DNA of 58,902 nt. Source: Candidatus Uhrbacteria bacterium (lineage in GTDB: Bacteria > Patescibacteriota > Patescibacteriia > UBA9934). Below the pieces are notes generated by a model. That model ran no database searches. It was given only the letters and a program-made list of their open reading frames with translations, and had not been told where the DNA came from. Shown piece by piece: positions 1 through 58,902 of this stretch (within the stretch, counting starts at the first letter, position 1; the number at the start of each line of letters is the position of its first letter). Location: NCBI GenBank assembly GCA_903848275.1, contig CAINGB010000030.1:1-58902 (forward strand), in the 5' to 3' direction. Position numbers and translations under genes: made by a program.

Positions 1-522
1 GCGACGATTTGCTTGGGGAAAGCGTCCGCCACATTTGATACCGAGGGGCCGATTAGCGACGCCCCCTGCCCTGCTGTGACCATCGATGAACTGCTGACAG
101 CAATGAAAAAACAGGTTGGCGACATACTGCAACTGCCGCCCATGCACTCGGCCATAAAAATAGCTGGGAAAAAGTTATACGAGTTGGCTCGGCAAGGAAA
201 AGAGGTAGAGAGACCAGCAAGGGCCGTGACGGTCTATAATTTTGAGCTGGTCGATGACTTTGAGAACGGAATCGAGGCTCAGACGAGGCTCGAACTCCCG
301 ACGTCGATTAAGGTGAAGGTTCACTGTGGTTCGGGGACGTATATTCGGGCGATGGCTAGGGATTTGGGTGAGGCACTCGGGACGGCCGGCTACCTGACGG
401 CTTTGCGTAGGACGAGTATTGGCCCGTTTACGATTGAGAAAGGTGCTAAGCTTGACCAACTTTCCACGGAAAATTGGGTTGACGCTACTCTTCCTCCCGT
501 GCTACCTTTGAGCAGTAACTAA
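1..522 (+). CDS. truB: tRNA pseudouridine(55) synthase TruB, C-terminal part (5' end cut by window edge)
   Basis: Frame 1 open from nt 1 to TAA 520-522; KLYELARQG, HCGSGTYIRAMARDLG, LRRTSIGPF are TruB-like. Confidence 0.85.
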   Translation, partial: ATICLGKASATFDTEGPISDAPCPAVTIDELLTAMKKQVGDILQLPPMHSAIKIAGKKLYELARQGKEVERPARAVTVYNFELVDDFENGIEAQTRLELPTSIKVKVHCGSGTYIRAMARDLGEALGTAGYLTALRRTSIGPFTIEKGAKLDQLSTENWVDATLPPVLPLSSN

Positions 523-543
523 TGTTGTTGATCTTTAAATTTT

Positions 544-2073
544 ATGAACGTACTGAGTATTTTCGTCGCCCTGTTGGGCACGGGACTTGGTTTCGCGTTA
601 GGCTTTTACCTACGTCGTTTTTTAACAAAAAACACGGTTGGTAGTGCCGAACAGCGCGCCGAGGCCATTATCCAGGAAGCTAAGACCAAAGAAGCAGAAT
701 TGATCCTGCAGGCCAAAGAGAAAGCGATGAGTGTGGTTGAAGAGGGTCAACGAACAATCGACAGTCAACGCGGCGAACTTAAAACGGAACAAAATCGTTT
801 GGCCGAGCGCGAAGGCATGCTCGACAAAACGTTACTTGAGTTTGAGAACCGTCGGGCCAAGGTCGACCAAGAAAAAGAAGAGGTTGAGCTGCAGCGTTTG
901 ATGATTGCGGACAAAGTGGCCGAAGCTGAAACTAAGTTGCAACAGGTAGCTGGGTTATCTAAGCAACAGGCCGAAGAGATTCTGATGAAGCGCACCGAGG
1001 CTGAGTGTCAGGATGCGTTAATGAGCCGTATCCGCAAGCTCGACGAAGAGCAGGATGAAGCAGTTGAGGCCAAGGCACGCAAGATCCTTAGCTTGGCGAT
1101 TCAGCGCTTTGCTGGCAGCCATGTGGTCGACGCGACAACGACGCAGGTTCAACTGCCAAGTGACGAATATAAGGGCCGCATTATTGGTCGTGAAGGTCGC
1201 AACATCAAGACGCTCGAATTGCTGACTGGTTGTGAGTTCATTATTGACGACACCCCAGAGGCGATCACCATTAGCGGTTTCTCCCCTGTTCGCCGCCAGG
1301 TCGCTAAGAAGGCGCTCGAAATGCTCATGAAGGACGGCCGTATTCAGCCAGCTAAGATTGAGGACGCGATTAACGAGGCTAAGAAAGACTTAGCTAAGGA
1401 GATGAAGAAAGCTGGTGAAGATGCCTTGTACGAACTAGGCATTCCCGTGTCGTCGATTGACCCTAAGCTCGTGGCGATTTTGGGCCGCCTGAAGTTCCGC
1501 ACTAGCTACGGCCAGAACGTGCTGCAACATTCCATGGAAGTGGCCCGCATTTCCGGCATGATTGCGGAAGAGCTCGGCATGGATAGTTTTGCCTGTAAAA
1601 AGGGTGGTTTATTCCATGACATTGGTAAGGCCGTGGACCACGACATGCAAGGTGCTCATCCGCAGATTGGCTACAATGTGATGAAGAAGTTCGGCTTCCC
1701 GGAGGAGATGTGCTACCAGTCAATCGCTCACCACGAGGACCGACCACGGACGATTGAAGGCGTGATTGTGAAGGCGGCTGATGCGATTTCGGGAGCTCGT
1801 CCAGGTGCTCGCCGTAACTCGCTGGAAGATTACGTGCGTCGTTTGGAAGGATTGGAAACGGCAGCCATGAGTTTTGAAGGCGTCGAGAAAGTCTACGCTA
1901 TTCAAGCTGGTCGTGAAGTGCGTGTGTTCGTTGAGCCAACCAAGGTGGACGACATGGCCGCCTACAGCTTGGCCCGCGATATTGCCAAAAAGATTGAAGC
2001 TGAATTGCAGTATCCAGGCGAGGTAAGAGTCACCGTAATTCGTGAGACTCGCGTCATTGAGTACGCTCGATAG
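544..2073 (+). CDS. rny: ribonuclease Y
   Basis: 509 aa; N-terminal TM helix, coiled coil, KH motif GRIIGREGRNIKTLE, HD motif LFHDIGKA. Confidence 0.9.
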   Translation: MNVLSIFVALLGTGLGFALGFYLRRFLTKNTVGSAEQRAEAIIQEAKTKEAELILQAKEKAMSVVEEGQRTIDSQRGELKTEQNRLAEREGMLDKTLLEFENRRAKVDQEKEEVELQRLMIADKVAEAETKLQQVAGLSKQQAEEILMKRTEAECQDALMSRIRKLDEEQDEAVEAKARKILSLAIQRFAGSHVVDATTTQVQLPSDEYKGRIIGREGRNIKTLELLTGCEFIIDDTPEAITISGFSPVRRQVAKKALEMLMKDGRIQPAKIEDAINEAKKDLAKEMKKAGEDALYELGIPVSSIDPKLVAILGRLKFRTSYGQNVLQHSMEVARISGMIAEELGMDSFACKKGGLFHDIGKAVDHDMQGAHPQIGYNVMKKFGFPEEMCYQSIAHHEDRPRTIEGVIVKAADAISGARPGARRNSLEDYVRRLEGLETAAMSFEGVEKVYAIQAGREVRVFVEPTKVDDMAAYSLARDIAKKIEAELQYPGEVRVTVIRETRVIEYAR

Positions 2074-2152
2074 AGACCAAAGTAGAGCGAGGACTTGCAT
2101 TAATTACGATACTTGGCTAAGATAAGCCCATTCCAATTCATTTACTCGCTCT

Positions 2153-2443
2153 ATGAACAAAGCTCAACTCGCTCTCCGCATTGCAGAGAAGCTCGAACTC
2201 CCCAAGAAGACCGCTGAGGATTTTGTCGAATTGTTTGAGGACTTAGTAACTGAAGCGTTGTGTAAGAGTGAAGAAGTAACCATTGCTGGCTTTGGCACTT
2301 TCTCCTCTAAGATTCGCTCCGCTCGCATGGGTGTGAATCCACAGAAGCCAAGCGAGAAGATGCAGATCCCTGCCGTACGCGTACCAAAGTTTAAAGCTGG
2401 TAAGGCCCTGAAGGATGCCTTGAAACGCAAGACTGCGGAGTAA
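2153..2443 (+). CDS. hup: HU family DNA-binding protein
   Basis: 96 aa; GFGTF...RMGVNPQKPSEKMQIPA..VPKFKAGKALK arm signature. Confidence 0.9.
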   Translation: MNKAQLALRIAEKLELPKKTAEDFVELFEDLVTEALCKSEEVTIAGFGTFSSKIRSARMGVNPQKPSEKMQIPAVRVPKFKAGKALKDALKRKTAE

Positions 2444-2583
2444 GTGAGAATTAATTCAAGTCCCGGTCTCGATGAGGCCGGGACTTGTTGTTTGCGGAAA
2501 AGAAGATGCCGACTACCCGCGAGGAGTAGTCGGCACCGAGGGAGCACGACGACTCGTCAGAACTGGTGCGCGGCGCCAGTTCG

Positions 2584-2730
2584 TCAGATCGTGATGCTGA
2601 GGAGCGTGCCGCCGTCGGTGGAGACATGCCCACCGTCCATCTCGTCGCTGACGTGGCCGCCGTCCATGGCGTCCGTGATGCCGCCGCTGATGATGTCGGC
2701 GGTGATGAGTTCGAGGATGCGCTTCATCAT
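2584..2730 (-). CDS. hypothetical 48-aa acidic repeat peptide (MMKRILELITADIISGGITDAMDGGHVSDEMDGGHVSTDGGTLLSITI)
   Basis: Hand-translated ORF below the track cutoff; AGGGA 8 nt upstream of ATG; strong hairpin plus U-run terminator 2497-2534 downstream; GC-rich. Confidence 0.35.
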   Translation of the reverse strand: MMKRILELITADIISGGITDAMDGGHVSDEMDGGHVSTDGGTLLSITI

Positions 2731-2872
2731 GTTACGAGTCCCTGGCTGGAATTATCGCGTGGCCTGGGAGGATCTCAGGTCAGTCGATAGGAATAGCATA
2801 GCATTCGTAGGATGAATTTGCAAAAATAATACGCCCGGCCGGAATGGCTGGGCGTATTATTTTTTACAGAAA

Positions 2873-4129
2873 TTATTTGAAAGCAATGACTTTGGCGATT
2901 ACCTCACCGAGGGAGACACGAGTAGCATCGCCAGCGGTGCGTTCTTTCCACTCTACTTGGTTGTCCGCCAAGGTCTTGTCCGAGATGACCAGGCGAAGTG
3001 GTAGGCCGGTGAGATCTGCGTCGCCGAACTTGGCGCCGGGAGAAAGCTCGCGGTCGTCCCAAAGAACAGAGATGCCGGCGGTTTGGAGATCGGAGTAAAG
3101 CTTAGCGGCGGCGTCAAGAACTGGTGTAGCGTTGTCGCGGCCGGGAATAGAGACGAGGTACACGAGGGCTGGGGCGACTGCTTTGGGCCAGATGATGCCC
3201 TTCTCGTCGTTGTACTTCTCGACGATAACGCCCATAACGCGGGAGATGCCGATACCGTAGCAGCCCATGATTGGGTATTGCTTTTTGTCAGCCTCGTCGA
3301 CGTAGCTCAAGTCAAAATCCTTGCCGTACTTTTGACCGAGGTCAAAGACGTTGCCGACTTCGCAGGCACGACCAGCGACCAAGCCGCCATTACCACAAGG
3401 GCAAACGGCACCAGCGACAGTCTTGGTAATTTCCGTGTTCACACAGTAGTCGCAAGCTTCGCAGTAGAGAATGTCGTCTTCGCCGGCGTCGGTGAGGACC
3501 ATGAACTCGTAGGAGACTTTAGTGGTGAAGGCGCCGCCCGAGGCTTCCGTGACTTTAGCGACGAGGCCCAGACGCGAGAAGACGCGGAGATATGCCTGTT
3601 TGGCTTCGCGGTAGAATTTATCGAAATCTTCCTGGGTGGTGTGAAAGCTGTACATGTCCTTCATGAGGAATTCGCGACCACGCATAATGCCACTTTTGGC
3701 GCGCAGTTCATCGCGGTACTTCCAGCCGATTTGGTAGGTTTTGACGGGGAGCTGTTTGTAGGACAGGACACGGGACATAACGAGTGGCGTCACCACTTCC
3801 TCCTCACTTTGACCCATGGCGTAGTCGTTGCCGGTGCGCGAGTTGATTTTGAAGAGGACGTCAATATTGTCCCAACCGCCAGTTTTAACCCAATTGGCTT
3901 TAGGGTGAAGAGTCGGCATGAGGACCTCGGAAGCGCCAAGAGCGTCCATTTCTTCGCGGACGATTTGTTCGATATTACGCAAAGTGCGGAGGCCAAGCGG
4001 CAAATATGAATAGACGCCGGCCATTAATTGGTCGACGAAGCCAGCCTGCTGGAGCAACTTAGCATTGATTGTTTCCGCGTCAGCAGGCGCTGATTTGGAG
4101 GTCTTAACGAAAGATTGGGATAAACGCAT
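2873..4129 (-). CDS. proS: proline--tRNA ligase (short form, no INS editing domain)
   Basis: 418 aa; class II motifs FLMKDMYSFH and GCYGIGISRV; N-terminus typical of ProRS. Confidence 0.9.
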   Translation of the reverse strand: MRLSQSFVKTSKSAPADAETINAKLLQQAGFVDQLMAGVYSYLPLGLRTLRNIEQIVREEMDALGASEVLMPTLHPKANWVKTGGWDNIDVLFKINSRTGNDYAMGQSEEEVVTPLVMSRVLSYKQLPVKTYQIGWKYRDELRAKSGIMRGREFLMKDMYSFHTTQEDFDKFYREAKQAYLRVFSRLGLVAKVTEASGGAFTTKVSYEFMVLTDAGEDDILYCEACDYCVNTEITKTVAGAVCPCGNGGLVAGRACEVGNVFDLGQKYGKDFDLSYVDEADKKQYPIMGCYGIGISRVMGVIVEKYNDEKGIIWPKAVAPALVYLVSIPGRDNATPVLDAAAKLYSDLQTAGISVLWDDRELSPGAKFGDADLTGLPLRLVISDKTLADNQVEWKERTAGDATRVSLGEVIAKVIAFK

Positions 4130-4205
4130 AGTTATTTGATAGTAATGAAACTGAGGAAATTGCGCAAATGCAAAACCAGAGGACTGCTCTGGCTTCGATT
4201 AAGAG

Positions 4206-4409
4206 CTAGTTCACCACCACCCACTGCCCAATAAAGTGGGTCAAAATGAGGGCAATGCCGATGCCCATGAAGACGAGGGCGACGGTGAAGATGCCTTTGG
4301 CCTCGTGGTCGTCGTTCATGAAGGAGACGAAGATGAAGCCAGCAAAGCCGACAATAAGGAGGAATGGGACGCCGGCCAGAACGAGGCCGACGAGGAGGAG
4401 CATGGACAT
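4206..4409 (-). CDS. small membrane protein, 2 TM helices
   Basis: 67 aa, two hydrophobic helices; hairpin terminator 4172-4195 downstream. Confidence 0.5.
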   Translation of the reverse strand: MSMLLLVGLVLAGVPFLLIVGFAGFIFVSFMNDDHEAKGIFTVALVFMGIGIALILTHFIGQWVVVN

Positions 4410-4659
4410 AGAGAGACGCTTCGTTGATGATATTTGTTTTCTAGCTGCGCCTCGTCAACCGTACCGGCTGGCTCACCTCGTATGACTCGGGGGCCGGCAC
4501 AGGGCCAAGGCTGGCGTCGTCAACAAACATCATCAACAAATCGGTGTTAAGGTTAAGGTAAGTATAGCACAAGCGACGAGGGTAAAAAAGAAAGAACCCC
4601 GCCGCGCAGTTGCGGAGGGGTTCAGTCCAGGCCGTACGAGGACGGCGTGGGAGACGCGG

Positions 4660-5004
4660 CTAGCAGAGCCGCTTGGGGTGGGTGGCGCACCGCACGCCCT
4701 GGTTGACCTGCTGGTCGTGATGCTCGACGATGGCGCGGACCACGAGGTGGCGGTGCTCGACCAGCCGGATGGGCTTGATGACCAGGCCGTGGGCGTCACG
4801 CGGCAGCTCGGCGCGCGGCAGTTCGAGACCGCTGACCAGACGCTGGAGCCGGTTGGCCTCGACGGTGGTGAGCGAGGTGGCCCGGCGCTCGAAGATCGGG
4901 AGAGCGATGGCCAGGAACTTGGCGGCGTGGGACTGCTTATGGCAGCGCTTCTTGCGGGAGGGATCCCGGACGGGGCGGAGGGGTTCGACGGAGGCGATGA
5001 TCAA
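4660..5004 (-). CDS. hypothetical protein (GC-rich island, TTG start)
   Basis: C-terminal 114 codons of track ORF 4660..5436 read protein-like; GAAGGTG 4 nt before TTG at 5004; terminator 4584-4623. Confidence 0.3.
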   Translation of the reverse strand: MIIASVEPLRPVRDPSRKKRCHKQSHAAKFLAIALPIFERRATSLTTVEANRLQRLVSGLELPRAELPRDAHGLVIKPIRLVEHRHLVVRAIVEHHDQQVNQGVRCATHPKRLC

Positions 5005-5110
5005 GTTACACCTTCTGGGTACGGGGATTGGGGAAACCGAGCAGAGCTGCGCGGCGAGAGGATAGTGCCTGAGATTGGCCGAAAAGTCAAGTTGAGAGCC
5101 CGCCAACTGA

Positions 5111-5401
5111 CTAGACAATCTCGACGTAGCTGCCGCCCTTGGCCCGGGGGAACTCTTGAGAAACCACCGCCGTCTGGTCGGCGCAAGGTGCGATGTTCGT
5201 AGCCCGAGCGGCGGCCTGAGCTGAGGCGATGACCCTGGCGGCAGCACGCTCGAGCTTGCGCCGACGACGCTCGGTGATGCGACGATGCCGAGGTACTGCC
5301 TCAATCGAGTCATCGTATTGCGAGTCTGAGGTGGATGAACGCTGGCTGCTCTGACGCGAACGGCCGCGCTGGTGAGGACGGAAGGAGGAGGGGAAAGCCA
5401 A
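5111..5401 (-). CDS. hypothetical basic protein (GC-rich island, TTG start)
   Basis: 96 aa; GAGG 5 nt upstream of TTG; Arg-rich helix RRITERRRRKLERAAARVIA. Confidence 0.35.
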   Translation of the reverse strand: MAFPSSFRPHQRGRSRQSSQRSSTSDSQYDDSIEAVPRHRRITERRRRKLERAAARVIASAQAAARATNIAPCADQTAVVSQEFPRAKGGSYVEIV

Positions 5402-5542
5402 TTGCGCCTCGTTGACAGGTGAGAATGACGCTCCAACGGGATGCTGGAGTGAGAGTATGGTGCCGAGGAATTAGGGGGAAGTCAAGCAGTAGGGGGCCTC
5501 ACCTCACAAACAAAAATATGGCGACCAAAGTCGTCATATTCT

Positions 5543-5619
5543 TGGTGAGGCTTGAGGGACTCGAACCCCCGACCTTCTGGTTCGAAGCCAGACGCTCTAT
5601 CCAGCTGAGCTAAAACCTC
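5543..5619 (-). tRNA. tRNA-Arg (anticodon TCG), CCA encoded
   Basis: Hand-folded cloverleaf: acceptor GAGGTTT/AAGCCTC, anticodon loop CTTCGAA, T-loop TTCGAGT. Confidence 0.95.
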
Positions 5620-5835
5620 TCACTTACCGGACAGTCTTCCACTCGGTTTCGTGAAAAACTATCTCACCTTCGTTCTCGACTGTCCGCCACTCGCGTCGCC
5701 TCGCTGAAGCTCGGCGGTGGCTCGAGGCTCGTAACTGATAAGTAACTCCCCGATATTAGCTCAAATATTGACTTTGGTCAATGAGTGTGGCATTCTTTGC
5801 CTCGTCAGATAACACCATAAACGCCCAGGCATTGG

Positions 5836-5910
5836 GCATCGGTAGCTCAGCGGTAGAGCAGGTGACTCTTAATCACTTGGTCGTGGGTTCGAATCCCGCC
5901 CGGTGCACCA
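5836..5910 (+). tRNA. tRNA-Lys (anticodon CTT), CCA encoded
   Basis: Acceptor GCATCGG/CCGGTGC, anticodon loop CTCTTAA, T-loop TTCGAAT. Confidence 0.95.
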
Positions 5911-5975
5911 AAATTTCCAGACTCTGGTCTGGATTTTTTGTATCCACACGGAGCCAAGTCAAAGCGGCGGTAAAA

Positions 5976-5984
5976 TGTTATAAT
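5976..5984 (+). promoter_or_regulatory. extended -10 box TGtTATAAT, 8 nt before ATG 5993 (leaderless mRNA predicted)
   Basis: Sequence tgttataat at 5976-5984; no SD between box and ATG. Confidence 0.5.
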
Positions 5985-5992
5985 TTTGTTAT

Positions 5993-6562
5993 ATGACCGA
6001 CTTCCATACGGCACCGATACCGATGAGCAGTAATTTTGCGCCGAAAACTTTTAGTCCGAGCATGATGGCTCCCCCACTGGCTGCCCATGCGCCGAGTCGA
6101 CAAGAAGATACGGTAGGCGAAGAAAGTGAGAGCTTGAAGCACTTGGTGGCTCAGCCTTATAGTGAACGATCGCACAAGACTGAGAAAGCTGAAGCGCCAA
6201 AAGTTAAGAAGGCTGAAGTGAAAGCCCACGAGAAAGCAGAACCTGAACATGAATCGCATCATGGTGGTATTACCTTGAAAACTGGTGGAGCATTAATAGT
6301 TGAAGGAGCTCGGGGATTGAGGCGACAGGTAGCAAAGATGGTGCATCATGGTAAATCTACTTATGCCGGTTTGAGTCATGGTGACCAGCATTTGTTCGTA
6401 GATAAGATTGTGAAGCACGCTAGAGCCTTGACGACTGGCTCAAAGATTGGTTTTACAACTAGACGTAATATTAAGGAGTCACTGCGTGCCGATTATTTGA
6501 AAGGTAAAATCACTTCGACTGACGTCAAGAAAATGAACGAATTAACTGACACTTTGCATTAA
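5993..6562 (+). CDS. hypothetical protein
   Basis: 189 aa ORF; Lys/Glu-rich middle, no recognisable motif. Confidence 0.5.
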   Translation: MTDFHTAPIPMSSNFAPKTFSPSMMAPPLAAHAPSRQEDTVGEESESLKHLVAQPYSERSHKTEKAEAPKVKKAEVKAHEKAEPEHESHHGGITLKTGGALIVEGARGLRRQVAKMVHHGKSTYAGLSHGDQHLFVDKIVKHARALTTGSKIGFTTRRNIKESLRADYLKGKITSTDVKKMNELTDTLH

Positions 6563-6565
6563 TCT

Positions 6566-7615
6566 ATGCTCGAAAAAATCTTTTTGACCATGCTGCTGTT
6601 CGTGCCGGTGACGCTCGTCGCACATTTCCTCAACCTCTCTCCCCTCTTGGTCTTCTTCCTCTCGGCCGTGGCGATTGTGCCGCTGGCTAAGTTTATTGGT
6701 GAAGCGACGGAGGAACTCGCGGTGCATACAGGGCCGGCGCTTGGCGGATTATTAAGCGCGACGTTTGGTAATGCCACCGAGCTGATTATTGCGATTTTTG
6801 CGATTCGGGCGGGGCTCGTTGAGGTGGTTAAGGCGTCGATTACTGGTTCGATTATTGGTAACTTGCTGTTGGTACTTGGCATGTCGATTTTCTTCGGTGG
6901 GATGAAGTACAAGAAGCAGAAGTTCAACAAGACGTTGGCCATGGCGAGTGCGTCGACCTTGCTCTTGGCAGTGATTGCTTTGATTATTCCAGCCATCTTC
7001 GTCATTACGGCACCGGAAGCTGGAAGTAAGATTATTGAGGAGTTGAGTGTGGCGGTGTCGTTTTTGATGATTGGCGTTTATTTGGCCAGTTTGTTGTTCT
7101 CGCTGCGAACACATAAGCATTTGTATGCGGCTGAGGTTGGTAAGGAAGAAGCTGACTGGAGCTTGGCCAAGAGCCTAGTCATCCTAATTGTGGCCACTTT
7201 GGCCGTAGCCTGGATGAGTGAAATCTTAGTCGGTGCGATTGAACCGGCGGTAGCGGTGCTTGGTTGGACTGACTTGTTCATAGGTGTCATCTTCATTGCG
7301 ATTATTGGAAATGCGGCGGAACACACGAGTGCGATTACCATGGCGGTTAAAAATAAAATGGACCTGACACTGCAGATCTCCATTGGTTCCGCCACCCAAA
7401 TTGCCATGTTTGTGACGCCGGTACTCGTCCTGATTAGCGTCTTCTTCCCTACTCAAATGAGCCTGATTTTTAACACGTTCGAACTGGTGGTCATTCTTTT
7501 CTCCGTATTCATCGCGAACTTGATTATTCAGGACGGAGAGACGAATTGGTTCGAGGGGTTACAGCTGCTCGTGGCGTACGGAATAATTGCCGTAGCATTC
7601 TTCTTTCACCCGTAA
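6566..7615 (+). CDS. CaCA family calcium/cation:proton antiporter
   Basis: 349 aa polytopic; two alpha-repeat motifs GNATELIIAI and GNAAEHTSAI. Confidence 0.85.
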   Translation: MLEKIFLTMLLFVPVTLVAHFLNLSPLLVFFLSAVAIVPLAKFIGEATEELAVHTGPALGGLLSATFGNATELIIAIFAIRAGLVEVVKASITGSIIGNLLLVLGMSIFFGGMKYKKQKFNKTLAMASASTLLLAVIALIIPAIFVITAPEAGSKIIEELSVAVSFLMIGVYLASLLFSLRTHKHLYAAEVGKEEADWSLAKSLVILIVATLAVAWMSEILVGAIEPAVAVLGWTDLFIGVIFIAIIGNAAEHTSAITMAVKNKMDLTLQISIGSATQIAMFVTPVLVLISVFFPTQMSLIFNTFELVVILFSVFIANLIIQDGETNWFEGLQLLVAYGIIAVAFFFHP

Positions 7616-7617
7616 TT

Positions 7618-9465
7618 ATGGCAAAATCTCAATTAATGCGAAGGGTTTCAAGGGAACAAGCGCCGGAGGAGAGACAGAAGGCTGCTGAGATGATTAAGAC
7701 TAAAAGGACTGAGCATTTCGCTAGGCGGTCACAATTAGAAACCGAACTGCCGGAACGAGAAATAGAGTTGGCGGAAAAATTACGTGGCCTGCAGGAACTA
7801 GCCACCGAATTAGATCGGCTAAACGATGAGCTCCCGTCAGATTTAGATAATTATTTAAAGATCCAAAAAATGAAAGCGGATCTGGAGCTAGGTCAAAAAA
7901 GTTATGATGAGTTGCTGCACTGGCAGGCCATGGAACGGGCTGAACAAAAACATTTATTAGACAATAGCAATTTGGCGCCTAAAATGCAGGATGCAGCTAA
8001 TTTGCTAGATAAGTTCTACGCCGAGCAAGAGAAACAGTGGACTGAAAGTGAAGTCTCTAAGGAGATGATTATTGAGAATTTTTCTGATGAACATCTGGCC
8101 TCCCTCTCAATCGAGGATTATGTTTTGTTACTCAAAAGATTCCCTAGTAATTTAGTCACTCATGTCACGAGACAAGGGATTCGAGACCACGTGGGCATGG
8201 TTTATCACACGGCTGGTGAAGGTGCTTATACGCCAGGATTCATGAAAATGCTGGCTGATGGTCGACTGCGTTCGCCACTCGGCGTCAAGATGCTGGAAGG
8301 GGAAAAAGACCAGGCGATAGCTAAATACCTAGGACTAAGTAAGTGTAAAAATAGAAATGAGCCGCAAGTACGTTTGAATGTGCTGAGTATTGTTGAAGGT
8401 TACGCTGATACGAACGCTATACATTTCGCCACCGAAGATGTGGCTGATCATCTGTACGGTTCGGAAAAAGGTAACGAAATAGCAATTGTCTACCCATCAG
8501 CCTTCATAGCCTCGCAATATTATTTTAGTGGGCCATCCTTAGCATACGGTGATAAAGCATACTCAAATGACCAGTGGGTTTGGGCCAGTGAAGAGCATGG
8601 TATGGATCTAGCGGCGGGTTTAATCTTTATTCCTGGTGACGCCATGGTCGACGCTGAAACTGGTTCTCGCTATGCACTGAACGAGAAAAATGAACCGATA
8701 ATTAACACAGATTACCAGGAAAAACTGCGCCGCGTGTTGGCGACTCCAGATTTTGCTTCATTGGCTGAGAATATTAAGCAGGTGCAAAGGCAGTGGAACA
8801 CATATTCCCGTAAATTAGATGATCCAAGATTGCAGGACGGATATGGCCGCCTGTGGGATGACTTACAACCATTTATCGAACGACTAGTCGATGAATTTGG
8901 CATTACCGATAACCGTTTACAGCTAGCAATGATGGAGCCGGCAACACTGAGCGACATGCTAAGCTGCAACCAGGATCCAAACAAGATAAATCATGTCATA
9001 AATGAAACTTTAAAAACTAAGGGTATCCTCTTCAAAGAGACGAAAAATCCTGTCCCTTCGCAAAAATTCTGGGAGAATTACTTAACTCAGCAGCCAACTA
9101 AAACTCCACTAAAAATAGTTTATTACAAAGGTGGTGACCCGACAACGGCAGTTAATGCCTGGCGTGAGCAAAATGGTTTAATCAAGAGGTCGACCGATGA
9201 TAATCTAGGCTTTCCGGAACGAAGTGTCGAACGTGATTCGCCCGAAGCGACTGTCGGACATGATAGGTTTACAGCAATTGCGCAGAAAATCTTTGACTAT
9301 CATTACCCGGTGCTTTTCAGAACAATGATAAATGGTCGGGAAACGGAGATAATCCCGACTGAGGAATACTATAAAAATGATAACGATGAGGAAATTCCGC
9401 CCGATCCTGATGACGATAACCTGCCACCAGCCTGGCGAACTACACCGAAGAAAGACTGGCTATAG
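7618..9465 (+). CDS. hypothetical 615-aa protein, coiled-coil N-terminus
   Basis: Long ORF; ATG 7618 (MAKSQLMRR) directly after antiporter stop; low GC; no motif recognised. Confidence 0.6.
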   Translation: MAKSQLMRRVSREQAPEERQKAAEMIKTKRTEHFARRSQLETELPEREIELAEKLRGLQELATELDRLNDELPSDLDNYLKIQKMKADLELGQKSYDELLHWQAMERAEQKHLLDNSNLAPKMQDAANLLDKFYAEQEKQWTESEVSKEMIIENFSDEHLASLSIEDYVLLLKRFPSNLVTHVTRQGIRDHVGMVYHTAGEGAYTPGFMKMLADGRLRSPLGVKMLEGEKDQAIAKYLGLSKCKNRNEPQVRLNVLSIVEGYADTNAIHFATEDVADHLYGSEKGNEIAIVYPSAFIASQYYFSGPSLAYGDKAYSNDQWVWASEEHGMDLAAGLIFIPGDAMVDAETGSRYALNEKNEPIINTDYQEKLRRVLATPDFASLAENIKQVQRQWNTYSRKLDDPRLQDGYGRLWDDLQPFIERLVDEFGITDNRLQLAMMEPATLSDMLSCNQDPNKINHVINETLKTKGILFKETKNPVPSQKFWENYLTQQPTKTPLKIVYYKGGDPTTAVNAWREQNGLIKRSTDDNLGFPERSVERDSPEATVGHDRFTAIAQKIFDYHYPVLFRTMINGRETEIIPTEEYYKNDNDEEIPPDPDDDNLPPAWRTTPKKDWL

Positions 9466-9476
9466 TGGTACACTTG

Positions 9477-9485
9477 TGTTACACT
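9477..9485 (+). promoter_or_regulatory. extended -10 box TGtTACACT, 8 nt before ATG 9494 (leaderless)
   Basis: tgttacact at 9477-9485. Confidence 0.45.
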
Positions 9486-9493
9486 GTAAATAT

Positions 9494-9715
9494 ATGCCTA
9501 CCATTAAAAATCGAATCAACTTAACTGTCCCGAAGTCGACCAATAGCCTGCTGACGGCCTTGGCTAAGCGGGATAATATAAGCGTCGCCAGTAAGACTTT
9601 GGACTTGCTCCAGATTGCCCTCGAAATTGAGGAAGATGCTTATTTATTCGGAGTGGCTGAGGAAAGAGAGAAAAGCTCCGTCAAACTCGTGGCGCATGAG
9701 GCGGCCTGGGTATGA
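9494..9715 (+). CDS. type II antitoxin (ribbon-helix-helix-like)
   Basis: 73 aa; ATGA overlap with downstream RelE-like toxin gene; N-terminal beta-strand-like RINLTVPKS. Confidence 0.6.
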   Translation: MPTIKNRINLTVPKSTNSLLTALAKRDNISVASKTLDLLQIALEIEEDAYLFGVAEEREKSSVKLVAHEAAWV

Positions 9716-9990
9716 GTTACGAGGTGCTCTATCATCAGGAGGTCGTCAAACAGGATATCCCAGCCCTAGCGCAGACTATGAAGCAACGGGTCAAAGTGAC
9801 CATTGAGGCGAAACTGCTGACGCGACCTGAGCTGTTCGGAATTCCGCTGCGGCAATCATTAAAAGGTCATAGAAAATTAAGAGTCGGGAGCTACCGGGTG
9901 GTGTTTACAATCAAGAAGGCTACGGTAATCGTGTTAGCGATATTACCCAGAGATCATGTTTATGAGGTGGTAGAGAAAAGATTGGGCTAG
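9712..9990 (+). CDS. RelE/ParE family type II toxin
   Basis: 92 aa; LKGHRKLRVGSYRVVFTI...VIVLAILPRDHVY is RelE/StbE-like. Confidence 0.8.
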   Translation: MSYEVLYHQEVVKQDIPALAQTMKQRVKVTIEAKLLTRPELFGIPLRQSLKGHRKLRVGSYRVVFTIKKATVIVLAILPRDHVYEVVEKRLG

Positions 9991-9997
9991 AACAGAA

Positions 9998-10041
9998 ACA
10001 CCCGACCAGGAGCCGAGAGCTCTGGGTCGGGTGTAGTTTTT
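9998..10041 (+). terminator. rho-independent terminator after the toxin gene
   Basis: acacccgacc...ggtcgggtgt stem followed by agttttt. Confidence 0.7.
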
Positions 10042-10070
10042 GTGACATCTCCACCAGACCAGGCCGATGG

Positions 10071-10628
10071 CTAGGCGCCGGGATGATTGGCGCCGAAGAA
10101 GACGCATTCTTCGCGTGCCGTGATGTCACCCTCCCGGTCACCGATGTCGGGCCCGGGGTAGATGGTGATGACCGTGAAGGCCCAGCCGTTGCGGTTGCAG
10201 AAGCCGAGACTATAGACCACGGTGATCAGCCTGGTTCGTGGCGCTAATAAATTCAGCCGCTCTGGTTTGACCTGCAGGCCGCGACACCTGGAGTTGTAGA
10301 TGATGTCCTCGAGATCACTATCGCGGTAATCGCTGAGAGGTGCTGTGGTGGCCCAACCGACCACCTCCTCGTGTTCGAAGTCGAAGCTGCAACGCAGCGG
10401 CCTGGCTGACAGCTCCGCATCAGGCAGCGACTCAGCGACGTCGCCGAGTAGCTCCTCCATGAGACTCGGATCAAGCAATAATTGGGCAGGACTATCCCAA
10501 CGACTGAAGTTGCCGGCCAGTTGAAGAGTACGACCACGGCAATGGCCATGCCTGATCCGCTGAATGTTTTTGGTGGGCAATAGAAGGAGGGCAGACTGTC
10601 CCCCAGGAAGTGTGACGGGCAATTCCAT
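10071..10628 (-). CDS. hypothetical protein (GC-rich insert)
   Basis: 185 aa from MELPVTLPGG; GGAG 8 nt upstream; upstream part of the 221-aa track ORF has no SD. Confidence 0.5.
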   Translation of the reverse strand: MELPVTLPGGQSALLLLPTKNIQRIRHGHCRGRTLQLAGNFSRWDSPAQLLLDPSLMEELLGDVAESLPDAELSARPLRCSFDFEHEEVVGWATTAPLSDYRDSDLEDIIYNSRCRGLQVKPERLNLLAPRTRLITVVYSLGFCNRNGWAFTVITIYPGPDIGDREGDITAREECVFFGANHPGA

Positions 10629-10716
10629 GATGATGACTCCGGCCGGATGTTCCGGCGTTGCTGACGGGTGGTTTGTGATTGTTCGCGCCGATGGCAACGA
10701 ACGGGGTAAATTAAAC

Positions 10717-10754
10717 AAAAATAGGCTATATGTCAATGTGACTAGCCTATTTTT
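10717..10754. terminator. bidirectional hairpin terminator
   Basis: aaaaataggcta...tagcctattttt. Confidence 0.6.
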
Positions 10755-10770
10755 ATAATTTTATGAGGGT

Positions 10771-11349
10771 TTATTTGCTGAATTGGAAAGTGGCGAGAAT
10801 ATGTGCGGCGGCGACCGACTGAGTGTCTTTCGTGTCATTTGGCAAGCTTAGAGCATAGAAACTACCGTGCTCGGCCCAGATTTCGTAGGTAGAACCGATG
10901 CCACCGATAGTGATGTTAGAGGCAGGTTGACCGTCGAGAGTTGTGGCGCCGTCGAGCGTGGTCTCGCGACGTTTGCCGTCCTTGAGAAGATCCATGAGGC
11001 TAGTAAAATTCTTAGCTGTCGATAACTCATCGTCGACTGCGTTGTACTGCGCAAAAGTTGTATAAGTTGGCCAGCAGTGAGCCGAGAAGTCGTAGCTAGG
11101 ACCTGGTTCCCCACCGTTAACAGCCGAGTTGGCGGCAAAGTCGGCCTGGGCTTTGGTTGTTTCCGGGCTGACGAGAGTCACGCCGTCAATCTTGGTATCT
11201 TCTGTGGCTGTCCAATTGCTTGGATACTCGAAGGAAATGCCACAAGCGGAGTTGCGGTAAGTTTTATACGTAACGGCAGTGCTTGATGATGAACAGCCGG
11301 CGCCAATGAGGAGTAGGCCGAGAGAAGAGATGAGGAGAAGTTTTTTCAT
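10771..11349 (-). CDS. lipoprotein, function unknown
   Basis: 192 aa from MKKLLLISSLGLLLIGAGC (lipobox); the 233-aa track ORF extends into the rnc 3' end. Confidence 0.7.
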   Translation of the reverse strand: MKKLLLISSLGLLLIGAGCSSSSTAVTYKTYRNSACGISFEYPSNWTATEDTKIDGVTLVSPETTKAQADFAANSAVNGGEPGPSYDFSAHCWPTYTTFAQYNAVDDELSTAKNFTSLMDLLKDGKRRETTLDGATTLDGQPASNITIGGIGSTYEIWAEHGSFYALSLPNDTKDTQSVAAAHILATFQFSK

Positions 11350-11368
11350 AGATAAATAGCTAGATAAT

Positions 11369-12061
11369 TTACCACCCCTTGGCAGCCAGACCGGCGGCGG
11401 CGGCGCTGATTTGGGCTTCTTGTTTGCTGCTGCCGTGACCTTCGGCGACCAGGTCTTTGCCGAGATAGACACCGATGGTGAATTGCTTTTGGTGATCCGG
11501 GCCTTCTTCGCTCAGGACTTTATAGCTCGGTGTAATGGATGAACGTGACTGGGCGGCTTCTTGGAAGCGGCTCTTAGGATCCAGGTAGGAACGATCTTTG
11601 AGGATGAGGTCGAGCTTGGTGACGACCACGCGGAGAATGAATTCCTTGACCACCTCCCAGCCGAAGTCGTTATAGATGGCGCCGATGATGGCCTCCATGG
11701 CGTCGGCCAAGATGGTACGACGAGCTTTGGAGTTCACGTCGCGCTCCTCGCCTTTACTCAAGTACAAGAATGGTTCGACGCCGAGCGTGATGGCCACGTC
11801 GGCCAAGCTTTCGCCGTTAACCAAAGCGCTGCGCCAGGTGGTCAACTCCCCTTCTTCGTTGTCGAAGTTGTTGTAGAGATGTTCGGTGACGACCAGCTCC
11901 AGCACGGCGTCGCCCAAAAATTCGAGGCGCTCGTTGTGCATCAACGGAAATGACGGATGCTCGTTCAAGTAGCTACGGTGGACTACGGCTTGCTCTAAAT
12001 GACCGTCCGCTTTGAATGATACGCCGAGCGCTTTGGCTAGTAATGAGATGTCTTTTTGCAT
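11369..12061 (-). CDS. rnc: ribonuclease III
   Basis: 230 aa from MQKDISLL; NERLEFLGDAVLE catalytic signature and C-terminal dsRBD. Confidence 0.9.
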   Translation of the reverse strand: MQKDISLLAKALGVSFKADGHLEQAVVHRSYLNEHPSFPLMHNERLEFLGDAVLELVVTEHLYNNFDNEEGELTTWRSALVNGESLADVAITLGVEPFLYLSKGEERDVNSKARRTILADAMEAIIGAIYNDFGWEVVKEFILRVVVTKLDLILKDRSYLDPKSRFQEAAQSRSSITPSYKVLSEEGPDHQKQFTIGVYLGKDLVAEGHGSSKQEAQISAAAAGLAAKGW

Positions 12062-12077
12062 AAATGTGAATCGATCC

Positions 12078-12218
12078 GTCAACGCGAGACTCGGGGAGTC
12101 ACTTCTTTTCTCCGTCGGGCGTTTTGACGATCGACAATTATTATTGAATGTGAATTGTCGACATAAAAACGCGCGTCCCTCGGTCGACAGAAGTGACATC
12201 CCGCTCGTCTTCGTTGAC
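12078..12218 (-). repeat. long covarying hairpin element, copy 1 (fills nusB-rnc spacer)
   Basis: Arms gtcaacgcgagactcggggagtcact (12078-12103) and agtgacatcccgctcgtcttcgttgac (12192-12218); 20-nt core identical to copy at 57452-57471. Confidence 0.6.
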
Positions 12219-12703
12219 TACGGGCTCGGCTGCTTTACATGCTTTGATTCGTTCTTATCCGCCTCCTTGATTTCGCCCGCTTCGACCATACCCTTGTAGA
12301 CCGCACCGAGGACGCCGTTCACGAATTTACCCGAAGCGTCGCCGCCAAAGGTTTTACCAAGTTCGATGGCTTCGTTGATGGCAACTTTGGAAGGAATGGC
12401 ACTGTCGTATTTAAGTTCGTACATGCCGAGGCGCAAAATGTTGCGATCCATGACAGTCATACTGGCCACGGTCCAGTTAGGAGCAAAGCGTTCGAGGTCG
12501 GCGTCGAGTTCGGCGACCTTACTGACGATAGACTCAACTTGGCGCTCGACGTAGCCGCCGTCGTCGAAGTCTTTGGCGAATTCCTGCTTAACGTAGGCGA
12601 CTAGTTCGGGGATGCGACTCGTGTCCTGGCCGCGAAAGTCCCATTCGTAGAGGGCTTGCATGGCCATGGTGCGAGCGAGATGGCGATTAGACATAGGTAA
12701 CAC
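12218..12703 (-). CDS. nusB: transcription antitermination factor NusB
   Basis: 161 aa; [14 protein letters not shown] and [13 protein letters not shown] are NusB-like. Confidence 0.85.
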
Positions 12704-12767
12704 GATTATACCTGAATGACGGGGGAAATCAAAAGCGTCCTGGGCCTGGGCCTAGAACGCTTCTTGA

Positions 12768-13073
12768 TTACTCAGCCTTTTTTGCGGCTTTCTTGGCCTT
12801 TGGAGCTGCGGCAGCTTTTGGTGCCTTAGCAACCTTGGCTACTTTCTCCGCCTTAGGAGCAGCAACCTTGGTGACTTTGAGCTTGCGGGCGACAGCGTCG
12901 ACGCTACCTTTGGCGGTTCGGCCATTGTAGTTATGACACTTAGGGCAAGCGTGATGAGCCAACACGTCGGCGCTACAGACCTTACATTTATCAATGATAA
13001 CGGCCTTGAGCGCGTGGTGACTGCGGCGTCGGCGAACCTTGGAACGGGATGATCGGAATGACGGTAATGGCAT
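12768..13073 (-). CDS. rpmF: 50S ribosomal protein L32 with Lys/Ala-rich C-terminal tail
   Basis: MPLPSFRSSRSKVRRRRSHHALK and CxxC...CPKC zinc knuckle; tail AAPKAEKVAKVAKAPKAAAAPKAKKAAKKAE. Confidence 0.85.
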   Translation of the reverse strand: MPLPSFRSSRSKVRRRRSHHALKAVIIDKCKVCSADVLAHHACPKCHNYNGRTAKGSVDAVARKLKVTKVAAPKAEKVAKVAKAPKAAAAPKAKKAAKKAE

Positions 13074-13128
13074 AGGATATATGTTGAAAGTTGGCTAAAG
13101 AGTAGTTGATTAGCGGAAAAACGTCAAG

Positions 13129-14139
13129 CTAAAGACCGGAGGTGGTGGTGGATAGGAAGGTTTTGACAGCTGCGAAAAACTCAGTCTGTTTAGCATAAAC
13201 CACCCCGTGGCAGCCGGAAAGCTCAATAAATGAAGCACTGGGGAGATACTTCTTCATGGCCTCTACTGCAGCTGGTGGTACCTGAGTATCCAATTGACCG
13301 TAGACAACTAGAGTTGGGACTGTGGCCAAATCTACTAAACTAGCATAAAGGTCCTTAGTGAAAAGCTGCTCATTGGTATTGAAAGCAGTGCCGACGTCAA
13401 CGTCATTTTCGCCTGCTGTCCCCTTTTCCGCCAGGAGCTCTGCGGCCGTGGAGTGCTCAAGGGCTAGGTTCCGTACCGTTTCTTCTTCCTGCTGACAAAA
13501 CCGAGCAACATAATCAGAACCGTAGGCCGTGGTAACAAGCCTACGCTCGGCTTCGAGCGTGGCACTGTCACCTTCGAAGGTTCCTGGTGAGACCAGGATG
13601 TAACCGCTGACGTCAACAGGGTGAGTGTTAGCATACAATACAGCTAGCACACCACCCCAGGAGCGCCCGAAAAGTATAACTTTTTTGTTCGGAATAAGAG
13701 CTGAACGTAAATCATTAATATCTTGAGCGAAGCGAGCGATAGTGATAGTGGAGGCTAGATTAGCAGAACGGTCCGATTGCCCGCCGCCACGCTGGTCAAA
13801 AGTCAACAAAGAACCAAACTGATTGGCGTAGGCAAGAGCCTGACCACTACCACGAAAATCTGCCGTGCTACCGCCTGGTCCACCATGTAAAAAGATCGTC
13901 ACAGTACTAGAGCCACGATTGTAGTACCAGTAATGTAACCGCACTCCGTCACTAACTATAACGTCGCCTTCGATGTTATCACCAGACTGGCTCTGTTCGA
14001 CTGCTGCGTTTTTTGAGACTAGAGGTTCAGCAACGCTCCTCTCCACAATAATTTTAAATAATAATCCAGTGGCAATAACTGCAATAACCAGACCGACAAG
14101 CCAGTAAATTTTGTATGGTAAATATTTTTTTGAGGTCAT
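13129..14139 (-). CDS. alpha/beta hydrolase (prolyl aminopeptidase-like), membrane anchored
   Basis: N-terminal TM; HGGPGG oxyanion motif; nucleophile elbow GRSWGG. Confidence 0.7.
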   Translation of the reverse strand: MTSKKYLPYKIYWLVGLVIAVIATGLLFKIIVERSVAEPLVSKNAAVEQSQSGDNIEGDVIVSDGVRLHYWYYNRGSSTVTIFLHGGPGGSTADFRGSGQALAYANQFGSLLTFDQRGGGQSDRSANLASTITIARFAQDINDLRSALIPNKKVILFGRSWGGVLAVLYANTHPVDVSGYILVSPGTFEGDSATLEAERRLVTTAYGSDYVARFCQQEEETVRNLALEHSTAAELLAEKGTAGENDVDVGTAFNTNEQLFTKDLYASLVDLATVPTLVVYGQLDTQVPPAAVEAMKKYLPSASFIELSGCHGVVYAKQTEFFAAVKTFLSTTTSGL

Positions 14140-14193
14140 AGCTTGGTGGAAAAAACCCGGGCTAGGCCCGGGCGCAAGAAGTGAACGAGCGCT

Positions 14194-14697
14194 CTAGAAG
14201 AAGCAGTCGTAGTCGTCGGTGAACATGAAGTAGAGGTGGCTCACGGTCGTAGCGACCACCCGTACACGAACCTGGTTCGCAGTACCGCACCAGGCCTGGT
14301 AGTTGGCCGAAACGTTGTCCTTGTCGAAGGCCGTGCCACGGATGAACCAGGTGTCGAGCAACGAGTTGACGCTGGCACTCGTCAAGGCATCCCAGCTCGG
14401 AGCCGGTCCGAGCTCATCGATCCAGCAGCCGGAGGGCGTGATGGATGTGATGCCGGTGCCGGTCGCGGTGAGACGCAGAGCACTTGAACAGCCGCCAGCC
14501 GACGGGTTCGACACGTAGTAGGTGTACGTGTACGTCCGTTCGAGCATGGACTCGTCCATGGGGCTGTGTTCGACGAGAGTGCCGTCGTCGAAGGCTTCGT
14601 AGCCCAGACCAGGAACAATGTCGTCGTCCTGCCGGCAAGCCGAGAGAATGCTGATCGAACCGAGGAGCAGCCAGAGCTGCTTGTTGTGAGGGGTCAT
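14194..14697 (-). CDS. Cys-rich lipoprotein (GC-rich insert)
   Basis: 167 aa; signal plus lipobox ILSAC; GGAG 5 nt upstream of ATG. Confidence 0.6.
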   Translation of the reverse strand: MTPHNKQLWLLLGSISILSACRQDDDIVPGLGYEAFDDGTLVEHSPMDESMLERTYTYTYYVSNPSAGGCSSALRLTATGTGITSITPSGCWIDELGPAPSWDALTSASVNSLLDTWFIRGTAFDKDNVSANYQAWCGTANQVRVRVVATTVSHLYFMFTDDYDCFF

Positions 14698-14839
14698 TTC
14701 ATCTCCATGTCTTTAGCCTCATTCATCTCCTTAACTCCACAAAATTATGGCGTCACTGATTTGAGTTTTAGCTTCTGACACTACAAGTTTACTCCCGCTG
14801 CTGCAGAGTCGCTATCGCTATTGTGGATAACCGGGCCAA

Positions 14840-15988
14840 TTATATCCTCCCAGCTTGGCCAACCTGGCTCATTTTACGCACTATTTCTACTAGTTCATTG
14901 CCTTTGGCGAGGGGTTGGCCTGGAAGATTGGTGCCGTTTGGACTGCCCTTACGACTGTAACCGCTAGACATACCAGCAGCGTTTTGGATAGTCACGGTAC
15001 ACAGACCGAAGAGACGCTCGACTAGACTTTGCTTGATAAGGACGTCCTGGATGGATGAATATGGCAGGTGGGTTTCGCGTTTGCTGATTATGCCGGTACG
15101 GACTTCCAAGAAGTTGGGGGTGAAGACCCAGGAGAAATTGGCTTTCCAGAGCAAGGCACCGCCGACTTGGAGACCAAAAATGGTGACGAAGAGAATAATA
15201 ATTATAACCAGCATGATGAAACCGGCGGCTGAGGCTGATAAGTTAGGGAGAAATTGGAAACCGAAGAAAATGACAAGCACGACTGTTGAGAAGATGGAGC
15301 CGATGATGTTGCTGATAATCCATTTGGGACTGATGGGGAAAGTTTCGGAGGAGACGTTCGTCGAGCTCAGCTCGATCTTTTGGTTCGCGGCCAAAGCTGA
15401 GCTTTGGCTTGGCTCGCCTGAGAGCGGGCGGGGGGCGGTGACCCCGCCTATGGTGCCGGAGTTGATGCTTGAGAGGAGAAAGTTTTTTAGGGCGTCGGCG
15501 GTCGCGGCGTCGACACCGTCAATGTGGGCTTCGATGCCGCTTGTGGCCGTGGCGCTGGCAATGTGCACGTCAAAGAGGCCCATGATGCGGTCGAAGAGAT
15601 CTTGGTCGACGTAAACGTCCTGAATTTTTTGGTACATGACGTGGATTTCCGACGGGGTGAAAACGCCTTTACGGATAGTGAGGTAGCCCTGACCGGCGTC
15701 GTAGAAGTAGGTGCGGATGTAAGCTTTGAAGTACCAAGCGCTCCAGCCGAAAAGAATGGCAGCCATAATTAGACCTCCAAGCAAGAAGAAAATGACGAAG
15801 TTGATGGGGCTTGGCTCGGCATGGCGGTCGATGATGGTTGGCAACATGATGCCGATGATGCCGCAGAACATGGCGAACATGCCGGACACGGTGAAATTAC
15901 CGAAGACGCTGCTCAGCATTTTCTTCCAAAACTTTTTAGGGGCGAGTGGATATTTTTCTTTGAAAGCGGAGGTGACGGCTGGGAACAT
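14840..15988 (-). CDS. membrane protein with two bacterial PH (YdbT-like) domains
   Basis: 382 aa; TM hairpins each followed by a segment like GYLTIRKGVFTPSEIHVMYQKIQDV. Confidence 0.6.
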   Translation of the reverse strand: MFPAVTSAFKEKYPLAPKKFWKKMLSSVFGNFTVSGMFAMFCGIIGIMLPTIIDRHAEPSPINFVIFFLLGGLIMAAILFGWSAWYFKAYIRTYFYDAGQGYLTIRKGVFTPSEIHVMYQKIQDVYVDQDLFDRIMGLFDVHIASATATSGIEAHIDGVDAATADALKNFLLSSINSGTIGGVTAPRPLSGEPSQSSALAANQKIELSSTNVSSETFPISPKWIISNIIGSIFSTVVLVIFFGFQFLPNLSASAAGFIMLVIIIILFVTIFGLQVGGALLWKANFSWVFTPNFLEVRTGIISKRETHLPYSSIQDVLIKQSLVERLFGLCTVTIQNAAGMSSGYSRKGSPNGTNLPGQPLAKGNELVEIVRKMSQVGQAGRI

Positions 15989-15998
15989 AAGTTGGTGG

Positions 15999-16472
15999 TT
16001 AATAGCGAACGAGCTTTTGACGTTTTAGAATGAGCTGAACAAGGGCAGTGACGATGATGGCGATGACGATAGAGCCGATGATGTCGACGAGGTGGTGGAC
16101 GCCAGCGGCGACACGGGAGAGGCCGACCAGTAAGGCGATGAGGCCAATGATGTAACTGGCTTTACGGTTGTAAACGAACATGAGGGCAGCACAAGCGGCG
16201 ACGAGGAGGGTGTGATCGGAAGGAAAGCCGTTGTCCGCGGCGTGTGGGACGAGGGACGTGAAGTGGCCGACGACGAAAGGACGAGGGTCGAAGTACAAGT
16301 GGCTGACGAGGCGGGAGGCGATGAAGATTAGTGGCAAAGAGACGACCGATAAGATGAGGAAGCTCTGCTTTTGTGAACGGGAAAGTCTAAAAAAGAAATA
16401 AATGGTGAGGGCCGCGACCACGAGGTAGAGGTATTTGGCGCCGAAGATGATGAGGGTGTCTAGCATAGTCAA
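15999..16472 (-). CDS. PAP2 family phosphatase (undecaprenyl-diphosphatase-like)
   Basis: 157 aa polytopic; FPSDHT and RVAAGVHHLVD motifs. Confidence 0.7.
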   Translation of the reverse strand: MTMLDTLIIFGAKYLYLVVAALTIYFFFRLSRSQKQSFLILSVVSLPLIFIASRLVSHLYFDPRPFVVGHFTSLVPHAADNGFPSDHTLLVAACAALMFVYNRKASYIIGLIALLVGLSRVAAGVHHLVDIIGSIVIAIIVTALVQLILKRQKLVRY

Positions 16473-16775
16473 TTAAGAATTACTAAAAGCTCTAACCGCA
16501 TTGCTGCTTAGCAAGACCAGCCCAGCGAAGATTAGGAGGAAAGTGAAGAAAGTGGCAATGATTTCATGCAGGTTACCGGCAATAACAGTAGCAATGATGG
16601 TGCAGATAAACGTCAGCGCTAGACCGATGCTAGAGATAATGCCGCCTGACTTGTCGCTGGCAGTTTGATACTTGATCGCGGCCTGTCGAACAGCATCATT
16701 AGCTGACCAAGCGCGATGATTAGAGTCGAACCAAAAAACTGTGGAGTCGGCTTGTTTTGGAGCTTTGGTAGACAT
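16473..16775 (-). CDS. hypothetical membrane protein
   Basis: 100 aa, two C-terminal TM helices; abuts PAP2 gene. Confidence 0.5.
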   Translation of the reverse strand: MSTKAPKQADSTVFWFDSNHRAWSANDAVRQAAIKYQTASDKSGGIISSIGLALTFICTIIATVIAGNLHEIIATFFTFLLIFAGLVLLSSNAVRAFSNS

Positions 16776-16836
16776 GCAAATATTGTACCGTACTGGTGAA
16801 CTTTGTGCTATGCTTAAGCCGCTTTAGTAAATATAT

Positions 16837-17607
16837 ATGCGGATTAAAATTGAGGGCGATTGGTCTGGAACAGTGTCATTCTTCATGGGAAGTATGGCTG
16901 TGATCTTGATGACTGCTTTTGTATCTCGGGCCTCGTCTGCGGAAAAACTGTCGGCCAGTGGAGCTCAACATTTGTATATTATTGCGGGACTGTATCTGGT
17001 GGTGGCAGCGATACTCGGTATCATGGCGGCACGAGGACGGACGGTGCCAGATGGTTCAACTGTGGCGACGTGGGAGAATACAGGCTTTGATTTTTGGGGG
17101 AATATCATGTCGACTATTGTCCTGTGGGCCATGGCGATGGGTACAGAAATATTTTTGATTGAGGGCCAGAGCGGCGATATAAAAGCTTCAATAATGGTGC
17201 CGGCAATCGTCCTGCTGGTGGCGGTATGGGGTATAGCTTGGTTAAATTTTGGCGCGAGAATAATTGTTTTTACGCCTAAAAAAGAGGTTATTGTCATGAA
17301 AGGTAGGCCGCTTACTTTTATTCGGAAAACGTATAAACCACAAGATTGGTTGGGGCTGCACGTGTCATGGCAACAGGGCTACAATGGCGGTATGTATCGA
17401 AGTAGTCCAGATAACCTTTACTTTGTATGGGGTGTATATGATGGCGGCGTTATAAAATTGAATACGGTGGCTATCCCGCAAGAGACCAAACGAGCCACAG
17501 CGCTGCAGATGGTGCATGAACTGGTAGAAGAAACAGCAGAAAATGTAGGCTTGCCAGTGCCACCCTGGCCAAACGATAAAGATATTTACTTGAACTTGTG
17601 GAAATAA
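16837..17607 (+). CDS. hypothetical membrane protein
   Basis: 256 aa, about 4 TM helices then a soluble domain. Confidence 0.55.
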   Translation: MRIKIEGDWSGTVSFFMGSMAVILMTAFVSRASSAEKLSASGAQHLYIIAGLYLVVAAILGIMAARGRTVPDGSTVATWENTGFDFWGNIMSTIVLWAMAMGTEIFLIEGQSGDIKASIMVPAIVLLVAVWGIAWLNFGARIIVFTPKKEVIVMKGRPLTFIRKTYKPQDWLGLHVSWQQGYNGGMYRSSPDNLYFVWGVYDGGVIKLNTVAIPQETKRATALQMVHELVEETAENVGLPVPPWPNDKDIYLNLWK

Positions 17608-17638
17608 CAAGTCCCGGACTCCTGGAGTCCGGGACTTG
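17608..17638. repeat. 31-nt perfect palindrome caagtcccggactcc-t-ggagtccgggacttg (intergenic copy, terminator position)
   Basis: Perfect inverted symmetry around t17623; lies between convergent genes 16837..17607 and gyrA. Confidence 0.85.
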
Positions 17639-17653
17639 AATTTGACTGAACTT

Positions 17654-20194
17654 CTACTCGACTACTTTCTCATCCCCGCCGACCATGGTGACGGTGACCA
17701 CGGTGTCGCCAGCAGTTTTGAAGCGCATGACTCGGACGCCTTGGGTAGCGCGACCGATGAGTGAAACGGATTTGACCGAGAGACGAATGACCTGACCGCC
17801 GCGACTGACCATCAGGAGGTCGCGTGGGTCGTCGTTTTTGACGATGTAGGCGCCGGCGAGTTGGCCAGTTTTGGCCGTGACCATGGCAGTTTTGACACCT
17901 TGGCCGCCGCGGTTTTGCACGCCGTATTCTTCGATGTCCGTGCGTTTGCCCAAGCCGTTTTCCATGATGACCAAGAGTTGACGGCCTTCCTGCACCGCGT
18001 CTTGGTTCATGACTTCCATGCCGACCACGTAGTCGTCGCCCTTGAGCTTGATACCACGAACGCCGGAAGCTACACGCCCCATTGGCCGGACGTCGTTCTC
18101 GCTGAAGCGAATGGACATGGCCTTGTTGGTGACGAGCATGATGTCGTCCTTGCCGCCGGAAGTGCGGACCCATTCCAAGTTGTCGCCGTCGTTGAGTTTG
18201 ATAGCGATGAGGCCCGACTTGCGGACGTTCTCGAAGTCCTCGAGCTTAGTCTTTTTGATGGTCCCGCGGTTGGTGACCATGATGATGTACTTGGCTTTGG
18301 CGGCTTTGAGGTCGCCGTTTAAGACAGCCGAGACCTTTTCGCCCGGGGCGAGTTCTAGGAAGTTGACGATGGCCTGACCCTTGGCGGTGCGTGAGGCTTC
18401 CGGAATGTCGTAGGCCTTGAGGCGGAAGACGCGACCACGGGAGGTGAAGAACATCATGTCCTGGTGGGTGGTAGCGGTGTAGATGGCTTCGATTTGATCC
18501 TCTTCCTTGGTGGTCAAACCGATAACACCCTTGCCGCCTCTCCCCTGCTGACTAAACGTGTCTGGGGGAAGGCGTTTGATGTAGCCGTCCTTGGTCATCA
18601 TGATGACAGCTGGGACGTCAGGGATAATGTCTTCCATGCTGAACTCCTTGATGCCGTTACGCATGATTTGGGTGCGGCGTGGTGAAGGATACTTCGCCAT
18701 GAGTTCCAAGGTTTCGTCCTTGATGACGCCCAACATGCGCTTCTCGCTGGCCAAGATAGCCATGAGTTCCTTCATGATTTTAAGTTTTTCTTGATACTCC
18801 TCTTCAATACGCAAACGTTCCAAGTTGGCCAAGGCCTGCAAACGCATTTCCAAAATGGCGACGGCCTGACGTTCCGTCATTTTGAACTTGGACATTAAGT
18901 TCACGCGAGCCTCGTCCTTGTCCTTGCTCTTTTTGATGGTGGCAATCACCTCGTCGATACGTTCGAGGGCAATGCGCAAGCCTTCTAAAATGTGGAGGCG
19001 ATCCTTGATCTTGTCGAGTTCGAACTGTGTGCGGCGCTTTACTACTTCGCGGCGGTGCTTGAGCCACTCTTCCAAAATCATTTTGACGTTGAGAATACGC
19101 GGCTGGATGCCGTCGACCAAGGCCAACATGTTGTAATGGAAAGTGGTCTGGAGAGCGGTGGATTGGAACAAGCGGTTCAGCACCTTGCGTGGGTAAGCAT
19201 CTTTTTTGAGTTCAATAACCACGCGGACGCCTTCTTTGTTACTCTCGTCGCGCAAGTCGCGGATGCCTTCGAGCTTTTTGTCGCGAATCAAGTCGGCCAT
19301 TTTCTCAATCATGGCGGCCTTGTTGACCATGTAAGGCACTTCCGTGATAACGATCATGCTCATGCCCTTCTTGTCTTCCACAATTTCGGCCACGGCGCGA
19401 GTGACTACGCCACCACGGCCAGTGGAATAAGCGGCGCGAATGTCGGCGTGCGAGTAAGCAATGCCGCCGGTGGGAAAGTCTGGACCTTTTATGTGTTCAA
19501 GCAAATCCTCGACTGTGGCTTCGGGGTTCTCAATCAAGTGGATGACGGCGTTACAGACCTCGCCCAAGTTGTGCGGCGGAATGTTGGTGGCCATACCGAC
19601 GGCGATACCCAAAGTACCGTTGACCAACAAGTTCGGAAACTTGGCTGGCAAAACGGATGGTTCGTCGTGACTGGCGTCGTAGTTAGGGCGGAAGTCGACG
19701 GTGTTCTTTTCGATGTCGAGCAAAAGTTCTTCGGCGATGCTGGAAAGCTTGGCTTCAGTATAACGGTAGGCAGCAGCAGAGTCGCCATCCATGGAGCCGA
19801 AGTTACCTTGGCCCGTGACGAGTGGCATGCGGTAGGAAAAATCCTGGGCCATGCGGACCATGGATTCGTAAACGGAGGAGTCGCCGTGCGGGTGGTACTT
19901 ACCGAGCACTTCGCCGACGATGGTGGCGGACTTACGGAACTTGGCGTTGGCGCGGAGGCCGATACTCCACATAGCGTAGAGAATGCGGCGATGAACTGGC
20001 TTCATGCCGTCGCGGACATCTGGCAAAGCGCGGGAGACAATGACGCTCATGGCATAGTCCAGGTAAGCGCGGCGCATTTCTTCGGAAATGTTTTGCGGTT
20101 GGATTTGACCGATAGTGGTAGCAAACGGCGCTTCAACAATGACGCCTTCGGCAGTCTGACTTACTTTAGCTTTGTGCGGAAGTTTTTTGGCCAT
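17654..20194 (-). CDS. gyrA: DNA gyrase subunit A
   Basis: 846 aa; [24 protein letters not shown], catalytic AAYRYTE, C-terminal beta-pinwheel repeats. Confidence 0.95.
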
Positions 20195-20201
20195 ACATCA
20201 A

Positions 20202-20489
20202 TTACGGAGTTACTGGTTGAGTGGTAACAGGCTTTAGAGCTTCGTCAGCTGCCGAGAGGACTGGCTTTGGCGAAGGGGCGGCGGCTAGATTGTCCTTGAC
20301 GGTAGCGGTAAAGCCAGCCAGATCTTTGGCGACTTGAGAAAGTCCGGCACCATGGAAGGCACTTTTCAGCTGCAAAAACCAAACGGCTAGAATGAGGATG
20401 AGGCCGGCAATAATGAGTATGGCAAAGGCTCGACTACGCCTATAGCCGTGTTCGGCCTCGAGAATTATGTGGCGGCGCTCCTCAGTCAT
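20202..20489 (-). CDS. hypothetical single-pass membrane protein
   Basis: 95 aa, one TM helix; tight spacing in the gyrA operon. Confidence 0.5.
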   Translation of the reverse strand: MTEERRHIILEAEHGYRRSRAFAILIIAGLILILAVWFLQLKSAFHGAGLSQVAKDLAGFTATVKDNLAAAPSPKPVLSAADEALKPVTTQPVTP

Positions 20490-20498
20490 AAGGCTTGA

Positions 20499-21155
20499 TT
20501 AACCGCGAGCTAAAGTCACGATCTTCATGTCCTCCTCCGGTAAAGCGGCGCGAGTCAGTTTAAACTTCGTAACGATTTCCACTGGGCAAGAAATCTCGCG
20601 GCAGAGGGCGCTGACTTCGGCGTAAGGCGACACGGCACTTTCGGCGCTAACGTAGGACGGGATGATTAGACGTGGCTCGATTTGGGCAATGACTTCGGCC
20701 GCGGCAGAAGCGGCGAGGACGTCGACGCCACCCGAGGGCACGATGAGGACGTCGATATTACCGAGCAGCTCTACCTCTTGATCCGTTAGAGCACGATCGA
20801 GGGCGCCCAGAAAGCCAAGGCTCATACCTTCCACGTCAAAGCGGTAGATAGTGTGCGGCGTGCCGTCTTTTTTGGGCGTATGGACACCGGTGACAGCTAA
20901 GCCGCGGACTTCAAATTCACCAGCGTGACTCACGATAAAAGGTGAGCGCTTGTCTTCGGCGTACTCAGGCGTGATGGCGGCTAAGTTGTCCGTGTCATTG
21001 CTGAGATGACTCTGGACGACAATGGACGCGGCGAGGGCGCGGGGAAACTTCGGACCGTCTTCGCGGGAAAACGGGTTAGTAACGAGGGTGACGTCACCAA
21101 TCGTGGATTTCGCCGCGATGGTGAAGCTACCAAAACCATTCCATGAAATCTGCAT
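20499..21155 (-). CDS. MBL-fold metal-dependent hydrolase (UPF0173-like)
   Basis: 218 aa; MQISWNGFGSFTI start and overall pattern resemble UPF0173 family. Confidence 0.55.
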   Translation of the reverse strand: MQISWNGFGSFTIAAKSTIGDVTLVTNPFSREDGPKFPRALAASIVVQSHLSNDTDNLAAITPEYAEDKRSPFIVSHAGEFEVRGLAVTGVHTPKKDGTPHTIYRFDVEGMSLGFLGALDRALTDQEVELLGNIDVLIVPSGGVDVLAASAAAEVIAQIEPRLIIPSYVSAESAVSPYAEVSALCREISCPVEIVTKFKLTRAALPEEDMKIVTLARG

Positions 21156-21166
21156 ACGGCGGTATA

Positions 21167-21883
21167 TTACCCTACCAGGTCCTCGTCGACAACTGACCCG
21201 CCATCTTCCGCGTCTTCCGCGATGACGGTTTGGAAATAATCAATCTCTTGCTTGATCTCCTCTTCAGTTGGATCGCGTTCGGTGACGGACCAGCCTTCTT
21301 CCAGTTCGGCGACCTTGCCGAGAACTTCGTCACGCCACTTGGGGTCGCGTTCTGCCATCATCTTCAAGAGATCGATCTGCTTCTGCAAGCGGTCTTCTTC
21401 AGCCTGCCATTTGGCAACCAGCTCTTCGTAGGTCTCCTGTCGCTTCACGGCGCGTTCACTGCACTGCGAGTTGAGAGCGTCGTGGGCCAAGAGGACGGCC
21501 TGCTCGACCGAGTAGCGTTCGCTCGAGGTGAGTTGGTCTTCGAACAAGGGACTTTTGACGTAGTCCAGGATATGCACACCGTGCTGGGTGACGGCGTCGA
21601 TTTTGGCCTTGACCTCGGGTTCGAGGCGGTCAAAGACGAGCTTTTGGAGGCGCACTTCTTCGTCGTCGGCACAGAGTTCGTGGTAGGCCTGGCGATAAGG
21701 GTATTCCTTGCGGCCGACGTGGACTAAAGCGTCGTGAATCTGCTTTTCACTGCTGTTTTCGTTAGCGGCCAGCTCGTCGTGAAGCTGCTGGGCCTCGAGC
21801 TTTACGGCTGGGGGCGTCAACGGAACCAACTTGTCGATAGCGATTTGGAACTCTTTGAGGAGATATTCATGAGGATGAGACAT
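21167..21883 (-). CDS. hypothetical acidic protein
   Basis: 238 aa from MSHPHEYLL; extended -10 TGgTACCAT 9 nt upstream of this ATG. Confidence 0.55.
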   Translation of the reverse strand: MSHPHEYLLKEFQIAIDKLVPLTPPAVKLEAQQLHDELAANENSSEKQIHDALVHVGRKEYPYRQAYHELCADDEEVRLQKLVFDRLEPEVKAKIDAVTQHGVHILDYVKSPLFEDQLTSSERYSVEQAVLLAHDALNSQCSERAVKRQETYEELVAKWQAEEDRLQKQIDLLKMMAERDPKWRDEVLGKVAELEEGWSVTERDPTEEEIKQEIDYFQTVIAEDAEDGGSVVDEDLVG

Positions 21884-21981
21884 AGTGAGTATATGGTACC
21901 ACAGCTTGACCAATACGGCTGATTTGGCTATACTTCGACCACTTTTATAACTATTAACGCCAGGACTGGCCGAGGTGGGTA

Positions 21982-23136
21982 ATGCCTACTGAGCCCAGTC
22001 GGGATAAAAGTATGAGTGCTACTAAAATGGATAACCTGATGGTTGAGGGTAATTATACCGTCATTCCAAAGCTCGGCGACATGGTCAAGGGCCGCGTGCT
22101 CTCCACCAAAGGCCGCGAAATCCGCGTTGATATTAACGGCTTAGCTGTTGGTGTCGTCCGTGGCCGCGAGCTATTTACCGAAGCCGAACTCTACAAGAAC
22201 TTGAAGATTGGCGACATGGTGGAAGCCACGATCGTCGACGCTGAAAACGAGAACGGCGAAGTTGAACTCTCCTTCCGTTACGCCGGCCAGAAAAAGGCTT
22301 GGGGTGACTTGGATGGTCTCCGCGTCAGTGGCGAAGCAGTACCAGTCAAGGTGCTCGACGCTAACAAGGGCGGTTTGCTCGTCCGCGTTAACCACGTCCA
22401 AGGTTTCTTGCCAGTTAGCCAGTTGGCTCCTGAGCACTACCCACGCGTAGCCGGTGGCGACAAGCAGAAGATCCTCGAAAAGCTTAAGAGCTTCGTCGGC
22501 GAAACCATGCGTGTGAAGATTTTGGACTTGAACGAGAGCGACGAAAAGCTCATCGTGTCCGAAAAGGCTATTTGGGAAGATGAACAAAAGAACGTGATTG
22601 CGCAATGCCGCATTGGCGATGCAATTTCCGGTGAAGTCAGCGCCATTGCCGACTTCGGTGCTTTCGTGAAGTTCTACCCAAAAAATGCTACTTCCCCATT
22701 GGAAGGCTTGGTCCACATCTCCGAGATTGCTTGGCAGCGTATTGACCACCCGAAGGATGTCCTCAAAGTCGGTGACACCGTTAGGGCCGAAATCATCGGT
22801 ATTGAGGGCAGCAAGATTTTCCTCTCCATGAAGAAAATGATTGACGACCCATGGAAGGATGTCGCTCGCAAGTACAAGATTGGTGAATGGGTTGAGGGCA
22901 AAATCATCAAGGTAAACCCATTTGGTTTCTTCGTTGAGCTCGACCAGGACATTCAAGGTTTGGCTCACGTCAGCGAACTCTCCGACAAGCCAGTGGAAGA
23001 CGTAACCACCCTCGGCAAGACTGGCGAAGTGCGTAAGTTCCGCATCGTCTCCATCGAAGCTGATGAGCACCGCTTGGGTCTCTCGTTGCGTGAAGAGCGC
23101 AGTGAGGAAGAGAAGGCTAAGGAGGTTAAGGAGTAA
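21982..23136 (+). CDS. rpsA: 30S ribosomal protein S1 (four S1 domains); start 21982 or 22012
   Basis: Repeated S1 OB-fold segments (GDMVKGRV, GDAISGEVSAIADFGAFV, GEWVEGKIIKVNPFGFFVEL). Confidence 0.85.
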   Translation: MPTEPSRDKSMSATKMDNLMVEGNYTVIPKLGDMVKGRVLSTKGREIRVDINGLAVGVVRGRELFTEAELYKNLKIGDMVEATIVDAENENGEVELSFRYAGQKKAWGDLDGLRVSGEAVPVKVLDANKGGLLVRVNHVQGFLPVSQLAPEHYPRVAGGDKQKILEKLKSFVGETMRVKILDLNESDEKLIVSEKAIWEDEQKNVIAQCRIGDAISGEVSAIADFGAFVKFYPKNATSPLEGLVHISEIAWQRIDHPKDVLKVGDTVRAEIIGIEGSKIFLSMKKMIDDPWKDVARKYKIGEWVEGKIIKVNPFGFFVELDQDIQGLAHVSELSDKPVEDVTTLGKTGEVRKFRIVSIEADEHRLGLSLREERSEEEKAKEVKE

Positions 23137-23153
23137 TTAGAAAGAATTAAAAA

Positions 23154-23188
23154 GCACCGGGCCAGTGATGGCTCGGTGGTTTTTTTTC
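23154..23188 (+). terminator. rho-independent terminator of rpsA
   Basis: caccgggcc...ggctcggtg stem then tttttttt. Confidence 0.8.
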
Positions 23189-23200
23189 TTGTTTCAACTC

Positions 23201-23590
23201 TTAGCGCTGTGATCTTGGGTAAACTGGATTATTGATAGCGGTGGTTAACATGTTTCGCAGTTCTGATTCATTAGAATCATGATTGCAGTGATGCCCTTCA
23301 AAGTAGGCTGGTGAGAATATTTCAGCCTTAAAGTCACCTTGGCCGGTGGGATTGATTAAAACACGAGCTTTGGTGCCATCTTGGCGATCGGCGCTGTAAC
23401 CGTGAATATTATCAGCCGATAATTTTTGGATGAAATATAATTGCTCAATTTCCGCTGGAGTTAATGCGAGGTCGGCCAATGTAGAATCTGTGTAGCCTAA
23501 TTCCGCGGTAATTCTTTTCATTGTTTCCGTGCCCTTTTCAATATTGTCAGCTTGCCACTCTGGGTTAAATAAACGTTCTGAGTCGGACAT
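23201..23590 (-). CDS. hypothetical protein
   Basis: 129 aa ORF, no motif recognised. Confidence 0.5.
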   Translation of the reverse strand: MSDSERLFNPEWQADNIEKGTETMKRITAELGYTDSTLADLALTPAEIEQLYFIQKLSADNIHGYSADRQDGTKARVLINPTGQGDFKAEIFSPAYFEGHHCNHDSNESELRNMLTTAINNPVYPRSQR

Positions 23591-23643
23591 ATAGTTTTTG
23601 TTACAATCGCGTTAGTAAGAGTAGTCTATCATCAACTCCCAGC

Positions 23644-23674
23644 GTCGACCAACACCGGGTGTTGATTATGAAGA
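23644..23674 (+). repeat. 31-nt hairpin motif gtcgaccaacaccgggtgttgattatgaaga, copy a
   Basis: 54 nt upstream of minus-strand gene start 23590; stem caacac/gtgttg. Confidence 0.7.
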
Positions 23675-23680
23675 TGAGAG

Positions 23681-23689
23681 TGTTACAAT
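23681..23689 (+). promoter_or_regulatory. extended -10 box TGtTACAAT, 9 nt before ATG 23699 (leaderless); TTGATT 16 nt upstream
   Basis: tgttacaat at 23681-23689; ttgatt at 23662-23667. Confidence 0.5.
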
Positions 23690-23698
23690 GTCACCATT

Positions 23699-24355
23699 AT
23701 GAAAACTATTGTTATTACTGGGGCGAGTAGAGGGATTGGAAAGGCGTTAGCGGAGAGGTTTTTGGCGGAGGGAGAGAGGGTGATTGGGACGTCGCAGAGT
23801 GGGACGGCGGATTATGAGCACCCGAACCTGATTATTATTCAGTTGGAGTTGGCGAGTAAGGAGAGTCGCGAGAGTTGTGCAAAGAAGATTGCGGAACTCA
23901 CAGAGTCGATCGATATTCTCATCAATAATGCTGGGATTTGGCACCCGACGGATAATAAGACTATTATCGATGTAGCTGTTTTGCAGGAGACATTAGAGGT
24001 CAACATGATTGGCCCGATCGATTTTACGGAACGAGTGTTGCCGCTCGTTAAAAAAGGTGGTCAGATAATTAACCTGTCGTCGCGCCGCGGATCAATGAGT
24101 TATACGACTGCGGATATTTATCCATGTTATTGTATTTCTAAAGCTGGAATTAACATGTTCACTCGGCTGTTGGCGGCTAGGTTGAAGAATAAAGTAACTG
24201 TTTCGGCCGTACATCCAGGCGTCGTCAAAACGGAGATGAGTGACTGGAAGGGTGAGATTTTGCCAGAAGAAGCCGCTGACGATATTTATAAGCTGACGAT
24301 GAGTGATAAAGAGACTGGACAGTTTTGGTATAAGGGGGAGATTTTTCCGTGGTAA
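23699..24355 (+). CDS. SDR family oxidoreductase
   Basis: 218 aa; TGASRGIGKA cofactor motif, NNAG, catalytic YxxxK (YCISK). Confidence 0.85.
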   Translation: MKTIVITGASRGIGKALAERFLAEGERVIGTSQSGTADYEHPNLIIIQLELASKESRESCAKKIAELTESIDILINNAGIWHPTDNKTIIDVAVLQETLEVNMIGPIDFTERVLPLVKKGGQIINLSSRRGSMSYTTADIYPCYCISKAGINMFTRLLAARLKNKVTVSAVHPGVVKTEMSDWKGEILPEEAADDIYKLTMSDKETGQFWYKGEIFPW

Positions 24356-24365
24356 TTAATCAAAT

Positions 24366-24782
24366 ATGTATCTATTTCCAATCATCGTTAAGAAGTCGGC
24401 CATTGAAGGTAGTGGTGTGTTTGCTGACACGGATATTGGTGAGGGCGAAATTGTTTGGAGGTTTAGTCCTGAACATGATTTAATAAAGACGACCGAGGAT
24501 TACGAGATGCTCGATGAGGCTGGGAAAGCGGAGATTCGCAAGGTTGGCTATGTCTCCCCCACTTCTGGCAAGTGGGTTTATCCGCCAATTGGCGACGCGG
24601 CTCGGTATACGAATCATTCGGAGGTGGATAATAATCTGACAGCAGTTTTTGATGTGGCGGTTTCTGACGAACCATTTTTTGTGGCGAAGAAAAATATTGT
24701 TCGAGGCGAAGAGTTGATAGTTAACTATGTTGAGTTTGATGCTTCGATTAAGAAGGTGAGGCCGGAGTGGATGGTTAAGTAA
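24366..24782 (+). CDS. SET domain protein (putative protein-lysine methyltransferase)
   Basis: 138 aa; GSGVFA, RYTNHS, EELIVNYVEF match the SET core. Confidence 0.7.
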   Translation: MYLFPIIVKKSAIEGSGVFADTDIGEGEIVWRFSPEHDLIKTTEDYEMLDEAGKAEIRKVGYVSPTSGKWVYPPIGDAARYTNHSEVDNNLTAVFDVAVSDEPFFVAKKNIVRGEELIVNYVEFDASIKKVRPEWMVK

Positions 24783-24810
24783 GTAACTAAACTTTTAGTG
24801 TAGATTAATG

Positions 24811-26082
24811 CTACAACAGCAGGTCATCCAGCTCGCATGATTCTAGAGCCGACTTATTGAGCACAATTTGCTCCTGCTGGTTGAGGTTGTCGGCTGTCAG
24901 GCGAATAACTTTGGTGGCAATGCTATCGCCTAACATTACTCGGTTGGTTTTTTGGAAATACTGTTCTGTTTTTTGGTAAAAGAGCGTGGCATACTGGAGA
25001 AGTTTGTCTTTTGGGGGCTGTCTAGAGCTTGAACCATTACTAGAGAATTCAATTATTTTGTTCACCTTATCATCTGTCACGATTGAAAGATCGCCTTCAT
25101 TGAAGTCGATCCAGTAATCACTTATCGTGTAGGCGATGCGGACGGAACCGCCGCCTTCGATGTTATACCAGAAGAAAAATGACCAATTATTTGAGCGAAG
25201 ATCCTGAAAGATACTAGCACTCTTAAGCTGCCCGATATTATGGATACGGTAATCATCGAGCAATCGTAAATAGCGCCCAAACCAGTCACTAAGCCAAACG
25301 TCTATCTCCTGACGATTAACAAATAGCGGCACCAAATCGTGTTTGAGATTGACTGGATTGACCGTGTTCATTTTGAGAGTGAGTTTGTCAAAGAGGGTGC
25401 AGAGATCTTTAACGTCACTGACTTTAGCATTCAAGTAATCAAAATCTGGGACAATCTTTTTGCCCATGTACCACAATAGATCATATATATCTCGACCCTT
25501 TTCGTCATAAATATCGCCGCCAATGCTGCGTTTGCCGCGCAAGAAAATGGCGGCCAATTTACTGGCCATTAAGGCCCCTAAATTATAGGTGAGGATACTA
25601 AACGATAACTGGCTATGATTGATCGAGCGTCGTTCAGTGACAGTTTTTGGAGCAACAAAGTGATTGAGATCAATCTTGACATGAACCTGCTTGGAAGGAT
25701 GACCAGCACTCAGTTCATCGTCGAGCAAGAACTTAAGAGTTAGGCCGCGTTCGTTGGTTGTTTTGATGCCTAAGAAACCATCTTCAGAACCGTAGTTGCT
25801 AACAAAATAATCTTCGATATCTGTCTTAAGGCTCTCTAGATATTCGTTGGAGACAGGATGAGAAATTTCAAAATCTAAATCAACCGACATGCGGTTCAAG
25901 CCATGAATAATGCGCAAGGCAGAACCACCATACATGACCCACTGGCTGTATTTTGGATGGTGATAGATGAAGTTGAGCACATAATACTGGAGCTCTTCTT
26001 TGTAGGCGTTGTAGCGAGTTTCTGCTGTTACTCCCTGATTTGATGGTAGACTTTTTAAAATAGCGAGAATCTGCTTACTCAT
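24811..26082 (-). CDS. AbiEii/AbiGii family nucleotidyltransferase toxin with long C-terminal extension
   Basis: 423 aa; YGGSALRIIHGLNRMSVDLDFEI matches the GG(T/S)AL...R.S.DLDF core. Confidence 0.75.
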   Translation of the reverse strand: MSKQILAILKSLPSNQGVTAETRYNAYKEELQYYVLNFIYHHPKYSQWVMYGGSALRIIHGLNRMSVDLDFEISHPVSNEYLESLKTDIEDYFVSNYGSEDGFLGIKTTNERGLTLKFLLDDELSAGHPSKQVHVKIDLNHFVAPKTVTERRSINHSQLSFSILTYNLGALMASKLAAIFLRGKRSIGGDIYDEKGRDIYDLLWYMGKKIVPDFDYLNAKVSDVKDLCTLFDKLTLKMNTVNPVNLKHDLVPLFVNRQEIDVWLSDWFGRYLRLLDDYRIHNIGQLKSASIFQDLRSNNWSFFFWYNIEGGGSVRIAYTISDYWIDFNEGDLSIVTDDKVNKIIEFSSNGSSSRQPPKDKLLQYATLFYQKTEQYFQKTNRVMLGDSIATKVIRLTADNLNQQEQIVLNKSALESCELDDLLL

Positions 26083-26686
26083 ATTTTTTGATCATGGCAT
26101 TAAATCTGGTCTGCTCGACAGTGTCTAAGTCGTCCCAATCGATACGAAGCTGCTCGATTACGCTTTTAATATTGACGACCGAAGTACCGCTAAACTGATT
26201 AGTCCGGAAGTAGATGAGATCGAAGAGAGCTTTGGCCGGTGAGGCGATGAAGAAGTCGAACTGGCCTTTAACTAGAGAGAAGTCGCCAAATAGCTCGCTA
26301 TTAATTGACTGATAGGCGAAATCCCCCACTTTGGTCTGGTAATTTCTAGTCACCTTACGAGTCACTGAGGTGATGGAATGAATAGCTTCGGTGGTGAGCC
26401 CATAGTACTGGAGAGCAGCCCAGGAGCTAACGTAGGAGGGCTGACGAATGACGTTGGCAAGGTAAAAAGTGTAAGAAATGTCGCCTTTATTTTTGTTGTA
26501 AAAGTCGGTCGTGACATAAAGGCCGTTTTTGAGACGAATAATGTCATGATGACCAATAAAGCGGCTAATATAGGTGTCAATCGTCGCCTGTGTAAGGCCC
26601 AAGCTCTGGCCAAGCTGAAAAACCCCCTGTTTAGTGAAGTGGGGTAAAGACTTGAGCTGAGAAAGTAGATTCTGCTTGCTTTTCAT
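26075..26686 (-). CDS. AbiEi family antitoxin/transcriptional regulator
   Basis: 203 aa; N-terminal wHTH-like segment and RLKNGLY motif; 8-nt overlap with AbiEii gene. Confidence 0.7.
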   Translation of the reverse strand: MKSKQNLLSQLKSLPHFTKQGVFQLGQSLGLTQATIDTYISRFIGHHDIIRLKNGLYVTTDFYNKNKGDISYTFYLANVIRQPSYVSSWAALQYYGLTTEAIHSITSVTRKVTRNYQTKVGDFAYQSINSELFGDFSLVKGQFDFFIASPAKALFDLIYFRTNQFSGTSVVNIKSVIEQLRIDWDDLDTVEQTRFNAMIKKYE

Positions 26687-26704
26687 AATTATGACAAAAG
26701 TGTA

Positions 26705-26839
26705 TCATATTTGAAAAGGTTTGTCCATGACTGATATCCACAGTCGCTCTTTCACTTTCCATCTCTTAGCCCAACCATGCTTATGTGGTTTGCATAATGC
26801 ACAGCTAGAGCCTCTTTTGCGCTTATATTGCTTACGCAT
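26705..26839 (-). CDS. 44-aa basic mini-protein with CxxCKPHK motif
   Basis: MRKQYKRKRGSSCALCKPHKHGWAKRWK; starts 1 nt after the stop of the upstream zinc-ribbon gene. Confidence 0.4.
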   Translation of the reverse strand: MRKQYKRKRGSSCALCKPHKHGWAKRWKVKERLWISVMDKPFQI

Positions 26840-26840
26840 A

Positions 26841-27110
26841 TTATTTGCGCCAATAACATTTAGGGCATTCCCAGTATTCTTCGTAACCGTGAGCTTTTGG
26901 ATCTCTCTTGAGTACATTAATCTTGCGGCCGATGAAAAGTATGGTGTTCGCGCCTCCCCTACTAGCTCGAACTAGTTCAGCTTGAGAATACAAAGATATT
27001 TTTCCAAAGTAATGTCCGCCTCGCATTTTTTTGTCAGGATAGATAAATACCCTAATTGCTCTGGCGCAAATTGAACAGGACTTTAGCAGCCGCTTTGATG
27101 TTTTTATCAT
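26841..27110 (-). CDS. zinc-ribbon protein, function unknown (ATG 27110; TTG 27131 alternative)
   Basis: CSIC...CPKC cysteine pairs at both ends. Confidence 0.45.
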   Translation of the reverse strand: MIKTSKRLLKSCSICARAIRVFIYPDKKMRGGHYFGKISLYSQAELVRASRGGANTILFIGRKINVLKRDPKAHGYEEYWECPKCYWRK

Positions 27111-27170
27111 AGCTAATTCTATAGACGGCAAAATTAGCGAAATGTTACACCGATAAATTCAACTCTTAGC

Positions 27171-27201
27171 GTCGACCGACCCTTAGGGTTGATTATGAAG
27201 A
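27171..27201 (+). repeat. 31-nt hairpin motif, copy b (gtcgaccgacccttagggttgattatgaaga)
   Basis: Stem changed to cgaccc/gggttg (pairing kept); 61 nt upstream of minus-strand ATG 27110. Confidence 0.65.
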
Positions 27202-27253
27202 AATGAAACACCGCCCCGCGAAGGACTCCACGGGGAGGTGCTTCGAGAGGCGG

Positions 27254-27643
27254 CTAGGACGGAGGGAAGAAGGTGAGAGTCCTACCTCCATCCTGACGGT
27301 CGATGACGGTGATGATCCAGTTCTGCTCAGCTGGCAAATGGCGACGCAACGTCTGTTGGAAGGCCTTCATGAATGCGCCACGCTCGGCAACGTCGTCGCT
27401 CGACCAACCACAGGATGGGGTCGAAAGGTTCTCGAAGGTGATGACCGCGATGGTCGGGTTGCCTCCGTTCTGTTCGTACACTTCCCCGAGCACGAAGACA
27501 ACTGGCTCGAATTCGCGAAAGCGATACCGTTGATCAACGAGACATTGGTAAAGATCGAGCCGAAGATCTCGCCGCCAGTCAGCTGGTTTGCAGTCCGACG
27601 GAATGGGGTGGTTTTCAAGGCGGATGATGAGAGGAATACTCAT
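27254..27643 (-). CDS. hypothetical protein (GC-rich insert)
   Basis: 129 aa; GGAGAG before ATG; hairpin ccccg...cgggg downstream; antisense ORF 27203..27712 judged spurious. Confidence 0.55.
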   Translation of the reverse strand: MSIPLIIRLENHPIPSDCKPADWRRDLRLDLYQCLVDQRYRFREFEPVVFVLGEVYEQNGGNPTIAVITFENLSTPSCGWSSDDVAERGAFMKAFQQTLRRHLPAEQNWIITVIDRQDGGRTLTFFPPS

Positions 27644-27777
27644 GAGCTCTCCATGGTTGAGCCGTGTCAGCTTAGCGAGATAGAGGTTTTTTGTCTAGTG
27701 TTAGGTAGATAATGCGTTTTGACTTTTGCGGTGTTTTCAGGCAAAATTGACGGGTTGAAAGATGTTTATATTTGCAT

Positions 27778-29628
27778 ATGAAACCGTTATCAAAAAACAT
27801 AATTGTCGCCTTGTTGGTGGTTTTAGCGCTTGGCGTCATTTTCTCTACCTATGACATGGGTGGCAAGAAAGCCCCGGAAACTATTGGCATTAGCGCCTTG
27901 GTGACTAAGATTGAGGCCGGTGAGGTTAAGAGTATTGACGTGGAGGAGAATTCGTTGACGATTACGGGCAAGGATGACACCGAGTTTTTGGCGAACAAAG
28001 AAAGTGCCCAGTCGCTGAACGAGATTTTGACTGGTTACGGCGTCACAGCTGAACAGTTGAAGGCCGTGAGTATTGAGGTGAAGGAGCCAAGTGCTTTGAC
28101 GTCGCTCGTGCGTAATTTGTTGCCGACGTTGCTGTTCGTGCTGATTTTTGGCGCGGTGTTGTGGTTCTTTTTGCGCCAAATGCAGGGAGCTAATAGTAAG
28201 GCGATGACTTTTGGTCAGGCTAATGTGAAAGAGTCGACCAACAAGAAAAATCGCGTGACGTTTGCGGAAGTGGCAGGTGCCACGGAAGCGAAGGAGGAAT
28301 TGGGCGAGATCGTCGAGTTCTTGAAGACGCCAAAGAAGTTTGCTGATTTGGGCGCGAAGATCCCGAAAGGCGTGTTGCTGATGGGCCCGCCAGGCACTGG
28401 TAAGACTTTGATGGCGCGCGCGGTGAGTGGTGAGGCGAACGTGCCGTTCTTTCATATTAGTGGATCCGAATTCGTGGAGATGTTTGTGGGTGTGGGTGCC
28501 AGCCGCGTCCGCGATTTGTTTGCTCGGGCTAAGAAAGCAGCGCCATGCATTGTGTTTATTGACGAAATTGATGCAGTCGGGCGTCAACGTGGTAGCGGCA
28601 CTGGTGGTGGCCATGACGAACGGGAGCAGACGCTCAACCAGATTTTGGTCGAGATGGACGGCTTTGAACCAAACTTGGGTGTGATCGTGATGGCGGCGAC
28701 TAACCGCCCAGACGTGCTCGACTCAGCGCTGCTCCGCCCAGGACGCTTTGACCGTCGCGTAACGCTCGACCGCCCAGACTTGAAAGAACGCGAGGCGATT
28801 CTGAAGATTCATGCCGTGAGCAAACCGTTAGCAGCCGACGTCGACCTCCAACGCATTGCCGCTAGGACACCAGGCATGGCTGGGGCAGATCTGATGAACA
28901 TCATGAACGAGGCGGCGATTTTGGCAGCCCGGGCAGATAAGAAAGAAACCTCGCAGAAAGAATTACTCGACGCGATTGAGAAAGTGATGATGGGACCAGA
29001 ACGCAAGAGCCATATTTTGGGCGAGGAAGAACGTTTGGTGACGGCTTACCACGAGGCTGGCCACGCGGTGGTTGGCCACTTACTTCCCTACTGTGATGAT
29101 GTGCATAAGGTTTCCATCATTGCCCGCGGCAGAGCAGCAGGATATACCATGAGTATTCCGGACGAGGACCGCAAGATGCATTCGCGCAATGAGTTCTATG
29201 ACGACTTGGCCATGACGCTCGGTGGGTACGTGGCTGAACAAGAAATTTTTGGCGACTTTACAACTGGGGCTAGCAACGACCTGCAGAAGGCCACGGCGAT
29301 GGCCCGCGAACTCGTCACGCAGTTCGGCATGAGTGAGCTGCTCGGCCCACGAACGTACGGCAGTGATGATGATAGGCCAATGTTCGGCCGTGGTGAGGCG
29401 CGTGATTATTCCGAGAAGATTGCGGAGCAGATTGATAGCGAAATGAACCGCGTGTTGGCGGATGCGCTGCAGAAGGCTCGTACGATGGTGCGCGAGCATC
29501 GGACAGAATTGGATAAGATCGTTAACGAATTACTGGTGAAAGAAACAATTGAAAAAGAAGCGTTCGAAACTTTACTTGGCCCGTCGATTAAGCGACCGAA
29601 GGTGACGGTGCAACCTGTCCGCGCCTAA
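27778..29628 (+). CDS. ftsH: ATP-dependent zinc metalloprotease FtsH
   Basis: Walker [17 protein letters not shown] zinc site; ATG 27778 preferred over TTG 27772. Confidence 0.95.
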
Positions 29629-29674
29629 GAATAAAAGTCATCTCGAAAAAAAACTCGGGATGATTTTTATTTTG

Positions 29675-29683
29675 TGCTATACT
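29675..29683 (+). promoter_or_regulatory. extended -10 box TGcTATACT upstream of 29704 (this gene has a GGAGG SD)
   Basis: tgctatact 29675-29683; ggagg 29696-29700. Confidence 0.45.
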
Positions 29684-29703
29684 ACAAATAATCTTGGAGG
29701 ATT

Positions 29704-30705
29704 ATGAAACCATATTCAACTGTTTACCGGCCACTACTTTTAAGAGCGCTGAAAAGTGCTTGGCAACACAAAATGTTGTGGGTTTTTGCTTTCTTGGCTG
29801 GGATCATTCAGACTGGAGCAATCACTAATGATGTCTTGCGCTTAACGCCGAAGATCGGTGGACAAGCGTTGTCATGGGCCACACTGCGGGCGTCGTTTGA
29901 AACTTTTACTTTTCGCGAAAACTTCTTTCATGCTTTTTTTGGGAATAGCGAACAACAAACTATTACCGCTATCGTCGCAGCTACGGTCTGCGCAGTCCTG
30001 TTGGCAATTATCATTTTAACAGCCCAGCATTTGGTACTCTTGCATATCCACCGCACGGCAAAAAAGAAGAAGCAGCCGGGCTTTTGGGTTACTTTACGAT
30101 CGATCAGAGGGGCGCATTTGAGTCGCTTATTTGCCGTTAATGCGCTCAGCCGCTTGAGTTTGGCAATTTTGCTGTTGCTTGGGGTGCTGGCGATTAGAAA
30201 CTTAATGCTATGTACACCAGCTTTTGTGCATCTGTACGCTAGTCTCGGAATATACTTAATTATTATTCCGACGGCCTTTGCTATTAATGCGCTCTCAATG
30301 CTGACGTTGCTACACGTAGTTCGTGAAAATGATGATCTCCATCATGCTTTACAGAAAGCGACGACATTTTTACATAAGCATTGGTTGGCGGTGCTGGAGT
30401 TCTCTATTACCTTGTTCTTTATAAACTTTATTTTCAGTTTGTTCTTGCTGGCCGCGGCTTACTTGCTGGCACTCGTGTTCCTGACCTTATCGGCGCTGGC
30501 GGCTAGCACTATTGTCACCGTCTTACTGACCCTACTCGCTTCAAGCTTTATCATCCTGCTGTTCTTCGTCTTGTTTGATGGCTTCATGGTAAGCTTTAAC
30601 TACGCCGCTTGGAGTGAGTTCTTAGAACGATTCGACAAGTTGCCCGTTCACCCACGGAGCGAACATGTAGCCAAGCACCTCATCCGCCGCTTGAGTTCAC
30701 GCTAA
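29704..30705 (+). CDS. hypothetical polytopic membrane protein
   Basis: 333 aa, about 6 TM helices. Confidence 0.6.
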   Translation: MKPYSTVYRPLLLRALKSAWQHKMLWVFAFLAGIIQTGAITNDVLRLTPKIGGQALSWATLRASFETFTFRENFFHAFFGNSEQQTITAIVAATVCAVLLAIIILTAQHLVLLHIHRTAKKKKQPGFWVTLRSIRGAHLSRLFAVNALSRLSLAILLLLGVLAIRNLMLCTPAFVHLYASLGIYLIIIPTAFAINALSMLTLLHVVRENDDLHHALQKATTFLHKHWLAVLEFSITLFFINFIFSLFLLAAAYLLALVFLTLSALAASTIVTVLLTLLASSFIILLFFVLFDGFMVSFNYAAWSEFLERFDKLPVHPRSEHVAKHLIRRLSSR

Positions 30706-30714
30706 TCTTCCAAC

Positions 30715-32532
30715 ATGCCTGGCAATCTGCCATCAATCGCTGATCTTCTCAAACGGAGAAAAGAGGCGCAAACAGCTCCAGTAACAGCGATCGATGAGAC
30801 GGCTGTAATTGAGGTTAAAAAAGATGATGAGTCGATTGTCGACGTGCCAGAAGAGCAGAAGATATCTAGCGACACTGAAACGCAAGGAGCCCTGTCGGAA
30901 AAAATGGGCTTGATTAAGTTGCGTGAGAAAGAAGAAGAGACGGCACGATTAGCCGCGAGCATTGGCGTGCCATATATCAGCTTGAAGGGCTTCCCTATTT
31001 CGCCAGAAGCGATCGTCTTATTAAGCGAAGAGCAGGCGGCTAAGATGAAAGCCATTTGTTTCTTGTCGACGGGGGCTGAATTGCGACTAGGAGCGGTTGA
31101 CCCGAAGTCACAAGCGATCGTCGACCTAGCCTACGATTTAGGCGAAAGACACAAGACGAATGCCGTTGTTTACGCTATTTCCGACGAAAGTTTTAAACAG
31201 GGCTTGCGGCTTTACTCAATGCTGCCGAAGATTACTAAGGCAGTAAAGGGCGTGCAGATCACGGAAGCTGATTTGGCTAAGTACCAGGACCAGATGAAGG
31301 ACGTGGGTGCGATTGCGGAAATCTTGAATAAGGCGAATGTGACCGACGTGTTGGCGGTGATTATTGCGGCGAGTGTGCAGTTGGGGTCTTCTGACGTCCA
31401 CATTGAAGCTGAAGAGACTGGTATTGTGGTACGTTTCCGCGTCGACGGTATGCTGCAGGAAATTGCCAAGCTGGAACCGAGTAAATGGCAAAAGATTATC
31501 AATCGTATTAAGTTGATTGCTAGCTTGAAGTTGAATATTTCCGACCAGGCGCAGGATGGGCGCTTTACGATTTTCCAAAAAAATAAGGAAATTGACGTGC
31601 GTACCAGCACCATTCCGACGGCTTATGGTGAGTCAGTGGTGATGCGCCTGCTCAACCCTGATTCTATTTCACTGGCGTTCGAGGAACTGGGTTTCCGCGC
31701 GCCGATGCTCAAGAAACTCAATCATGAGATTGAGAAGCCAAACGGCATGATTATTACGACCGGTCCGACTGGTAGTGGTAAGACGACGACGCTGTACGCT
31801 ATCCTGAAGCGGTTGAACACGAAGGACGTCAAGATTATTACACTTGAGGATCCAGTGGAATACAAAGTGGAAGGGTTGAACCAGAGTCAAATTGATACCA
31901 GCAAGGATTACACTTTCGCCAAGGGCTTGCGGTCTATTCTCCGCCAAGACCCGGACATTGTGATGGTTGGCGAAATCCGTGACATTGAGACGGCGGAGAT
32001 CGCGATTCAGGCGTCGCTGACTGGCCACTTGATGCTCTCCACGATCCACACCAACGATGCGGCTGGAGCTATCCCCCGTTTTCTCTCGATGGGGGTCAAG
32101 CCATACTTACTGGCACCAGCGATGAATGCGATTATGGGTCAACGGTTGCTGCGTAAGCTGTGCCAGGCTTGTAAAAAAGAAATGGCCGTCGACGCCGACA
32201 CCATGACCGACGTCAAGAAACTAATCGAGGCCTTGCCGGCCAACTCGGGTGAGGTGAAGCCGGATTTGGCGACAGCGAAGTTTTATGGACCAGTTGGTTG
32301 CGAAAAGTGCAATAATTCTGGCTATAAGGGCCGGATTGGTGCTTACGAGCTGCTTGTAAGAGATGCAGATTTAGAGAAGATGATTACGGAAAGTAGCTCG
32401 ATTACGGAGTATCAAATGCGCGAGGTGGCGACCAGACAAGGAATGGTGAGTATGGCGCAAGATGGCATCTTGAAGGCGATCGACGGGGTGACGGCACTCG
32501 AAGAGGTGAAAAGGATTGTGGGATTGGGTTAA
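30715..32532 (+). CDS. pilB: GspE/PilB family type IV pilus or secretion ATPase
   Basis: 605 aa; Walker A GPTGSGKTTT, Asp/His boxes, tetracysteine CQACKK...CEKC. Confidence 0.85.
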   Translation: MPGNLPSIADLLKRRKEAQTAPVTAIDETAVIEVKKDDESIVDVPEEQKISSDTETQGALSEKMGLIKLREKEEETARLAASIGVPYISLKGFPISPEAIVLLSEEQAAKMKAICFLSTGAELRLGAVDPKSQAIVDLAYDLGERHKTNAVVYAISDESFKQGLRLYSMLPKITKAVKGVQITEADLAKYQDQMKDVGAIAEILNKANVTDVLAVIIAASVQLGSSDVHIEAEETGIVVRFRVDGMLQEIAKLEPSKWQKIINRIKLIASLKLNISDQAQDGRFTIFQKNKEIDVRTSTIPTAYGESVVMRLLNPDSISLAFEELGFRAPMLKKLNHEIEKPNGMIITTGPTGSGKTTTLYAILKRLNTKDVKIITLEDPVEYKVEGLNQSQIDTSKDYTFAKGLRSILRQDPDIVMVGEIRDIETAEIAIQASLTGHLMLSTIHTNDAAGAIPRFLSMGVKPYLLAPAMNAIMGQRLLRKLCQACKKEMAVDADTMTDVKKLIEALPANSGEVKPDLATAKFYGPVGCEKCNNSGYKGRIGAYELLVRDADLEKMITESSSITEYQMREVATRQGMVSMAQDGILKAIDGVTALEEVKRIVGLG

Positions 32533-32570
32533 AAACTGGCTAATATTAGCTTAATTCTGGTAAAAATGGC

Positions 32571-32599
32571 TTGACAAAACGGCCATTTTTTGCTATTAT
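32571..32599 (+). promoter_or_regulatory. near-consensus sigma70-type promoter TTGACA-N17-TATTAT
   Basis: ttgaca 32571-32576, tattat 32594-32599; overlaps the pilB terminator hairpin; faces the GC-rich gene 32688..33272. Confidence 0.55.
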
Positions 32600-32687
32600 A
32601 GAGAGTCGGTTAGCTGCTAGCTGATCGGCTCGATTCCACACATAACCCCACCTCAACCGGCCACAAATGGCCAAAACTGGAGATTCA

Positions 32688-33272
32688 ATGTCCAATCCTG
32701 CAACTGCCGCTGCCCCCTGCCGCCGCGTCCCCATGACCCTTGGTCAGCGCCGGGTGGCCTACTGCAAGCATTTCGTCGCGGCGTACTGGCACTTGTTCCT
32801 GTGCTGGCTGCCGACCCTGCTGGTGCTGGTCTGCGCCATGTTCCACAAGGCGGACTACCAGGCCCTGCCGGGTGTCGCCGGACCGGCAGTGTGGAGTCAG
32901 TGCATGGCGACCTGCGCTGTCTGGCTGGTGACGGTCGCCTGGCGCACGGTGAGCAGCACGCCCCTGGTACTGGCGGTGTTCATCGTCAATCTGGTGGTGC
33001 TGCTGATCCGGGCCAAGGTGCTGCACGACGAGCACCATGGTCACGGGCACGGACACGCCCCCACCGGCATGTTCGCCAAGGCCTGGGCCAAGGTCAAGCC
33101 CGTCCTCCCCTGGACGCCGACCTTCGTGGCGGTAGTGGTTGGGCTCTTGGGCCACAGCTACTACCCGGCGATCTTCGCCAGCCAGGACATGTTCTGCCTG
33201 CCGCTCGCGGTGGCCGTCATGAACGGTAGCTTGATCTGGTGGGTCGGGATCAAGTTCGGTGGTCACCACTAA
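32688..33272 (+). CDS. His-rich 5-TM membrane protein (GC-rich insert)
   Basis: 194 aa from MSNPATAAAP (GGAGA 4 nt upstream); loop HDEHHGHGHGHAP, C-terminal GGHH. Confidence 0.55.
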   Translation: MSNPATAAAPCRRVPMTLGQRRVAYCKHFVAAYWHLFLCWLPTLLVLVCAMFHKADYQALPGVAGPAVWSQCMATCAVWLVTVAWRTVSSTPLVLAVFIVNLVVLLIRAKVLHDEHHGHGHGHAPTGMFAKAWAKVKPVLPWTPTFVAVVVGLLGHSYYPAIFASQDMFCLPLAVAVMNGSLIWWVGIKFGGHH

Positions 33273-33289
33273 GTCGTCGGGGTCCTCGG

Positions 33290-33302
33290 CCAGCTCAGCT
33301 GG
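33290..33302. repeat. CCAGCTCAGCTGG palindrome, copy 1
   Basis: Context cctcggccagctcagctggc. Confidence 0.7.
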
Positions 33303-33365
33303 CTGAAGGCCCCACGCGGGAGAAGCTCTCGTCTTCGAGCTTCTCCCCAATCCATAACGCCTCGG

Positions 33366-33378
33366 CCAGCTCAGCTGG
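33366..33378. repeat. CCAGCTCAGCTGG palindrome, copy 2
   Basis: Context cctcggccagctcagctggc, 76 nt after copy 1. Confidence 0.7.
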
Positions 33379-33429
33379 CCGGGGCTTTGTGTTTGTCGGC
33401 GAGATGAAAGTCCTATACAGTACCGCTAT

Positions 33430-34134
33430 ATGATGACCGAAAGATTCTTTGTCTCGCCCGAGTTTTTAGCGGAGAAAAATCAGGCTTTTACTATTCCCGC
33501 CGGGCCGTTGTACCGCCAAATTGTGGCCGTGCTGCGCATGAAGGCAGGAGATAATTTGGCCTTGTTGCCGAATGATGGCCGCGAGCTAGTTTGTAAGATA
33601 ACTGAGATTAATCGCTCGGGGATTATCGGCGATATTATTGAAACAGTCAGCAAACCAGAAATCACGCCGAAGGTGATGGTTTGTGCAGCGCTACTTAAGC
33701 GCGAAAATTTTGAGTTGATTTTGCAAAAGTGTACGGAGCTGGGAGCCACGTCGTTTCAGCCACTGGTGACTGAACGGACAATTAAAAAGCTCAGTGAAGT
33801 GCCAGAGCGTTGGCTGGCAATCGTACGGGAAGCTAGCGAGCAGTCGGGACGCGGCGTGATGCCCGTAATTCACGAGCCGCTCAGCTTTGAAAAGGCGTTG
33901 GCGAAGACCGATGGCTTGCGACGAGTAGTGTTGCACGAAGGGCATGGTGGAAAGTTGCCAGCTAAGAAGAAAGATGAGGCAATAGCCTTGTTTATTGGGC
34001 CAGAAGGCGGGTTTACAGAGCGCGAGATTACGCTGGCTAAAGATGCGGGGAGTCTCGTTACGCACTTGGGTGATAAGCTCGTCATGCGGGCAGAAACAGC
34101 GGCGATGGCTGGCCTTACTTTGTTGCGATTGTAA
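33430..34134 (+). CDS. rsmE: 16S rRNA (uracil1498-N3)-methyltransferase RsmE
   Basis: 234 aa; C-terminal GPEGGF...E and MRAETA trefoil-knot motifs. Confidence 0.8.
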   Translation: MMTERFFVSPEFLAEKNQAFTIPAGPLYRQIVAVLRMKAGDNLALLPNDGRELVCKITEINRSGIIGDIIETVSKPEITPKVMVCAALLKRENFELILQKCTELGATSFQPLVTERTIKKLSEVPERWLAIVREASEQSGRGVMPVIHEPLSFEKALAKTDGLRRVVLHEGHGGKLPAKKKDEAIALFIGPEGGFTEREITLAKDAGSLVTHLGDKLVMRAETAAMAGLTLLRL

Positions 34135-34555
34135 TTTCACGGGCGTCTTCACCAAGATGATTGATGGTGACGGTGATGTCTGGCGCTAGGTCGACGCTGA
34201 CGGCGTTGGGCCATTCGATGAGGAGAATAGTGTCGGCGCGACGCTCGTCAGCTAAGGATAAAGCTGTCAGCTCGGCGTCAGTTTGCAGGCGGTAGAGATC
34301 GACGTGAATGATTCGACTGATTTTGTGATTGACCAGTCCCGGACTCCTGGAGTCCGGGACTTGATATTCGTTCATGACGGAAAAGGTGGGGCTTTTGACG
34401 CGATCGGTCACGCCGAGGGCGAGTGCTAGGCCTTGGACGAAGGTGGTTTTGCCGGCACCCAAGTCGCCAATGAGGGCAATAACTTCCCCGCCGTGGAGGG
34501 TGCGGGCGAGGTCGGCGGCAATGGCTTGAGTTTCCGCAGCGTTATTGGTGATCAT
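34115..34555 (-). CDS. tsaE: tRNA t6A biosynthesis ATPase TsaE, with an in-frame palindrome insertion
   Basis: 146 aa; [27 protein letters not shown]; 20-nt convergent overlap with rsmE. Confidence 0.85.
34335..34361. repeat. 27-nt perfect palindrome agtcccggactcc-t-ggagtccgggact inside the tsaE coding sequence
   Basis: Identical to the core of 17608..17638; encodes VPDSRSPGL in the tsaE frame. Confidence 0.85.
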
Positions 34556-35574
34556 ACGAGGTCGAGATTAGGGTTCGCTGATAAGACCAGAGGGTCAATG
34601 AAGTTTTGGGCCAGAGCTCGATAGTAGCCGGCGACGGCAATCATGGCGGCGTTGTCGAGGGCGTAGGCGAAGGGCGGAACGTGGACGTCGACCTGATGCT
34701 CGGCGCCGAGAGTTTGGAGACGAGTGCGTAAGGAAGTGTTAGCGGCCACACCACCTGCTAAGATAATTGATTTGGGGGAATGCTCGACGATGGCTCGTTT
34801 AGTCTTTTTAATAAGCACATCAATAACGGCCTCCTGAAATGAGGCGGCAATATCTGCTCTGAATTTTGCATCAGCGAGACTCGCTTCATTCTCTCGTAGC
34901 TTGTAGAGGACGCTGGTTTTGAGGCCGGCAAAACTGAAGTCGAGATTAGACTTATCGAGGAGAGCTCGAGGAAATGAGAAAGCTGTTGGATTACCGAGTT
35001 TAGCCAGTTGCTCGACTTGCGGACCACCAGGATATGGCAGGCCGAGCATCTTGGCGACTTTGTCGAAAGCTTCACCGGCCGCGTCGTCGATAGTTTCGCC
35101 CAAGCGTTCGAAGCTGCCGTGGCCGCGCATTAACACGAGTTCAGTGTGGCCGCCGGAAACGATGAGGGCGAGGGCTGGGAATTGCGGAGGAGTGAGGGTG
35201 TCGAGCCATGTCGCGTAAATGTGACCTTCGAGGTGGCAGACTGGGATGAGGGGCTTGTGCCAGGCCCAAGCTAGGGCTTTAGCGGCTTCCACACCGACAC
35301 GGAGGGCTGGGGCAAGGCCCGGACCAGCGGTGACGGCAAGCGCGTCGAGGTCAGCGGCAGAAACTTGAGCGTCAGCTAGGGCCTGAGTAATCATGGGGAA
35401 AAGATAGGCCAAATGCTCACGAGCGGCGACTTCGGGGACAACGCCACCGTAGGCCTGGTGGATGTCTATCTGGCTGCGGACGAGGCTGCTCTCCAACGTC
35501 AAAACGTCGCCTTGGCCCGAGAGGACGGCGACGGCTGTTTCGTCACAGCTGGATTCGATAGCTAAAATTCTCAT
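34552..35574 (-). CDS. tsaD: tRNA N6-adenosine threonylcarbamoyltransferase TsaD
   Basis: 340 aa; MRILAIESSCDETA, HLEGH, GGVAAN. Confidence 0.9.
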   Translation of the reverse strand: MRILAIESSCDETAVAVLSGQGDVLTLESSLVRSQIDIHQAYGGVVPEVAAREHLAYLFPMITQALADAQVSAADLDALAVTAGPGLAPALRVGVEAAKALAWAWHKPLIPVCHLEGHIYATWLDTLTPPQFPALALIVSGGHTELVLMRGHGSFERLGETIDDAAGEAFDKVAKMLGLPYPGGPQVEQLAKLGNPTAFSFPRALLDKSNLDFSFAGLKTSVLYKLRENEASLADAKFRADIAASFQEAVIDVLIKKTKRAIVEHSPKSIILAGGVAANTSLRTRLQTLGAEHQVDVHVPPFAYALDNAAMIAVAGYYRALAQNFIDPLVLSANPNLDLV

Positions 35575-35617
35575 AAAAGGCGTGGTATACTGAAATCCAG
35601 TAATAATCTTCCCTACT

Positions 35618-36196
35618 ATGCCCTACACCGAGCAACAATTCAACTTACCGGAACTGGCAGGATTGTCGGCCAAACAGATTGAGGTTCATTTGAAATTATA
35701 TGCTGGCTACGTCAAAAATGTGAATGCGGTGCAGGCGAAGATCGCCGAATACATGATGGACAGTACGGCTAATGCGCTGGCTATCGCAGAATTGACGAGA
35801 AGGTTTGGGTTTGAGTTTAACGGCATGAGGTTGCATGAGCTGTACTTTGAGGCGTTGGGCGGGAACGACGAGATGGCCGAGGGTGCGCTGACAAAGGCTC
35901 TAGCTGCGCAGTATGGCAGCATGGAGAACTGGCTAGCAGAGTTTAAGGCCATGGGCGTCATGCGTGGGATTGGTTGGGTGCTGCTGACCTACGATGAGAA
36001 GAGCAGGACTTTCCACAACGTATGGGTAAGCGACCACGAGCTTGGCCACTTGGCGGACACGAAAATCGTCATCGCGATGGATGTGTGGGAACATGCCTTT
36101 ATGGTGGACTACATGCCAGCCCAGAGAGCGGATTATGTGACGGCGTTCTTGGCGAACTTGAAGTGGGACGTAATAACTGCCCGTTTTATTGATTAA
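35618..36196 (+). CDS. Fe/Mn superoxide dismutase
   Basis: 192 aa; C-terminal DVWEHAF..DY metal-binding motif, N-terminal H..LY pattern. Confidence 0.85.
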   Translation: MPYTEQQFNLPELAGLSAKQIEVHLKLYAGYVKNVNAVQAKIAEYMMDSTANALAIAELTRRFGFEFNGMRLHELYFEALGGNDEMAEGALTKALAAQYGSMENWLAEFKAMGVMRGIGWVLLTYDEKSRTFHNVWVSDHELGHLADTKIVIAMDVWEHAFMVDYMPAQRADYVTAFLANLKWDVITARFID

Positions 36197-36241
36197 ACGC
36201 TGACAGTACCTAGCACACACCTGGCACGAGCCTGGCACCGA

Positions 36242-37195
36242 TCAATTACCGATGGCTAGCAATATGTCGCCGCGCTTGAAGCGCATGGTTTCCTTCCACC
36301 AGAGTGGGGTGCCGCTCGAGGTGGTGCGGATGATTTTCTCGCCAGTGCCATCGAGCTTGGCGACTAGGCCGAGCACTTCACCTTGCACAACCTTCCCCCA
36401 GCTATGGGGGAGTGAGGAGGGGGCCGTGAAGGAAGGCCGCCAGAGACCGTCGAAAGTAGCAGTGATGAAAGAGACGTGAGTGAGAACCTGCGTCTCTTTT
36501 CGTTCTGGAGTGCCGTCGATGAGGCCGAGAAGCTGCATGGTCTGTTCGAGCCAGGTGAGGTGACGGGCGACGTCGTCAGCGAGTAAGGTGCGACGAGAAC
36601 CGGATTCGGCGACGATGTAAGTACAGCCCTGTTTGGCGAGGGCGGCGGGCTTGAGGCCGAAGCGAGCTGATTCGTACATGATAATGGGAGCCACACCGTA
36701 ATGGATGATATCGCGAGCCAGGGCGTCGACCTTGGCCACGCCTGTATTGTGGAGCCAGAGATACGGGTTGACGCCTTCTGTGATAGCGGCACCGTGGAGG
36801 TCGTACCAGCAGTCGGCCTCAACAGCCAAGCTAGCAACGAAATTCATGAGGCGCTCGGTTGATGAGCCATTGACGCGACCCGGGAAGACGTATTTGGGGA
36901 ATTTGCCGTCAGCTGGGTTGTGGCTGCATTCGGCTTGGAAGCCAGGGATGTTGACGATGGGTAGAACGATGAGGCGACCAGCAAAGTCGAGGGTTTTGTA
37001 GCGCTCGATGAGCTGGTAAGCAGCAGCGATGCCAGCGTATTCGTCGCCGTCCATACCGGCCGTAACTAGGAGTGTCGGCCCGGGGCGCTGGCCCATGAGG
37101 TCGGCGATAGGTAGTTCGATGCTGACGTCGCCTAAGTCGACCCGCTGTAGACGGATGGGGTTACCTTGGAACATGGCGAGGATTTCCTTTAACAT
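36242..37195 (-). CDS. succinylglutamate desuccinylase/aspartoacylase (AstE/AspA, M14-like) family protein
   Basis: 317 aa; GMDGDEYAG in place of the usual HG.E motif, PIVNIPGF, DLHG. Confidence 0.55.
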   Translation of the reverse strand: MLKEILAMFQGNPIRLQRVDLGDVSIELPIADLMGQRPGPTLLVTAGMDGDEYAGIAAAYQLIERYKTLDFAGRLIVLPIVNIPGFQAECSHNPADGKFPKYVFPGRVNGSSTERLMNFVASLAVEADCWYDLHGAAITEGVNPYLWLHNTGVAKVDALARDIIHYGVAPIIMYESARFGLKPAALAKQGCTYIVAESGSRRTLLADDVARHLTWLEQTMQLLGLIDGTPERKETQVLTHVSFITATFDGLWRPSFTAPSSLPHSWGKVVQGEVLGLVAKLDGTGEKIIRTTSSGTPLWWKETMRFKRGDILLAIGN

Positions 37196-37234
37196 GGCCG
37201 TAGTATACCTGATTGTGTTACCATTGGGCTACTT

Positions 37235-38743
37235 ATGGACGCTCAATCGCACCAGGATTTAATGGATGATTTCGCCGAGTTGCGGGCAATTGTTGGTGAT
37301 AATATTAAACGATTAGGGAGATTTGAAAGACCACTGGGGCGGCACGCTCGGCCAGGGACGGCCAGAGTACTAGGTGATATGACCGATAGGACCAATGAGA
37401 CCTATAGGAAATTGGAAAATGACTTGAAGGCGTTGCAAGCCGCCAGAATAGAAGAAAATGCGGAGGAGTTGATTGCCGAAAAGAAACGAATAGCCTACGT
37501 GGTGCGGAGTTTGCAGGGCGTGACTGGCTCGCTCCTCGCGGCGACCGATTGGCAGGCGCCAACGTTCGCGAGTTCGGAGCAGTCACAGGCTGGGACGCAG
37601 ACGGGCCAGATTACGGGGACGGTTAATGATTACAAACGTGACCACCATGCTGACGCCACAAATTATGAACGACGTTGGCGGCAAGCGTACATTGATGCGC
37701 CGCTGCGGTTCCCTCCGCAAGTTTATGTGACGGCGAGCGGCATGGCGGCGTTTAGCACGGTACTGACGACATTGGCGACGGAGGACAAGATAAACGGGCC
37801 GATTATTGCGGGCAGCGCTTGTTATTTTGAAAATAAGTTATTGCTCGAGAAGTTTTTCCCGGGGCAGATCAGTTACGTCGATGAGATGAACACGGAAAGT
37901 GTGCTGGCGGCGATCAACGAGTTGCAACCAGCGGCGATATTCTTCGATACGCTCGGCAATACGGAGGACGTGGCGGCACCAGATATGGCGAGCTTAGTGC
38001 CGAGAATTATCGAGGAGATTAAGCGACCGACGATTTTAGTGCTAGATACCACGGGGACGGCGACCAGCTACCAGCCACTGCGTGACTTTCCACGGGGACC
38101 GTGTAAGCTCAGTTTGATTGTGGTGGAGAGTTTGCTTAAGTACCATCAGTTTGGCTTTGACCGCGTGAGTGCTGGGCTGATGTGGCGGACTGGACTGACG
38201 CCACTGGGGATTTTTGGCAACCGTATGCACTTGGGGACAGGACTGGTGGATGCTTCCGTGCTCACTTTGCCACAGCCGAATAGAAAGTTGTTCGATAAGA
38301 GGCTGAAACGGATGGGTAGGAATGCGAATTTAGTGGCCAAGGCCCTGGATGATCACGCGCGAACAACAAGGATGACGGCGCTGGCTGAGGTTGTGTACCC
38401 GGGGCTGCCGAGTCACCCGGCTTACGAGTGGATGAGTAAGCGGTATTTTCAGGGTAGTTTCTTGGTGTTTAAGTTAAAGCCGCAATATTGCTTTACGGCG
38501 TACTACAAAAAATTCTTAGCACTGGCCGTAGACGAAGCGCGCCAGGCTGGCGTCGACCTAAACGGTGGTAGTAGCTTTGGTTTTGACACGACACGAGTGT
38601 ATTTGACGGCTTTGTATGCAGCCAAGCACGCCACACCGTTTATTCGGATTAGTGTGGGGACGGAAACGCTGTACGAGGTGGAGAAGTTGATCGCGGTGTT
38701 GACCCGGGCCGTCGATAAACTGGCGTTTAGGTTGCCGCTTTAG
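37235..38743 (+). CDS. divergent Cys/Met-metabolism-type PLP-dependent enzyme with about 130-aa N-terminal extension
   Basis: ASGMAAFSTV, DTLGNT, ESLLKYHQFG (putative PLP lysine). Confidence 0.55.
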   Translation: MDAQSHQDLMDDFAELRAIVGDNIKRLGRFERPLGRHARPGTARVLGDMTDRTNETYRKLENDLKALQAARIEENAEELIAEKKRIAYVVRSLQGVTGSLLAATDWQAPTFASSEQSQAGTQTGQITGTVNDYKRDHHADATNYERRWRQAYIDAPLRFPPQVYVTASGMAAFSTVLTTLATEDKINGPIIAGSACYFENKLLLEKFFPGQISYVDEMNTESVLAAINELQPAAIFFDTLGNTEDVAAPDMASLVPRIIEEIKRPTILVLDTTGTATSYQPLRDFPRGPCKLSLIVVESLLKYHQFGFDRVSAGLMWRTGLTPLGIFGNRMHLGTGLVDASVLTLPQPNRKLFDKRLKRMGRNANLVAKALDDHARTTRMTALAEVVYPGLPSHPAYEWMSKRYFQGSFLVFKLKPQYCFTAYYKKFLALAVDEARQAGVDLNGGSSFGFDTTRVYLTALYAAKHATPFIRISVGTETLYEVEKLIAVLTRAVDKLAFRLPL

Positions 38744-39027
38744 CGCATTCCTACCTTTTCTTTGATCTGCACGACTTCGAGTTGAAGTTCGGTGATTTGC
38801 GGGAGAACTGAGACCTCGAGAATTTCAGCAATGTCAGTCACGATTTCCTTGCACATCTTTTTCATGTCGACGTCTAGCCTGTCTATCCGTGTGTTTAGAC
38901 GGTTTTCAAGTACCTTATTCATGGCGTACATTTCGTCGCGAAGTTCGAGCTTAAAAATGTGATTGTTGGCCTCGAGTAACTCAATCATGAGAGCCCGGAT
39001 GGCCGCCATGTCGTTTTCGTGCAACAT
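38740..39027 (-). CDS. small coiled-coil-like protein, paralog P1
   Basis: 95 aa; C-terminal EIVTDIAEILEVSVLPQITELQLEVVQIKEKVG shared with P2 and P3. Confidence 0.65.
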   Translation of the reverse strand: MLHENDMAAIRALMIELLEANNHIFKLELRDEMYAMNKVLENRLNTRIDRLDVDMKKMCKEIVTDIAEILEVSVLPQITELQLEVVQIKEKVGMR

Positions 39028-39075
39028 AAAAGCAAAGTGAAGAATAAGGCGGGGAGCATCTGGGGAGATGAGGTT

Positions 39076-39084
39076 ATTCTACCA
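39076..39084 (-). promoter_or_regulatory. extended -10 TGgTAGAAT of P1
   Basis: attctacca on the plus strand; conserved position in all three paralogs. Confidence 0.5.
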
Positions 39085-39103
39085 TAAGTTTTAACGACAA
39101 AAA

Positions 39104-39127
39104 AATACCGGCAGAAGCTGGTATTTT
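39104..39127. terminator. hairpin terminator after tRNA-Glu (A-run and T-run on both sides)
   Basis: aaaaaataccggc agaa gctggtatttttt. Confidence 0.7.
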
Positions 39128-39128
39128 T

Positions 39129-39203
39129 TGGTGACTCCAGGGGGAGTCGAACCCCCGTTACAGGCTTGAAAAGCCCGTGTCCTAACCATTAGACGATGGA
39201 GCC
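39129..39203 (-). tRNA. tRNA-Glu (anticodon TTC), CCA encoded
   Basis: Acceptor GGCTCCA/TGGAGTC, anticodon loop TTTTCAA, T-loop TTCGACT. Confidence 0.95.
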
Positions 39204-39223
39204 ATATGGTCAAATGTGCGGGT

Positions 39224-39252
39224 AATATAGTTGATACTAGCCTTTTAGTCAA
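39224..39252 (-). promoter_or_regulatory. tRNA-Glu promoter TTGACT-N17-TATATT
   Basis: Minus-strand ttgact (39247-39252) and tatatt (39224-39229), about 20 nt upstream of the tRNA 5' end. Confidence 0.55.
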
Positions 39253-39270
39253 CCATGAGCTAGTTAGCGT

Positions 39271-39303
39271 AAGAATCCCAGGCTGCATGAGCCTGGGATT
39301 CTT
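39271..39303 (-). terminator. 13-bp hairpin immediately after the P2 stop (no clear U-run)
   Basis: aagaatcccaggc tgcatga gcctgggattctt. Confidence 0.4.
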
Positions 39304-39304
39304 A

Positions 39305-39568
39305 TTACACACCAACCTGCTCCTTCAACCGAGCCACGTCGTATTGTAGTTCGGTAATTTGCGGCAGGACTGAACCGTCGAGAAGTTCGGCGATCTCAGT
39401 AACGATTTCTCGTTTCATAGCCTTAGTAGTGGCGTGGATTTCGTCTCGAATGTCGCGCTTGAGCAGGTGATTATTCTGCTCAACGATATCTTTAACAATA
39501 CCGGGTACAGTGTCCTTGATGATGGTCGTAACAATGGTGGCGATTACCACCTGGTCGTTTTTGGTCAT
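39305..39568 (-). CDS. small coiled-coil-like protein, paralog P2
   Basis: 87 aa; the first 14 codons are nucleotide-identical to P3. Confidence 0.65.
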   Translation of the reverse strand: MTKNDQVVIATIVTTIIKDTVPGIVKDIVEQNNHLLKRDIRDEIHATTKAMKREIVTEIAELLDGSVLPQITELQYDVARLKEQVGV

Positions 39569-39609
39569 AGAGTGAACAAAAAAGAATAAGGTGGGGAGAT
39601 TCTGGGGAT
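39526..39609. repeat. 84-nt direct repeat, left copy (P2 5' CDS plus leader)
   Basis: 83 of 84 nt identical to 40916..40999 by hand alignment (mismatch at 39588/40978). Confidence 0.85.
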
Positions 39610-39616
39610 TGAGGCT

Positions 39617-39625
39617 ATTCTACCA
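39617..39625 (-). promoter_or_regulatory. extended -10 TGgTAGAAT of P2
   Basis: attctacca on the plus strand. Confidence 0.5.
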
Positions 39626-39777
39626 CAAGTTTTAGTTGGTCAAAAATGAGCTGTGCGTATAACAACAAACCCCGTGCTGAGAACAACAGCGTTCCCAGAA
39701 CGGGGCTGTTGCTCGCACAGGGCGAGAGCGATGGTGGTCATCGGTTAATACCACCGGTTGATGCCACGACTGACCGA

Positions 39778-40440
39778 TCAGTGTCGACGCGGGACGGGGT
39801 CGGGGGTGAGGGTGAACGTAGAGGTAGGGGCGGCGGTGGGACGGAATGCCTCCGCCTCATCTTCCTCACGGAACTGTGTCCTCTCGTCCTCCTTGAGGTG
39901 GCTTTCGAGAGTGTTCCGTGTCGACGGGTTGGCCGGCAGGCCGAACACTACCGTCACTGTCGCGAGTGCCTCCTCACGAGTGTAGGAAACGCTGTTGCCG
40001 CAGGTATTGCCTACGTACACTTCGACGAACTCGTCACCCCTGGGCTCGAAGCACAGGACGTCGCCGCTCTCCGCTTTGGAGGTGCACAGCCGATTGCCAT
40101 ACGCGCTGGTCTTCCACCCGCTATAGCTGAAGCGGGGGTGATTTGCGTCCCAGAGCAATTGAGGCCACCAGTGCTGAAGCTGCTCCATGAGCAGAGCCTC
40201 GCTCACGGGGTTTGTGTACCCGCCAGCAGGACTCGCGACCAACTGGGGCACGATCTGGTAGCTTTCCGTCGGGTCGATGACATACGTCTGACACCCTATC
40301 TTCAGCACCAAGGGCGTCGTGTCCAACGGCCGGGGCGATGGGACGTAGACGAACCCAGGCCTCGCGTCGTACTCCTCGATCGACGGCTTTGCTGTCTCCG
40401 GATCACCGGCGAATGCTGCACTCAGAAAAAGAACCATCAT
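39778..40440 (-). CDS. secreted Cys-containing protein (GC-rich insert)
   Basis: 220 aa from MMVLFLSAAFAG; GGAGG 5 nt upstream; antisense ORF 39646..40485 judged spurious. Confidence 0.55.
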   Translation of the reverse strand: MMVLFLSAAFAGDPETAKPSIEEYDARPGFVYVPSPRPLDTTPLVLKIGCQTYVIDPTESYQIVPQLVASPAGGYTNPVSEALLMEQLQHWWPQLLWDANHPRFSYSGWKTSAYGNRLCTSKAESGDVLCFEPRGDEFVEVYVGNTCGNSVSYTREEALATVTVVFGLPANPSTRNTLESHLKEDERTQFREEDEAEAFRPTAAPTSTFTLTPDPVPRRH

Positions 40441-40588
40441 GGGAACCTCCATGCTCGGGAAGAAAAGTCCGAGCTTGTTTTATAACAATAGCAAAAAATA
40501 TGTATTTTGGCAATGGGAAATGGAAGAAAAGTGGCTGTTATGAGCCAAAATTCCAATTTTACTACTACTCAAATAACTCCGCAAACCA

Positions 40589-40612
40589 AATACCAGGCAA
40601 CGGCCTGGTATT
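40589..40612. terminator. hairpin terminator after P3
   Basis: aataccaggc aacg gcctggtatt flanked by A-run and T-run. Confidence 0.65.
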
Positions 40613-40628
40613 CTTTTTGCGAATGAGA

Positions 40629-40958
40629 CTAAACGCCAACCCTTGCTTTTAACAGCGCGACATCGTACCTCAGTTCCGCGATCGGGGTGAGGACGGCGAC
40701 GTCCAAGATTTCGGCGATATCGGAGACGATTTCTGTGCGCATGGTGTGCATGTCGGCACGGAGTTGCTGCATATCCGCTTTTAGTTCACTGCGTAGAGCT
40801 TGTTTGGCGGCATGAATTTCGTCACGCAAATCGAGTTTTAACATGTGATTGTTTTGCTCGATGATATCGGTGACAATGTCCTTGATCATGCCTGGTACAG
40901 TTGTCTGAATGGCGCTCGTAACAATGGTGGCGATTACCACCTGGTCGTTTTTGGTCAT
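40629..40958 (-). CDS. small coiled-coil-like protein, paralog P3
   Basis: 109 aa; same N-terminus MTKNDQVVIATIVT and C-terminal motif as P2. Confidence 0.65.
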   Translation of the reverse strand: MTKNDQVVIATIVTSAIQTTVPGMIKDIVTDIIEQNNHMLKLDLRDEIHAAKQALRSELKADMQQLRADMHTMRTEIVSDIAEILDVAVLTPIAELRYDVALLKARVGV

Positions 40959-40999
40959 AGAGTGAACAAAAAAGAATTAGGTGGGGAGATTCTGGGGAT
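40916..40999. repeat. 84-nt direct repeat, right copy (P3 5' CDS plus leader)
   Basis: See 39526..39609. Confidence 0.85.
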
Positions 41000-41005
41000 G
41001 AAGTG

Positions 41006-41014
41006 ATTGTACCA
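41006..41014 (-). promoter_or_regulatory. extended -10 TGgTACAAT of P3
   Basis: attgtacca on the plus strand. Confidence 0.5.
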
Positions 41015-41066
41015 CAACCCGAGGAATGATAAACTTGGATTAGTATTAGCTGATAATTTGTTGTTT

Positions 41067-42119
41067 ATGGAAAAGTCGGGAGAGTTTTTACATAATATTG
41101 CCAAAGTTAATATATTAGGTGCCGAGGTTGGGGTTAAAACAAAAACCAGAAGAAACATTCGGAATCGCTACGAAGGTGCCAAGAGTGAAACAGCGAAAGT
41201 ATTAGATATACCAGGCCAGTTGGGCAAGTTCGTGACGAAAGATCATGTCACAGCTTTGTTACGAGTACTTGGTCAAGCAGAAGGTTTGAAATTTGCCGGT
41301 TTTACCAATGACAGTATTCAGATGCAAGACCTGAACGAGACTTTGCGCAACTTTGACGAAAGATTCGAGGCAAATAGAGATAAGTCAGCAGCTTTTAGTC
41401 CTGAGGACTTGAAAATGTTTTCGTGGCTCAATAAACTTATTGAAGAACGCGTTCTCGATGGCTCGCTGGTAAAATTAACAGAATCTATTCCTGGCTCTGA
41501 AGATTTTTTGTCTGAGCAGTCGTCAGCCCAAGAAATGCGTCAGGAAACAGTTGAGCAGCTAGCTGTTTTGATTAATCGCGTAGCTAAGATTAAGCAGCAA
41601 GCACGAGGCAGCGTTGAGTCGTTCGAAGTTGGGCGATTGACGCAATTACTCGATGAAGTGGAGACTTTTAGCGAACGCTACATTGGGGCATTAGCTTTTG
41701 ATAATCCTGAGTTAGCCGAAAATATTCACCAGGAATATCTCAATAGTGTGAGGGTGGTGCGAGCTGAACTGAAAAAATACAAAGAGAACGCTGGTGATTT
41801 GTATCTGGCCAAACACTTACTGGTGGCGGCGCATTATATTGATAGATCGGGCGTACTGACAGCGTCCTATCAAACGGAAGCAGTTAGAAATTTTGCGCAG
41901 AAGCCTGGTATTGAACGTTTATATTCAGCGTTGGTTGACCTCCACGCCAAAGCTGACGACAAACCAATGCTCTATCACTTCAAGCAGCATACTTTTGATT
42001 TTGAGCGGAAAGTGAAATATATTGGGACGTACGGTTCACTCATGCATATCCGGCCGGAAGTGACGCTGTACGCTGGATGCATGGCTGAATATTTCAAGCA
42101 CCGGGAAGACGAAAAATAA
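41067..42119 (+). CDS. hypothetical 350-aa protein (the track ORF starts at TTG 41007)
   Basis: ATG 41067 lies 9 nt after GATAAT (leaderless pattern); no motif recognised. Confidence 0.55.
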   Translation: MEKSGEFLHNIAKVNILGAEVGVKTKTRRNIRNRYEGAKSETAKVLDIPGQLGKFVTKDHVTALLRVLGQAEGLKFAGFTNDSIQMQDLNETLRNFDERFEANRDKSAAFSPEDLKMFSWLNKLIEERVLDGSLVKLTESIPGSEDFLSEQSSAQEMRQETVEQLAVLINRVAKIKQQARGSVESFEVGRLTQLLDEVETFSERYIGALAFDNPELAENIHQEYLNSVRVVRAELKKYKENAGDLYLAKHLLVAAHYIDRSGVLTASYQTEAVRNFAQKPGIERLYSALVDLHAKADDKPMLYHFKQHTFDFERKVKYIGTYGSLMHIRPEVTLYAGCMAEYFKHREDEK

Positions 42120-42158
42120 AACGCACCCGCCTGAGCCAGAGCCCAAGCGGGGCGTTTT
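42117..42158 (+). terminator. rho-independent terminator
   Basis: acgcacccgc...gcggggcgt then tttt. Confidence 0.6.
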
Positions 42159-42173
42159 GGCAGTTCAGACGGG

Positions 42174-42977
42174 CTAGAGACGGGGGTGAGTGAGGTTGGT
42201 GATGGTGAAGAGGCCGACGTCGTGTGGCAAGCGGAAATCTGGAGAGGTGATCCTTTCCAGATAGAGGTGCACAGCGTACAACAACGAGTCATCCAGCTTG
42301 GCAGGATCGCACTGGAGCAAAAAGGCCACCAGATTATGATTGCGGAAGGAGTTGACGTCGATGCTAGCCACGAAGCCGTGCCGCTCGAAGTGACGCTCCC
42401 CGATCTCCGCCTCCAGCCCGGCGAGAATGGCCTCGACTTCACTGTCGGTGGAGATGATGTGAGGGCCGCCCGTGACGTGTTGACGGAACTGCTCCTGCAC
42501 CTGGTGGATGCCGCGTGGACCGTGATGGCCAATGAGCACTTCCCGACCGAGGCTGAGGATCTTGCGCAAGGCCGCGGTGAGGTCCGGCACGTGGTAGAGC
42601 AGCTGGTAGGCGATGACGAGGTCGAACTGCTCACTGGTGTCGAAGCCGGCCAGGTCGCACTGCAGCAGGCTCAGCTGCGAACCGCTGACGGCCGACACGG
42701 TGCTGGCGAACTGGTCGAGCTGCCCCTGGTGCGGATCGACGCCGAAGTAGTGGAACTTCTGGCCTCGCTCGGTCAACATGTCCATGACGAGCTGGCTCGT
42801 GACACCGTTGCCGCAGCCGAGGTCGAGTACTTTGACCTGACCACCGTATAGGCGCGAGGCACGGTAGCGCAGGTATAGGCGCCTGAAGTGCTCGATGAAG
42901 AGCTGCTTCTCGTTGCTGGCCTTGAGATAGGTGGCGAAAGGGCCGCTGGTGTAGAGAGAGGCGGTGGAAGAGTCCAT
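42174..42977 (-). CDS. class I SAM-dependent methyltransferase (GC-rich insert)
   Basis: 267 aa from MDSSTASLY (GGAG 6 nt upstream); motif I VLDLGCGNG. Confidence 0.7.
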   Translation of the reverse strand: MDSSTASLYTSGPFATYLKASNEKQLFIEHFRRLYLRYRASRLYGGQVKVLDLGCGNGVTSQLVMDMLTERGQKFHYFGVDPHQGQLDQFASTVSAVSGSQLSLLQCDLAGFDTSEQFDLVIAYQLLYHVPDLTAALRKILSLGREVLIGHHGPRGIHQVQEQFRQHVTGGPHIISTDSEVEAILAGLEAEIGERHFERHGFVASIDVNSFRNHNLVAFLLQCDPAKLDDSLLYAVHLYLERITSPDFRLPHDVGLFTITNLTHPRL

Positions 42978-43049
42978 GGTTTGCTCCGAGAGAAAGGATT
43001 GTGACGCCAAAAAGCTACCAAAAATGGCAGCTTTTGTCCAGTGAATAGG

Positions 43050-43325
43050 TTAGGCTAATTGCTCCAAGAGCTCTGGAATATCCGCCTCGGTGACTTCGCC
43101 TAACCAGAGGTTGTCTGGCATGATGACGAGAGTGACGCCAGTTCCGCAGTTGTTGAGGCAGCCAGTTTTGACCACACGGACGTCGGTGAAACGGGCTTTG
43201 ACGGCGGCTTTGAGAGGTTCGAAAAGTTCCAAGGCACCACGTTGTAGACAGCAGTTTACGCCGGGAGCGCGGTCGTTGGTACAAACGAGGACGAGTTTGC
43301 GGTAGGGATGTTCAGCTAAACGCAT
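43050..43325 (-). CDS. thioredoxin-like [2Fe-2S] ferredoxin domain protein
   Basis: 91 aa; LVCTN...CC...GCLNNC cysteine pattern. Confidence 0.6.
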   Translation of the reverse strand: MRLAEHPYRKLVLVCTNDRAPGVNCCLQRGALELFEPLKAAVKARFTDVRVVKTGCLNNCGTGVTLVIMPDNLWLGEVTEADIPELLEQLA

Positions 43326-43328
43326 AAA

Positions 43329-44756
43329 CTAGCGACGGATGACACCGGAGGCTGGGGCCATTGGGGTTGGTGGCAAGAGGCCAGCGCCGAGTGGGTTGTA
43401 ACCCTTAGCGACCTCGGCACCGTCTAGGAAGCCATCGCCGTCAGTATCTGGATTATTAGGATCCGTGCCGTACTTGGCCTCTTGTTTGGCAGTCAGGCCG
43501 TCGTTGTCGACGTCGAGATTGTCGGCGGCAGCTTGAGCTGCTTGGTCGGCCATGATTTTAGCAAAGACGTCCTGAATACTAGAGGCGTTTTCTGGAGCGA
43601 CAACGTCGGGCGTGGTGTTAATATCGGTCAGAGTTAAGGAGAACACAATATTTAATGGGCCTTCAAAGTTGTCTTTGAGTTTAGCATTAGCGGCGGTGTC
43701 GACGGTTTCGGTAAGGGTTATTTTGTGGATGAAGTTGTCGGAAGTACCAACCCAGACTTCGCCACTCATGGGGCCAAGGGTGCTAATTAGATCTGTCAGT
43801 TGGGTTAGATCGCGTTCATTCAGAGCTGTTGGCTGCTTGAGGTGAACATCTTTGAGGGTGGCAATGAGGGCTGCATTGTCGACATTGAACTTGTAGTCGT
43901 GAACCGGGAGGCCAGCCACGGTGGTATTGGCACCGGCGGTGAAGCCAGTGAGAATGGTCGGCAAGGCGGCGACAAAGATATCGTTCACGGCTTTCTTGTC
44001 TTCAGCTGTAAGATTGAGGGAGGAATTGACGTCGGCTAAGGCCTTAGTGCTGTCGAGCTGCTTTTTAGCTTCGGCAATGTCGACGAAAATCCATTGGTCG
44101 GCGAGACTCGAAAGAATGCTTTGGAAAGCGACGGGAATAGCGGCGAGGCCAGTAGTTTCGCCGTTAGGAGGCATGGCAACGCCACCAACCTTAAAGTAAA
44201 GCTTATCGTCGAGGCTACGGAAGCCGAGTGAGTATGGACCTTGATCAGTACCGTCGTTAGTAGCAGTCAGACTGGCGTTGGCACTGACTGTAGATTGCGT
44301 AGCGGCACCGTCGATGAGAAGGTTGACGGATATGTCAGTTGCGCCTTTGCCCGTGTCTTTGTCCTTAGCGGGCAGAACTTTACCGCTGGCTGTGATGTCG
44401 GCCTGGTAAATAGCGTTCTTGACCGTGGCCATGGCGGCTTGCACGTTACTCATGATGCGGGCTGGGCTGTGGGCTTGTTGCCAGTAGAAGTAGCCAGCAA
44501 AAGCGCCGCCGGCTAAAAGTAAGACGAAAACTATTAAAAAAATGATGAGCTTGAGATGACTGCGACGACGAGGCTCGGTTGTTATCGAGGGCACGACTGG
44601 TACTGAGTTCTGGCGGGGGGCGGTGACCCCGCCTATTTCTGGTGAGCTGTAAGCTGGCATGGCTGGAGTGGGAGCCGAGAGAACTTCGGGCATGGAGGGT
44701 TCGGGAATGCTGGCAAAAGGGTCGACGGCTTCAACTTTTGGCGTTTCGTCAAACAT
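43329..44756 (-). CDS. membrane-anchored extracellular protein with C-terminal calcium-binding Asp-rich repeats
   Basis: 475 aa; one TM helix after a Pro-rich N-terminus; DVDNDGLT...DPNNPDTDGDGFLDGAEV. Confidence 0.6.
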   Translation of the reverse strand: MFDETPKVEAVDPFASIPEPSMPEVLSAPTPAMPAYSSPEIGGVTAPRQNSVPVVPSITTEPRRRSHLKLIIFLIVFVLLLAGGAFAGYFYWQQAHSPARIMSNVQAAMATVKNAIYQADITASGKVLPAKDKDTGKGATDISVNLLIDGAATQSTVSANASLTATNDGTDQGPYSLGFRSLDDKLYFKVGGVAMPPNGETTGLAAIPVAFQSILSSLADQWIFVDIAEAKKQLDSTKALADVNSSLNLTAEDKKAVNDIFVAALPTILTGFTAGANTTVAGLPVHDYKFNVDNAALIATLKDVHLKQPTALNERDLTQLTDLISTLGPMSGEVWVGTSDNFIHKITLTETVDTAANAKLKDNFEGPLNIVFSLTLTDINTTPDVVAPENASSIQDVFAKIMADQAAQAAADNLDVDNDGLTAKQEAKYGTDPNNPDTDGDGFLDGAEVAKGYNPLGAGLLPPTPMAPASGVIRR

Positions 44757-44761
44757 AGAAA

Positions 44762-45823
44762 TTATAATGAATGGCGCTCGAGCACGCCGGCTTTATAGAG
44801 TTGAACGAGGGATAAGAAGGCGGCCAGGATAGTTGGGCCGACGATGATGCCGATGGGACCGAAGACTTGAAGGCCGCCGAGAATGGTGAGAAGGACGAGT
44901 AACGGGTGCATACTGGTGCGGCCTTGAACGATGATGGGACGGAGGAAGTTGTCGACCAAACCGACCAGGACGATGGACCAAATAGCCAAGCCGATGCCAG
45001 CGGCTTCGTGGCCAGAGAGGAAGAGGTAGACGCAGGCTGGAGCCATGACGCTCGCCGTGCCGATGAACGGAATGTTGGAGGCGACAATGACTAGGGCGGC
45101 CCAAATGAGGGCGCCAGGTACGCCGAAGATAGTCATACCAATACCAGCGATGATACTTTGGGCTAAGGCGACAACAACAGAACCGGCAACGACAGCACGG
45201 ATGGTACCAGTCATGTTAGAAAGAATATTGCTGTCGGTTTTGTCGCGCAGTGGGCTGAGGACGAGGGCTTCGTGGACCAAGCGCTCGCGATCGACCAAGA
45301 AGTAGTAGAGACAGATGAAGAAGACGAAAGTTTTAAAGAGGAAGTCACCAGCGCTCGAGAAGATTTGGCCGAGGTGTTGCGACGCCCACTGTGCAATACC
45401 GAGTAAACCGGCCCGGAGATCGATTGCGACGATATATTGCTGGACGGCTATTGGGAGATGCTGAAAGAAAGGATTTGCTCCAAAATTAATGGCGAAGATT
45501 GAGCCGTTTTCGGCGATGAGAGTTTGGGCTAGGTTAACGGCCTGGTTAACCATGACGATGCCGGTGATAACTAGTGGCACAACGATGAGGACCAAGACCA
45601 GCAGGACAATAAGGAAAGACGACACGCTGCGGTGACCGCCAAGTTTACGCCGTAGGGCGCGTTCGAGCGGCGTCGTGATAACAGCCATGACGCCCGAAGT
45701 CATGAGGACGATGGCATAGGGCTGAAGGGTTTGCCAGAAGAGAAAGCCGACGATAAGTGAAACGCCCAGGAAAAACCAGCGGGCGATATGTTCGTGTTCA
45801 GAAAGCGTTGCGAGTTTGGCCAT
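44762..45823 (-). CDS. AI-2E family transporter (PerM/UPF0118)
   Basis: 353 aa from MAKLATLSE; polytopic; C-terminal NFLRPIIVQGRTSMHPL motif. Confidence 0.8.
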   Translation of the reverse strand: MAKLATLSEHEHIARWFFLGVSLIVGFLFWQTLQPYAIVLMTSGVMAVITTPLERALRRKLGGHRSVSSFLIVLLVLVLIVVPLVITGIVMVNQAVNLAQTLIAENGSIFAINFGANPFFQHLPIAVQQYIVAIDLRAGLLGIAQWASQHLGQIFSSAGDFLFKTFVFFICLYYFLVDRERLVHEALVLSPLRDKTDSNILSNMTGTIRAVVAGSVVVALAQSIIAGIGMTIFGVPGALIWAALVIVASNIPFIGTASVMAPACVYLFLSGHEAAGIGLAIWSIVLVGLVDNFLRPIIVQGRTSMHPLLVLLTILGGLQVFGPIGIIVGPTILAAFLSLVQLYKAGVLERHSL

Positions 45824-45875
45824 ATTGCGTACATCATACCAAATTCTAATAACTCGTAACATGGCAACACTTAGA

Positions 45876-45905
45876 GTCGACCAACACTTAGTGTTGATTT
45901 GCAGA
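45876..45905 (+). repeat. hairpin motif, copy c (gtcgaccaacacttagtgttgatttgcaga)
   Basis: 53 nt upstream of minus-strand ATG 45823; extra caacacttag half-copy at 45865-45874. Confidence 0.6.
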
Positions 45906-45943
45906 AATAACAAAAATCCCCCGCCGAAGCTGGGGAGTTTTTA

Positions 45944-46240
45944 TTATGGGATGAGCACTTCGTTGTCCGCGGCGATGATTTGTTGAAAGTTGGGGCTGGT
46001 GTCGGCCCAGTCGGTGATGTCGACGCGAACTGGGAGATAGGACTCTGACATGGCGTCTTTGAGTTGACTGAGAACGATAGACGCTGTCGGAGTATCGCTC
46101 ATAATGCAGAGATCGATGTCAGAGTAGGGCTTTTTAGTGCCACGAGCTCGTGAGCCGTAGAGAACGACTTTGGTGTTAGGCAGTAATCTGGCGAAGATAT
46201 CGTTTATAATGATTACCCACTCCGGTTTTAAATCGATCAT
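45944..46240 (-). CDS. MNT-type nucleotidyltransferase (antitoxin of a HEPN/MNT pair)
   Basis: 98 aa; LYGSRARG...SDIDL minimal nucleotidyltransferase motif. Confidence 0.75.
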   Translation of the reverse strand: MIDLKPEWVIIINDIFARLLPNTKVVLYGSRARGTKKPYSDIDLCIMSDTPTASIVLSQLKDAMSESYLPVRVDITDWADTSPNFQQIIAADNEVLIP

Positions 46241-46689
46241 ACAGTTTTGGTTAATCGGCTTTGTATACCCGCCAACAGTTTAGCCGAAGCCGCTGCAAAA
46301 ATTGGGATAGTTGCGTAGATTGCCGCTGCCTTAACCTCGTCATAAGCATGACTAGTAATATTTCTTTTTTCACGGAAGTCAAACCAAGCACTCACATCAT
46401 CGATTAAGCCAACTTCGCCGCCAATGCGCAAAATATCACGAAAACCAAGTTCGTCGATAGTCTCTGGGCTAAAGCTGGTCACTTCTAGAAATCGCTTAAG
46501 AGTTTTGTGAGCTATCTCGTAAGTTAAAGTGAAACGTCGAATCGCAGCATCACGATTCAGCGATGCCTCAATCCGATTGTCGGTTTTTGCATCTAGAACT
46601 TCCTCTAAACTAGCCTGGTCCTTAGCGAAAATTGATAAATCGAGCTCATCTTTAAGCATACCCTTAAATAGTAACATAGGATAAAACAA
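46237..46689 (-). CDS. HEPN-type nucleotidyltransferase substrate-binding protein (HI0074 family); start uncertain
   Basis: 150 aa; RRFTLTYEIAHKTLKRFL and REKRNITSHAY (R.4-6H HEPN motif); 4-nt overlap with the MNT gene. Confidence 0.7.
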   Translation of the reverse strand: MFYPMLLFKGMLKDELDLSIFAKDQASLEEVLDAKTDNRIEASLNRDAAIRRFTLTYEIAHKTLKRFLEVTSFSPETIDELGFRDILRIGGEVGLIDDVSAWFDFREKRNITSHAYDEVKAAAIYATIPIFAAASAKLLAGIQSRLTKTV

Positions 46690-46705
46690 AAATCCCCCAT
46701 CCTAG

Positions 46706-46718
46706 CCAGCTGAGCTGG
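46706..46718. repeat. CCAGCTGAGCTGG palindrome, copy 3 (reverse-complement orientation)
   Basis: Context ctagccagctgagctggtccgg. Confidence 0.65.
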
Positions 46719-46748
46719 TCCGGAGCGAGGGATGATTGAGCGCAACTA

Positions 46749-47021
46749 TTATTCGCGTGGGCGAGCTGAGTTGACGCTGATGGTGCGACCACCGAACTCG
46801 GTCTGGTTGAACATGTCAACGGCCTTGTTCATGTCGGCTTCGTTCTCGAACTCGACGAAGGCGAAGCCGCGCTTCTTACCGGTTTCGCGGTCGATTGGCA
46901 TGAAGACCGAAACGACGTTACCAGCGGCCATAAAGTGAGCCTTGAGTTCTTCTTCCGTGGCTGCGTAAGGAACGCCACCGACGAAAACGCGTGTTGTGTC
47001 TGCCATACTGTGTGAGCCCAT
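46749..47021 (-). CDS. RRM-type RNA-binding protein (start 47021 or 47006)
   Basis: RNP-2 VFVGGV and RNP-1 KRGFAFVEF. Confidence 0.85.
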   Translation of the reverse strand: MGSHSMADTTRVFVGGVPYAATEEELKAHFMAAGNVVSVFMPIDRETGKKRGFAFVEFENEADMNKAVDMFNQTEFGGRTISVNSARPRE

Positions 47022-47174
47022 AAGGCTCGATTACTACTCCGTCGTTGACACTTCTGCTCGTTAGCACGGAGAAGTCACGGTACGGATGTTAAGCCTAAAC
47101 ACTATAACAAACCTAGAAAAGGTTGGCAAATTGCCTGTGTATAAAGATTTTTGGCGTCGATTAGCTAAATAAAG

Positions 47175-47180
47175 TACAAT
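47175..47180 (+). promoter_or_regulatory. -10 box TACAAT 9 nt before ATG 47190 (leaderless)
   Basis: aaagtacaatggtgtcaatATG. Confidence 0.45.
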
Positions 47181-47189
47181 GGTGTCAAT

Positions 47190-47876
47190 ATGATAGGAGC
47201 CTTTGCGATCTTCGTGTATATACTCAGCGTCTTGTGGCTGGGGGTGTTTGTTCTGAATAAGGAGCTGCGGAAAGAGATGATAATTCTCAGCGTCAGCGCA
47301 TTCTTCTTAGCGCCGGTGATTATTACCGTAAAGGGCGGTAATGCGGCCATGGTGGCGGAGCGCTTTGCGGGCGTGCACATGCTCGACTTGTGGTTCGCGT
47401 TTGTGGTGGCTGGTTTGGCGGGTAGCCTGTACCACGTCATTTTTGGTAAGCATTATCACCGTTTGCCCAAGATTAAGCAGGCTAAGAACGACGACGCCTT
47501 GGTGCAGATTTGGTTGATACGTTTATTCATCGGCGCTTTGGCCTTCATGTGGGGCATTGTCTTCTGTGCGGTGGCTTTTGATTTGACGCCAGCCCCGGCG
47601 GCTTTGGCGACAGCCGTGGTGCTAGCTTTGTATATATTGGCGCACCGGCATGATTTACTCGTCGACGTATTACTGTCGGGGTTGATAACTGGATTAGTAG
47701 CCTTCATGGCTGGTGCGATCGCGATTTTGGGCAGTACTCAAGGCTTTAGCAGTACGTTGATTGCGGAGCATGGTTATTTGTGGAATGTGCCCCTGGATTT
47801 GGTGACTTGGAGTGTGGCTTTTGGCTTGGCTTTAGGACCTATGTACGAATACATCCGTCGTCTAACCGTGAAATAG
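47190..47876 (+). CDS. hypothetical polytopic membrane protein
   Basis: 228 aa, about 6 TM helices; 1-nt gap to hsp20. Confidence 0.6.
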   Translation: MIGAFAIFVYILSVLWLGVFVLNKELRKEMIILSVSAFFLAPVIITVKGGNAAMVAERFAGVHMLDLWFAFVVAGLAGSLYHVIFGKHYHRLPKIKQAKNDDALVQIWLIRLFIGALAFMWGIVFCAVAFDLTPAPAALATAVVLALYILAHRHDLLVDVLLSGLITGLVAFMAGAIAILGSTQGFSSTLIAEHGYLWNVPLDLVTWSVAFGLALGPMYEYIRRLTVK

Positions 47877-47877
47877 T

Positions 47878-48255
47878 ATGAAGTCAACGTCGCCCGTAAA
47901 CGAGTTTTCTTTTGCTCAAAATGAGGGCCAATTAGCCGTGGATTGTATTGAGACACCGCGGGAGATAATCATTCGGAGTGCCATTGCTGGGGTGAAGCTT
48001 GAGGACCTGCATATTCACGTGACTGAGGACTTGGTGACCATCCGGGGTGAACGGAACTTGGCAAGCTTGCCGGCGCATAGTACGGTGCATTACAGTGAAT
48101 GTTTTTGGGGTGCTTTTAGCCGTTCGATCGTCCTCCCCTGCCGGGTCAAGACGGACGAAGCTGACGCGGTCCTCAAAAACGGAATTTTAACTATTACGAT
48201 TCCTAAAGCTTACGGCGACATTAAGCTCGCCGTACGAGAGGATTTAAATCCATAG
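47878..48255 (+). CDS. Hsp20/alpha-crystallin family protein
   Basis: 125 aa; alpha-crystallin domain ending AVLKNGILTITIPK. Confidence 0.8.
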   Translation: MKSTSPVNEFSFAQNEGQLAVDCIETPREIIIRSAIAGVKLEDLHIHVTEDLVTIRGERNLASLPAHSTVHYSECFWGAFSRSIVLPCRVKTDEADAVLKNGILTITIPKAYGDIKLAVREDLNP

Positions 48256-48256
48256 T

Positions 48257-50209
48257 ATGAACCTGATAAAGACGGAGAACGAGGAGAAGACCAGGAAGAG
48301 TCTTTATCAACGAGTTTGTATCATGTTGCCGACTAGGCGGACTTTCGCCGTGATGGGCGTCGGGCTGACGGTGTTTGTCGTCGTTTTCGGTTCGGCTGGC
48401 TTAGTCCAAGCTAATTACGCTGGACGAGTGTTGCCAGGCGTCAGCTTTGCAAATATTGATTTAAGCGGACTAGATCGCTTGGCAACGACGGAAGTGATTC
48501 AGAAGGCAGTCGACAAGATGCTCGACGTTGGGTTGACGGTGAGCGTAAACGGTAAGAGTCAGAATGTTCCACTGCGTTCGACTAGTATTGAAGCGGCTAG
48601 CGATATAATGACTGTCGACGTCAACAAAGCGGTTGACGCCGTGATGGCGGTTGGTCATGAGGCTGGGCCGTTCGGTTGGCTAAAGGCGCTCGTGGTAGCG
48701 ATTGCGCACAATACACCGGTTAATCCGAATGTAGTGACGGTGAATAGTGCTTTGGCTGAGGCGGAGATTATCAGTGCCTTCCCAGACGCGATAACAGCGG
48801 GCGTACCAACTGACTATAAGATAACGATGAAGAATAATGTGGTTAGCGTGACTGTGACACCGGGAGAAGCAGGGACAGGGCTCGATGTGACGTCAGCGCT
48901 CAATACTTTGTTGACTGACAGTTGGGATTTGTCGCTCAAGCCGCTGACCGTGGCTATAAAGAGTACTAATCCTACGGTTAATAAAAGCCAAGCCGAGAGC
49001 CTTGTCGATCAGGTAAAAGAAGCGATTAAGCAGGCACCATACACTTTGGAGTATGTTGCCGACATGGGGCAGATCGACAAGACCTGGCCAATTACTCAAT
49101 CTGAGTTGATGGACTGGTTGGTGCCAAGTATTGACGAGACTGGGGCACCTAAATTGAACCTCGATGCGGTACAAATGACCGACTTCTTGGCCGATGTACA
49201 TAGTCAGGTAGATGTGTCAGCTCAGGATGCCCGATTCCAGATTGATGGCGAAAAGGTCACGGAGTTTGCCGGCAGCCACAACGGCATTGCGGTGAATGAT
49301 GAGAAGACTATCGCGGCTATTGTTGATTATTTTACGAATAAAGTGCAGAGCACGATCTTGGTGGTGACAGATGTGACGGAGCCGAAGATTACGACTGGAA
49401 CGGTGAATAACCTGGGGATTACCGAGGTGCTGGGTGTCGGTACGTCGAGTTTTGTGAACTCGCCCGGTAACCGTTTGCTCAACATTCAGCACGGCGTCGA
49501 CAAGCTGAACGGTTTACTGATTGCCCCGGGCGAGACCATGTCACTGGTTGAGAAATTAAAGCCATTTACAATTGAGGACGGCTATTTGCCAGAACTCGTC
49601 ATTAAGGGCGATGAGATTAAGCCGGAAGTGGCGGGCGGCTTGTGTCAGATTGGCACGACGACGTTCCGTGCGGTGATGAATAGCGGCTTGAAGGTGGTGG
49701 AACGGCATAATCACTCGTTGGTGGTTAGCTACTACAATGACCCGAGCAACAACAACCCGGGTACTGATGCGACAATTTACGACCCGAACCCGGACTTTAA
49801 GTTCATGAACGATACACCGAACTACATTTTACTGGCGGCTGACATGAACCGCGGTGAGGGCATGCTGCGTTTTACCTTCTGGGGCACGTCTGACGGCCGC
49901 AAGGGGTCCTACACGCCGCCTGAGGTGCTGAGCTGGACTGGTTCTGGGCCGGCTGTGACGAAGGAAACCGACACGCTCGGTCCTGGGGTCAAGAAGTGCC
50001 AGGCGGCTCACCCAGGAGCCACGACAAACTTCACCTATAACGTGACTTACGGCGATGGGACAACACATACGGAAGACTTTTACTCGAGCTACCGGTCGTT
50101 GCCGCAAATCTGTTTGGTGGGAAAAGCCGCCGCGGTGTCAGACCCAGTGGTCACCGACGCACCGCCCACTGATGTCCCGGTGACCAGTGATGTGCCAGTG
50201 ACGCCATAG
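48257..50209 (+). CDS. VanW family protein with N-terminal TM anchor
   Basis: 650 aa; C-terminal GGLCQIGTTTFRAVMNSGL..ERHNHS VanW core. Confidence 0.75.
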   Translation: MNLIKTENEEKTRKSLYQRVCIMLPTRRTFAVMGVGLTVFVVVFGSAGLVQANYAGRVLPGVSFANIDLSGLDRLATTEVIQKAVDKMLDVGLTVSVNGKSQNVPLRSTSIEAASDIMTVDVNKAVDAVMAVGHEAGPFGWLKALVVAIAHNTPVNPNVVTVNSALAEAEIISAFPDAITAGVPTDYKITMKNNVVSVTVTPGEAGTGLDVTSALNTLLTDSWDLSLKPLTVAIKSTNPTVNKSQAESLVDQVKEAIKQAPYTLEYVADMGQIDKTWPITQSELMDWLVPSIDETGAPKLNLDAVQMTDFLADVHSQVDVSAQDARFQIDGEKVTEFAGSHNGIAVNDEKTIAAIVDYFTNKVQSTILVVTDVTEPKITTGTVNNLGITEVLGVGTSSFVNSPGNRLLNIQHGVDKLNGLLIAPGETMSLVEKLKPFTIEDGYLPELVIKGDEIKPEVAGGLCQIGTTTFRAVMNSGLKVVERHNHSLVVSYYNDPSNNNPGTDATIYDPNPDFKFMNDTPNYILLAADMNRGEGMLRFTFWGTSDGRKGSYTPPEVLSWTGSGPAVTKETDTLGPGVKKCQAAHPGATTNFTYNVTYGDGTTHTEDFYSSYRSLPQICLVGKAAAVSDPVVTDAPPTDVPVTSDVPVTP

Positions 50210-50224
50210 TTCAGGCGCGATATG

Positions 50225-50260
50225 ACTGTATACGTTGAGCGTATACGCTCAACGTATACA
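50225..50260. repeat. 36-nt perfect palindrome with three evenly spaced GTATAC hexamers
   Basis: ctgtatacgttgagcgta|tacgctcaacgtatacag, checked base by base. Confidence 0.9.
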
Positions 50261-50286
50261 GAAAACCAGCCGTAATTGGCTGGTTT
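50261..50286. terminator. bidirectional hairpin terminator
   Basis: aaaaccagcc gtaatt ggctggtttt. Confidence 0.75.
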
Positions 50287-50296
50287 TTCCTATTTG

Positions 50297-50322
50297 ACCA
50301 CGTCGGTCGCGACCGACGTGGT
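50297..50322. repeat. 26-nt perfect palindrome accacgtcggtcg|cgaccgacgtggt
   Basis: Checked base by base. Confidence 0.9.
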
Positions 50323-50340
50323 TGACCGCTGGTTCGCGCT

Positions 50341-50437
50341 AAACTGCAGTCAAGAAGATATACCCATTGCACTGGGATCAGCCGGAGCCGAAATCAGGTA
50401 ACAAAATATGTCCCCATGCTTGTCGTGACTGCAGTTT
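50341..50437. ncRNA. candidate structured RNA closed by a 12-bp long-range helix (identity unknown)
   Basis: aaactgcagtca (50341-50352) pairs with tgactgcagttt (50426-50437); no coding potential; strand unknown. Confidence 0.2.
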
Positions 50438-50486
50438 GCCGTTAATCAGCGTTCCTGACACTCGTGACTGCGGAAGGTAACATAGC

Positions 50487-50514
50487 AAAAAGAGCCTGTC
50501 AATAGGCTCTTTTC
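50487..50514. terminator. hairpin terminator downstream of clpP
   Basis: aaaagagcct gtcaat aggctctttt. Confidence 0.75.
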
Positions 50515-50528
50515 GTCGACTTTGGATT

Positions 50529-51119
50529 TTAGGCGGACTTGATGACCTTGTCGACTAGGCCGTACTTTTGGGCGTCCTTGGCACCCATGAACTTGTCGCG
50601 TTCCGTGTCGTCCGTGACTTTGGCCATGGGCTGACCAGTGTGCTTGGCGAGAATGGCGTTTAAGCTCTCTTTCATGAGCATAATGCGCTCAGCGTGGATT
50701 TTGATGTCAGTCGCCTGACCTTCGACGCCGCCCAGAACCTGGTGGATCATGACCTCCGAGTTCGGCAAGGCAAAGCGTTTACCCTTGGCACCAGCGGCGA
50801 GCAAGACGGCGGCCATACTGGCAGCCATACCGATACAGATAGTGCTAACGTCGGGGGCGATGAACTGCATGGTGTCGTAAATGGCGAGGCCAGCGGTAAC
50901 GGAGCCACCTGGAGAGTTGATGTAGATGGTGATGTCTTTGGTTTTGTCCTGGCTGGCCAAGAACAAGAGCTGGGCAATGACAGCGTTAGCGACACCGTCG
51001 TCGATAGCGGTACCCAAGAAGATGATGCGATCTTTGAGCAAACGGGAGTAAATATCGTAAGAACGCTCGCCCTGGGCGGACTTTTCGATGACGATTGGGA
51101 GCATGTAATCATTGCGCAT
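50529..51119 (-). CDS. clpP: ATP-dependent Clp protease proteolytic subunit
   Basis: 196 aa; GMAASMAA (Ser nucleophile), IHQVLGG; full-length ClpP pattern. Confidence 0.95.
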
Positions 51120-51141
51120 AGTGGTAGTAAAGTAGCTGATA

Positions 51142-51822
51142 TTAGGTGTTTTGTAAAGTAATATTCCCCAGGTCGAGCTTGTGAATAGCGGTTGGGTTTA
51201 ATGATTTGATGACGTGCTCGTAGTGCGTAACAAGGAAAATGCCAGTACCTTGAGCGCGGAGTTTAGTGATGACTTCGATTAAGTAGCCGACGGCGTCGGG
51301 GTCGAGACCAGAGTCGGGTTCGTCGAGCAGGGCGTATTTGGGTTTGAGCATGAGGAGTTGGAGTAACTCGCTGCGCTTCTTTTCGCCGCCGGAGAAGCCT
51401 TCGTTCAAACTTCGTTTGGCGAATTTGGGGTCGAGGCGTAAGAGACCGAGGGCTTCTTGTAAGTCGCGTTCGAAGGGCAAAGTGTGAGGGCGAGTGCCGG
51501 TAATGGCTTCGAGGGAGGTACGGAGGAAGTCGTCCATCGGGACGCCGGGGACTTCTGGTGGGGCTTGGAGGGATAAGAAGAGGCCGGCTCGAGCACGTTC
51601 GAAGGTCGGTAATTTAGTGAGATCAATATCATCTAAAACGATTTCACCAGAAGTGACCTCATAGAGAGGGTTAGCCATGAGGGCATTCAAAAGCGTCGAC
51701 TTCCCTGCCCCGTTGACGCCAGAGAGAATGTGCAGCTCGCCGGGAGAGATCGATAAACTGACGCGGTTAATGATGGGTGTTTGGGCGCGGCTGACGGAGA
51801 GATTGTTAATGACGAGCGACAT
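51142..51822 (-). CDS. sufC: Fe-S cluster assembly ATPase SufC
   Basis: 226 aa; Walker [10 protein letters not shown], signature [18 protein letters not shown]. Confidence 0.85.
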
Positions 51823-51824
51823 AT

Positions 51825-52187
51825 TTATTTTAGAGCGGCGTTGAGAGCGCGGAGAGGCAGTAAGGCGCAGTCGAGGCGGCCAGAGGTAGGCTCGATGCCG
51901 AGGAGAGTTAGGAATTCTGATTCACTCGTCCCAGAAGCCCGGCTTAAGCCAGGCTTCTGGGTAAGATGCTCGGTTAGGAGTGAGGCCGATGCAGTTGAGA
52001 GGGCGCAGCCGTGGCCGTCCCATTTTGCTTCGATGATGAGATTGTCGACGATTTTTAAGAAGATATTGCAGACGTCGCCGCAAGTGGGGTTGGCGAGGCG
52101 GGCGGTGTGGGTGGCGTCGGCCAGAATGCCAAAGTTACGGGGATAGCGGGCGTGTTCGAGAATGTTGTCGCGGTAGATGGAGTCCAT
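51825..52187 (-). CDS. sufU: SUF system Fe-S scaffold SufU/NifU-like
   Basis: 120 aa; NPTCGD, GCALSTASAS, C-terminal R.DCA. Confidence 0.8.
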   Translation of the reverse strand: MDSIYRDNILEHARYPRNFGILADATHTARLANPTCGDVCNIFLKIVDNLIIEAKWDGHGCALSTASASLLTEHLTQKPGLSRASGTSESEFLTLLGIEPTSGRLDCALLPLRALNAALK

Positions 52188-52195
52188 AGCGGCGA

Positions 52196-53419
52196 TTAAG
52201 CAAGTTTCTGGCGGGCGGCTTTGAGGCCTTGAATGAAGCGAGCGATGTCTTCGGCCGTAGTATAGAGGCCGAGGCTGGCTCTGGCTACACCGGTCGGTGA
52301 GATGCTCGAGGTGAGTGGCATAGCGCAGTGATGGCCGGCACGGATGGCCACACCTTGTTCGCCCAGGATGGTAGCGAGGTCATGGGGATGGAGGCCGGGG
52401 ACGGTGAATGAAACGACACCGAGACGGTCGTTCATAGTTAACGAGCCGATGATGCGGACGTCGCCGAGAGACAAGAGGCCGACGATAAGTAAGCGGGTCA
52501 TTTCCTCTTCGCGGACGATGATGTTCGACCAGCCGAGGCTCGATAGATAACGACAAGCGGCGGCGAGGCCGATGACGCCAGGGATGTTCGGCGTGCCAGA
52601 TTCGAACTTCCAGGGCGCGTCTTCGTAACTCATAGCCGATGAGGTGACTTCGCGCATCATGCCACCGCCGAGATTCGAGGGGGTGAGCTGTTCGCCGAGG
52701 CTCTGCTCGATAAATAGAACGCCGACGCCCAACGGGCCATACATTTTGTGCGCAGAAAAGACGACGGCGTCAGCGCCCCAGGCTTTGACCGATAATGGGA
52801 GGTGCGGCACGTACTGAGCGGCGTCGACGATGACGAGAGCGCCGTGTTGATGAGCTAATTCGACGATGTCGGCGATGGGATTAACGGTGCCGAGGACGTT
52901 GCTGGCGGCGGTGATGACGACAATTTTTACGCGTTGGCTCAGCATCAACTTGAAGGTGGCAAGATCGAGGCGATAGTCGGCGTCGTGAGGGATCGTTGTG
53001 ATCATCGAAGCTCGTTCAGCGGCGATTTTTTTGAACGGCAAGAGGGCGCTGTGATGCTCCATGCTGCTGACGAGGATGTTGTCGCCGGGTTGTAGGCGAG
53101 GGCTGAGCATGGCGGCGAGCATTTGCAGCGAGGCGGTTGATCCGCTCGTAAACGATATTTCCTGAGGCTCGGCATTAATGAAAGTAGCGACTTCGGCGCG
53201 GGCAGCTTCGTAAGCGTTCGTTGCGAGTTCCGCTTCGGGGTAAAGGCCGCGGTGGACGTTGGCGCGGTAATTTACTTCGAAGTCGACCATGGCTTCGAGC
53301 ACCATCGACGGAAGCTGCGAGGTGGCGGCGTTATCGAGGTACGCTAAATTAGGCCGATTGCGAAAGATCGGAAAGTCGCGCTTGATGTCTTCGATGGTAC
53401 GACTGCCAGGTGTTTCCAT
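52196..53419 (-). CDS. sufS: cysteine desulfurase SufS
   Basis: 407 aa; SAHKMYGP (PLP lysine), RAGHHCA active-site loop. Confidence 0.9.
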   Translation of the reverse strand: METPGSRTIEDIKRDFPIFRNRPNLAYLDNAATSQLPSMVLEAMVDFEVNYRANVHRGLYPEAELATNAYEAARAEVATFINAEPQEISFTSGSTASLQMLAAMLSPRLQPGDNILVSSMEHHSALLPFKKIAAERASMITTIPHDADYRLDLATFKLMLSQRVKIVVITAASNVLGTVNPIADIVELAHQHGALVIVDAAQYVPHLPLSVKAWGADAVVFSAHKMYGPLGVGVLFIEQSLGEQLTPSNLGGGMMREVTSSAMSYEDAPWKFESGTPNIPGVIGLAAACRYLSSLGWSNIIVREEEMTRLLIVGLLSLGDVRIIGSLTMNDRLGVVSFTVPGLHPHDLATILGEQGVAIRAGHHCAMPLTSSISPTGVARASLGLYTTAEDIARFIQGLKAARQKLA

Positions 53420-53421
53420 AA

Positions 53422-54132
53422 TTACGAGTTCAGGAAGGCGTCGGCTAGAACTTGTTTACTGCTGACGTCGTCCAAGCCGCGGGATTGCAGATAAAACAAG
53501 ATGTTTTGGTCCGCGTGGCCGACGGTAGCTCCATGTTTGCACGAGACGTCGTCTGTGGCAACCTGGAGGACGGGGAGCAGATCGGCTTCGGCGGTGGTGC
53601 CGAGGAGGAGAGCGTCGAGGCGTTCACTGGCGACGGATCCGGCAGCGTTGGCGTCGATAATGATGGTGCCGCGGGCGATGGCTTTGGCGCCGTCGTTTAA
53701 GACGAGTTTGGTGGTCAGCTTAGAGGTGGCTTTGGCGAGATGGGTGACTTGGGTAAAGAGGTCAAGGTGACCAGCGACTTTTAAGGCGAAGCGTTCGGTG
53801 TAAGAAGTGTTAGCGGCGAGAGTGATGTGGTGAATACACCTGGAGTATTCACTGACAGTGCCAGTTAGAACAAGTTCGAGGCTCTGCTCGGCGGAAAGCG
53901 ATGAGGTGATTGTGAAAGACGTGTTCGGCGCTAAGGAAAGCGCGAGGTGGCCGAAACCGGTTATTGATAACTCGCCGGCGCCGGATAAAGTGACAGTTCC
54001 CTCCCCTGCTAGCGTCAAAGAGTTATTGACGAGGCTGCCGGCGCCTGAGAATTCGAGGCTTGGCGATGCAAAAACTACGCCGGTGTAATTGGCGTTGATG
54101 TTAAGGCCGTAGTTTTTGACTAAATTGGGCAT
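53422..54132 (-). CDS. sufD: Fe-S cluster assembly protein SufD (short form)
   Basis: 236 aa from MPNLVKNYG; C-terminal CKHGATVGHADQNILFYLQSRGL; the upstream part of the track ORF lies in a GC-rich spacer. Confidence 0.65.
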   Translation of the reverse strand: MPNLVKNYGLNINANYTGVVFASPSLEFSGAGSLVNNSLTLAGEGTVTLSGAGELSITGFGHLALSLAPNTSFTITSSLSAEQSLELVLTGTVSEYSRCIHHITLAANTSYTERFALKVAGHLDLFTQVTHLAKATSKLTTKLVLNDGAKAIARGTIIIDANAAGSVASERLDALLLGTTAEADLLPVLQVATDDVSCKHGATVGHADQNILFYLQSRGLDDVSSKQVLADAFLNS

Positions 54133-54311
54133 AGACTCATTTAAGGCCAAGGCTCGGGGTGCGAAAGTTCGTCGGGTCCTGCCGCTGCGGACCCCGCTGG
54201 GTGCTCGCAAGCTGCGCGCCCAAGCAGGGACCTCCCTTCGCGTCACCCGACTAGAGGCTTTTGGCCTGCCCCTCGCTACTTGGCCTTACAGGCTCGTAAC
54301 AGTTTACTCTA
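54133..54311 (-). other. 179-nt GC-rich structured spacer inside the suf operon
   Basis: aaggccaag (54142-54150) pairs with cttggcctt (54281-54289); several internal GC hairpins; no credible ORF. Confidence 0.5.
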
Positions 54312-55697
54312 CTACCCCACACTCCCCGTCATTTCTAAATCGATGAGACGGTTCAGTTCGATGGCGTATTCGAGGGGGAGTTCGCGGACGATGGGTTCGA
54401 GGAAGCCGTTGACGATGAGACGGCGGGCGGCGTCGGCGTCGAGGCCACGGGAGGCGAGGTAAAACATTTCGGCGTCACCGATGCGGCCAGTCGAGGCTTC
54501 GTGGGCGACGGTTGAGGTTGGTGATTCAACTTTCATGGTGGGGAGAGTGTCAGTCGAGGAGGCGGCGTCGAGGAGTAAGGCGTCACAGACGACGCTGGAG
54601 GTGCTATTTTTGGCGCCGGGGGTGAGGCGAACGTAGCCGCGGTAGATGCTTTTGCCGCCGTCTTTGCTGACGGATTTCGACCTGATGGTCGATGAAGTGT
54701 TGGGCGCGACGTGGATCATTTTGGCGCCAGTGTCTTGAACCTGACCGGCTCCGGCGAAGGCCACGCCCAGGAAGTCGCTGCGAGCTCCCTCCCCACGGAG
54801 GATGCTGGCTGGGTAGAGCATGGTGAGGCCAGAACCGAAGTTACCGTTGACCCATTCCATCACGGCGCCAGCGTCGACCAAAGCACGTTTGGTGTTGAGG
54901 TTGAAAGTGTTCTTGCTCCAGTTTTCGATGGACGAGTAGCGCATGCGGGCCTTGGCGGCCACAAAGATTTCGACGCAACCGGCGTGCAAGGATTGGACGG
55001 TGAAACGTGGCGCGGAGCAGCCTTCGATGTAGTGCAGTTCCGCGCCCTCGTCGACCACGATGAGGGTGTGTTCAAACTGGCCGCCGTGTTTGGCGTTCAT
55101 GCGGAAGTAGGCTTGGAGTGGAATGGTGACCTTAACGCCGGGCGGGACGTAGATGAAGGTGCCACCGCTCCAGACGGCGGCGTGCAGCATGGCGAATTTG
55201 TGGTCATGAATGGGTACGCAGCTGGTCATGAAGTATTTGGCGACGAGGTCTGGGTAGAGTTTGACGGCGGCGTCCATGTTTTCGAAAATAACACCCTTGG
55301 CTGACCATTCGGCTTTGAGGTTGTGATAAATAACGTCACTGTCGTATTGCGCGCCAACTCCAGCTAACAAATCCTGCTCGGTCTTGGGGATGCCTAGTTT
55401 GTCGAAGGTACTGCGAATTTCTGGCGGGACGTCGTCCCAACTTTTTTGCTCGTCGGTATCGGGGCGGACGTAGTAGACGAGGCTGTCGAAGTCGATAACG
55501 GATAAGTCGGGACCCCAGTTGGGCAACGGGGTTTTGAGGAAGAGGTCCAAGGCGGCTAGGCGCTTCTCCAACAACCAGCTTGGTTCCTCTTTTTGACGGG
55601 AAATCTCAACTACAACGTCGCGGCTCAGCCCGGGTTTGGCCTGGTATTTGGGCGCCCCCTGCTGTGATTCGTCGAGAATGGCGCGAAGGCCTTGCAT
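54312..55697 (-). CDS. sufB: Fe-S cluster assembly protein SufB
   Basis: 461 aa; FYLASRGLDADAARRLIVNGF and overall SufB pattern. Confidence 0.9.
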   Translation of the reverse strand: MQGLRAILDESQQGAPKYQAKPGLSRDVVVEISRQKEEPSWLLEKRLAALDLFLKTPLPNWGPDLSVIDFDSLVYYVRPDTDEQKSWDDVPPEIRSTFDKLGIPKTEQDLLAGVGAQYDSDVIYHNLKAEWSAKGVIFENMDAAVKLYPDLVAKYFMTSCVPIHDHKFAMLHAAVWSGGTFIYVPPGVKVTIPLQAYFRMNAKHGGQFEHTLIVVDEGAELHYIEGCSAPRFTVQSLHAGCVEIFVAAKARMRYSSIENWSKNTFNLNTKRALVDAGAVMEWVNGNFGSGLTMLYPASILRGEGARSDFLGVAFAGAGQVQDTGAKMIHVAPNTSSTIRSKSVSKDGGKSIYRGYVRLTPGAKNSTSSVVCDALLLDAASSTDTLPTMKVESPTSTVAHEASTGRIGDAEMFYLASRGLDADAARRLIVNGFLEPIVRELPLEYAIELNRLIDLEMTGSVG

Positions 55698-55726
55698 AAT
55701 GGGTCTATCCTAACACAACAGTGAGG

Positions 55727-55757
55727 GTTGACCAACACCGGGTGTTGATTATGAAGA
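55727..55757 (+). repeat. 31-nt hairpin motif, copy d (gttgaccaacaccgggtgttgattatgaaga)
   Basis: 30 nt upstream of the sufB ATG 55697; its right end supplies the last codons and stop of rnhB. Confidence 0.7.
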
Positions 55758-56369
55758 ACAGAAAGTAACCCGATGGTGCGGGGTGAGGCCGTGAGTCGAG
55801 ATGGCGGCGAAGTGGGCGGCGGTGCCGTAGCCTTTGTGGGAAGAGAAGCCGTAAGCGGGATATTCGAGAGAGAGTTGTTCGAGGAGATTATCGCGGTAGA
55901 CTTTAGCGAGAATGCTGGCGGCGGCTATTGATAAGATTTTGGCGTCGCCGTGAATGACGGATTTTTGAGGGATGATGAGATTAGGGACGCAGAATTTGCC
56001 GTCGACGAGGAGATAAGAGTTGGTGAGATCATCGATGGGCAAGGATTCGATGGCGCGGCGCATGGCCAGGAGCGAAGCGTGGTGGATGTTGAGATTATCG
56101 ACTTCCGCGGCACTAGCTGAGGCGATGGCGAAAGAGATGGCGCGGCGGCGGAGATAGGCGTCGGCCTCCGCGCGTTGCTTGGCGCTCAAGGTTTTGCTGT
56201 CGCGGATGATGGCCCTGGCGTCGTCCTTGGGCATTATCGACGGGAGAATGGCGGCGGCAGCGACTACGGGGCCAGCTAGGCAACCGCGACCAACTTCATC
56301 CACGCCGATGATGGTGGCATGACCGGCGCGGCGGAGGGAGTTTTCGGTGCGGAGGGTTAAGAGGGGCAT
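55749..56369 (-). CDS. rnhB: ribonuclease HII
   Basis: 206 aa; GVDEVGRGCLAGPVV and DSK motifs. Confidence 0.9.
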   Translation of the reverse strand: MPLLTLRTENSLRRAGHATIIGVDEVGRGCLAGPVVAAAAILPSIMPKDDARAIIRDSKTLSAKQRAEADAYLRRRAISFAIASASAAEVDNLNIHHASLLAMRRAIESLPIDDLTNSYLLVDGKFCVPNLIIPQKSVIHGDAKILSIAAASILAKVYRDNLLEQLSLEYPAYGFSSHKGYGTAAHFAAISTHGLTPHHRVTFCSS

Positions 56370-56379
56370 AAGTGGTGAG

Positions 56380-56388
56380 ATTGTAGCA
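56380..56388 (-). promoter_or_regulatory. extended -10 TGcTACAAT, 10 nt before the rnhB ATG (leaderless)
   Basis: attgtagca on the plus strand. Confidence 0.45.
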
Positions 56389-56403
56389 CTCTAGAAGATA
56401 AGC

Positions 56404-56409
56404 TACACT
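56404..56409 (+). promoter_or_regulatory. -10 box TACACT, 8 nt before ATG 56418 (leaderless)
   Basis: gctacactccttgcatATG. Confidence 0.4.
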
Positions 56410-56417
56410 CCTTGCAT

Positions 56418-57050
56418 ATGAAAAACTTGGCGAAGTTACTGGCGGTGCTGCAGATTACCAGGGAACAGCCGCAATATGGGTACTTTTTGAGTGGCGTGAG
56501 GGCGCATGAGACGTCCAACCTGGCCGAGCATCACTACCTCGTCAGCATGATTGCTTGGTTGTTGTGCGAGAATATTAATGAGGATGAGCAGTTGGTGGAT
56601 ACAGATGCGGTGATGAAGATGTGCATGCTGCATGACTTGGGTGAGTTGTTTGGCGGTGATTTGTCCGCTCCCCTGTCGAGAAAGAAGCCAGAGATGAAGG
56701 TGCATGCTAGGGCGCTTGAAGCCTTGAACTTTGGGTTTTTGACGGCTTTTTTGACGCCGAATGTCAACGCTAAATTAACGGCGATTTATGACAGGACAGA
56801 GAACAAGGACACGGACGAGGGGGTGATTGTGAAGTTTGCCGACATGATTGAGTGCCAGTTCTTTTTGGATCATATTGGTAGTAAAAGTGGGCATCGGCCG
56901 GACTTTTATGCCAATCATGTGAAGGCGCTGATTGAAAAGATTGAGAATCCAAGGGTGAAGGCTAAGATGCTGGATTTTGCGGAGGGATTTGAGAGGGATG
57001 TGTGGGGACAAGGGGCGAGGGCGGGCGATTTTATTATTAATCAGGAGTAA
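56418..57050 (+). CDS. HD domain phosphohydrolase (YfbR-like)
   Basis: 210 aa; EHHYLV and MLHDLGELFGGD motifs. Confidence 0.7.
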   Translation: MKNLAKLLAVLQITREQPQYGYFLSGVRAHETSNLAEHHYLVSMIAWLLCENINEDEQLVDTDAVMKMCMLHDLGELFGGDLSAPLSRKKPEMKVHARALEALNFGFLTAFLTPNVNAKLTAIYDRTENKDTDEGVIVKFADMIECQFFLDHIGSKSGHRPDFYANHVKALIEKIENPRVKAKMLDFAEGFERDVWGQGARAGDFIINQE

Positions 57051-57112
57051 TCGCCGATTATTGACTAAAAACGCCTGACGGTCTATTATTACCCCGCTTA
57101 GAGACACAAAAT

Positions 57113-57189
57113 GGGTGTGTAGCTCAGTTGGTTAGAGCGTTTCTCTGATAAGGAAGAGGTCGATGGTTCGAATCCATCCACACCCACCA
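57113..57189 (+). tRNA. tRNA-Ile (anticodon GAT), CCA encoded
   Basis: Acceptor GGGTGTG/CACACCC, anticodon loop CTGATAA. Confidence 0.95.
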
Positions 57190-57196
57190 GAAAAGA

Positions 57197-57271
57197 GCCT
57201 GGGTAGCTCAGTGGTAGAGCAAGGGTCTGAAGAACCCTGTGTCGTCAGTTCGATCCTGACCCCAGGCACCA
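57197..57271 (+). tRNA. tRNA-Phe (anticodon GAA), CCA encoded
   Basis: Acceptor GCCTGGG/CCCAGGC, anticodon loop CTGAAGA. Confidence 0.95.
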
Positions 57272-57295
57272 GAGGGTTAACAAAGTAGAAAATTT

Positions 57296-57371
57296 CGGGC
57301 TATAGCGCAGTTGGTAGCGCGCCTGGTTTGGGACCAGGAGGCCGAGGGTTCAAATCCCTCTGGCCCGACCA
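57296..57371 (+). tRNA. tRNA-Pro (anticodon TGG), CCA encoded
   Basis: Acceptor CGGGCTA/TGGCCCG, anticodon loop TTTGGGA. Confidence 0.95.
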
Positions 57372-57377
57372 AAAAAA

Positions 57378-57402
57378 CTTCAGCTTCGGCTGAGGTTTTT
57401 TT
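57378..57402 (+). terminator. rho-independent terminator of the tRNA cluster
   Basis: cttcagc ttcg gctgagg then ttttttt. Confidence 0.8.
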
Positions 57403-57445
57403 GTTGTCGACGAGGTGAGAGGCGCGGCCAAATCCCTCTTATGCT

Positions 57446-57514
57446 AAACAGAACGCGAGACTCGGGGAGTCCCTCGGTCGACGAAAGGGACACCCCACTC
57501 GTCTTCGTTCTGTT
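57446..57514 (-). repeat. long covarying hairpin element, copy 2 (compact form)
   Basis: aacagaacgcgagactcggggagtccct ... agggacaccccactcgtcttcgttctgtt; outer stem differs from copy 1 but still pairs. Confidence 0.6.
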
Positions 57515-57618
57515 ACAGTGCGTCATGACGGAAACGATCCGTTGCATGGGCATAAAAGGCGAAACGACCTGCAGCCCACGGGAGGGCGGCAAGTCGTTCG
57601 AGACGAGGGCTGGCTCGA

Positions 57619-58059
57619 CTAGTCCTGGGAGCTAGCGAGGATGCGGTCGATGGTGGCGATGAGGATGTTTCCAGGATCGCCGCTCAGCAGGTTGCACTGC
57701 TGCACCAGAGGCGGGGTACGAACACTGGGCGCCAGAAATTTGCGGCCGTGCGTAGCGAGGATGACGGACAGGCGCTCACGACCGGTGTGCCGCAGTGCGC
57801 AGATGGCGGGGAGGACCGCTTCCGCCAGAGCGATCTCGTCTGGTTCGTTCGCCGCCAAGTGGAAGACGAACACGACGTCGACATCGAAGGTGAGGTAGGT
57901 CGCGACGATCTCGGCGATGCCTGGCCTCAGCTCACCAGCTGAGAGATACGGAATGAAGCGCCCGGTAGCACCAAGACAGTCCATGAGGGTGTTGCTGAAC
58001 TGGTCGAAGCGGGTGCTGGCGACAAAGACGATGGGCTTACGAGTAGAAAGGACGGGCAT
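57619..58059 (-). CDS. hypothetical alpha/beta protein (GC-rich insert)
   Basis: 146 aa; GAGG 5 nt upstream; alternating beta-strand-like (IVFVAS, VVFVFHL, SVILATHG) and helical segments. Confidence 0.5.
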   Translation of the reverse strand: MPVLSTRKPIVFVASTRFDQFSNTLMDCLGATGRFIPYLSAGELRPGIAEIVATYLTFDVDVVFVFHLAANEPDEIALAEAVLPAICALRHTGRERLSVILATHGRKFLAPSVRTPPLVQQCNLLSGDPGNILIATIDRILASSQD

Positions 58060-58073
58060 GAGAACCTCGGGGA

Positions 58074-58086
58074 CCAGCTCAGCTGG
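58074..58086. repeat. CCAGCTCAGCTGG palindrome, copy 4
   Basis: Context cctcggggaccagctcagctggccg, in the 5' leader of 57619..58059. Confidence 0.65.
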
Positions 58087-58146
58087 CCGTTGGGTGATTT
58101 GTGCGTCGACATACTAGCCTGATGTTAGCTAAAATGTCAAACAAAA

Positions 58147-58180
58147 AGCCCTCGTTGACCAGGAGGCCGCGAGGGTTTTT
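58147..58180 (-). terminator. rho-independent terminator about 100 nt downstream of the 16S 3' end
   Basis: Minus strand: aaaaaccctcg cggcctcctggtcaa cgagggcttttt. Confidence 0.65.
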
Positions 58181-58282
58181 GTACTGAAATAAACCAGTGA
58201 AGAATTGACAACTTGGTGATTACAACGTCCGTTACCAACAATCTTGCGAAAGTTGGCCTCGACCTTAAAGGGTCTATCCCTA

Positions 58283-58902
<620 letters not shown>

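What the first reader, a model, noticed from the sequence alone, without database searches (positions are those of the whole stretch)
2490..58100. Mosaic of at least nine short GC-rich, Shine-Dalgarno-led gene inserts in a lower-GC genome
By eye (not computed), nine segments are much richer in G+C than their flanks: 2490-2790, 4584-5450, 10050-10700, 14190-14700, 27205-27660, 32640-33400, 39650-40460, 42125-43010 and 57430-58100. Third codon positions are mostly G/C. The ORF track shows long overlapping ORFs on both strands only in these segments. Each segment holds one or two ORFs with a protein-like translation on one strand and a GGAG/GAGG box about 4-8 nt before the start. Many neighbouring native genes have no SD at all. 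The products are a lipoprotein, a signal-peptide protein, a His-rich 5-TM protein, a SAM methyltransferase, several orphan soluble proteins and a 48-aa peptide. Three inserts abut tRNA or 16S genes. None has an integrase or transposase. Inference: repeated piecemeal acquisition of single genes from a high-GC donor. If this is an episymbiotic CPR bacterium, the donor could be its host lineage.
Basis: partly seen in the sequence, partly recalled or inferred. Interest (0 to 1): 0.75.

Follow-up and report, generated by a model that had tools for sequence, protein, structure and literature searches.

The report
GC-rich Shine-Dalgarno gene cassettes in CPR
The nine GC-rich patches are real small genes with their own ribosome-binding sites, set in a candidate-phyla-radiation genome whose core genes lack such sites, but most are old residents shared with sister species and not fresh imports from a high-GC host.

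Summary
All nine segments are GC peaks. Seven of the nine genes have a third-codon-position GC (GC3) of 0.76-0.92, above every one of 60 native genes (maximum 0.73). Seven of eight carry GGAG or GAGG 5-8 nt before the start, against 7 of 60 natives (p=2.5e-5). The genome is a Patescibacteria (CPR) bacterium, 52% GC. Its core genes look leaderless.

In three sister species, whose GyrA is 98-99% identical, segments 2, 5, 6, 7 and 8 sit in the same slots with the same high GC3 and the same Shine-Dalgarno (SD) box. They are often very divergent (27-86% identity) between flanks that are 90-100% identical. Segment 1 is missing from R1, the only sister genome compared there, and segment 3 from R1 and R3. 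Segment 4, with an adjacent low-GC hydrolase, is missing from all three. Segment 9 could not be compared. Homologues are found only in Patescibacteria, apart from one Sorangium lipoprotein. None is found in viral, phage-family or defence libraries.

The link between SD and high GC3 recurs in sister species (13/20 vs 11/132) and in family-level relatives (13/20 vs 10/79). One sister species carries a GC-rich island with a serine recombinase at tRNA-Glu in the segment-7 slot.

Best reading: these are self-contained, fast-evolving accessory cassettes from a pool confined to this clade, probably carried by mobile elements. Why they are GC-rich is not resolved.

The parts
2584..2730 (-). seg1: 48-aa acidic peptide gene, GC3 .92. 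It lies between the convergent aminoacyl-tRNA synthetase and HU genes. Strong terminator at 2537-2505(-).
   Evidence: Gene call and exact protein in other assemblies. L081 is 100% identical over 2206 nt. Absent from R1, where the synthetase and HU genes are 60 bp apart. Terminator.
4660..5004 (-). seg2b: 114-aa basic protein. TTG start preceded by the conserved AGAAGGTG. GC3 .92. A conserved terminator hairpin and T-run lie at about 4583-4625.
   Evidence: Homologues in the same slot in R1 (54%) and R3 (37%) with GC3 .76-.77. SD and TTG conserved in all three genomes.
5111..5401 (-). seg2a: possible 96-aa Arg-rich ORF with GAGG + TTG start, inside the most variable part of seg2. A conserved promoter-like box lies upstream at about 5487-5455.
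   Evidence: Weak amino-acid conservation with R1 and R3, and conserved GAGG-N6-TTG. Coding status uncertain (GC1/2/3 = .65/.59/.69).
10071..10628 (-). seg3: 185-aa soluble orphan protein, SD GGAG at 8 nt, GC3 .68 (not an outlier). Terminator at 10017-10001(-).
   Evidence: Exact protein on 10 contigs. Absent from R1 and R3, where the slot after RNase III holds other SD-led GC3-rich ORFs. Terminator.
14194..14697 (-). seg4: 167-aa lipoprotein (lipobox LSAC), SD GGAG at 5 nt, GC3 .81. Terminator at 14173-14155(-).
   Evidence: Small lipoprotein family. Same neighbours in at least 5 independent assemblies.
13129..14139 (-). Low-GC alpha/beta hydrolase (GC3 .45), co-inserted with seg4. The 1.7-kb pair (about 13128-14839) sits exactly between the bPH_2 stop codon and the L32 promoter.
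   Evidence: Pfam. bPH_2 and L32 are adjacent in R1, R2 and R3. Junction sequences. The lipoprotein-hydrolase pairing recurs in L172/L173 and on the P0043 contig.
27254..27643 (-). seg5: 129-aa orphan next to FtsH, SD GGAG at 5 nt, GC3 .65 (not an outlier).
   Evidence: Homologues at 30-41% identity in the same slot in R1 and R2, GC3 .67-.79, while the adjacent FtsH is 99% identical.
32688..33272 (+). seg6: 194-aa membrane protein with about five hydrophobic segments and a HDEHHGHGHGH motif, SD GGAG at 5 nt, GC3 .88. Promoter-like site at 32571-32599 (11/12 match, with TG). Terminator at 33359-33385.
   Evidence: R1 orthologue 85% identical with GC3 .88. R2 homologue 27% identical with GC3 .84 and an SD. 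PilB and RsmE are adjacent in L082.
39778..40440 (-). seg7: 220-aa secreted protein, SD GGAGG at 5 nt, GC3 .76. Promoter-like site at 40513-40485.
   Evidence: R1 and R2 orthologues 86% identical with GC3 .74-.76 and dS .18-.19. Part of a 1.25-kb tract 0.88-0.95 identical to R1, against about 0.84 for core genes.
42174..42977 (-). seg8: 267-aa class I SAM methyltransferase, SD GGAG at 6 nt, GC3 .83. Terminator at 42151-42126(-).
   Evidence: Pfam Methyltransf_25/31/12/23/11 above cut-off. Same slot in R1, R2 and R3 at 65-75% identity. Terminator.
57619..58059 (-). seg9: 146-aa orphan with an alpha/beta fold, SD GAGG at 5 nt, GC3 .77. It lies between the 16S 3' end and tRNA-Pro. Promoter-like site at 58140-58111.
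   Evidence: Same junctions in an independent 28.9-kb contig. Low-confidence model with a generic flavodoxin/receiver-like fold.
4206..4409 (-). Additional GC3-rich gene not in the finding: a 67-aa membrane protein, GC3 .84. It has the native start context (no SD, T at -1).
   Evidence: Conserved in R1 and R3.

Best explanation
The nine patches are small accessory-gene cassettes, each holding one or two genes. They lie in the variable slots between conserved core genes of a Patescibacteria (CPR) chromosome.

The genome holds two kinds of gene. Core genes have moderate GC3, no SD, T at -1 and often a -10-like box about 15 nt before the start. That pattern suggests they are probably leaderless or otherwise SD-independent. 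The cassette genes are short and evolve fast. They have G- and C-ending codons and a canonical GGAG(G) 5-8 nt before the start. Consensus scans place a promoter-like site with a 40-80 nt leader upstream of seg1, 6, 7 and 9, and an intrinsic-terminator-like site downstream of seg1, 3, 4, 6 and 8. Their products are a lipoprotein, a secreted protein, a membrane protein, a methyltransferase and orphan proteins.

The class is confined to this CPR clade. Most cassettes predate the split of the sister species and keep their slot, composition and SD. Others are gained, lost or replaced by very divergent alleles, through recombination in the conserved flanks.

Inferred, not shown: the pool is carried by GC-rich integrative elements of the clade, and the cassettes are their cargo or remnants. 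They are not pieces of a high-GC host genome.
For: Two gene classes:
- GC3 separates them. SD: 7/8 against 7/60 in the window, 13/20 against 11/132 in sister genomes and L172, and 13/20 against 10/79 in family-level relatives with 43-49% GC.
- Natives have T at -1 in 75% of cases. None of the 8 cassette genes does, read from the upstream sequences listed. A TANNNT box peaks 14-16 nt upstream of native starts.
- Codon choice differs in kind from native high-GC3 genes.

Self-contained units:
- Promoter-like sites lie upstream of seg6, 7 and 9. Top-ranked terminators lie downstream of seg1, 3, 4, 6 and 8.

Confined to the clade and mostly old:
- Same slots, GC3 and SD in R1, R2 and R3 for seg2, 5, 6, 7 and 8.
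- Methyltransferase homologues occur only in Patescibacteria. All cassette proteins are singleton 90% clusters.

Turnover by recombination:
- Alleles are 27-54% identical between flanks that are 90-99% identical.
- Seg4 plus the hydrolase is inserted precisely between a stop codon and a promoter.
- Seg7 lies in a 1.25-kb tract of raised identity to R1, with dS .18 against about .9 in flanking genes.

Mobile vehicle:
- R3 has a 4.5-kb island (GC .53-.64) holding SD-led GC3-rich genes and a large serine recombinase that ends on tRNA-Glu, in the seg7 slot.
Against: - No free or complete mobile element with this composition was found. The window has no recombinase, and no flanking direct repeats were seen at the seg1 and seg4 junctions.
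- There are no matches in IMG/VR for seg4, 6 or 7, nor in PHROGs or PADLOC. The only hits there are to the generic methyltransferase fold.
- Some evidence points to composition being maintained in place, not imported. The lipoprotein-hydrolase module keeps its GC3 split in two genomes. Polarised synonymous changes give a higher equilibrium GC3 for seg7 and seg8 (.71, CI .61-.78) than for natives (.57), through a halved GC-to-AT rate. That rests on only 309 sites.
- Mobile elements are usually more AT-rich than their hosts (my own knowledge), so a GC-rich pool needs its own explanation.
Confidence: 0.55

Rival explanations
1. An endogenous gene class kept GC3-rich by selection. The cassettes are native, lineage-specific genes, many for the envelope or for secretion. 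Because their mRNAs have leaders, they use SD-dependent initiation. Their G/C-ending codons are maintained by selection, for example on mRNA stability or structure or on a distinct expression regime. They are not imported.
For: - Composition and SD are conserved in orthologues and in 27-54% identical alleles.
- The lipoprotein-hydrolase module shows the same GC3 split (.81-.87 against .44-.45) in two genomes whose hydrolases are only 44% identical.
- The GC-to-AT synonymous rate is halved in seg7 and seg8, giving an equilibrium GC3 of .71 against .57.
- Homologues occur only in CPR.
Against: - Genes usually highly expressed in bacteria (L32, HU, S1) have an ordinary GC3 of .55-.65. G/C-ending codons are therefore not the native optimal set.
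- The class uses G-ending codons that natives avoid.
- Seg7's low dS extends into the non-coding spacer and the neighbouring gene. That fits recent exchange better than codon constraint.
- Presence/absence polymorphism and the recombinase island in R3.
- A lipoprotein of native composition also exists at 10771-11349, so function alone does not define the class.
Confidence: 0.22
2. One reading: repeated, independent, recent acquisitions of single genes from a high-GC donor, possibly the host of this episymbiont. The DNA would be taken up and inserted without an integrase.
For: - Composition, codon choice and SD all look foreign.
- Seg1 is missing from R1, seg3 from R1 and R3, and seg4 from all three sister genomes.
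- Seg6 and seg7 lack the strong native strand skew at third positions.
- One homologue of seg4 is in Sorangium, a high-GC myxobacterium (the high GC is from my own knowledge).
- A type IV pilus ATPase gene is present. A link to DNA uptake is my inference.
Against: - Five of the nine are in the same slot with the same composition in congeners.
- No non-CPR homologues exist for seg8 or seg9 among billions of proteins.
- The Sorangium protein is the most distant member of its family (37-38%) and lies in an unrelated context.
- Seg4 arrived together with a low-GC gene as an established CPR module.
- Cassettes of the same GC occur in relatives whose genomes are 43-53% GC.
Confidence: 0.12
3. GC-biased gene conversion at recombination hot spots. 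The variable slots recombine often between strains, and biased repair drives third positions towards G and C.
For: - Mosaic identity profiles and allele replacement in these slots.
- Both G3 and C3 are raised uniformly across amino acids.
- The GC-to-AT fixation rate is reduced.
Against: - The 5' spacers of the cassettes stay AT-rich (.39-.51). Adjacent genes in the same slots (hydrolase, AbiE, 41007-42119) are low-GC.
- The effect, about +0.25 in GC3, is far larger than I know to have been reported for bacteria.
- It does not explain the SD association.
Confidence: 0.08
4. An artefact: chimeric assembly or binning, or GC-rich non-coding DNA in which ORFs arise by chance.
For: Gene callers disagree on the strand in several GC-rich slots of relatives. 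Much of seg2 has no stable ORF.
Against: - Identical junctions in independent assemblies.
- Orthologues with dN/dS of 0.3-0.65 and strong three-base periodicity.
- Lipobox, signal peptide and Pfam domain.
Confidence: 0.02

Closest known systems
Phage 'morons' (Hendrix-type extra genes inserted between genes that are adjacent in related genomes; recalled from my own knowledge)
   Same: One or two genes inserted between neighbours that are contiguous in relatives. Composition differs from the flanks. Promoter-like site upstream and terminator-like site downstream (consensus matches). No recombinase beside the gene.
   Different: These lie in a bacterial chromosome, not a prophage. They are GC-richer than the flanks. 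They also differ from the flanks in translation-initiation mode. Many are conserved in position across species.
Classical genomic islands or islets acquired by horizontal transfer
   Same: Atypical GC, codon usage and dinucleotide signature. Patchy distribution for some. Some lie next to tRNA genes. One sister species has a recombinase-bearing island at tRNA-Glu.
   Different: Most are single genes of 150-840 bp. The window has no mobility genes or direct repeats. Five of the nine are syntenic in congeners. No donor is detectable. They are GC-rich, whereas most horizontally acquired DNA is AT-rich (my own knowledge).
Flexible 'replacement' genomic islands (same locus, very divergent alleles between strains, as at O-antigen loci; from my own knowledge)
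   Same: Alleles 27-54% identical in the same slot between nearly identical flanks (seg2, 5, 6, 8).
   Different: Single small genes of unknown function, not multi-gene glycosylation clusters, and with a shared compositional and SD signature.
Bacterial genomes with mainly leaderless transcription plus 'atypical' genes, as modelled in GeneMarkS-2 (PMC6028130; found by title and abstract, not read)
   Same: A promoter-like box close to the start codon of most genes, and a minority of genes with different statistics.
   Different: Here the atypical minority is specifically SD-led and GC3-rich, and the pairing recurs across a CPR family. I did not find this described.

Membership tests
Horizontally acquired genomic island | Composition atypical for the genome | tested here: met
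   GC3, codon choice and dinucleotide delta*. Seg3 and seg5 are only marginal.
Horizontally acquired genomic island | Absent from close relatives, with contiguous flanks | tested here: inconclusive
   Met for seg1 (R1), seg3 (R1, R3) and seg4 plus hydrolase (R1-R3). Not met for seg2, 5, 6, 7 and 8, which are present in the same slots. Seg9 was not testable.
Horizontally acquired genomic island | Mobility gene or flanking direct repeats | tested here: not met
   No integrase or transposase domain in the window. No repeats at the seg1 and seg4 junctions. A serine recombinase is present only in the R3 island.
Horizontally acquired genomic island | Identifiable donor lineage | tested here: not met
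   Homologues are restricted to Patescibacteria, apart from one distant Sorangium protein. Only seg4, seg8 and seg9 were searched deeply.
Moron-like autonomous gene cassette | Extra gene between genes that are adjacent in relatives | tested here: met
   Seg1 (synthetase-HU), seg4 plus hydrolase (bPH_2-L32), and seg6 relative to L082 (PilB-RsmE).
Moron-like autonomous gene cassette | Own promoter and terminator | tested here: inconclusive
   Consensus matches only. Promoter-like sites for seg6, 7 and 9, and by eye for seg1. Terminators for seg1, 3, 4, 6 and 8. No transcript data.
Integron gene cassettes | Array beside an integron integrase, with attC sites | tested here: not met
   The cassettes are scattered over 55 kb and no integrase is present. 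The 3' hairpins are followed by T-runs, as in terminators. No attC model was run.
Class I SAM-dependent methyltransferase (seg8) | Pfam methyltransferase domain above the curated cut-off | tested here: met
   Methyltransf_25 scores 45.5 bits against a cut-off of 27, with four related families also above cut-off. The substrate is unknown.
Bacterial lipoprotein (seg4) | Signal peptide ending in a lipobox L-[AS]-[GA]-C | tested here: met
   ILSAC at residues 17-21. The cysteine is invariant in all six family members. No dedicated predictor was run.
Leaderless-transcript architecture (core genes) | A -10 box a few nt upstream of the start codon, and no SD | tested here: inconclusive
   53 of 60 natives have no SD. 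TANNNT lies at 11-17 nt in 20 of 59, and T is at -1 in 75%. Transcription start sites cannot be tested here.

The most novel reading that the evidence does not exclude
A whole family of CPR bacteria keeps two separate gene populations in one chromosome. One is an SD-less, probably leaderless core. The other is a scattered, hypervariable set of SD-led genes with G/C-ending codons, many for envelope or secreted proteins. The second set's composition is independent of the genome's own GC (43-53%) and is actively maintained or continually replenished. The source would be either an unrecognised family of GC-rich integrative elements specific to CPR or a dedicated expression regime for host-interaction genes.
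Probability: 0.3. Interest if true: 0.75.

Novelty: new variant of a known kind. Interest (0 to 1): 0.58.

Why it matters
CPR bacteria are thought to depend on host cells, and their lineage-specific surface and orphan proteins are the main candidates for that interaction. This analysis gives a simple sequence rule (SD plus high GC3) that picks out a fast-evolving accessory gene set in one CPR family. The rule could be used to list candidate host-interaction or mobile genes in hundreds of metagenome-assembled genomes.

It also shows that composition alone is a poor clock for horizontal transfer here. Genes that look foreign have kept their slots across species.

There are practical lessons for annotation too. 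Gene callers flip strand in these patches, and the core genes probably need a leaderless start model.

Tried and rejected
- A concatenated query of five orphan proteins joined by X spacers returned nothing, not even self hits. It wasted one of three homology searches. As a result seg3, 5, 6 and 7 were never searched deeply on their own.
- The GTDB genome scan with GyrA found only relatives at 66% identity or less. The metagenome scan with TsaD found relatives at 68% or less. These served for family-level synteny only. The close relatives came from the methyltransferase homologues and from members of the 90% clusters.
- Seg2 as a structured RNA: rejected for now. Rfam gave no match even at E<=1, nhmmer found it only in R1 and R3, and two conserved SD+TTG ORFs explain part of the conservation. 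The very conserved 90-nt block upstream of the second ORF remains unexplained. I did not fold it.
- Phage, defence and viral origin: PHROGs, PADLOC and IMG/VR gave nothing specific.
- An apparent match of seg7 to TsaD regions of several loci was set aside as a chance hit repeated across a database made of TsaD loci.
- The structure of seg9 came out as a low-confidence (pLDDT 65), generic alpha/beta fold with TM-scores of 0.4-0.5 to receiver domains. It is not informative.
- The Sorangium context shows no hydrolase neighbour and gives no sign of the direction of transfer.
- A first polarised-substitution run that included R3 suggested net GC loss in the cassettes. It was driven by the genome-wide GC decline in R3. 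I redid it without R3.

Full report
**What the window is.** The window is 58,902 bp at 52.1% GC. It carries housekeeping genes: RNase Y, an aminoacyl-tRNA synthetase, RNase III, NusB, GyrA, S1, FtsH, a PilB-type ATPase, RsmE, TsaE/TsaD, SOD, ClpP, the Suf genes and RNase HII. It also holds six tRNA genes and the 3' part of a 16S rRNA gene. The best GyrA matches among species representatives are Magasanikbacteria, Uhrbacteria, Buchananbacteria and Falkowbacteria genomes, at 66% identity or less. The organism is therefore a Patescibacteria (CPR) bacterium with no close representative genome.

**Checking the observation.**
- All nine segments are local GC maxima of 0.57-0.70.
- On raw GC they are not unique. 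Only seg2, 6 and 8 exceed mean + 2 sd of 300-nt windows. Native patches at 35.1-35.5 kb, 54.2-54.4 kb and 56.1-56.4 kb reach 0.62-0.63.
- The gene models were settled by exact look-up. The ORFs listed under 'parts' are present as exact sequences in public collections, on 2-10 contigs, each a singleton at 90% identity.
- GC3 of the nine is .92.86.68.81.65.88.76.83 and .77. Sixty other genes have mean .587, sd .09 and maximum .73 (Mann-Whitney p=6.6e-6). Seven are true outliers. Seg3 and seg5 are not.
- The SD claim holds strongly. GGAG or GAGG lies 5-8 nt before the start in 7 of 8 cassette genes, against 7 of 60 others (Fisher p=2.5e-5). The second ORF of seg2 has a conserved AGAAGGTG before a TTG start. 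The 16S 3' end carries the canonical CACCUCCUU.
- Native starts have T at -1 in 75% of cases and a TANNNT box that peaks 14-16 nt upstream. This suggests leaderless or SD-independent initiation.
- Long antisense ORFs are not restricted to the segments. They are the expected by-product of rare A-ending codons.
- Only Pfam's methyltransferase families match any of the products.
- Assembly chimeras are excluded. L081, from another sample, is 100% identical across seg1 and both junctions. Seg4 has the same neighbours in at least five assemblies. Seg9 has the same neighbours in a 28.9-kb contig.

**Relatives.** Family-level relatives (TsaD 62-68% identical; loci L082-L086) keep the core order. They lack the cassettes: PilB and RsmE are adjacent in L082, and S1 and FtsH are adjacent in all four. 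They have their own GC-rich small ORFs in the variable slots.

The methyltransferase search was the key step. It found only five homologues, all of Patescibacteria type. Their contigs turned out to be three sister species:
- R1: ENA ERZ4201063/4, including a 1.08-Mb contig.
- R2: JGI Ga0103682_10000166, labelled Uhrbacteria.
- R3: Logan SRR22388344.

In these genomes GyrA is 97.6-99.4% identical, ClpP 98-100%, and core dS is about 0.5-1.3. Gene order is the same.

**Fate of each segment in the sister species**.

| Segment | Sister genomes | Composition there |
|---|---|---|
| seg8 (methyltransferase) | Same slot in all three, 65-75% identical | GC3 .82, .79, .63 |
| seg7 | Same slot in R1 and R2, 86% | GC3 .74-.76 |
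| seg6 | Same slot: R1 85%, R2 27% | GC3 .88 and .84 |
| seg5 | Next to FtsH in R1 (30%) and R2 (33-41%); FtsH itself is 99% identical | GC3 .67-.79 |
| seg2 | Same slot: R1 54%, R3 37% | GC3 .76-.77 |
| seg1 | Absent from R1; synthetase and HU genes 60 bp apart | - |
| seg3 | Absent from R1 and R3; other SD-led GC-rich ORFs fill the slot | - |
| seg4 + low-GC hydrolase | Absent from all three; the 1.7-kb pair sits exactly between the bPH_2 stop codon and the conserved L32 promoter | - |
| seg9 | Could not be compared | - |

The SD is conserved in the orthologues.

**A class, not nine accidents.**
- Among 152 called genes in the sister loci and in L172, an SD is present in 13 of 20 genes with GC3 of .72 or more, against 11 of 132 others (p=5e-8). 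Several of the 'others' are wrong-strand calls inside GC-rich patches.
- In L082-L086, whose genomes are 43-49% GC, the figures are 13 of 20 against 10 of 79 (p=6e-6). The gene calling there was crude.
- Codon choice separates the class from native high-GC3 genes. Natives prefer NNC, but also AAA, GAA and CAA, and they avoid NNG (CGG .02, CTG .10). The class uses AAG .82, GAG .69, CAG .87, CGG .24 and CTG .33.
- The dinucleotide signature differs: delta* 160 against 39±12 for native subsets. Codon-position periodicity confounds this measure.
- Consensus scans place good promoter-like sites upstream of seg6, 7 and 9. The strongest terminator-like hairpins of the window lie just downstream of seg1, 3, 4, 6 and 8.
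- The 5' spacers are AT-rich (.39-.51) and the 3' spacers are GC-rich (.50-.67).

**Origin.**
- No donor was found. Seg9 has no relatives among 1.84 billion representatives apart from two weak hits.
- Seg4 belongs to a small lipoprotein family with four CPR-type members and one Sorangium protein. The Sorangium protein is 37% identical, the most divergent member, and lies in an unrelated context.
- In two other genomes the lipoprotein is again followed by an alpha/beta hydrolase. The split is the same: GC3 .87 for the lipoprotein and .44 for the hydrolase in L172, against .81 and .45 here.
- Viral contigs, PHROGs and PADLOC gave nothing.
- R3 provides one direct lead to a vehicle. In the slot that holds seg7 here, it has a 4.5-kb island (GC .53-.64 against flanks of .44-.50). 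The island carries SD-led GC3-rich genes and a large serine recombinase whose 3' end overlaps tRNA-Glu.

**Evolutionary rates.**
- Cassette genes have dN/dS of 0.3-0.65, against 0.01-0.1 for core genes.
- Seg6 and seg7 have a low dS of .18-.30, against about .9 in flanking genes.
- For seg7, the raised nucleotide identity to R1 (0.88-0.95, against about 0.84 for core genes) extends over 1.25 kb. It includes the spacer and the neighbouring gene. This indicates a recombination tract and not codon constraint.
- Polarised synonymous changes among the window, R1 and R2 give an equilibrium GC3 of .71 (CI .61-.78) for seg7 and seg8, against .57 (.55-.59) for natives. The difference comes from a halved GC-to-AT rate. 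It rests on 309 sites in two genes, so it only hints that the composition is maintained.

**Conclusion.** It is shown that the patches are real genes and that they form a distinct SD-led, GC3-rich class. The class recurs across a CPR family, is restricted to that clade as far as the databases show, and is mostly older than the sister-species split. Turnover by insertion, loss and allele replacement is also shown. It is inferred that the cassettes are cargo or remnants of GC-rich integrative elements, and that core genes are leaderless. Why the class is GC-rich is not resolved. Imported composition, selection and biased gene conversion all remain possible.

Noticed in passing
whole window (starts of 60 native genes): Core genes almost never have an SD, although the 16S 3' end carries CACCUCCUU. 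T is at -1 in 75% of them, and a TANNNT box peaks 14-16 nt before the start. This looks like a mostly leaderless genome.
   Followed up: partly
window 23200-27130: A low-GC block (0.40-0.46) with an AbiEii/AbiEi toxin-antitoxin pair, an SDR dehydrogenase and small ORFs lies between S1 and FtsH. Those two genes are adjacent in four family-level relatives. In sister species R1, a SocA/Panacea pair replaces AbiE in this slot.
   Followed up: partly
window 2584-2730 (-): The 48-aa peptide MMKRILELITADIISGG-ITDAMDGGHVSDEMDGGHVSTDGG... has a double-glycine-like leader and a tandem DxMDGGHVS repeat. It may be a bacteriocin- or RiPP-like precursor. No processing genes are in the window.
   Followed up: no
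window 4206-4409 (-): A 67-aa membrane protein with GC3 .84 has a native start context (no SD) and is conserved in R1 and R3. It is a tenth GC3-rich gene outside the listed segments. The ORF 4246-4485(+) is its antisense shadow.
   Followed up: partly
window 5005-5100 (-): A block of about 90 nt just upstream of the second seg2 ORF is far better conserved among the window, R1 and R3 than the coding parts. It contains a TTGACTT-N17-CACTAT box that duplicates one at about 5487. It may be a regulatory leader. There is no Rfam match.
   Followed up: partly
window 38740-39027, 39305-39568, 40629-40958 (all -): Three paralogous small genes with nearly identical upstream sequences (TTTTTTGTTCACTCT ATG) surround tRNA-Glu. 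The tRNA is on the opposite strand relative to seg7 in R1-R3, which suggests a small inversion in this genome.
   Followed up: no
L162 9463-13884: Sister species R3 has a 4.5-kb GC-rich island with SD-led small genes and a 508-aa serine recombinase that overlaps tRNA-Glu. The recombinase is only 22-26% identical to phage serine integrases.
   Followed up: partly
window 57113-58902 and L179: The 16S gene is followed by seg9 and then tRNA-Pro, Phe and Ile on the other strand, not by 23S. The rRNA genes are unlinked. Upstream of the 16S lie TrmD, KhpA and S16.
   Followed up: no
whole window: There is very strong strand skew at third codon positions. G3 exceeds C3 in + strand genes, and C3 far exceeds G3 in - strand genes. 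Cumulative GC skew rises monotonically, so the window lies on one replichore. Seg6 and seg7 lack this skew.
   Followed up: partly
L172/L173 (GCA_023246145.1), 1136-1525 and 5853-6584: Another CPR-type contig has further SD-led GC3-rich small genes, including a second lipoprotein, beside a Y1 transposase-like gene. So the class is also seen outside the genus sampled here.
   Followed up: no

What the first reader, a model, noticed from the sequence alone, without database searches (positions are those of the whole stretch)
12062..12218. Long hairpin element filling the nusB-rnc spacer, repeated near the 16S gene with compensatory stem changes
The whole 156-nt spacer between the nusB stop and the rnc start is an irregular hairpin. 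Its arms are gtcaacgcgagactcggggagtcact and agtgacatcccgctcgtcttcgttgac, with inner hairpins such as gtcgacaatt/aattgtcgac. A compact 69-nt version lies at 57446..57514. It shares a 20-nt identical core (aacgcgagactcggggagtc), the cctcggtcgac box and ctcgtcttcgtt. The outer stem differs between the copies (gtcaacg/cgttgac versus aacagaacg/cgttctgtt), and so does the inner stem (agtcact/agtgac versus gtccct/agggac). Both stems still pair in both copies. Both copies lie within minus-strand transcription units. A long dsRNA stem directly in front of the RNase III gene recalls the known RNase III autoregulatory cleavage of the rnc leader in E. coli. The second copy sits between a GC-rich ORF and the tRNA/16S region. 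Hypotheses: an RNase III substrate or processing element, or a small structured mobile repeat.
Basis: partly seen in the sequence, partly recalled or inferred. Interest (0 to 1): 0.65.

Follow-up and report, generated by a model that had tools for sequence, protein, structure and literature searches.

The report
Dispersed hairpin repeat inserted between nusB–rnc
The long hairpin in front of the RNase III gene is one copy of a roughly 150-base, non-coding, self-pairing repeat that is scattered through the genomes of a few related Uhrbacteria (candidate-phyla-radiation bacteria); it was inserted between two genes that abut in relatives, so it is a small mobile-type repeat and not an ancestral RNase III control leader.

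Summary
A 141-nt imperfect hairpin fills the 156-nt nusB–rnc spacer. A 69-nt deletion derivative lies at 57446-57514. Both share an exact 20-nt core and have compensatory stem changes.

It is not a locus-specific leader. The core occurs 33 more times in three other Uhrbacteria MAGs (about 9-15 copies per genome), always between genes. Contigs often break at it, and it has 3-9x excess depth in the source lake metagenomes.

Five related loci, one of them in a species that carries the repeat elsewhere, have nusB and rnc 3-6 nt apart. Only the window organism and a UBA11707-like species carry the insertion.

Across 14 full copies, 48 pairs are 97% paired and 12 show double compensatory changes. 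The lower stem and its bulges never vary.

Orientation ignores gene direction but follows GC skew: 33 of 37 copies have the same strand on the G-rich strand (p≈1e-6).

Best reading: a new REPIN/MITE-like hairpin element, probably handled as single-stranded DNA at the replication fork. The mobiliser is unidentified. Two RAYT-type transposases are present, but each is flanked by different palindromes.

RNase III cleavage of the transcribed hairpin remains possible but untested. It would be a by-product.

The parts
12072..12230 (+). Copy A: full repeat unit (family 1), long form
   Evidence: nhmmer profile hit 12072-12230. CM hit 12076-12227 at 171 bits. Contigs of the source metagenomes branch at 12076-12087 and 12215-12227.
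12078..12218 (+). Hairpin proper (outer stem GTCAACG / CGTTGAC), 141 nt
   Evidence: Folds at -63 kcal/mol, z about -6.4 on either strand. 48 consensus pairs, 12 of them with compensatory changes.
12081..12100 (+). Invariant 20-nt core AACGCGAGACTCGGGGAGTC (left lower stem; contains the mini-palindrome GACTC-GGG-GAGTC)
   Evidence: Exact in both window copies and in 33 sites in three MAGs. Invariant columns in alignment A2.
12196..12215 (+). Conserved right lower stem GACATCCCNCTCGTCTTCGTT, with the unpaired A of GACAT and the unpaired N
   Evidence: Invariant except for N in 14 copies. Columns 138 and 143 are unpaired in the consensus structure.
12216..12228 (+). Conserved right flank GAC-TACGGGCTCG. 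On the minus strand it reads ..GAGCCCGTAG|TCAACG and supplies the last codons and the TAG stop of nusB.
   Evidence: The right flank is conserved in 18 GAC-type right flanks. nusB ends ...KQPSP* inside it. Empty-site comparison.
12218..12703 (-). nusB (its 3' end was remodelled by the insertion)
   Evidence: Pfam NusB, 112 bits. The C-terminal tail differs from the empty-site relatives.
11369..12061 (-). rnc (RNase III), directly downstream of the element on the mRNA
   Evidence: Pfam Ribonucleas_3_3, Ribonuclease_3 and dsrm. 7998 homologues.
57442..57521 (+). Copy B: deletion derivative (hairpin 57446-57514), CAG..CTG end type
   Evidence: CM hit 57447-57521 at 55.6 bits. Alignment with copy A. 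The deletion lies between GTCCCT repeats of the long form.

Best explanation
Shown:
- Copy A is one member of a family of about 150-bp, non-coding, imperfect-palindrome repeats. The family is dispersed in the intergenic regions of a small clade of Candidatus Uhrbacteria.
- The family has an invariant lower stem with conserved unpaired bases. Its upper stem varies only through pair-preserving changes.
- Copy A was inserted between nusB and rnc, which abut (3-6 nt apart) in relatives. The insertion gave nusB a new C-terminal tail and stop codon.
- It has since been kept with its pairing intact in two species whose rnc genes are 12% diverged.
- Copy B is an internally deleted derivative.
- Copies lie with one fixed strand on the G-rich strand of the chromosome, regardless of the direction of neighbouring genes.

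Inferred:
- The element is a REPIN/BIME- or PATE-like hairpin element, recognised and moved as a folded single strand exposed at the replication fork.
- A hairpin-binding enzyme reads the invariant lower stem and its bulges. The upper stem only has to pair.
- The most likely enzyme is a Y1 (HUH) transposase of the RAYT or IS200 type acting in trans. Two vertically inherited RAYT genes exist in these genomes, but the mobiliser has not been identified.
- In the nusB-rnc transcript the element must form an interrupted double-stranded RNA of about 48 bp. This may incidentally be cut by RNase III and uncouple the two genes.
For: Multicopy and dispersed:
- 33 exact core matches in three MAGs, many at contig ends.
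- 38 left ends (2 of them in the window) and 24 right ends were catalogued.
- Depth over the element is 3-9x that of its flanks, and contigs with different flanks meet there in the source metagenomes.

Intergenic, in every gene context.

Insertion polymorphism:
- Filled in the window and in UBA11707-like L009 and L046.
- Empty in L049 (a repeat-bearing species with rnc 88.8% identical), L033, L034/35 and L036/37.

Structure under selection:
- 97.2% of cells are paired, and 12 pairs carry double changes.
- 0 of 500 shuffles reach the observed value; slid controls give 2 or fewer.
- The orthologous copies are 94.3% identical, against 88.0% for rnc and 84.8% for nusB. Their differences lie in the loop or bulges, or form one compensatory T-A to A-T swap.

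Strand polarity:
- 33 of 37 copies have the same strand on the locally G-rich strand, p about 1e-6.
- There is no bias toward the coding strand (16 of 37).
- GC skew is uniformly positive across the window despite mixed gene directions.
- Three other repeat families show the same polarity.

Candidate enzymes:
- RAYT-1 matches NCBIfam REP_Tyr_transpos at 92 bits, above the cut-off of 80. RAYT-2 matches Pfam Y1_Tnp.
- Both sit in conserved synteny.

REP-like details:
- GTAG lies directly 5' of the hairpin foot on the minus strand in 12 of 24 copies (CTAC).
- The conserved stem mismatches match what TnpA-REP requires in E. coli (PMC3333891).
- Lagging-strand-template targeting is documented for IS200/IS605 (PMC5027513 and PMC6006769).
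Against: - No transposase gene is flanked by this element in any locus held. Both RAYT types are flanked by other palindromes: GGGGTCAGGTC... for RAYT-1 and species-specific GC palindromes for RAYT-2.
- RAYT-1 is far more widespread (7424 homologues) than the repeat, which is found in four species.
- At the nusB-rnc site the junctions fit a 3-bp TCG duplication. That would point to a DDE-type enzyme, not a Y1 enzyme. Over all copies no duplication exceeds chance.
- Both strands fold equally well, so folding energy does not single out an active strand.
- That the G-rich strand is the leading strand is assumed from general bacterial behaviour. It was not verified for these genomes.
- Some copies at orthologous sites are not independent, so the effective n for the polarity test is nearer 30.
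- Movement itself has not been observed.
Confidence: 0.65

Rival explanations
1. Classical MITE. The element is a non-autonomous double-strand DNA transposon whose long imperfect terminal inverted repeats are bound by a DDE transposase supplied in trans. It makes a short target duplication on insertion. On this view the hairpin is only a consequence of the inverted repeats.
For: - Small, non-coding, multicopy and intergenic, with arms that are imperfect inverted repeats.
- At the nusB-rnc site the empty allele has a single TCG and both filled alleles have TCG at each junction.
- The right junction is TCG or TCA in most copies, which could reflect a preferred target.
Against: - No general target duplication: the mean longest flanking direct repeat is 4.83, against 4.75 for mismatched flank pairs.
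- No IS carrying these termini appears among 33 core matches in three genomes.
- Compensatory changes along the whole stem are not required for transposase binding to two separate ends.
- The strong polarity relative to GC skew is not typical of cut-and-paste DDE elements.
Confidence: 0.2
2. Host-maintained structural element. The family is kept by selection for a cellular role. Candidates are a strand-polar chromosome signal, a binding site for a nucleoid or replication protein, or an RNA hairpin that insulates or stabilises neighbouring transcripts. It would spread rarely or by recombination, not by active transposition.
For: - The 20-nt core is identical in 35 copies from four species whose genes differ by 12% or more.
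- The orthologous copy is kept with pairing intact.
- Some sites are filled in two species (L002/L003, L018/L027).
- Strand polarity resembles that of polar chromosomal motifs.
- REPINs are described as vertically inherited and long-lived (papers listed).
Against: - Presence and absence differ between close species, and the same intergenic site holds different repeat families in different species.
- Deletion derivatives, chimeric ends and nested modules look like decay of a mobile element.
- No intrinsic-terminator T-run or promoter lies in the element.
- This reading is not exclusive of the best explanation.
Confidence: 0.15
3. Dedicated RNase III leader. The hairpin evolved, or is retained, at this locus as a double-stranded RNA site through which RNase III cleaves its own nusB-rnc transcript and autoregulates, as in the E. 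coli rnc leader.
For: - A stable interrupted duplex of about 48 bp lies directly 5' of rnc on the mRNA-sense strand (-59 to -63 kcal/mol).
- This copy is conserved at 94% in a second species.
- Hairpins of Neisseria Correia elements bind RNase III and can be cleaved or protected by it (abstract of PMC2649163).
Against: - Five related loci have no spacer at all, so the ancestral arrangement lacks it.
- The same element sits next to unrelated genes in both orientations.
- The sequence constraint is family-wide.
- No transcript data exist.
Confidence: 0.1
4. Chance similarity, or a fragment of a recent larger duplication.
For: None beyond the initial two-copy observation.
Against: Expected chance matches are 0.02. 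Flanks outside about 150 nt are unrelated. There are dozens of copies elsewhere.
Confidence: 0.01

Closest known systems
REPINs / BIMEs mobilised by RAYT (REP-associated tyrosine transposases)
   Same: - Non-coding intergenic hairpins built from two inverted arms, tens of copies per genome.
- Conserved stem mismatches, and a GTAG-type tetranucleotide 5' of the hairpin foot on one strand.
- Persistence at orthologous sites across species.
- Single-copy, syntenic RAYT genes in the same genomes (PMC3333891; PMC3116915).
   Different: - At about 150 nt with about 48 pairs, the hairpin is much longer than a REP (30-40 nt), and the arms are not simple REP units.
- Neither RAYT gene found is flanked by this family; each has its own palindromes.
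- The copy number (about 9-15) is lower than the several hundred REPs reported for E. coli K12 (PMC3333891).
IS200/IS605-derived palindrome-associated elements and single-strand 'peel and paste' transposition
   Same: Structured ends, no regular target duplication, and an orientation fixed relative to the replication strand, as reported for IS608 and ISDra2 (PMC5027513, PMC6006769).
   Different: The element is one continuous hairpin, not two subterminal hairpins. No tnpA or tnpB copy with these ends was found. A conserved target tetra- or pentanucleotide could not be established.
Correia repeat-enclosed elements (Neisseria MITEs)
   Same: Elements of about 100-155 bp with inverted-repeat ends, sitting between genes and co-transcribed with them. 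Their RNA hairpins are RNase III substrates and alter expression of neighbouring genes (PMC2649163, PMC2229807, PMC10969869).
   Different: No sequence similarity. The TA duplication and IHF-binding core of Correia elements (the TA duplication from my own knowledge; IHF binding is in the abstract of PMC2649163) have no counterpart. No promoter-like hexamers are created here. RNase III cleavage is untested here.
E. coli rnc leader hairpin (RNase III autoregulation)
   Same: A stable hairpin immediately 5' of rnc on its mRNA.
   Different: Here the hairpin is an inserted copy of a dispersed repeat and is absent from most relatives. Knowledge of the E. coli leader comes from my own memory of the literature and was not re-read here.
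Integron attC sites
   Same: Imperfect palindromes of similar length with AAC...GTT at the stem base, conserved extrahelical bases and strand-specific biology.
   Different: The RYYYAAC / GTTRRRY boxes are not met (NGTCAAC / GTTGACT; CAGAAC / GTTCTG). There are no cassette arrays and no integrase. Copies are scattered between housekeeping genes.

Membership tests
REPIN/REP-RAYT system | Short non-coding palindromic repeat, many dispersed intergenic copies | tested here: met
   36 left ends in three MAGs plus 2 in the window, all intergenic. Excess depth in the source metagenomes.
REPIN/REP-RAYT system | Two inverted REP units forming one hairpin, with conserved mismatches in the stem | tested here: inconclusive
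   The element is a single long imperfect palindrome with conserved bulges. The arms are about 70% alike, and only the left arm holds a clear mini-palindrome, GACTC-GGG-GAGTC.
REPIN/REP-RAYT system | Conserved tetranucleotide (GTAG in E. coli) 5' of the hairpin foot | tested here: inconclusive
   CTAC on the + strand (GTAG on the minus strand) abuts the foot in 12 of 24 right ends. The others are one-base variants. The requirement in E. coli is taken from PMC3333891.
REPIN/REP-RAYT system | The cognate RAYT gene is flanked by the same repeat | tested here: not met
   RAYT-1 (L021, L040, L041) is flanked by GGGGTCAGGTC... inverted repeats. RAYT-2 (L025, L042, L043) is flanked by other GC palindromes. 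The CM finds no family-1 copy in L040-L045.
REPIN/REP-RAYT system | A RAYT gene is present in the genomes that carry the repeat | tested here: met
   NCBIfam REP_Tyr_transpos at 92.2 bits (cut-off 80) in UBA11707. Pfam Y1_Tnp in CAYHFQ. A RAYT-1 homologue lies on a DeMMO3_42 contig. None lies in the 58.9-kb window.
MITE (DDE-type) | Terminal inverted repeats, small size, no ORF | tested here: met
   ORFs that cross the element are read-through artefacts.
MITE (DDE-type) | Target-site duplication of fixed length | tested here: inconclusive
   A possible 3-bp TCG duplication at the nusB-rnc site. No signal beyond chance over 23 copies.
MITE (DDE-type) | A parent IS with the same termini | tested here: not met
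   No locus has left and right ends enclosing a gene. Long gaps between ends are assembly N-runs. Only 8-kb pieces of the MAGs were available.
RNase III autoregulatory rnc leader | Hairpin conserved upstream of rnc in relatives | tested here: not met
   The spacer is 3-6 nt in L033, L034, L035, L036/37 and L048/49. It is filled only in the window and the UBA11707-like genome.
RNase III autoregulatory rnc leader | Cleavage of the leader by RNase III | not testable with these tools
   No RNA runs hold this sequence.
Integron attC | R''/R' boxes (RYYYAAC / GTTRRRY), arrays, integrase | tested here: not met
   The sequence at the stem base does not fit the boxes. Copies are solitary between housekeeping genes.
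Any Rfam RNA family | Covariance-model match | tested here: not met
   At gathering scores only tRNAs and 16S match. There is no match with E up to 1 in 11950-12350.

The most novel reading that the evidence does not exclude
Family 1 and at least three other repeat families in these tiny genomes all keep the same polarity relative to GC skew. One of the other families (family 2) ends in the same junction motif as family 1. Together they may form a previously undescribed, strand-polar system of single-strand hairpin elements in candidate-phyla-radiation bacteria. The system would be maintained by purifying selection and served by domesticated RAYT enzymes. Individual copies would be co-opted by the host, for example the nusB-rnc copy as an RNase III-cleaved module that uncouples and autoregulates rnc.
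Probability: 0.15. Interest if true: 0.65.

Novelty: new member of a known kind. Interest (0 to 1): 0.4.

Why it matters
- It replaces an attractive but locus-specific story (an RNase III autoregulatory leader) with a better-supported one: a new family of small hairpin repeats in Uhrbacteria. Full-text searches found no description of such elements in Patescibacteria.
- The family offers an unusually clean natural data set. It has an invariant protein-recognition stem, a covarying upper stem, filled and empty orthologous sites, and strong replication-strand polarity.
- These features allow study of how REPIN/MITE-like elements persist in very small, streamlined genomes.
- They also allow a test of whether the widespread syntenic RAYT genes of these bacteria act on more than their own flanking palindromes.
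- Practically, the repeats explain contig breaks and N-gaps in MAGs of this clade.

Tried and rejected
- Rfam gave no family, at gathering scores or at E up to 1.
- Metagenome contigs gave 0 hits for the exact core. The degenerate right-end pattern gave 2 hits, both chance matches inside coding sequence (a GTPase-like DIPLVFV motif).
- Viral contigs gave 0 hits.
- No RNA-seq runs are available.
- The scan found no promoter-like site. The only terminator-like site inside the element is the core's own 5-bp mini-hairpin, followed by a T-rich but not T-run tract.
- Folding energy does not distinguish the two strands.
- A systematic search for target duplications found nothing beyond chance.
- The idea that GGCTCG is a duplicated target was not upheld. 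The empty nusB-rnc site lacks it, so the GGC came in with the element.
- The idea that the GTC/GAC and CAG/CTG triplets come from a palindromic target (GTCGAC or CAGCTG) was dropped. The flanks beyond the triplets are also conserved within each type, L001 is a CAG..GAC hybrid, and one orthologous site carries different types in two species.
- attC membership was rejected on the box sequences.
The hits were then verified with Pfam and NCBIfam.
It was obtained through the cluster listing instead.

Full report
**1. The observation**

On the minus strand, rpmF (12768-13073), nusB (12218-12703) and rnc (11369-12061) follow each other.

The 156-nt nusB-rnc spacer (12062-12217) is almost entirely one imperfect hairpin, 12078-12218.
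- It folds at -62.9 kcal/mol on the mRNA-sense strand and -63.7 on the + strand. Both lie more than 6 SD below shuffled sequences.
- A 69-nt version lies at 57446-57514 and folds at -37 kcal/mol (z -4.7).
- The 20-nt core AACGCGAGACTCGGGGAGTC is exact in both copies, against 0.02 matches expected by chance.
- The two copies differ by pair-preserving changes in the outer stem (GTC/GAC vs CAG/CTG) and the inner stem (A-T vs C-G).

- Copy B is a deletion derivative of the long form, produced between two GTCCCT repeats.
- Copy B lies between the terminator of a + strand tRNA-Ile/Phe/Pro cluster and the stop of minus-strand ORF 57619-58059. It is not clearly inside a transcription unit.

**2. It is a dispersed repeat family**

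A scan of one genome per bacterial species found the exact core 33 times. All hits lie in three MAGs:
- Candidatus Uhrbacteria UBA11707 (DOZH01).
- ERP119702_co3_211 (CAYHFQ01, labelled 'Gammaproteobacteria').
- DeMMO3_42 (JAGVNL01).

Many hits are at contig ends or beside N-gaps, as expected for a repeat that breaks assemblies. A relaxed search of the fetched loci gave 36 left ends and 22 right ends there, about 9-15 copies per genome. The long form of about 135-138 nt between the boxes is the norm.

The window's organism occurs in lake-water metagenomes. There, depth over the element is 3-9x that of its flanks, and contigs with different flanking sequences meet at 12076-12087 and 12215-12227. 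These positions define the unit as about 12072-12230.

Every copy is intergenic. Among fully assembled copies the contexts are about 5 co-directional with both neighbours, 4 antisense, 4 between convergent genes and 3 between divergent genes.

No true copies were found in JGI metagenome contigs or viral contigs. Rfam has no matching family.

**3. It is an insertion**

RNase III homologues gave a graded series of relatives. The nusB-stop to rnc-start distance is:
- 5 nt in L033 (rnc 83% nt identity).
- 6 nt in L034 and L035 (73%).
- 3 nt in L036 and L037 (71%).
- 3 nt in L048/L049. Its rnc is 88.8% identical to the window's.

Only the UBA11707-like genome shares the filled state. L009 is truncated at a contig end. 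L046 is complete and has the same 156-nt spacer.

The empty and filled alleles align as follows, in the element's + orientation:
- Empty: CATAAATTAT|TCG|GCTTC
- Filled: ...TCG|ATCC(G)GTCAACG ... GTTGACTACRGGC|TCG|GCT...

The inserted DNA therefore includes the conserved flanks ATCC..GTC and GAC-TACRGGC. A 3-bp TCG duplication is possible. The minus-strand reading of the right flank (..CCGAGCCCGTAG) now encodes the last residues and the stop codon of nusB.

Over 23 copies, flanking direct repeats are no longer than in mismatched flank pairs (4.83 vs 4.75). A general target duplication is therefore not established.

**4. Anatomy and selection**

Fourteen full copies from four genomes were aligned. 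RNAalifold gives one unbranched hairpin of 48 pairs.
- The lower stem (AACGCGAGACTCGGGGAGTC with GACATCCCNCTCGTCTTCGTT) is invariant in sequence. This includes an unpaired A and an unpaired variable base on the 3' arm.
- The upper stem and apical hairpin vary through double changes, for example ACTTCT/AGAAGT vs CCTTTC/GAAAGG, CGTTTT/AAAACG vs CATTTT/AAAATG, and GACAATT/AATTGTC vs GATATTT/AAATATC vs GCCGATT/AATCGAC.
- 97.2% of cells are paired and 12 pairs carry double changes. None of 500 column shuffles reaches the observed covariation, and slid controls give at most 2 such pairs.

The orthologous copies in the window and in L046 are 94.3% identical, against 88.0% for rnc and 84.8% for nusB. 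Their differences lie in the apical loop or bulges, or form one compensatory T-A to A-T swap. With at least 12% neutral divergence, about 11 changes would be expected in the 96 paired positions. My binomial estimate for seeing two or fewer is about 5e-4.

Both strands fold equally well (mean -59.5 vs -61.4 kcal/mol as RNA).

There are two end types: GTC..GAC followed by TACRGGCTCG, and CAG..CTG followed by YTACARTGC. L001 is a hybrid of the two. The orthologous L002/L003 site carries different types in two species.

A covariance model finds only the two copies in the window. It also finds a weak, diverged relative at 8819-8952 in L036 (20.8 bits) and L037 (22.8 bits). That relative keeps CTCGGGAGT, ACATCCC and the unpaired A.

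**5. Strand polarity**

The window has positive GC skew (0.08-0.21) along its whole length, although gene directions are mixed.

For 37 non-overlapping copies, the skew of the ±4 kb around each copy was read on the element's own strand. It is positive in 33 (mean +0.16; binomial p about 1e-6). The fraction of ORF bases on that strand averages 0.45, and exceeds one half for 16 of 37.

Orientation therefore follows the chromosome's strand asymmetry, not transcription. Three other repeat families behave the same way: 9 of 11, 5 of 5 and 3 of 3.

Some copies are orthologous and so not independent. With about 30 independent insertions the bias remains strong.

In most bacteria the G-rich strand is the leading strand, which has the sequence of the lagging-strand template. 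This is general knowledge and was not verified here. Fixed polarity of this kind is documented for single-strand transposition of IS200/IS605 elements at the replication fork (PMC5027513, PMC6006769).

**6. Candidate enzymes**

A tblastn lead pointed to two Y1 (HUH) transposase genes inside the fetched loci.
- RAYT-1 is at L021 6939-7829. It scores 92 bits against NCBIfam REP-associated tyrosine transposase, above the cut-off of 80.
- RAYT-2 is at L025 3482-4072. It scores 26.7 bits against Pfam Y1_Tnp, above the cut-off of 23.
- RAYT-1 lies in conserved murB-RAYT-RNase H synteny in L021 and L040; the DeMMO3_42 homologue in L041 has different neighbours (Thy1, dUTPase). In L021, L040 and L041 it sits between inverted repeats that start GGGGTCAGGTC. 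These repeats also occur as free palindromes.
- RAYT-2 lies after dnaG-rpoD and before bipA; L045 has three further genes in that interval. In L025, L042 and L043 it is flanked on both sides by species-specific GC palindromes. In L025 these are the same palindromes as the window's 2445, 17596 and 34321 repeats.

Neither gene is flanked by family 1, and none lies in the window. The genomes therefore have the right kind of enzyme, but the defining REPIN criterion (the RAYT is flanked by its own repeat) is not met for this family.

Two further features are suggestive. GTAG lies 5' of the hairpin foot on the minus strand in half of the copies. The conserved stem mismatches resemble what E. coli TnpA-REP needs (PMC3333891). 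These are leads, not tests.

**7. Interpretation**

- The element is a new REPIN/MITE-like hairpin repeat.
- Shown: it is multicopy, inserted, structurally constrained and strand-polar.
- Inferred: it is recognised as a folded single strand by a hairpin-binding enzyme, most plausibly a Y1 transposase acting in trans.
- Unknown: which enzyme, and whether copies still move.
- The RNase III idea survives only as a possible consequence. Once transcribed within nusB-rnc, the element must form a long interrupted duplex like those of Correia elements, which bind RNase III and can be cleaved or protected by it (abstract of PMC2649163). No RNA data exist to test this. The scan found no promoter in the element and no terminator beyond the core's own mini-hairpin.

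**8. Novelty**

Full-text searches found no description of such repeats in Patescibacteria. REPINs, BIMEs and MITEs are well known elsewhere.

I file this as a new member of a known kind, of moderate interest. The strand polarity shared by several co-resident families, and the conservation of the inserted copy across species, are the features worth following up.

Noticed in passing
window 54144-54298: A second dispersed repeat family (about 155 nt, GC-rich). It has 10 hits in other loci, including L003, L021, L026, L027, L032 and L041. It begins ..AGGCTCGGGG and ends ..TTACAGGCTCG, the same right-end motif as family 1. It keeps the same polarity to GC skew (9 of 11). Its fold is not better than shuffles (z about -1.2).
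   Followed up: partly
window 4438-4522 and 5619-5724: Two more short dispersed repeats: family 3 (about 85 nt, 4 hits in other genomes) and family 4 (about 105 nt, 2 hits). In related genomes they sit next to a recurring module ..GACACGGCAGTCGCTCGC, and in L032 one is nested inside a family-1 copy. The same intergenic site holds different families in different species (L027 vs L007, L031 vs L006).
   Followed up: partly
window 2445-2493, 17596-17643, 34321-34368: Near-identical GC palindromes (AAGTCCCGGACTCCTGGAGTCCGGGACTT) with A/T runs on either side. The same palindrome flanks both sides of a RAYT-type transposase gene in L025. Its orthologues in L042 and L043 are flanked by species-specific versions. 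This is a likely genuine REP-RAYT pair.
   Followed up: partly
L021 6904-7822; L040 5956-6870; L041 5955-6870; L020 3885-4020; L016 3798-3989: A roughly 290-aa RAYT (7424 homologues in Patescibacteria) sits between about 25-nt inverted repeats whose outer 11 nt (GGGGTCAGGTC) are conserved and whose inner part covaries. L021 and L040 share murB-RAYT-RNase H synteny; L041 has different neighbours. The same repeats occur as free palindromes elsewhere.
   Followed up: partly
window 1-58902: GC skew is uniformly positive (0.08-0.21) over the whole window despite mixed gene directions. Several related loci reach 0.25-0.37, which is unusually strong strand asymmetry. The 16S gene lies on the C-rich strand.
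   Followed up: partly
window 57619-58902: The 3' end of the 16S rRNA gene (58284, minus strand) is followed not by a spacer tRNA and 23S but by a GC-rich 146-aa ORF (57619-58059) with no Pfam match. The rRNA genes appear unlinked, or the ORF may be spurious.
   Followed up: partly
window 23633-23686, 27160-27213, 45865-45899, 55716-55769: Four copies of a 35-54-nt repeat, CAACnnnnAGnGTCGACCAACACCGGGTGTTGATTATGAAGA, containing a small hairpin (CAACAC-CGG-GTGTTG). Its role is unknown.
   Followed up: no
window 38743-40999: Three paralogous short ORFs (38743-39078, 39308-39619, 40632-40976) with a 127-nt direct repeat (39483-39609 and 40873-40999, 87% identical) around tRNA-Glu.
   Followed up: no
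window 15418-15451 and 44603-44636: A 34-nt repeat, CTGAGnnnnGGCGGGGGGCGGTGACCCCGCCTAT, present twice in the window and also in L027.
   Followed up: no
L036/L037 8819-8952 (-): A diverged hairpin in a more distant Uhrbacteria relative, between gyrA and nusB. It keeps the CTCGGGAGT / ACATCCC motifs and the unpaired A of family 1 (CM 20.8 bits in L036, 22.8 in L037). This suggests a wider superfamily.
   Followed up: partly
L003, L005, L007, L015, L021, L026, L032 (UBA11707 contigs): N-runs of about 150-250 nt sit exactly inside family-1 copies. These are scaffolding gaps caused by the repeat, so copy lengths there cannot be read.
   Followed up: yes

Follow-up and report, generated by a model that had tools for sequence, protein, structure and literature searches.

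The window analysed here, the whole 58,902-nucleotide stretch of a Candidatus Uhrbacteria contig, carries four copies of a short palindromic element, all on the + strand. Copy a (23633..23674; module 23633-23664, tail 23665-23674) stands between a minus-strand ORF of 129 aa for which Pfam gives no family (23201..23590) and a + strand short-chain dehydrogenase (SDR) gene (23699..24355; Pfam adh_short, 6.5e-38). Copy b (27160..27201; module 27160-27191, tail 27192-27201) has on its left four minus-strand ORFs of 96, 70, 203 and 423 aa (24811..27131), the last of them AbiEii; directly before its tail lies a terminator-like hairpin (27213..27226, minus strand) which ends the minus-strand ORF 27254-27643. 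Left of copy c (45865..45906; module 45865-45896, then a diverged tail, ATTTGCAGAA) is the minus-strand gene of an AI-2E family transporter (44762..45823; Pfam, 6.7e-48). Copy d (55716..55757; module 55716-55747, tail 55748-55757) has on its left sufB (54312..55697, minus strand; Pfam), the first gene in a sufB-sufD-sufS-sufU-sufC run, and its tail, read as the reverse complement, contains the stop of rnhB (RNase HII; 55749..56369, minus strand; Pfam), where TCT TCA TAA are the last two codons and the stop, just as originally predicted. The predicted identities of sufB, the AI-2E transporter, RNase HII and AbiEii were also recovered with Pfam, while the 96-aa ORF named a zinc ribbon matched no family. 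The predicted spacing of 30-61 nt holds: from motif start to minus-strand start codon we measured 54, 61, 53 and 30 nt for copies a to d. At 36206..36227 (+ strand), at the site of SOD and convergent genes, there is a half copy of another palindromic family, the one that flanks a gene for a REP-associated tyrosine transposase (RAYT) on contig C48 of the same genome.

The original prediction described a 31-nt hairpin motif at four sites and it is partly confirmed: all four sites are real, but only the one at 23644 is exact. The site at 55727 has 1 mismatch to it, and those at 27171 and 45876, counted by hand from the sequences, have 6/31 and 8/31, located in the loop, in one stem pair and, for copy c, also in the tail. 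A search with the 31-mer allowing up to 3 mismatches gave 2 matches, against 0 in 100 shuffles. The true unit is larger, since the 31-mer is preceded, immediately on its 5' side, by a second and less conserved palindrome; the full unit is a 32-nt module followed by the 10-nt tail ATTATGAAGA, 42 nt in all, beyond whose end the sequence is unrelated from copy to copy. A degenerate pattern, which also recovers the sites at 27171 and 45876, matched the whole genome of the window (G000, Candidatus Uhrbacteria, ~1 Mb in 48 contigs, 99.3% complete) six times and its reversed control never; the two copies outside the window are C6:33979-34010 and C34:2138-2169. All six are intergenic or overlap just the last codons of a gene, and 4-9 of their 32 positions deviate from the sequence most frequent in the family (9, 4, 6 and 9 for copies a, b, c and d). 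Outside these six loci only one perfect 6-3-6 palindrome was found in G000, in C48.

The module can be written CAACnCnnnGnGTyG-NN-CAACnCnnnGnGTTG, that is, two inverted palindromes of 15 nt (6-3-6 each, with a 3-nt centre) arranged as 15+2+15 nt, which also pair with each other to form one 13-bp hairpin with a 6-nt centre (YGACCA or YGGTCA, as the module is found flipped relative to the tail too). The conserved unpaired flank in the alignment is the tail ATTATGAAGA, which follows the module in the genus of the window; CGTC is present only within the first palindrome of some copies. In an alignment of 19 copies, 99.1% of the cells of the second palindrome, the one on the tail side, are paired, and its pairing is perfect in all six diverged G000 copies. 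For the 13-bp stem of the long hairpin the value is 84.2%. Five pairs of the long hairpin, loop-to-loop pairs included, are changed on both sides; the loop-to-loop pairs are of several Watson-Crick types (one of them UA in 4 copies, AU in 3, CG in 3 and GC in 1), and the covariation score was reached by 0 of 500 shuffles. The particular claim that the stem change in copy b keeps the pairing is correct for the + strand, where one G-T pair is used, and fails on the minus strand, which has an A-C mismatch. Read as minus-strand RNA, copy a folds into a single long hairpin (-21 kcal/mol, z -3.5); folding z values were between -2.0 and -3.5 on either strand of copies a and b and on the minus strand of copy c, and -0.2 and -0.9 for copy d, no better than its shuffles.

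Among 61 genomes of the family the 32-nt pattern was found in 8, confined to two genera, and the reversed pattern in none. Distinct loci number 13 in G001, which has a RAYT, vs 3 under strict and 6 under loose criteria in G000, and double-unit loci 13 in G001 and 1-6 in each of six other genomes besides G000. The maximum among the genomes searched, 13-14 loci, is far below classical REP families. A gene start lies 13-75 nt left of the 42-nt unit at all six G000 copies, and, of 15 loci that were read for their context, 11 have a gene start on the left, where about one half would be expected by chance; at three of the 15, in relatives, a gene end is on the left, and one of these lies between convergent genes. 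On the tail side there is the 3' end of a gene at 8 or 9 of the 15, and at three loci the stop codon of the tail-side gene is inside the tail. Toxin-antitoxin-type genes adjoin several copies, copies on a common contig all have the same orientation, and separate terminator hairpins precede copies b and c. Out of 12 distinct loci, 9 have the motif on the G-rich strand, a weak signal.

Comparison with sister genomes showed that the locus upstream of ftsH (copy b) is the sole site kept in four genomes, the element being shared with G001, G002 and G007. All four window copies are at indel breakpoints in relation to a collinear contig of G002. G001 has one copy and lacks the 3.5 kb by which copies a and b are separated in G000, the AbiEii ORF group included; at the site of copy c, G002 has a gene of ~630 nt instead and no element; and in place of the lone copy d of G000, G002 carries 1.43 kb bounded by one half copy and one degenerate copy. 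rnhB of G004, G005 and G006 has a different ending and no element. At queA there is a doublet in G000, a single-palindrome copy in G001 and nothing in G003, G005 and G007. Two of three tested sites that bear this element in G001 or G002 carry the palindrome of the C48 RAYT in G000; the site of the half copy at 36206..36227, where G001 has the CAAC element, is of this kind. We infer that repeats of the REP kind mark sites of gene-content difference between sister genomes.

When the nine Y1 ORFs of G000 were compared by tblastn with 55 module-bearing loci, two loci matched. In G001 the RAYT ORF C5:9276-9833 has modules on both sides, at 9846-9877, 12 nt upstream of its ATG, and at 9274-9305, where the module encodes the C-terminal ten residues, QPLALTDPKG, and the stop. 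The same layout is found in a second Uhrbacteria genome (L089), where the ORF ends in QPLALTNPKG and a stop; the RAYT is thus bracketed by the module with the same geometry in two Uhrbacteria genomes of different genera. A homolog with 62% identity is present in G070, of genus g7 (C10:19099-19656, module at 19669-19700). The two RAYT ORFs score 38 and 32 bits with Pfam Y1_Tnp, above the cut-off of 23; with NCBIfam REP_Tyr_transpos they reach 47 and 44 bits, where 80 would be needed, and the HFH and Y-x-H-x-N motifs can be seen by eye in the translations from G001 and L089. A close copy of this RAYT was sought in the 48 contigs of G000 and none was found; the best match, with 44% identity, is the C48 gene, which has a different palindrome at its sides. 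Around each of six other Y1 genes of G000 there are long palindromes particular to that gene. The genome has at least seven different RAYT-palindrome pairs.

Because the module flanks a Y1 (IS200-like) RAYT gene in other Uhrbacteria genomes, we assign it to a REP/REPIN-type family with a Y1 (HUH-type) RAYT as cognate transposase, and we regard it as quite probable that this is correct and that the copies are now relics. Those of G000 look like orphan relics because no close copy of the RAYT accompanies them and because of their divergence at 4-9 of 32 positions. In an ancestor, the RAYT would have spread the copies as single-stranded hairpins; in G000 they would now be immobile, and relics adjoining genes may have been recruited as -35 boxes and stop codons. 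The E. coli REPtron and the Pseudomonas fluorescens REPINs (PMC3337134 and PMC3733652) resemble the present family in being short dispersed extragenic palindromes, in forming doublets whose two inverted units give one longer hairpin (PMC3337134) as well as singlets, in having a Y1 transposase gene with the repeat on both sides, in several repeat types per genome and in copies situated mainly at gene ends. What differs is that a GTAG or CGTC tag, by which PMC3733652 defines two large REP super-families, is replaced here by the one-sided 10-nt tail, that the module is very small and present in 6 to ~14 copies, and that the ten C-terminal residues of the transposase are encoded by the downstream flanking copy. 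The absent tag, the low copy number and the REP_Tyr_transpos scores below cut-off count against the REP/REPIN assignment, as does the fact that no transposition event was seen, DNA contigs from four runs having no joint across the a-b stretch. The host, with its ~1 Mb candidate-phyla-radiation genome, also differs in having at least seven RAYT-palindrome pairs, whereas 10.1101/119735 describes RAYTs as typically single-copy; the present family adds one more pair to at least six, which is unusual. No paper listed by full-text literature searches connects candidate-phyla-radiation names with RAYT or REP.

The Y1 HUH transposases of IS200/IS605 recognise subterminal hairpins in single-stranded DNA together with a short flanking stretch, and the hairpin with its adjoining tail is similar to these elements and to their palindrome-associated non-autonomous derivatives, as is the possible strand bias relative to replication suggested by the weak excess on the G-rich strand. 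Unlike in IS200/IS605, no left-end/right-end pair enclosing cargo was identified here and no target tetranucleotide is definable, and the transposase clusters with RAYT-like genes, apart from IS200 proper.

The main original hypothesis was that the motif is a shared promoter, with CATAAT as -10 box, and/or a 6-3-6 operator through which a regulator would co-control sufB, the AI-2E gene, the zinc-ribbon/AbiE cluster and the hypothetical gene, or else a 5' stabiliser. The gene starts on the left of all six G000 copies, the symmetry and good conservation of the palindrome and a scan-positive GTGACA-18-CATAAT at copy a (23665..23694, minus strand) are in its favour. However, the -35 box of this last is in the copy-specific flank, and at copies b, c and d the scan gave no -35 matching the CATAAT box, so it is found at one of four window copies. 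By eye, the left-hand genes have better sigma-70-type promoters between the element and the ATG, at variable spacing from the palindrome: TAGACT-17-TGTAAC-9-ATG at copy a (with TATAAT in G001), TTGGTC-17-TAGGAT-9-ATG at copy d, and TTGACA-17-TAGTTT for rpmE. For comparison, the tRNA promoters of G000 have TTGACT-17 followed by TATTAT, TATATT or CATTCT. Gene ends on the left at three of 15 loci, including the one between convergent genes, are also against a promoter, and in other genomes of the genus the element is missing upstream of the 129-aa gene's ortholog in G007 (64% identity), of sufB in G004 and G005 and of the AI-2E gene in G002. A genome-wide search for CAAC-N7-GTTG in G000 gave 24 matches vs 22 for the reversed arrangement, which is no enrichment and leaves no weaker additional sites for a regulon. 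A dimeric operator would leave unexplained why the asymmetric 10-nt tail is conserved like the palindrome, and the same sequence brackets a transposase gene in other genomes. The hypothesis is thus not supported and we consider it very improbable, which removes a false lead, as there is no hidden regulon joining sufB, a transporter and a defence cluster. The fallback to a mobile promoter cassette is right in so far as the repeat is associated with a transposase, but its right end appears to provide a -35 to + strand genes, in the opposite direction to that proposed.

The patterns of gene content would also suit a site-specific recombination site, such as an integron attC or an Xer/dif module boundary, which inserts and excises gene cassettes: copies a and b enclose 3.5 kb that G001 lacks, the site of copy d is occupied by 1.43 kb in G002, toxin-antitoxin-type genes are found beside several copies and orientation is uniform within a contig. 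Homologous recombination between direct repeats gives the same patterns, however, and each cassette comprises more than one gene, with genes facing both ways. The sole tyrosine recombinase of G000 (Phage_integrase family), at C20 next to rpsO and presumably an ordinary XerC/D-type protein, has no element beside it, and the 3-nt palindrome centre compares with a central region of 6-8 bp in sites of the attC or Xer/dif type. DNA contigs of four runs contained no joint across the a-b stretch and no excised or joined form. As the element has its own HUH transposase in other genomes, we find this explanation hardly credible.

A host-used RNA element, that is, a 3'- or 5'-end stabiliser, an inter-cistron processing site or a partial terminator, is compatible with a transposase-driven origin and, although proposed for REPs of other bacteria, rather unlikely here. 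It agrees with gene 3' ends on the tail side at 8 or 9 of 15 loci and stops in the tail at three, with the second palindrome, reported as perfectly paired in 19 of 19 copies, and with the favourable folding of copies a, b and c; in addition, PMC3733652 describes many REPs as downstream of coding regions and plausibly transcribed. Against it, G-U wobbles, tolerated in RNA alone, do not clearly favour one strand (+ vs minus strand, 3 vs 8 in the two-hairpin model and 5 vs 7 in the long-hairpin model), none of the four window copies has a U-tract after the hairpin on either strand, copy d folds like its shuffles, and copies b and c are already preceded by terminators. Two observations weigh against the reading as mere relics: the excess of gene starts on the left (6/6 and 11/15) may reflect a degree of use by the host or a preference for targets close to promoters, and the perfect pairing of the second palindrome in diverged G000 copies could mean that the hairpin stayed under selection once the transposase was gone.

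Some copies seem to supply rightward genes with a -35 box (TTGATT) and neighbouring genes with stop codons, as judged from sequence. Such reuse would be possible because both module ends carry TTG and the loops and tail carry TAA or TAG. Insertion-sequence ends with outward-facing -35 hexamers form hybrid promoters, and the right-end TTGATT with a flank-encoded -10 would be similar, with the difference that this element is 42 nt long, no insertion sequence, and that its promoter role is a putative one. A more far-reaching and doubtful proposal is that the host kept the orphan copies as gene punctuation after the transposase was lost, with TTGATT as -35 of leaderless-type promoters (SDR, and queA, where it would replace an ancestral TTGTCA), loops and tail as stops and the second hairpin as an insulator or RNA-end structure between packed units; if true, a selfish repeat would have been domesticated for this purpose in a candidate-phyla-radiation bacterium with a minimal genome. 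A family of 6-14 copies allows each copy to be traced across sister genomes, which makes it a workable case for how repeats die, are replaced on-site by another family and become parts of promoters and stop codons. The promoter-like TTGATT-16-TACAAT before the SDR gene (23662..23689, + strand; 9/12 matches in the scan, TG before the -10) ends 9 nt before the ATG and takes its -35 from the right end of copy a. The SDR gene, queA (G000 and G001) and an antitoxin gene (L023) all have TTGATT at a distance of 16-17 nt from a TACnnT -10 that the flank encodes, and at queA it stands where G003 and G005 have TTGTCA as -35.

A degenerate pattern searched over the whole Uhrbacteria genome G000, whose contig C30 is the window (984,837 bp in 48 contigs, 99.3% complete, 51.5% G+C), found all four copies in the window, namely a (23633-23674), b (27160-27201), c (45865-45906) and d (55716-55757) on the plus strand, and one each on contigs C6 and C34, while the reversed-pattern control gave none. 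The original prediction had described four copies of a 31-mer, of which the one at 23644 is exact and the one at 55727 has a single mismatch (none in 100 shuffles), but those at 27171 and 45876 differ at six and eight positions. Also confirmed are the gene starts it listed to the left of the copies, the stem change of copy b with its compensation, and the position of the rnhB stop codon within copy d. Pfam assigns no family to the ORFs it labelled zinc ribbon and hypothetical. Alignment of the six copies shows that conservation reaches 17 nt further left than the 31-mer, so that the unit runs, from left to right, through a further 6-3-6 palindrome, a linker of 2 nt and the palindrome already noted to the tail ATTATGAAGA; outside these edges the flanks are unrelated between copies.

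Where copies in relatives are better preserved, their two loops are mutually reverse-complementary, and the same 32 nt can therefore also fold as a single 13-bp hairpin with a 6-nt centre; for copies a, b and c this is the fold predicted to have the lowest energy. Over 19 copies, 99.1% of cells are paired in the second palindrome, 77.2% in the first and 84.2% in the long hairpin, with loop-to-loop pairs of several Watson-Crick types. The covariation scores of both models were reached by none of 500 shuffles, which, because the 19 copies are related to one another, is support for the hairpin folds and not proof of them. G-T/G-U pairs show no clear preference for either strand. At 9 of 12 loci the motif lies on the G-rich strand, a weak replication-strand bias; GC skew is positive throughout the window (+0.08 to +0.21, overall +0.14), despite which many of its genes, the suf operon included, lie on the minus strand. 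Flipped copies also exist, in which the palindrome is reversed relative to the tail and the centre reads YGGTCA in place of YGACCA, and the queA copy in the related genome G001 is a single palindrome. When a target-site duplication or a precise empty site was sought, two empty sites read TTA|TTGATTA and the other sites failed to align. Rfam gave no match to the element, nor to the conserved stretch right of copy b, which is the terminator of a minus-strand ORF (window at gathering thresholds; 27100-27850 also at E <= 10).

A search of public genomes for the 32-nt module without its tail returned 36 loci, the majority in six Uhrbacteria assemblies, together with two near-identical copies in contigs labelled as other than Uhrbacteria and a few unrelated look-alikes from other phyla. 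G000 itself has nine Y1_Tnp matches, six of them each bracketed by its own long palindrome (on contigs C27, in two places, C17, C31, C26 and C48); these palindromes are near-perfect, with stems of 13-27 bp, and within several pairs the loops are reverse-complementary. Such transposase-repeat pairs are unusually rich for a genome of about 1 Mb. K-mer comparison of the CAAC element with the flanks of the nine genes gave background level only, and since Y1_Tnp genes occur in 8/8 genomes of the genus their co-occurrence with the element is uninformative. When the nine proteins were compared by tblastn with 55 module-bearing loci, two matched. In G001 a module precedes, by 12 nt, the ATG of the ORF for a REP-associated tyrosine transposase (RAYT; C5:9276-9833), and a second module encodes the last residues of this ORF, QPLALTDPKG-stop; the layout is identical in a second Uhrbacteria MAG, of another lineage (L089), and a homolog with 62% identity in G070, of genus g7, is likewise preceded by a module at a distance of 12 nt. 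Both the G001 and L089 ORFs score above the Pfam Y1_Tnp cut-off and below the NCBIfam RAYT cut-off. The modules flanking the G001 gene are followed by AATTATGCAATTATGAGA and AATTAGAAGTG, which by eye resemble the tail, an indication that in this genus the tail is part of the repeat unit.

The element is palindromic, extragenic, an inverted doublet and RAYT-flanking, as REP and REPIN sequences are defined in PMC3733652 and PMC3337134, but it has no GTAG/CGTC tag, and its dispersed copies number well below those of classical REP families. We file it as a small, new repeat of REP/RAYT type; at the level of titles and abstracts, the literature search found no RAYT or REP paired with names of the candidate phyla radiation. 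Of the family's 61 genomes, eight contain the 32-nt pattern, and these belong to just two genera, with 13 module loci in G001 and three by the strict pattern (six by the loose one) in G000. Among the genomes searched, matches above 48% to the cognate RAYT were found in G001 (100%) and G070 (62%) only, the best in G000 being 44%, and in the G000 copies 4-9 of the 32 positions depart from the commonest sequence. On these two grounds we read the copies of G000 as probable orphan relics, subject to the caveat that its assembly is split into 48 contigs. The unit with its tail gave five matches in a metagenome scan, all by chance; four of these clearly lie within protein-coding genes from organisms that are unrelated. 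Tandem 17-nt units, CAACGC-N3-G(G/C)GTTG plus 2 nt, occur in a Planctomycetaceae MAG (L083) and a Chloroflexota MAG (L092), which are unrelated organisms; these units may represent either analogous hairpin repeats or accidental similarity.

The motif had been proposed to be a shared CATAAT promoter or an operator of a small regulon, a proposal that is not supported. A promoter scan reports a -35 box for CATAAT at copy a only of the four window copies. Across the genome CAAC-N7-GTTG shows no enrichment, with 24 sites versus 22 for the reversed control. Gene context was taken from 15 distinct loci (in G000, in its relatives G001, G002 and G007 and on a 1.9-kb contig, with six other G001 loci left out): on the left lies a gene start at 11, a gene end at three and an unclear context at one, and one of the gene-end loci lies between convergent genes, for superoxide dismutase and a 323-aa protein. 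The element is absent upstream of the G007 ortholog of the 129-aa gene left of copy a (23201-23590) and upstream of sufB in G004 and G005, and at the site of copy c G002 has a gene. The tRNA promoters of the window are canonical (TTGACT-17 followed by TATTAT, TATATT or CATTCT), and ftsH has its own conserved promoter. Two further candidates were dropped: a SufR-type operator (CAAC-N6-GTTG), for the N7 spacing and the lack of a conserved site at sufB in relatives, and, by eye, a dif-like or attC-like site, the centre being 3 nt, the arms mismatched and no integron-type integrase present.

Each of the four window copies falls at an indel breakpoint relative to the collinear G002 contig, and G001 has one copy where G000 has a and b around 3.5 kb. 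Recombination between repeats is the simplest reading of both patterns; no alternative joined form of window 21000-30000 was seen in contigs of four DNA runs. The stretch between a and b (23675-27159), absent from G001, contains an SDR gene, a SET-domain gene, AbiEii and ORFs of 203, 70 and 96 aa, and the same ftsH-upstream locus carries other genes in G002 and the 1.9-kb contig (a kinase-like ORF; a Phd-type antitoxin pair). A 129-aa minus-strand ORF of no Pfam family (27254-27643) is conserved in G002 and deleted in G001, where the terminator alone remains beside the element. Directly right of copy c lie an NTP_transf_2 nucleotidyltransferase ORF and a neighbour that matches NTase_sub_bind and, weakly, a HepT-like family (45944-46689); the two are conserved in G002 and resemble a toxin-antitoxin pair of the MNT/HEPN type.

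The Y1 transposase gene at C48:11355-11699 is bracketed by copies (C48:11079-11138 and C48:11745-11794) of a second palindromic family, whose arms measure 22 bp and whose centre is 6 nt; this family is also found at C1:22006, C3:32326 and C27:42339 and as a half copy at 36206-36227 of the window. At two of three tested sites with the CAAC element in G001 or G002, G000 has this palindrome instead, the half copy at 36206 marking one of these intergenic sites; different repeat families thus share sites.

From the sequences we infer that the element supplies -35 boxes and stop codons to its neighbours. The SDR gene, queA of G000 and G001 and an antitoxin gene at locus L023 have a common layout, which the promoter scan also calls at the SDR gene: the element's right end, TTGATT, is separated by 16-17 nt from a TACnnT box, which in turn precedes the ATG by 9-10 nt. 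In G003 and G005 queA is preceded by TTGTCA-17-TACGCT/TATCCT without the element, which therefore appears to have replaced the -35 box. Stop codons come from the tail in rnhB (G000, G002), a gene of about 200 aa (G001, G002) and the 323-aa gene (G001), and from the loops in superoxide dismutase (G001), a 348-aa gene (G002) and a SET-domain gene (locus L022). A -10-like box just 9-10 nt before the ATG is seen at 23690-23701, 45824-45838 and 55698-55712 of the window and at the queA loci L050 and L054, which suggests leaderless or near-leaderless mRNAs. In Uhrbacteria assemblies other than G000-G002 (loci L076, L093) a module lies just upstream of rnhB, beside sufB, in the neighbourhood of copy d at a different site. 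Two G001 modules 1.45 kb apart (L099 and L100; C1:13604 and C1:15055) have left flanks that are identical over about 50 nt, with small hypothetical ORFs between the modules, and may represent a duplicated gene-plus-repeat unit.
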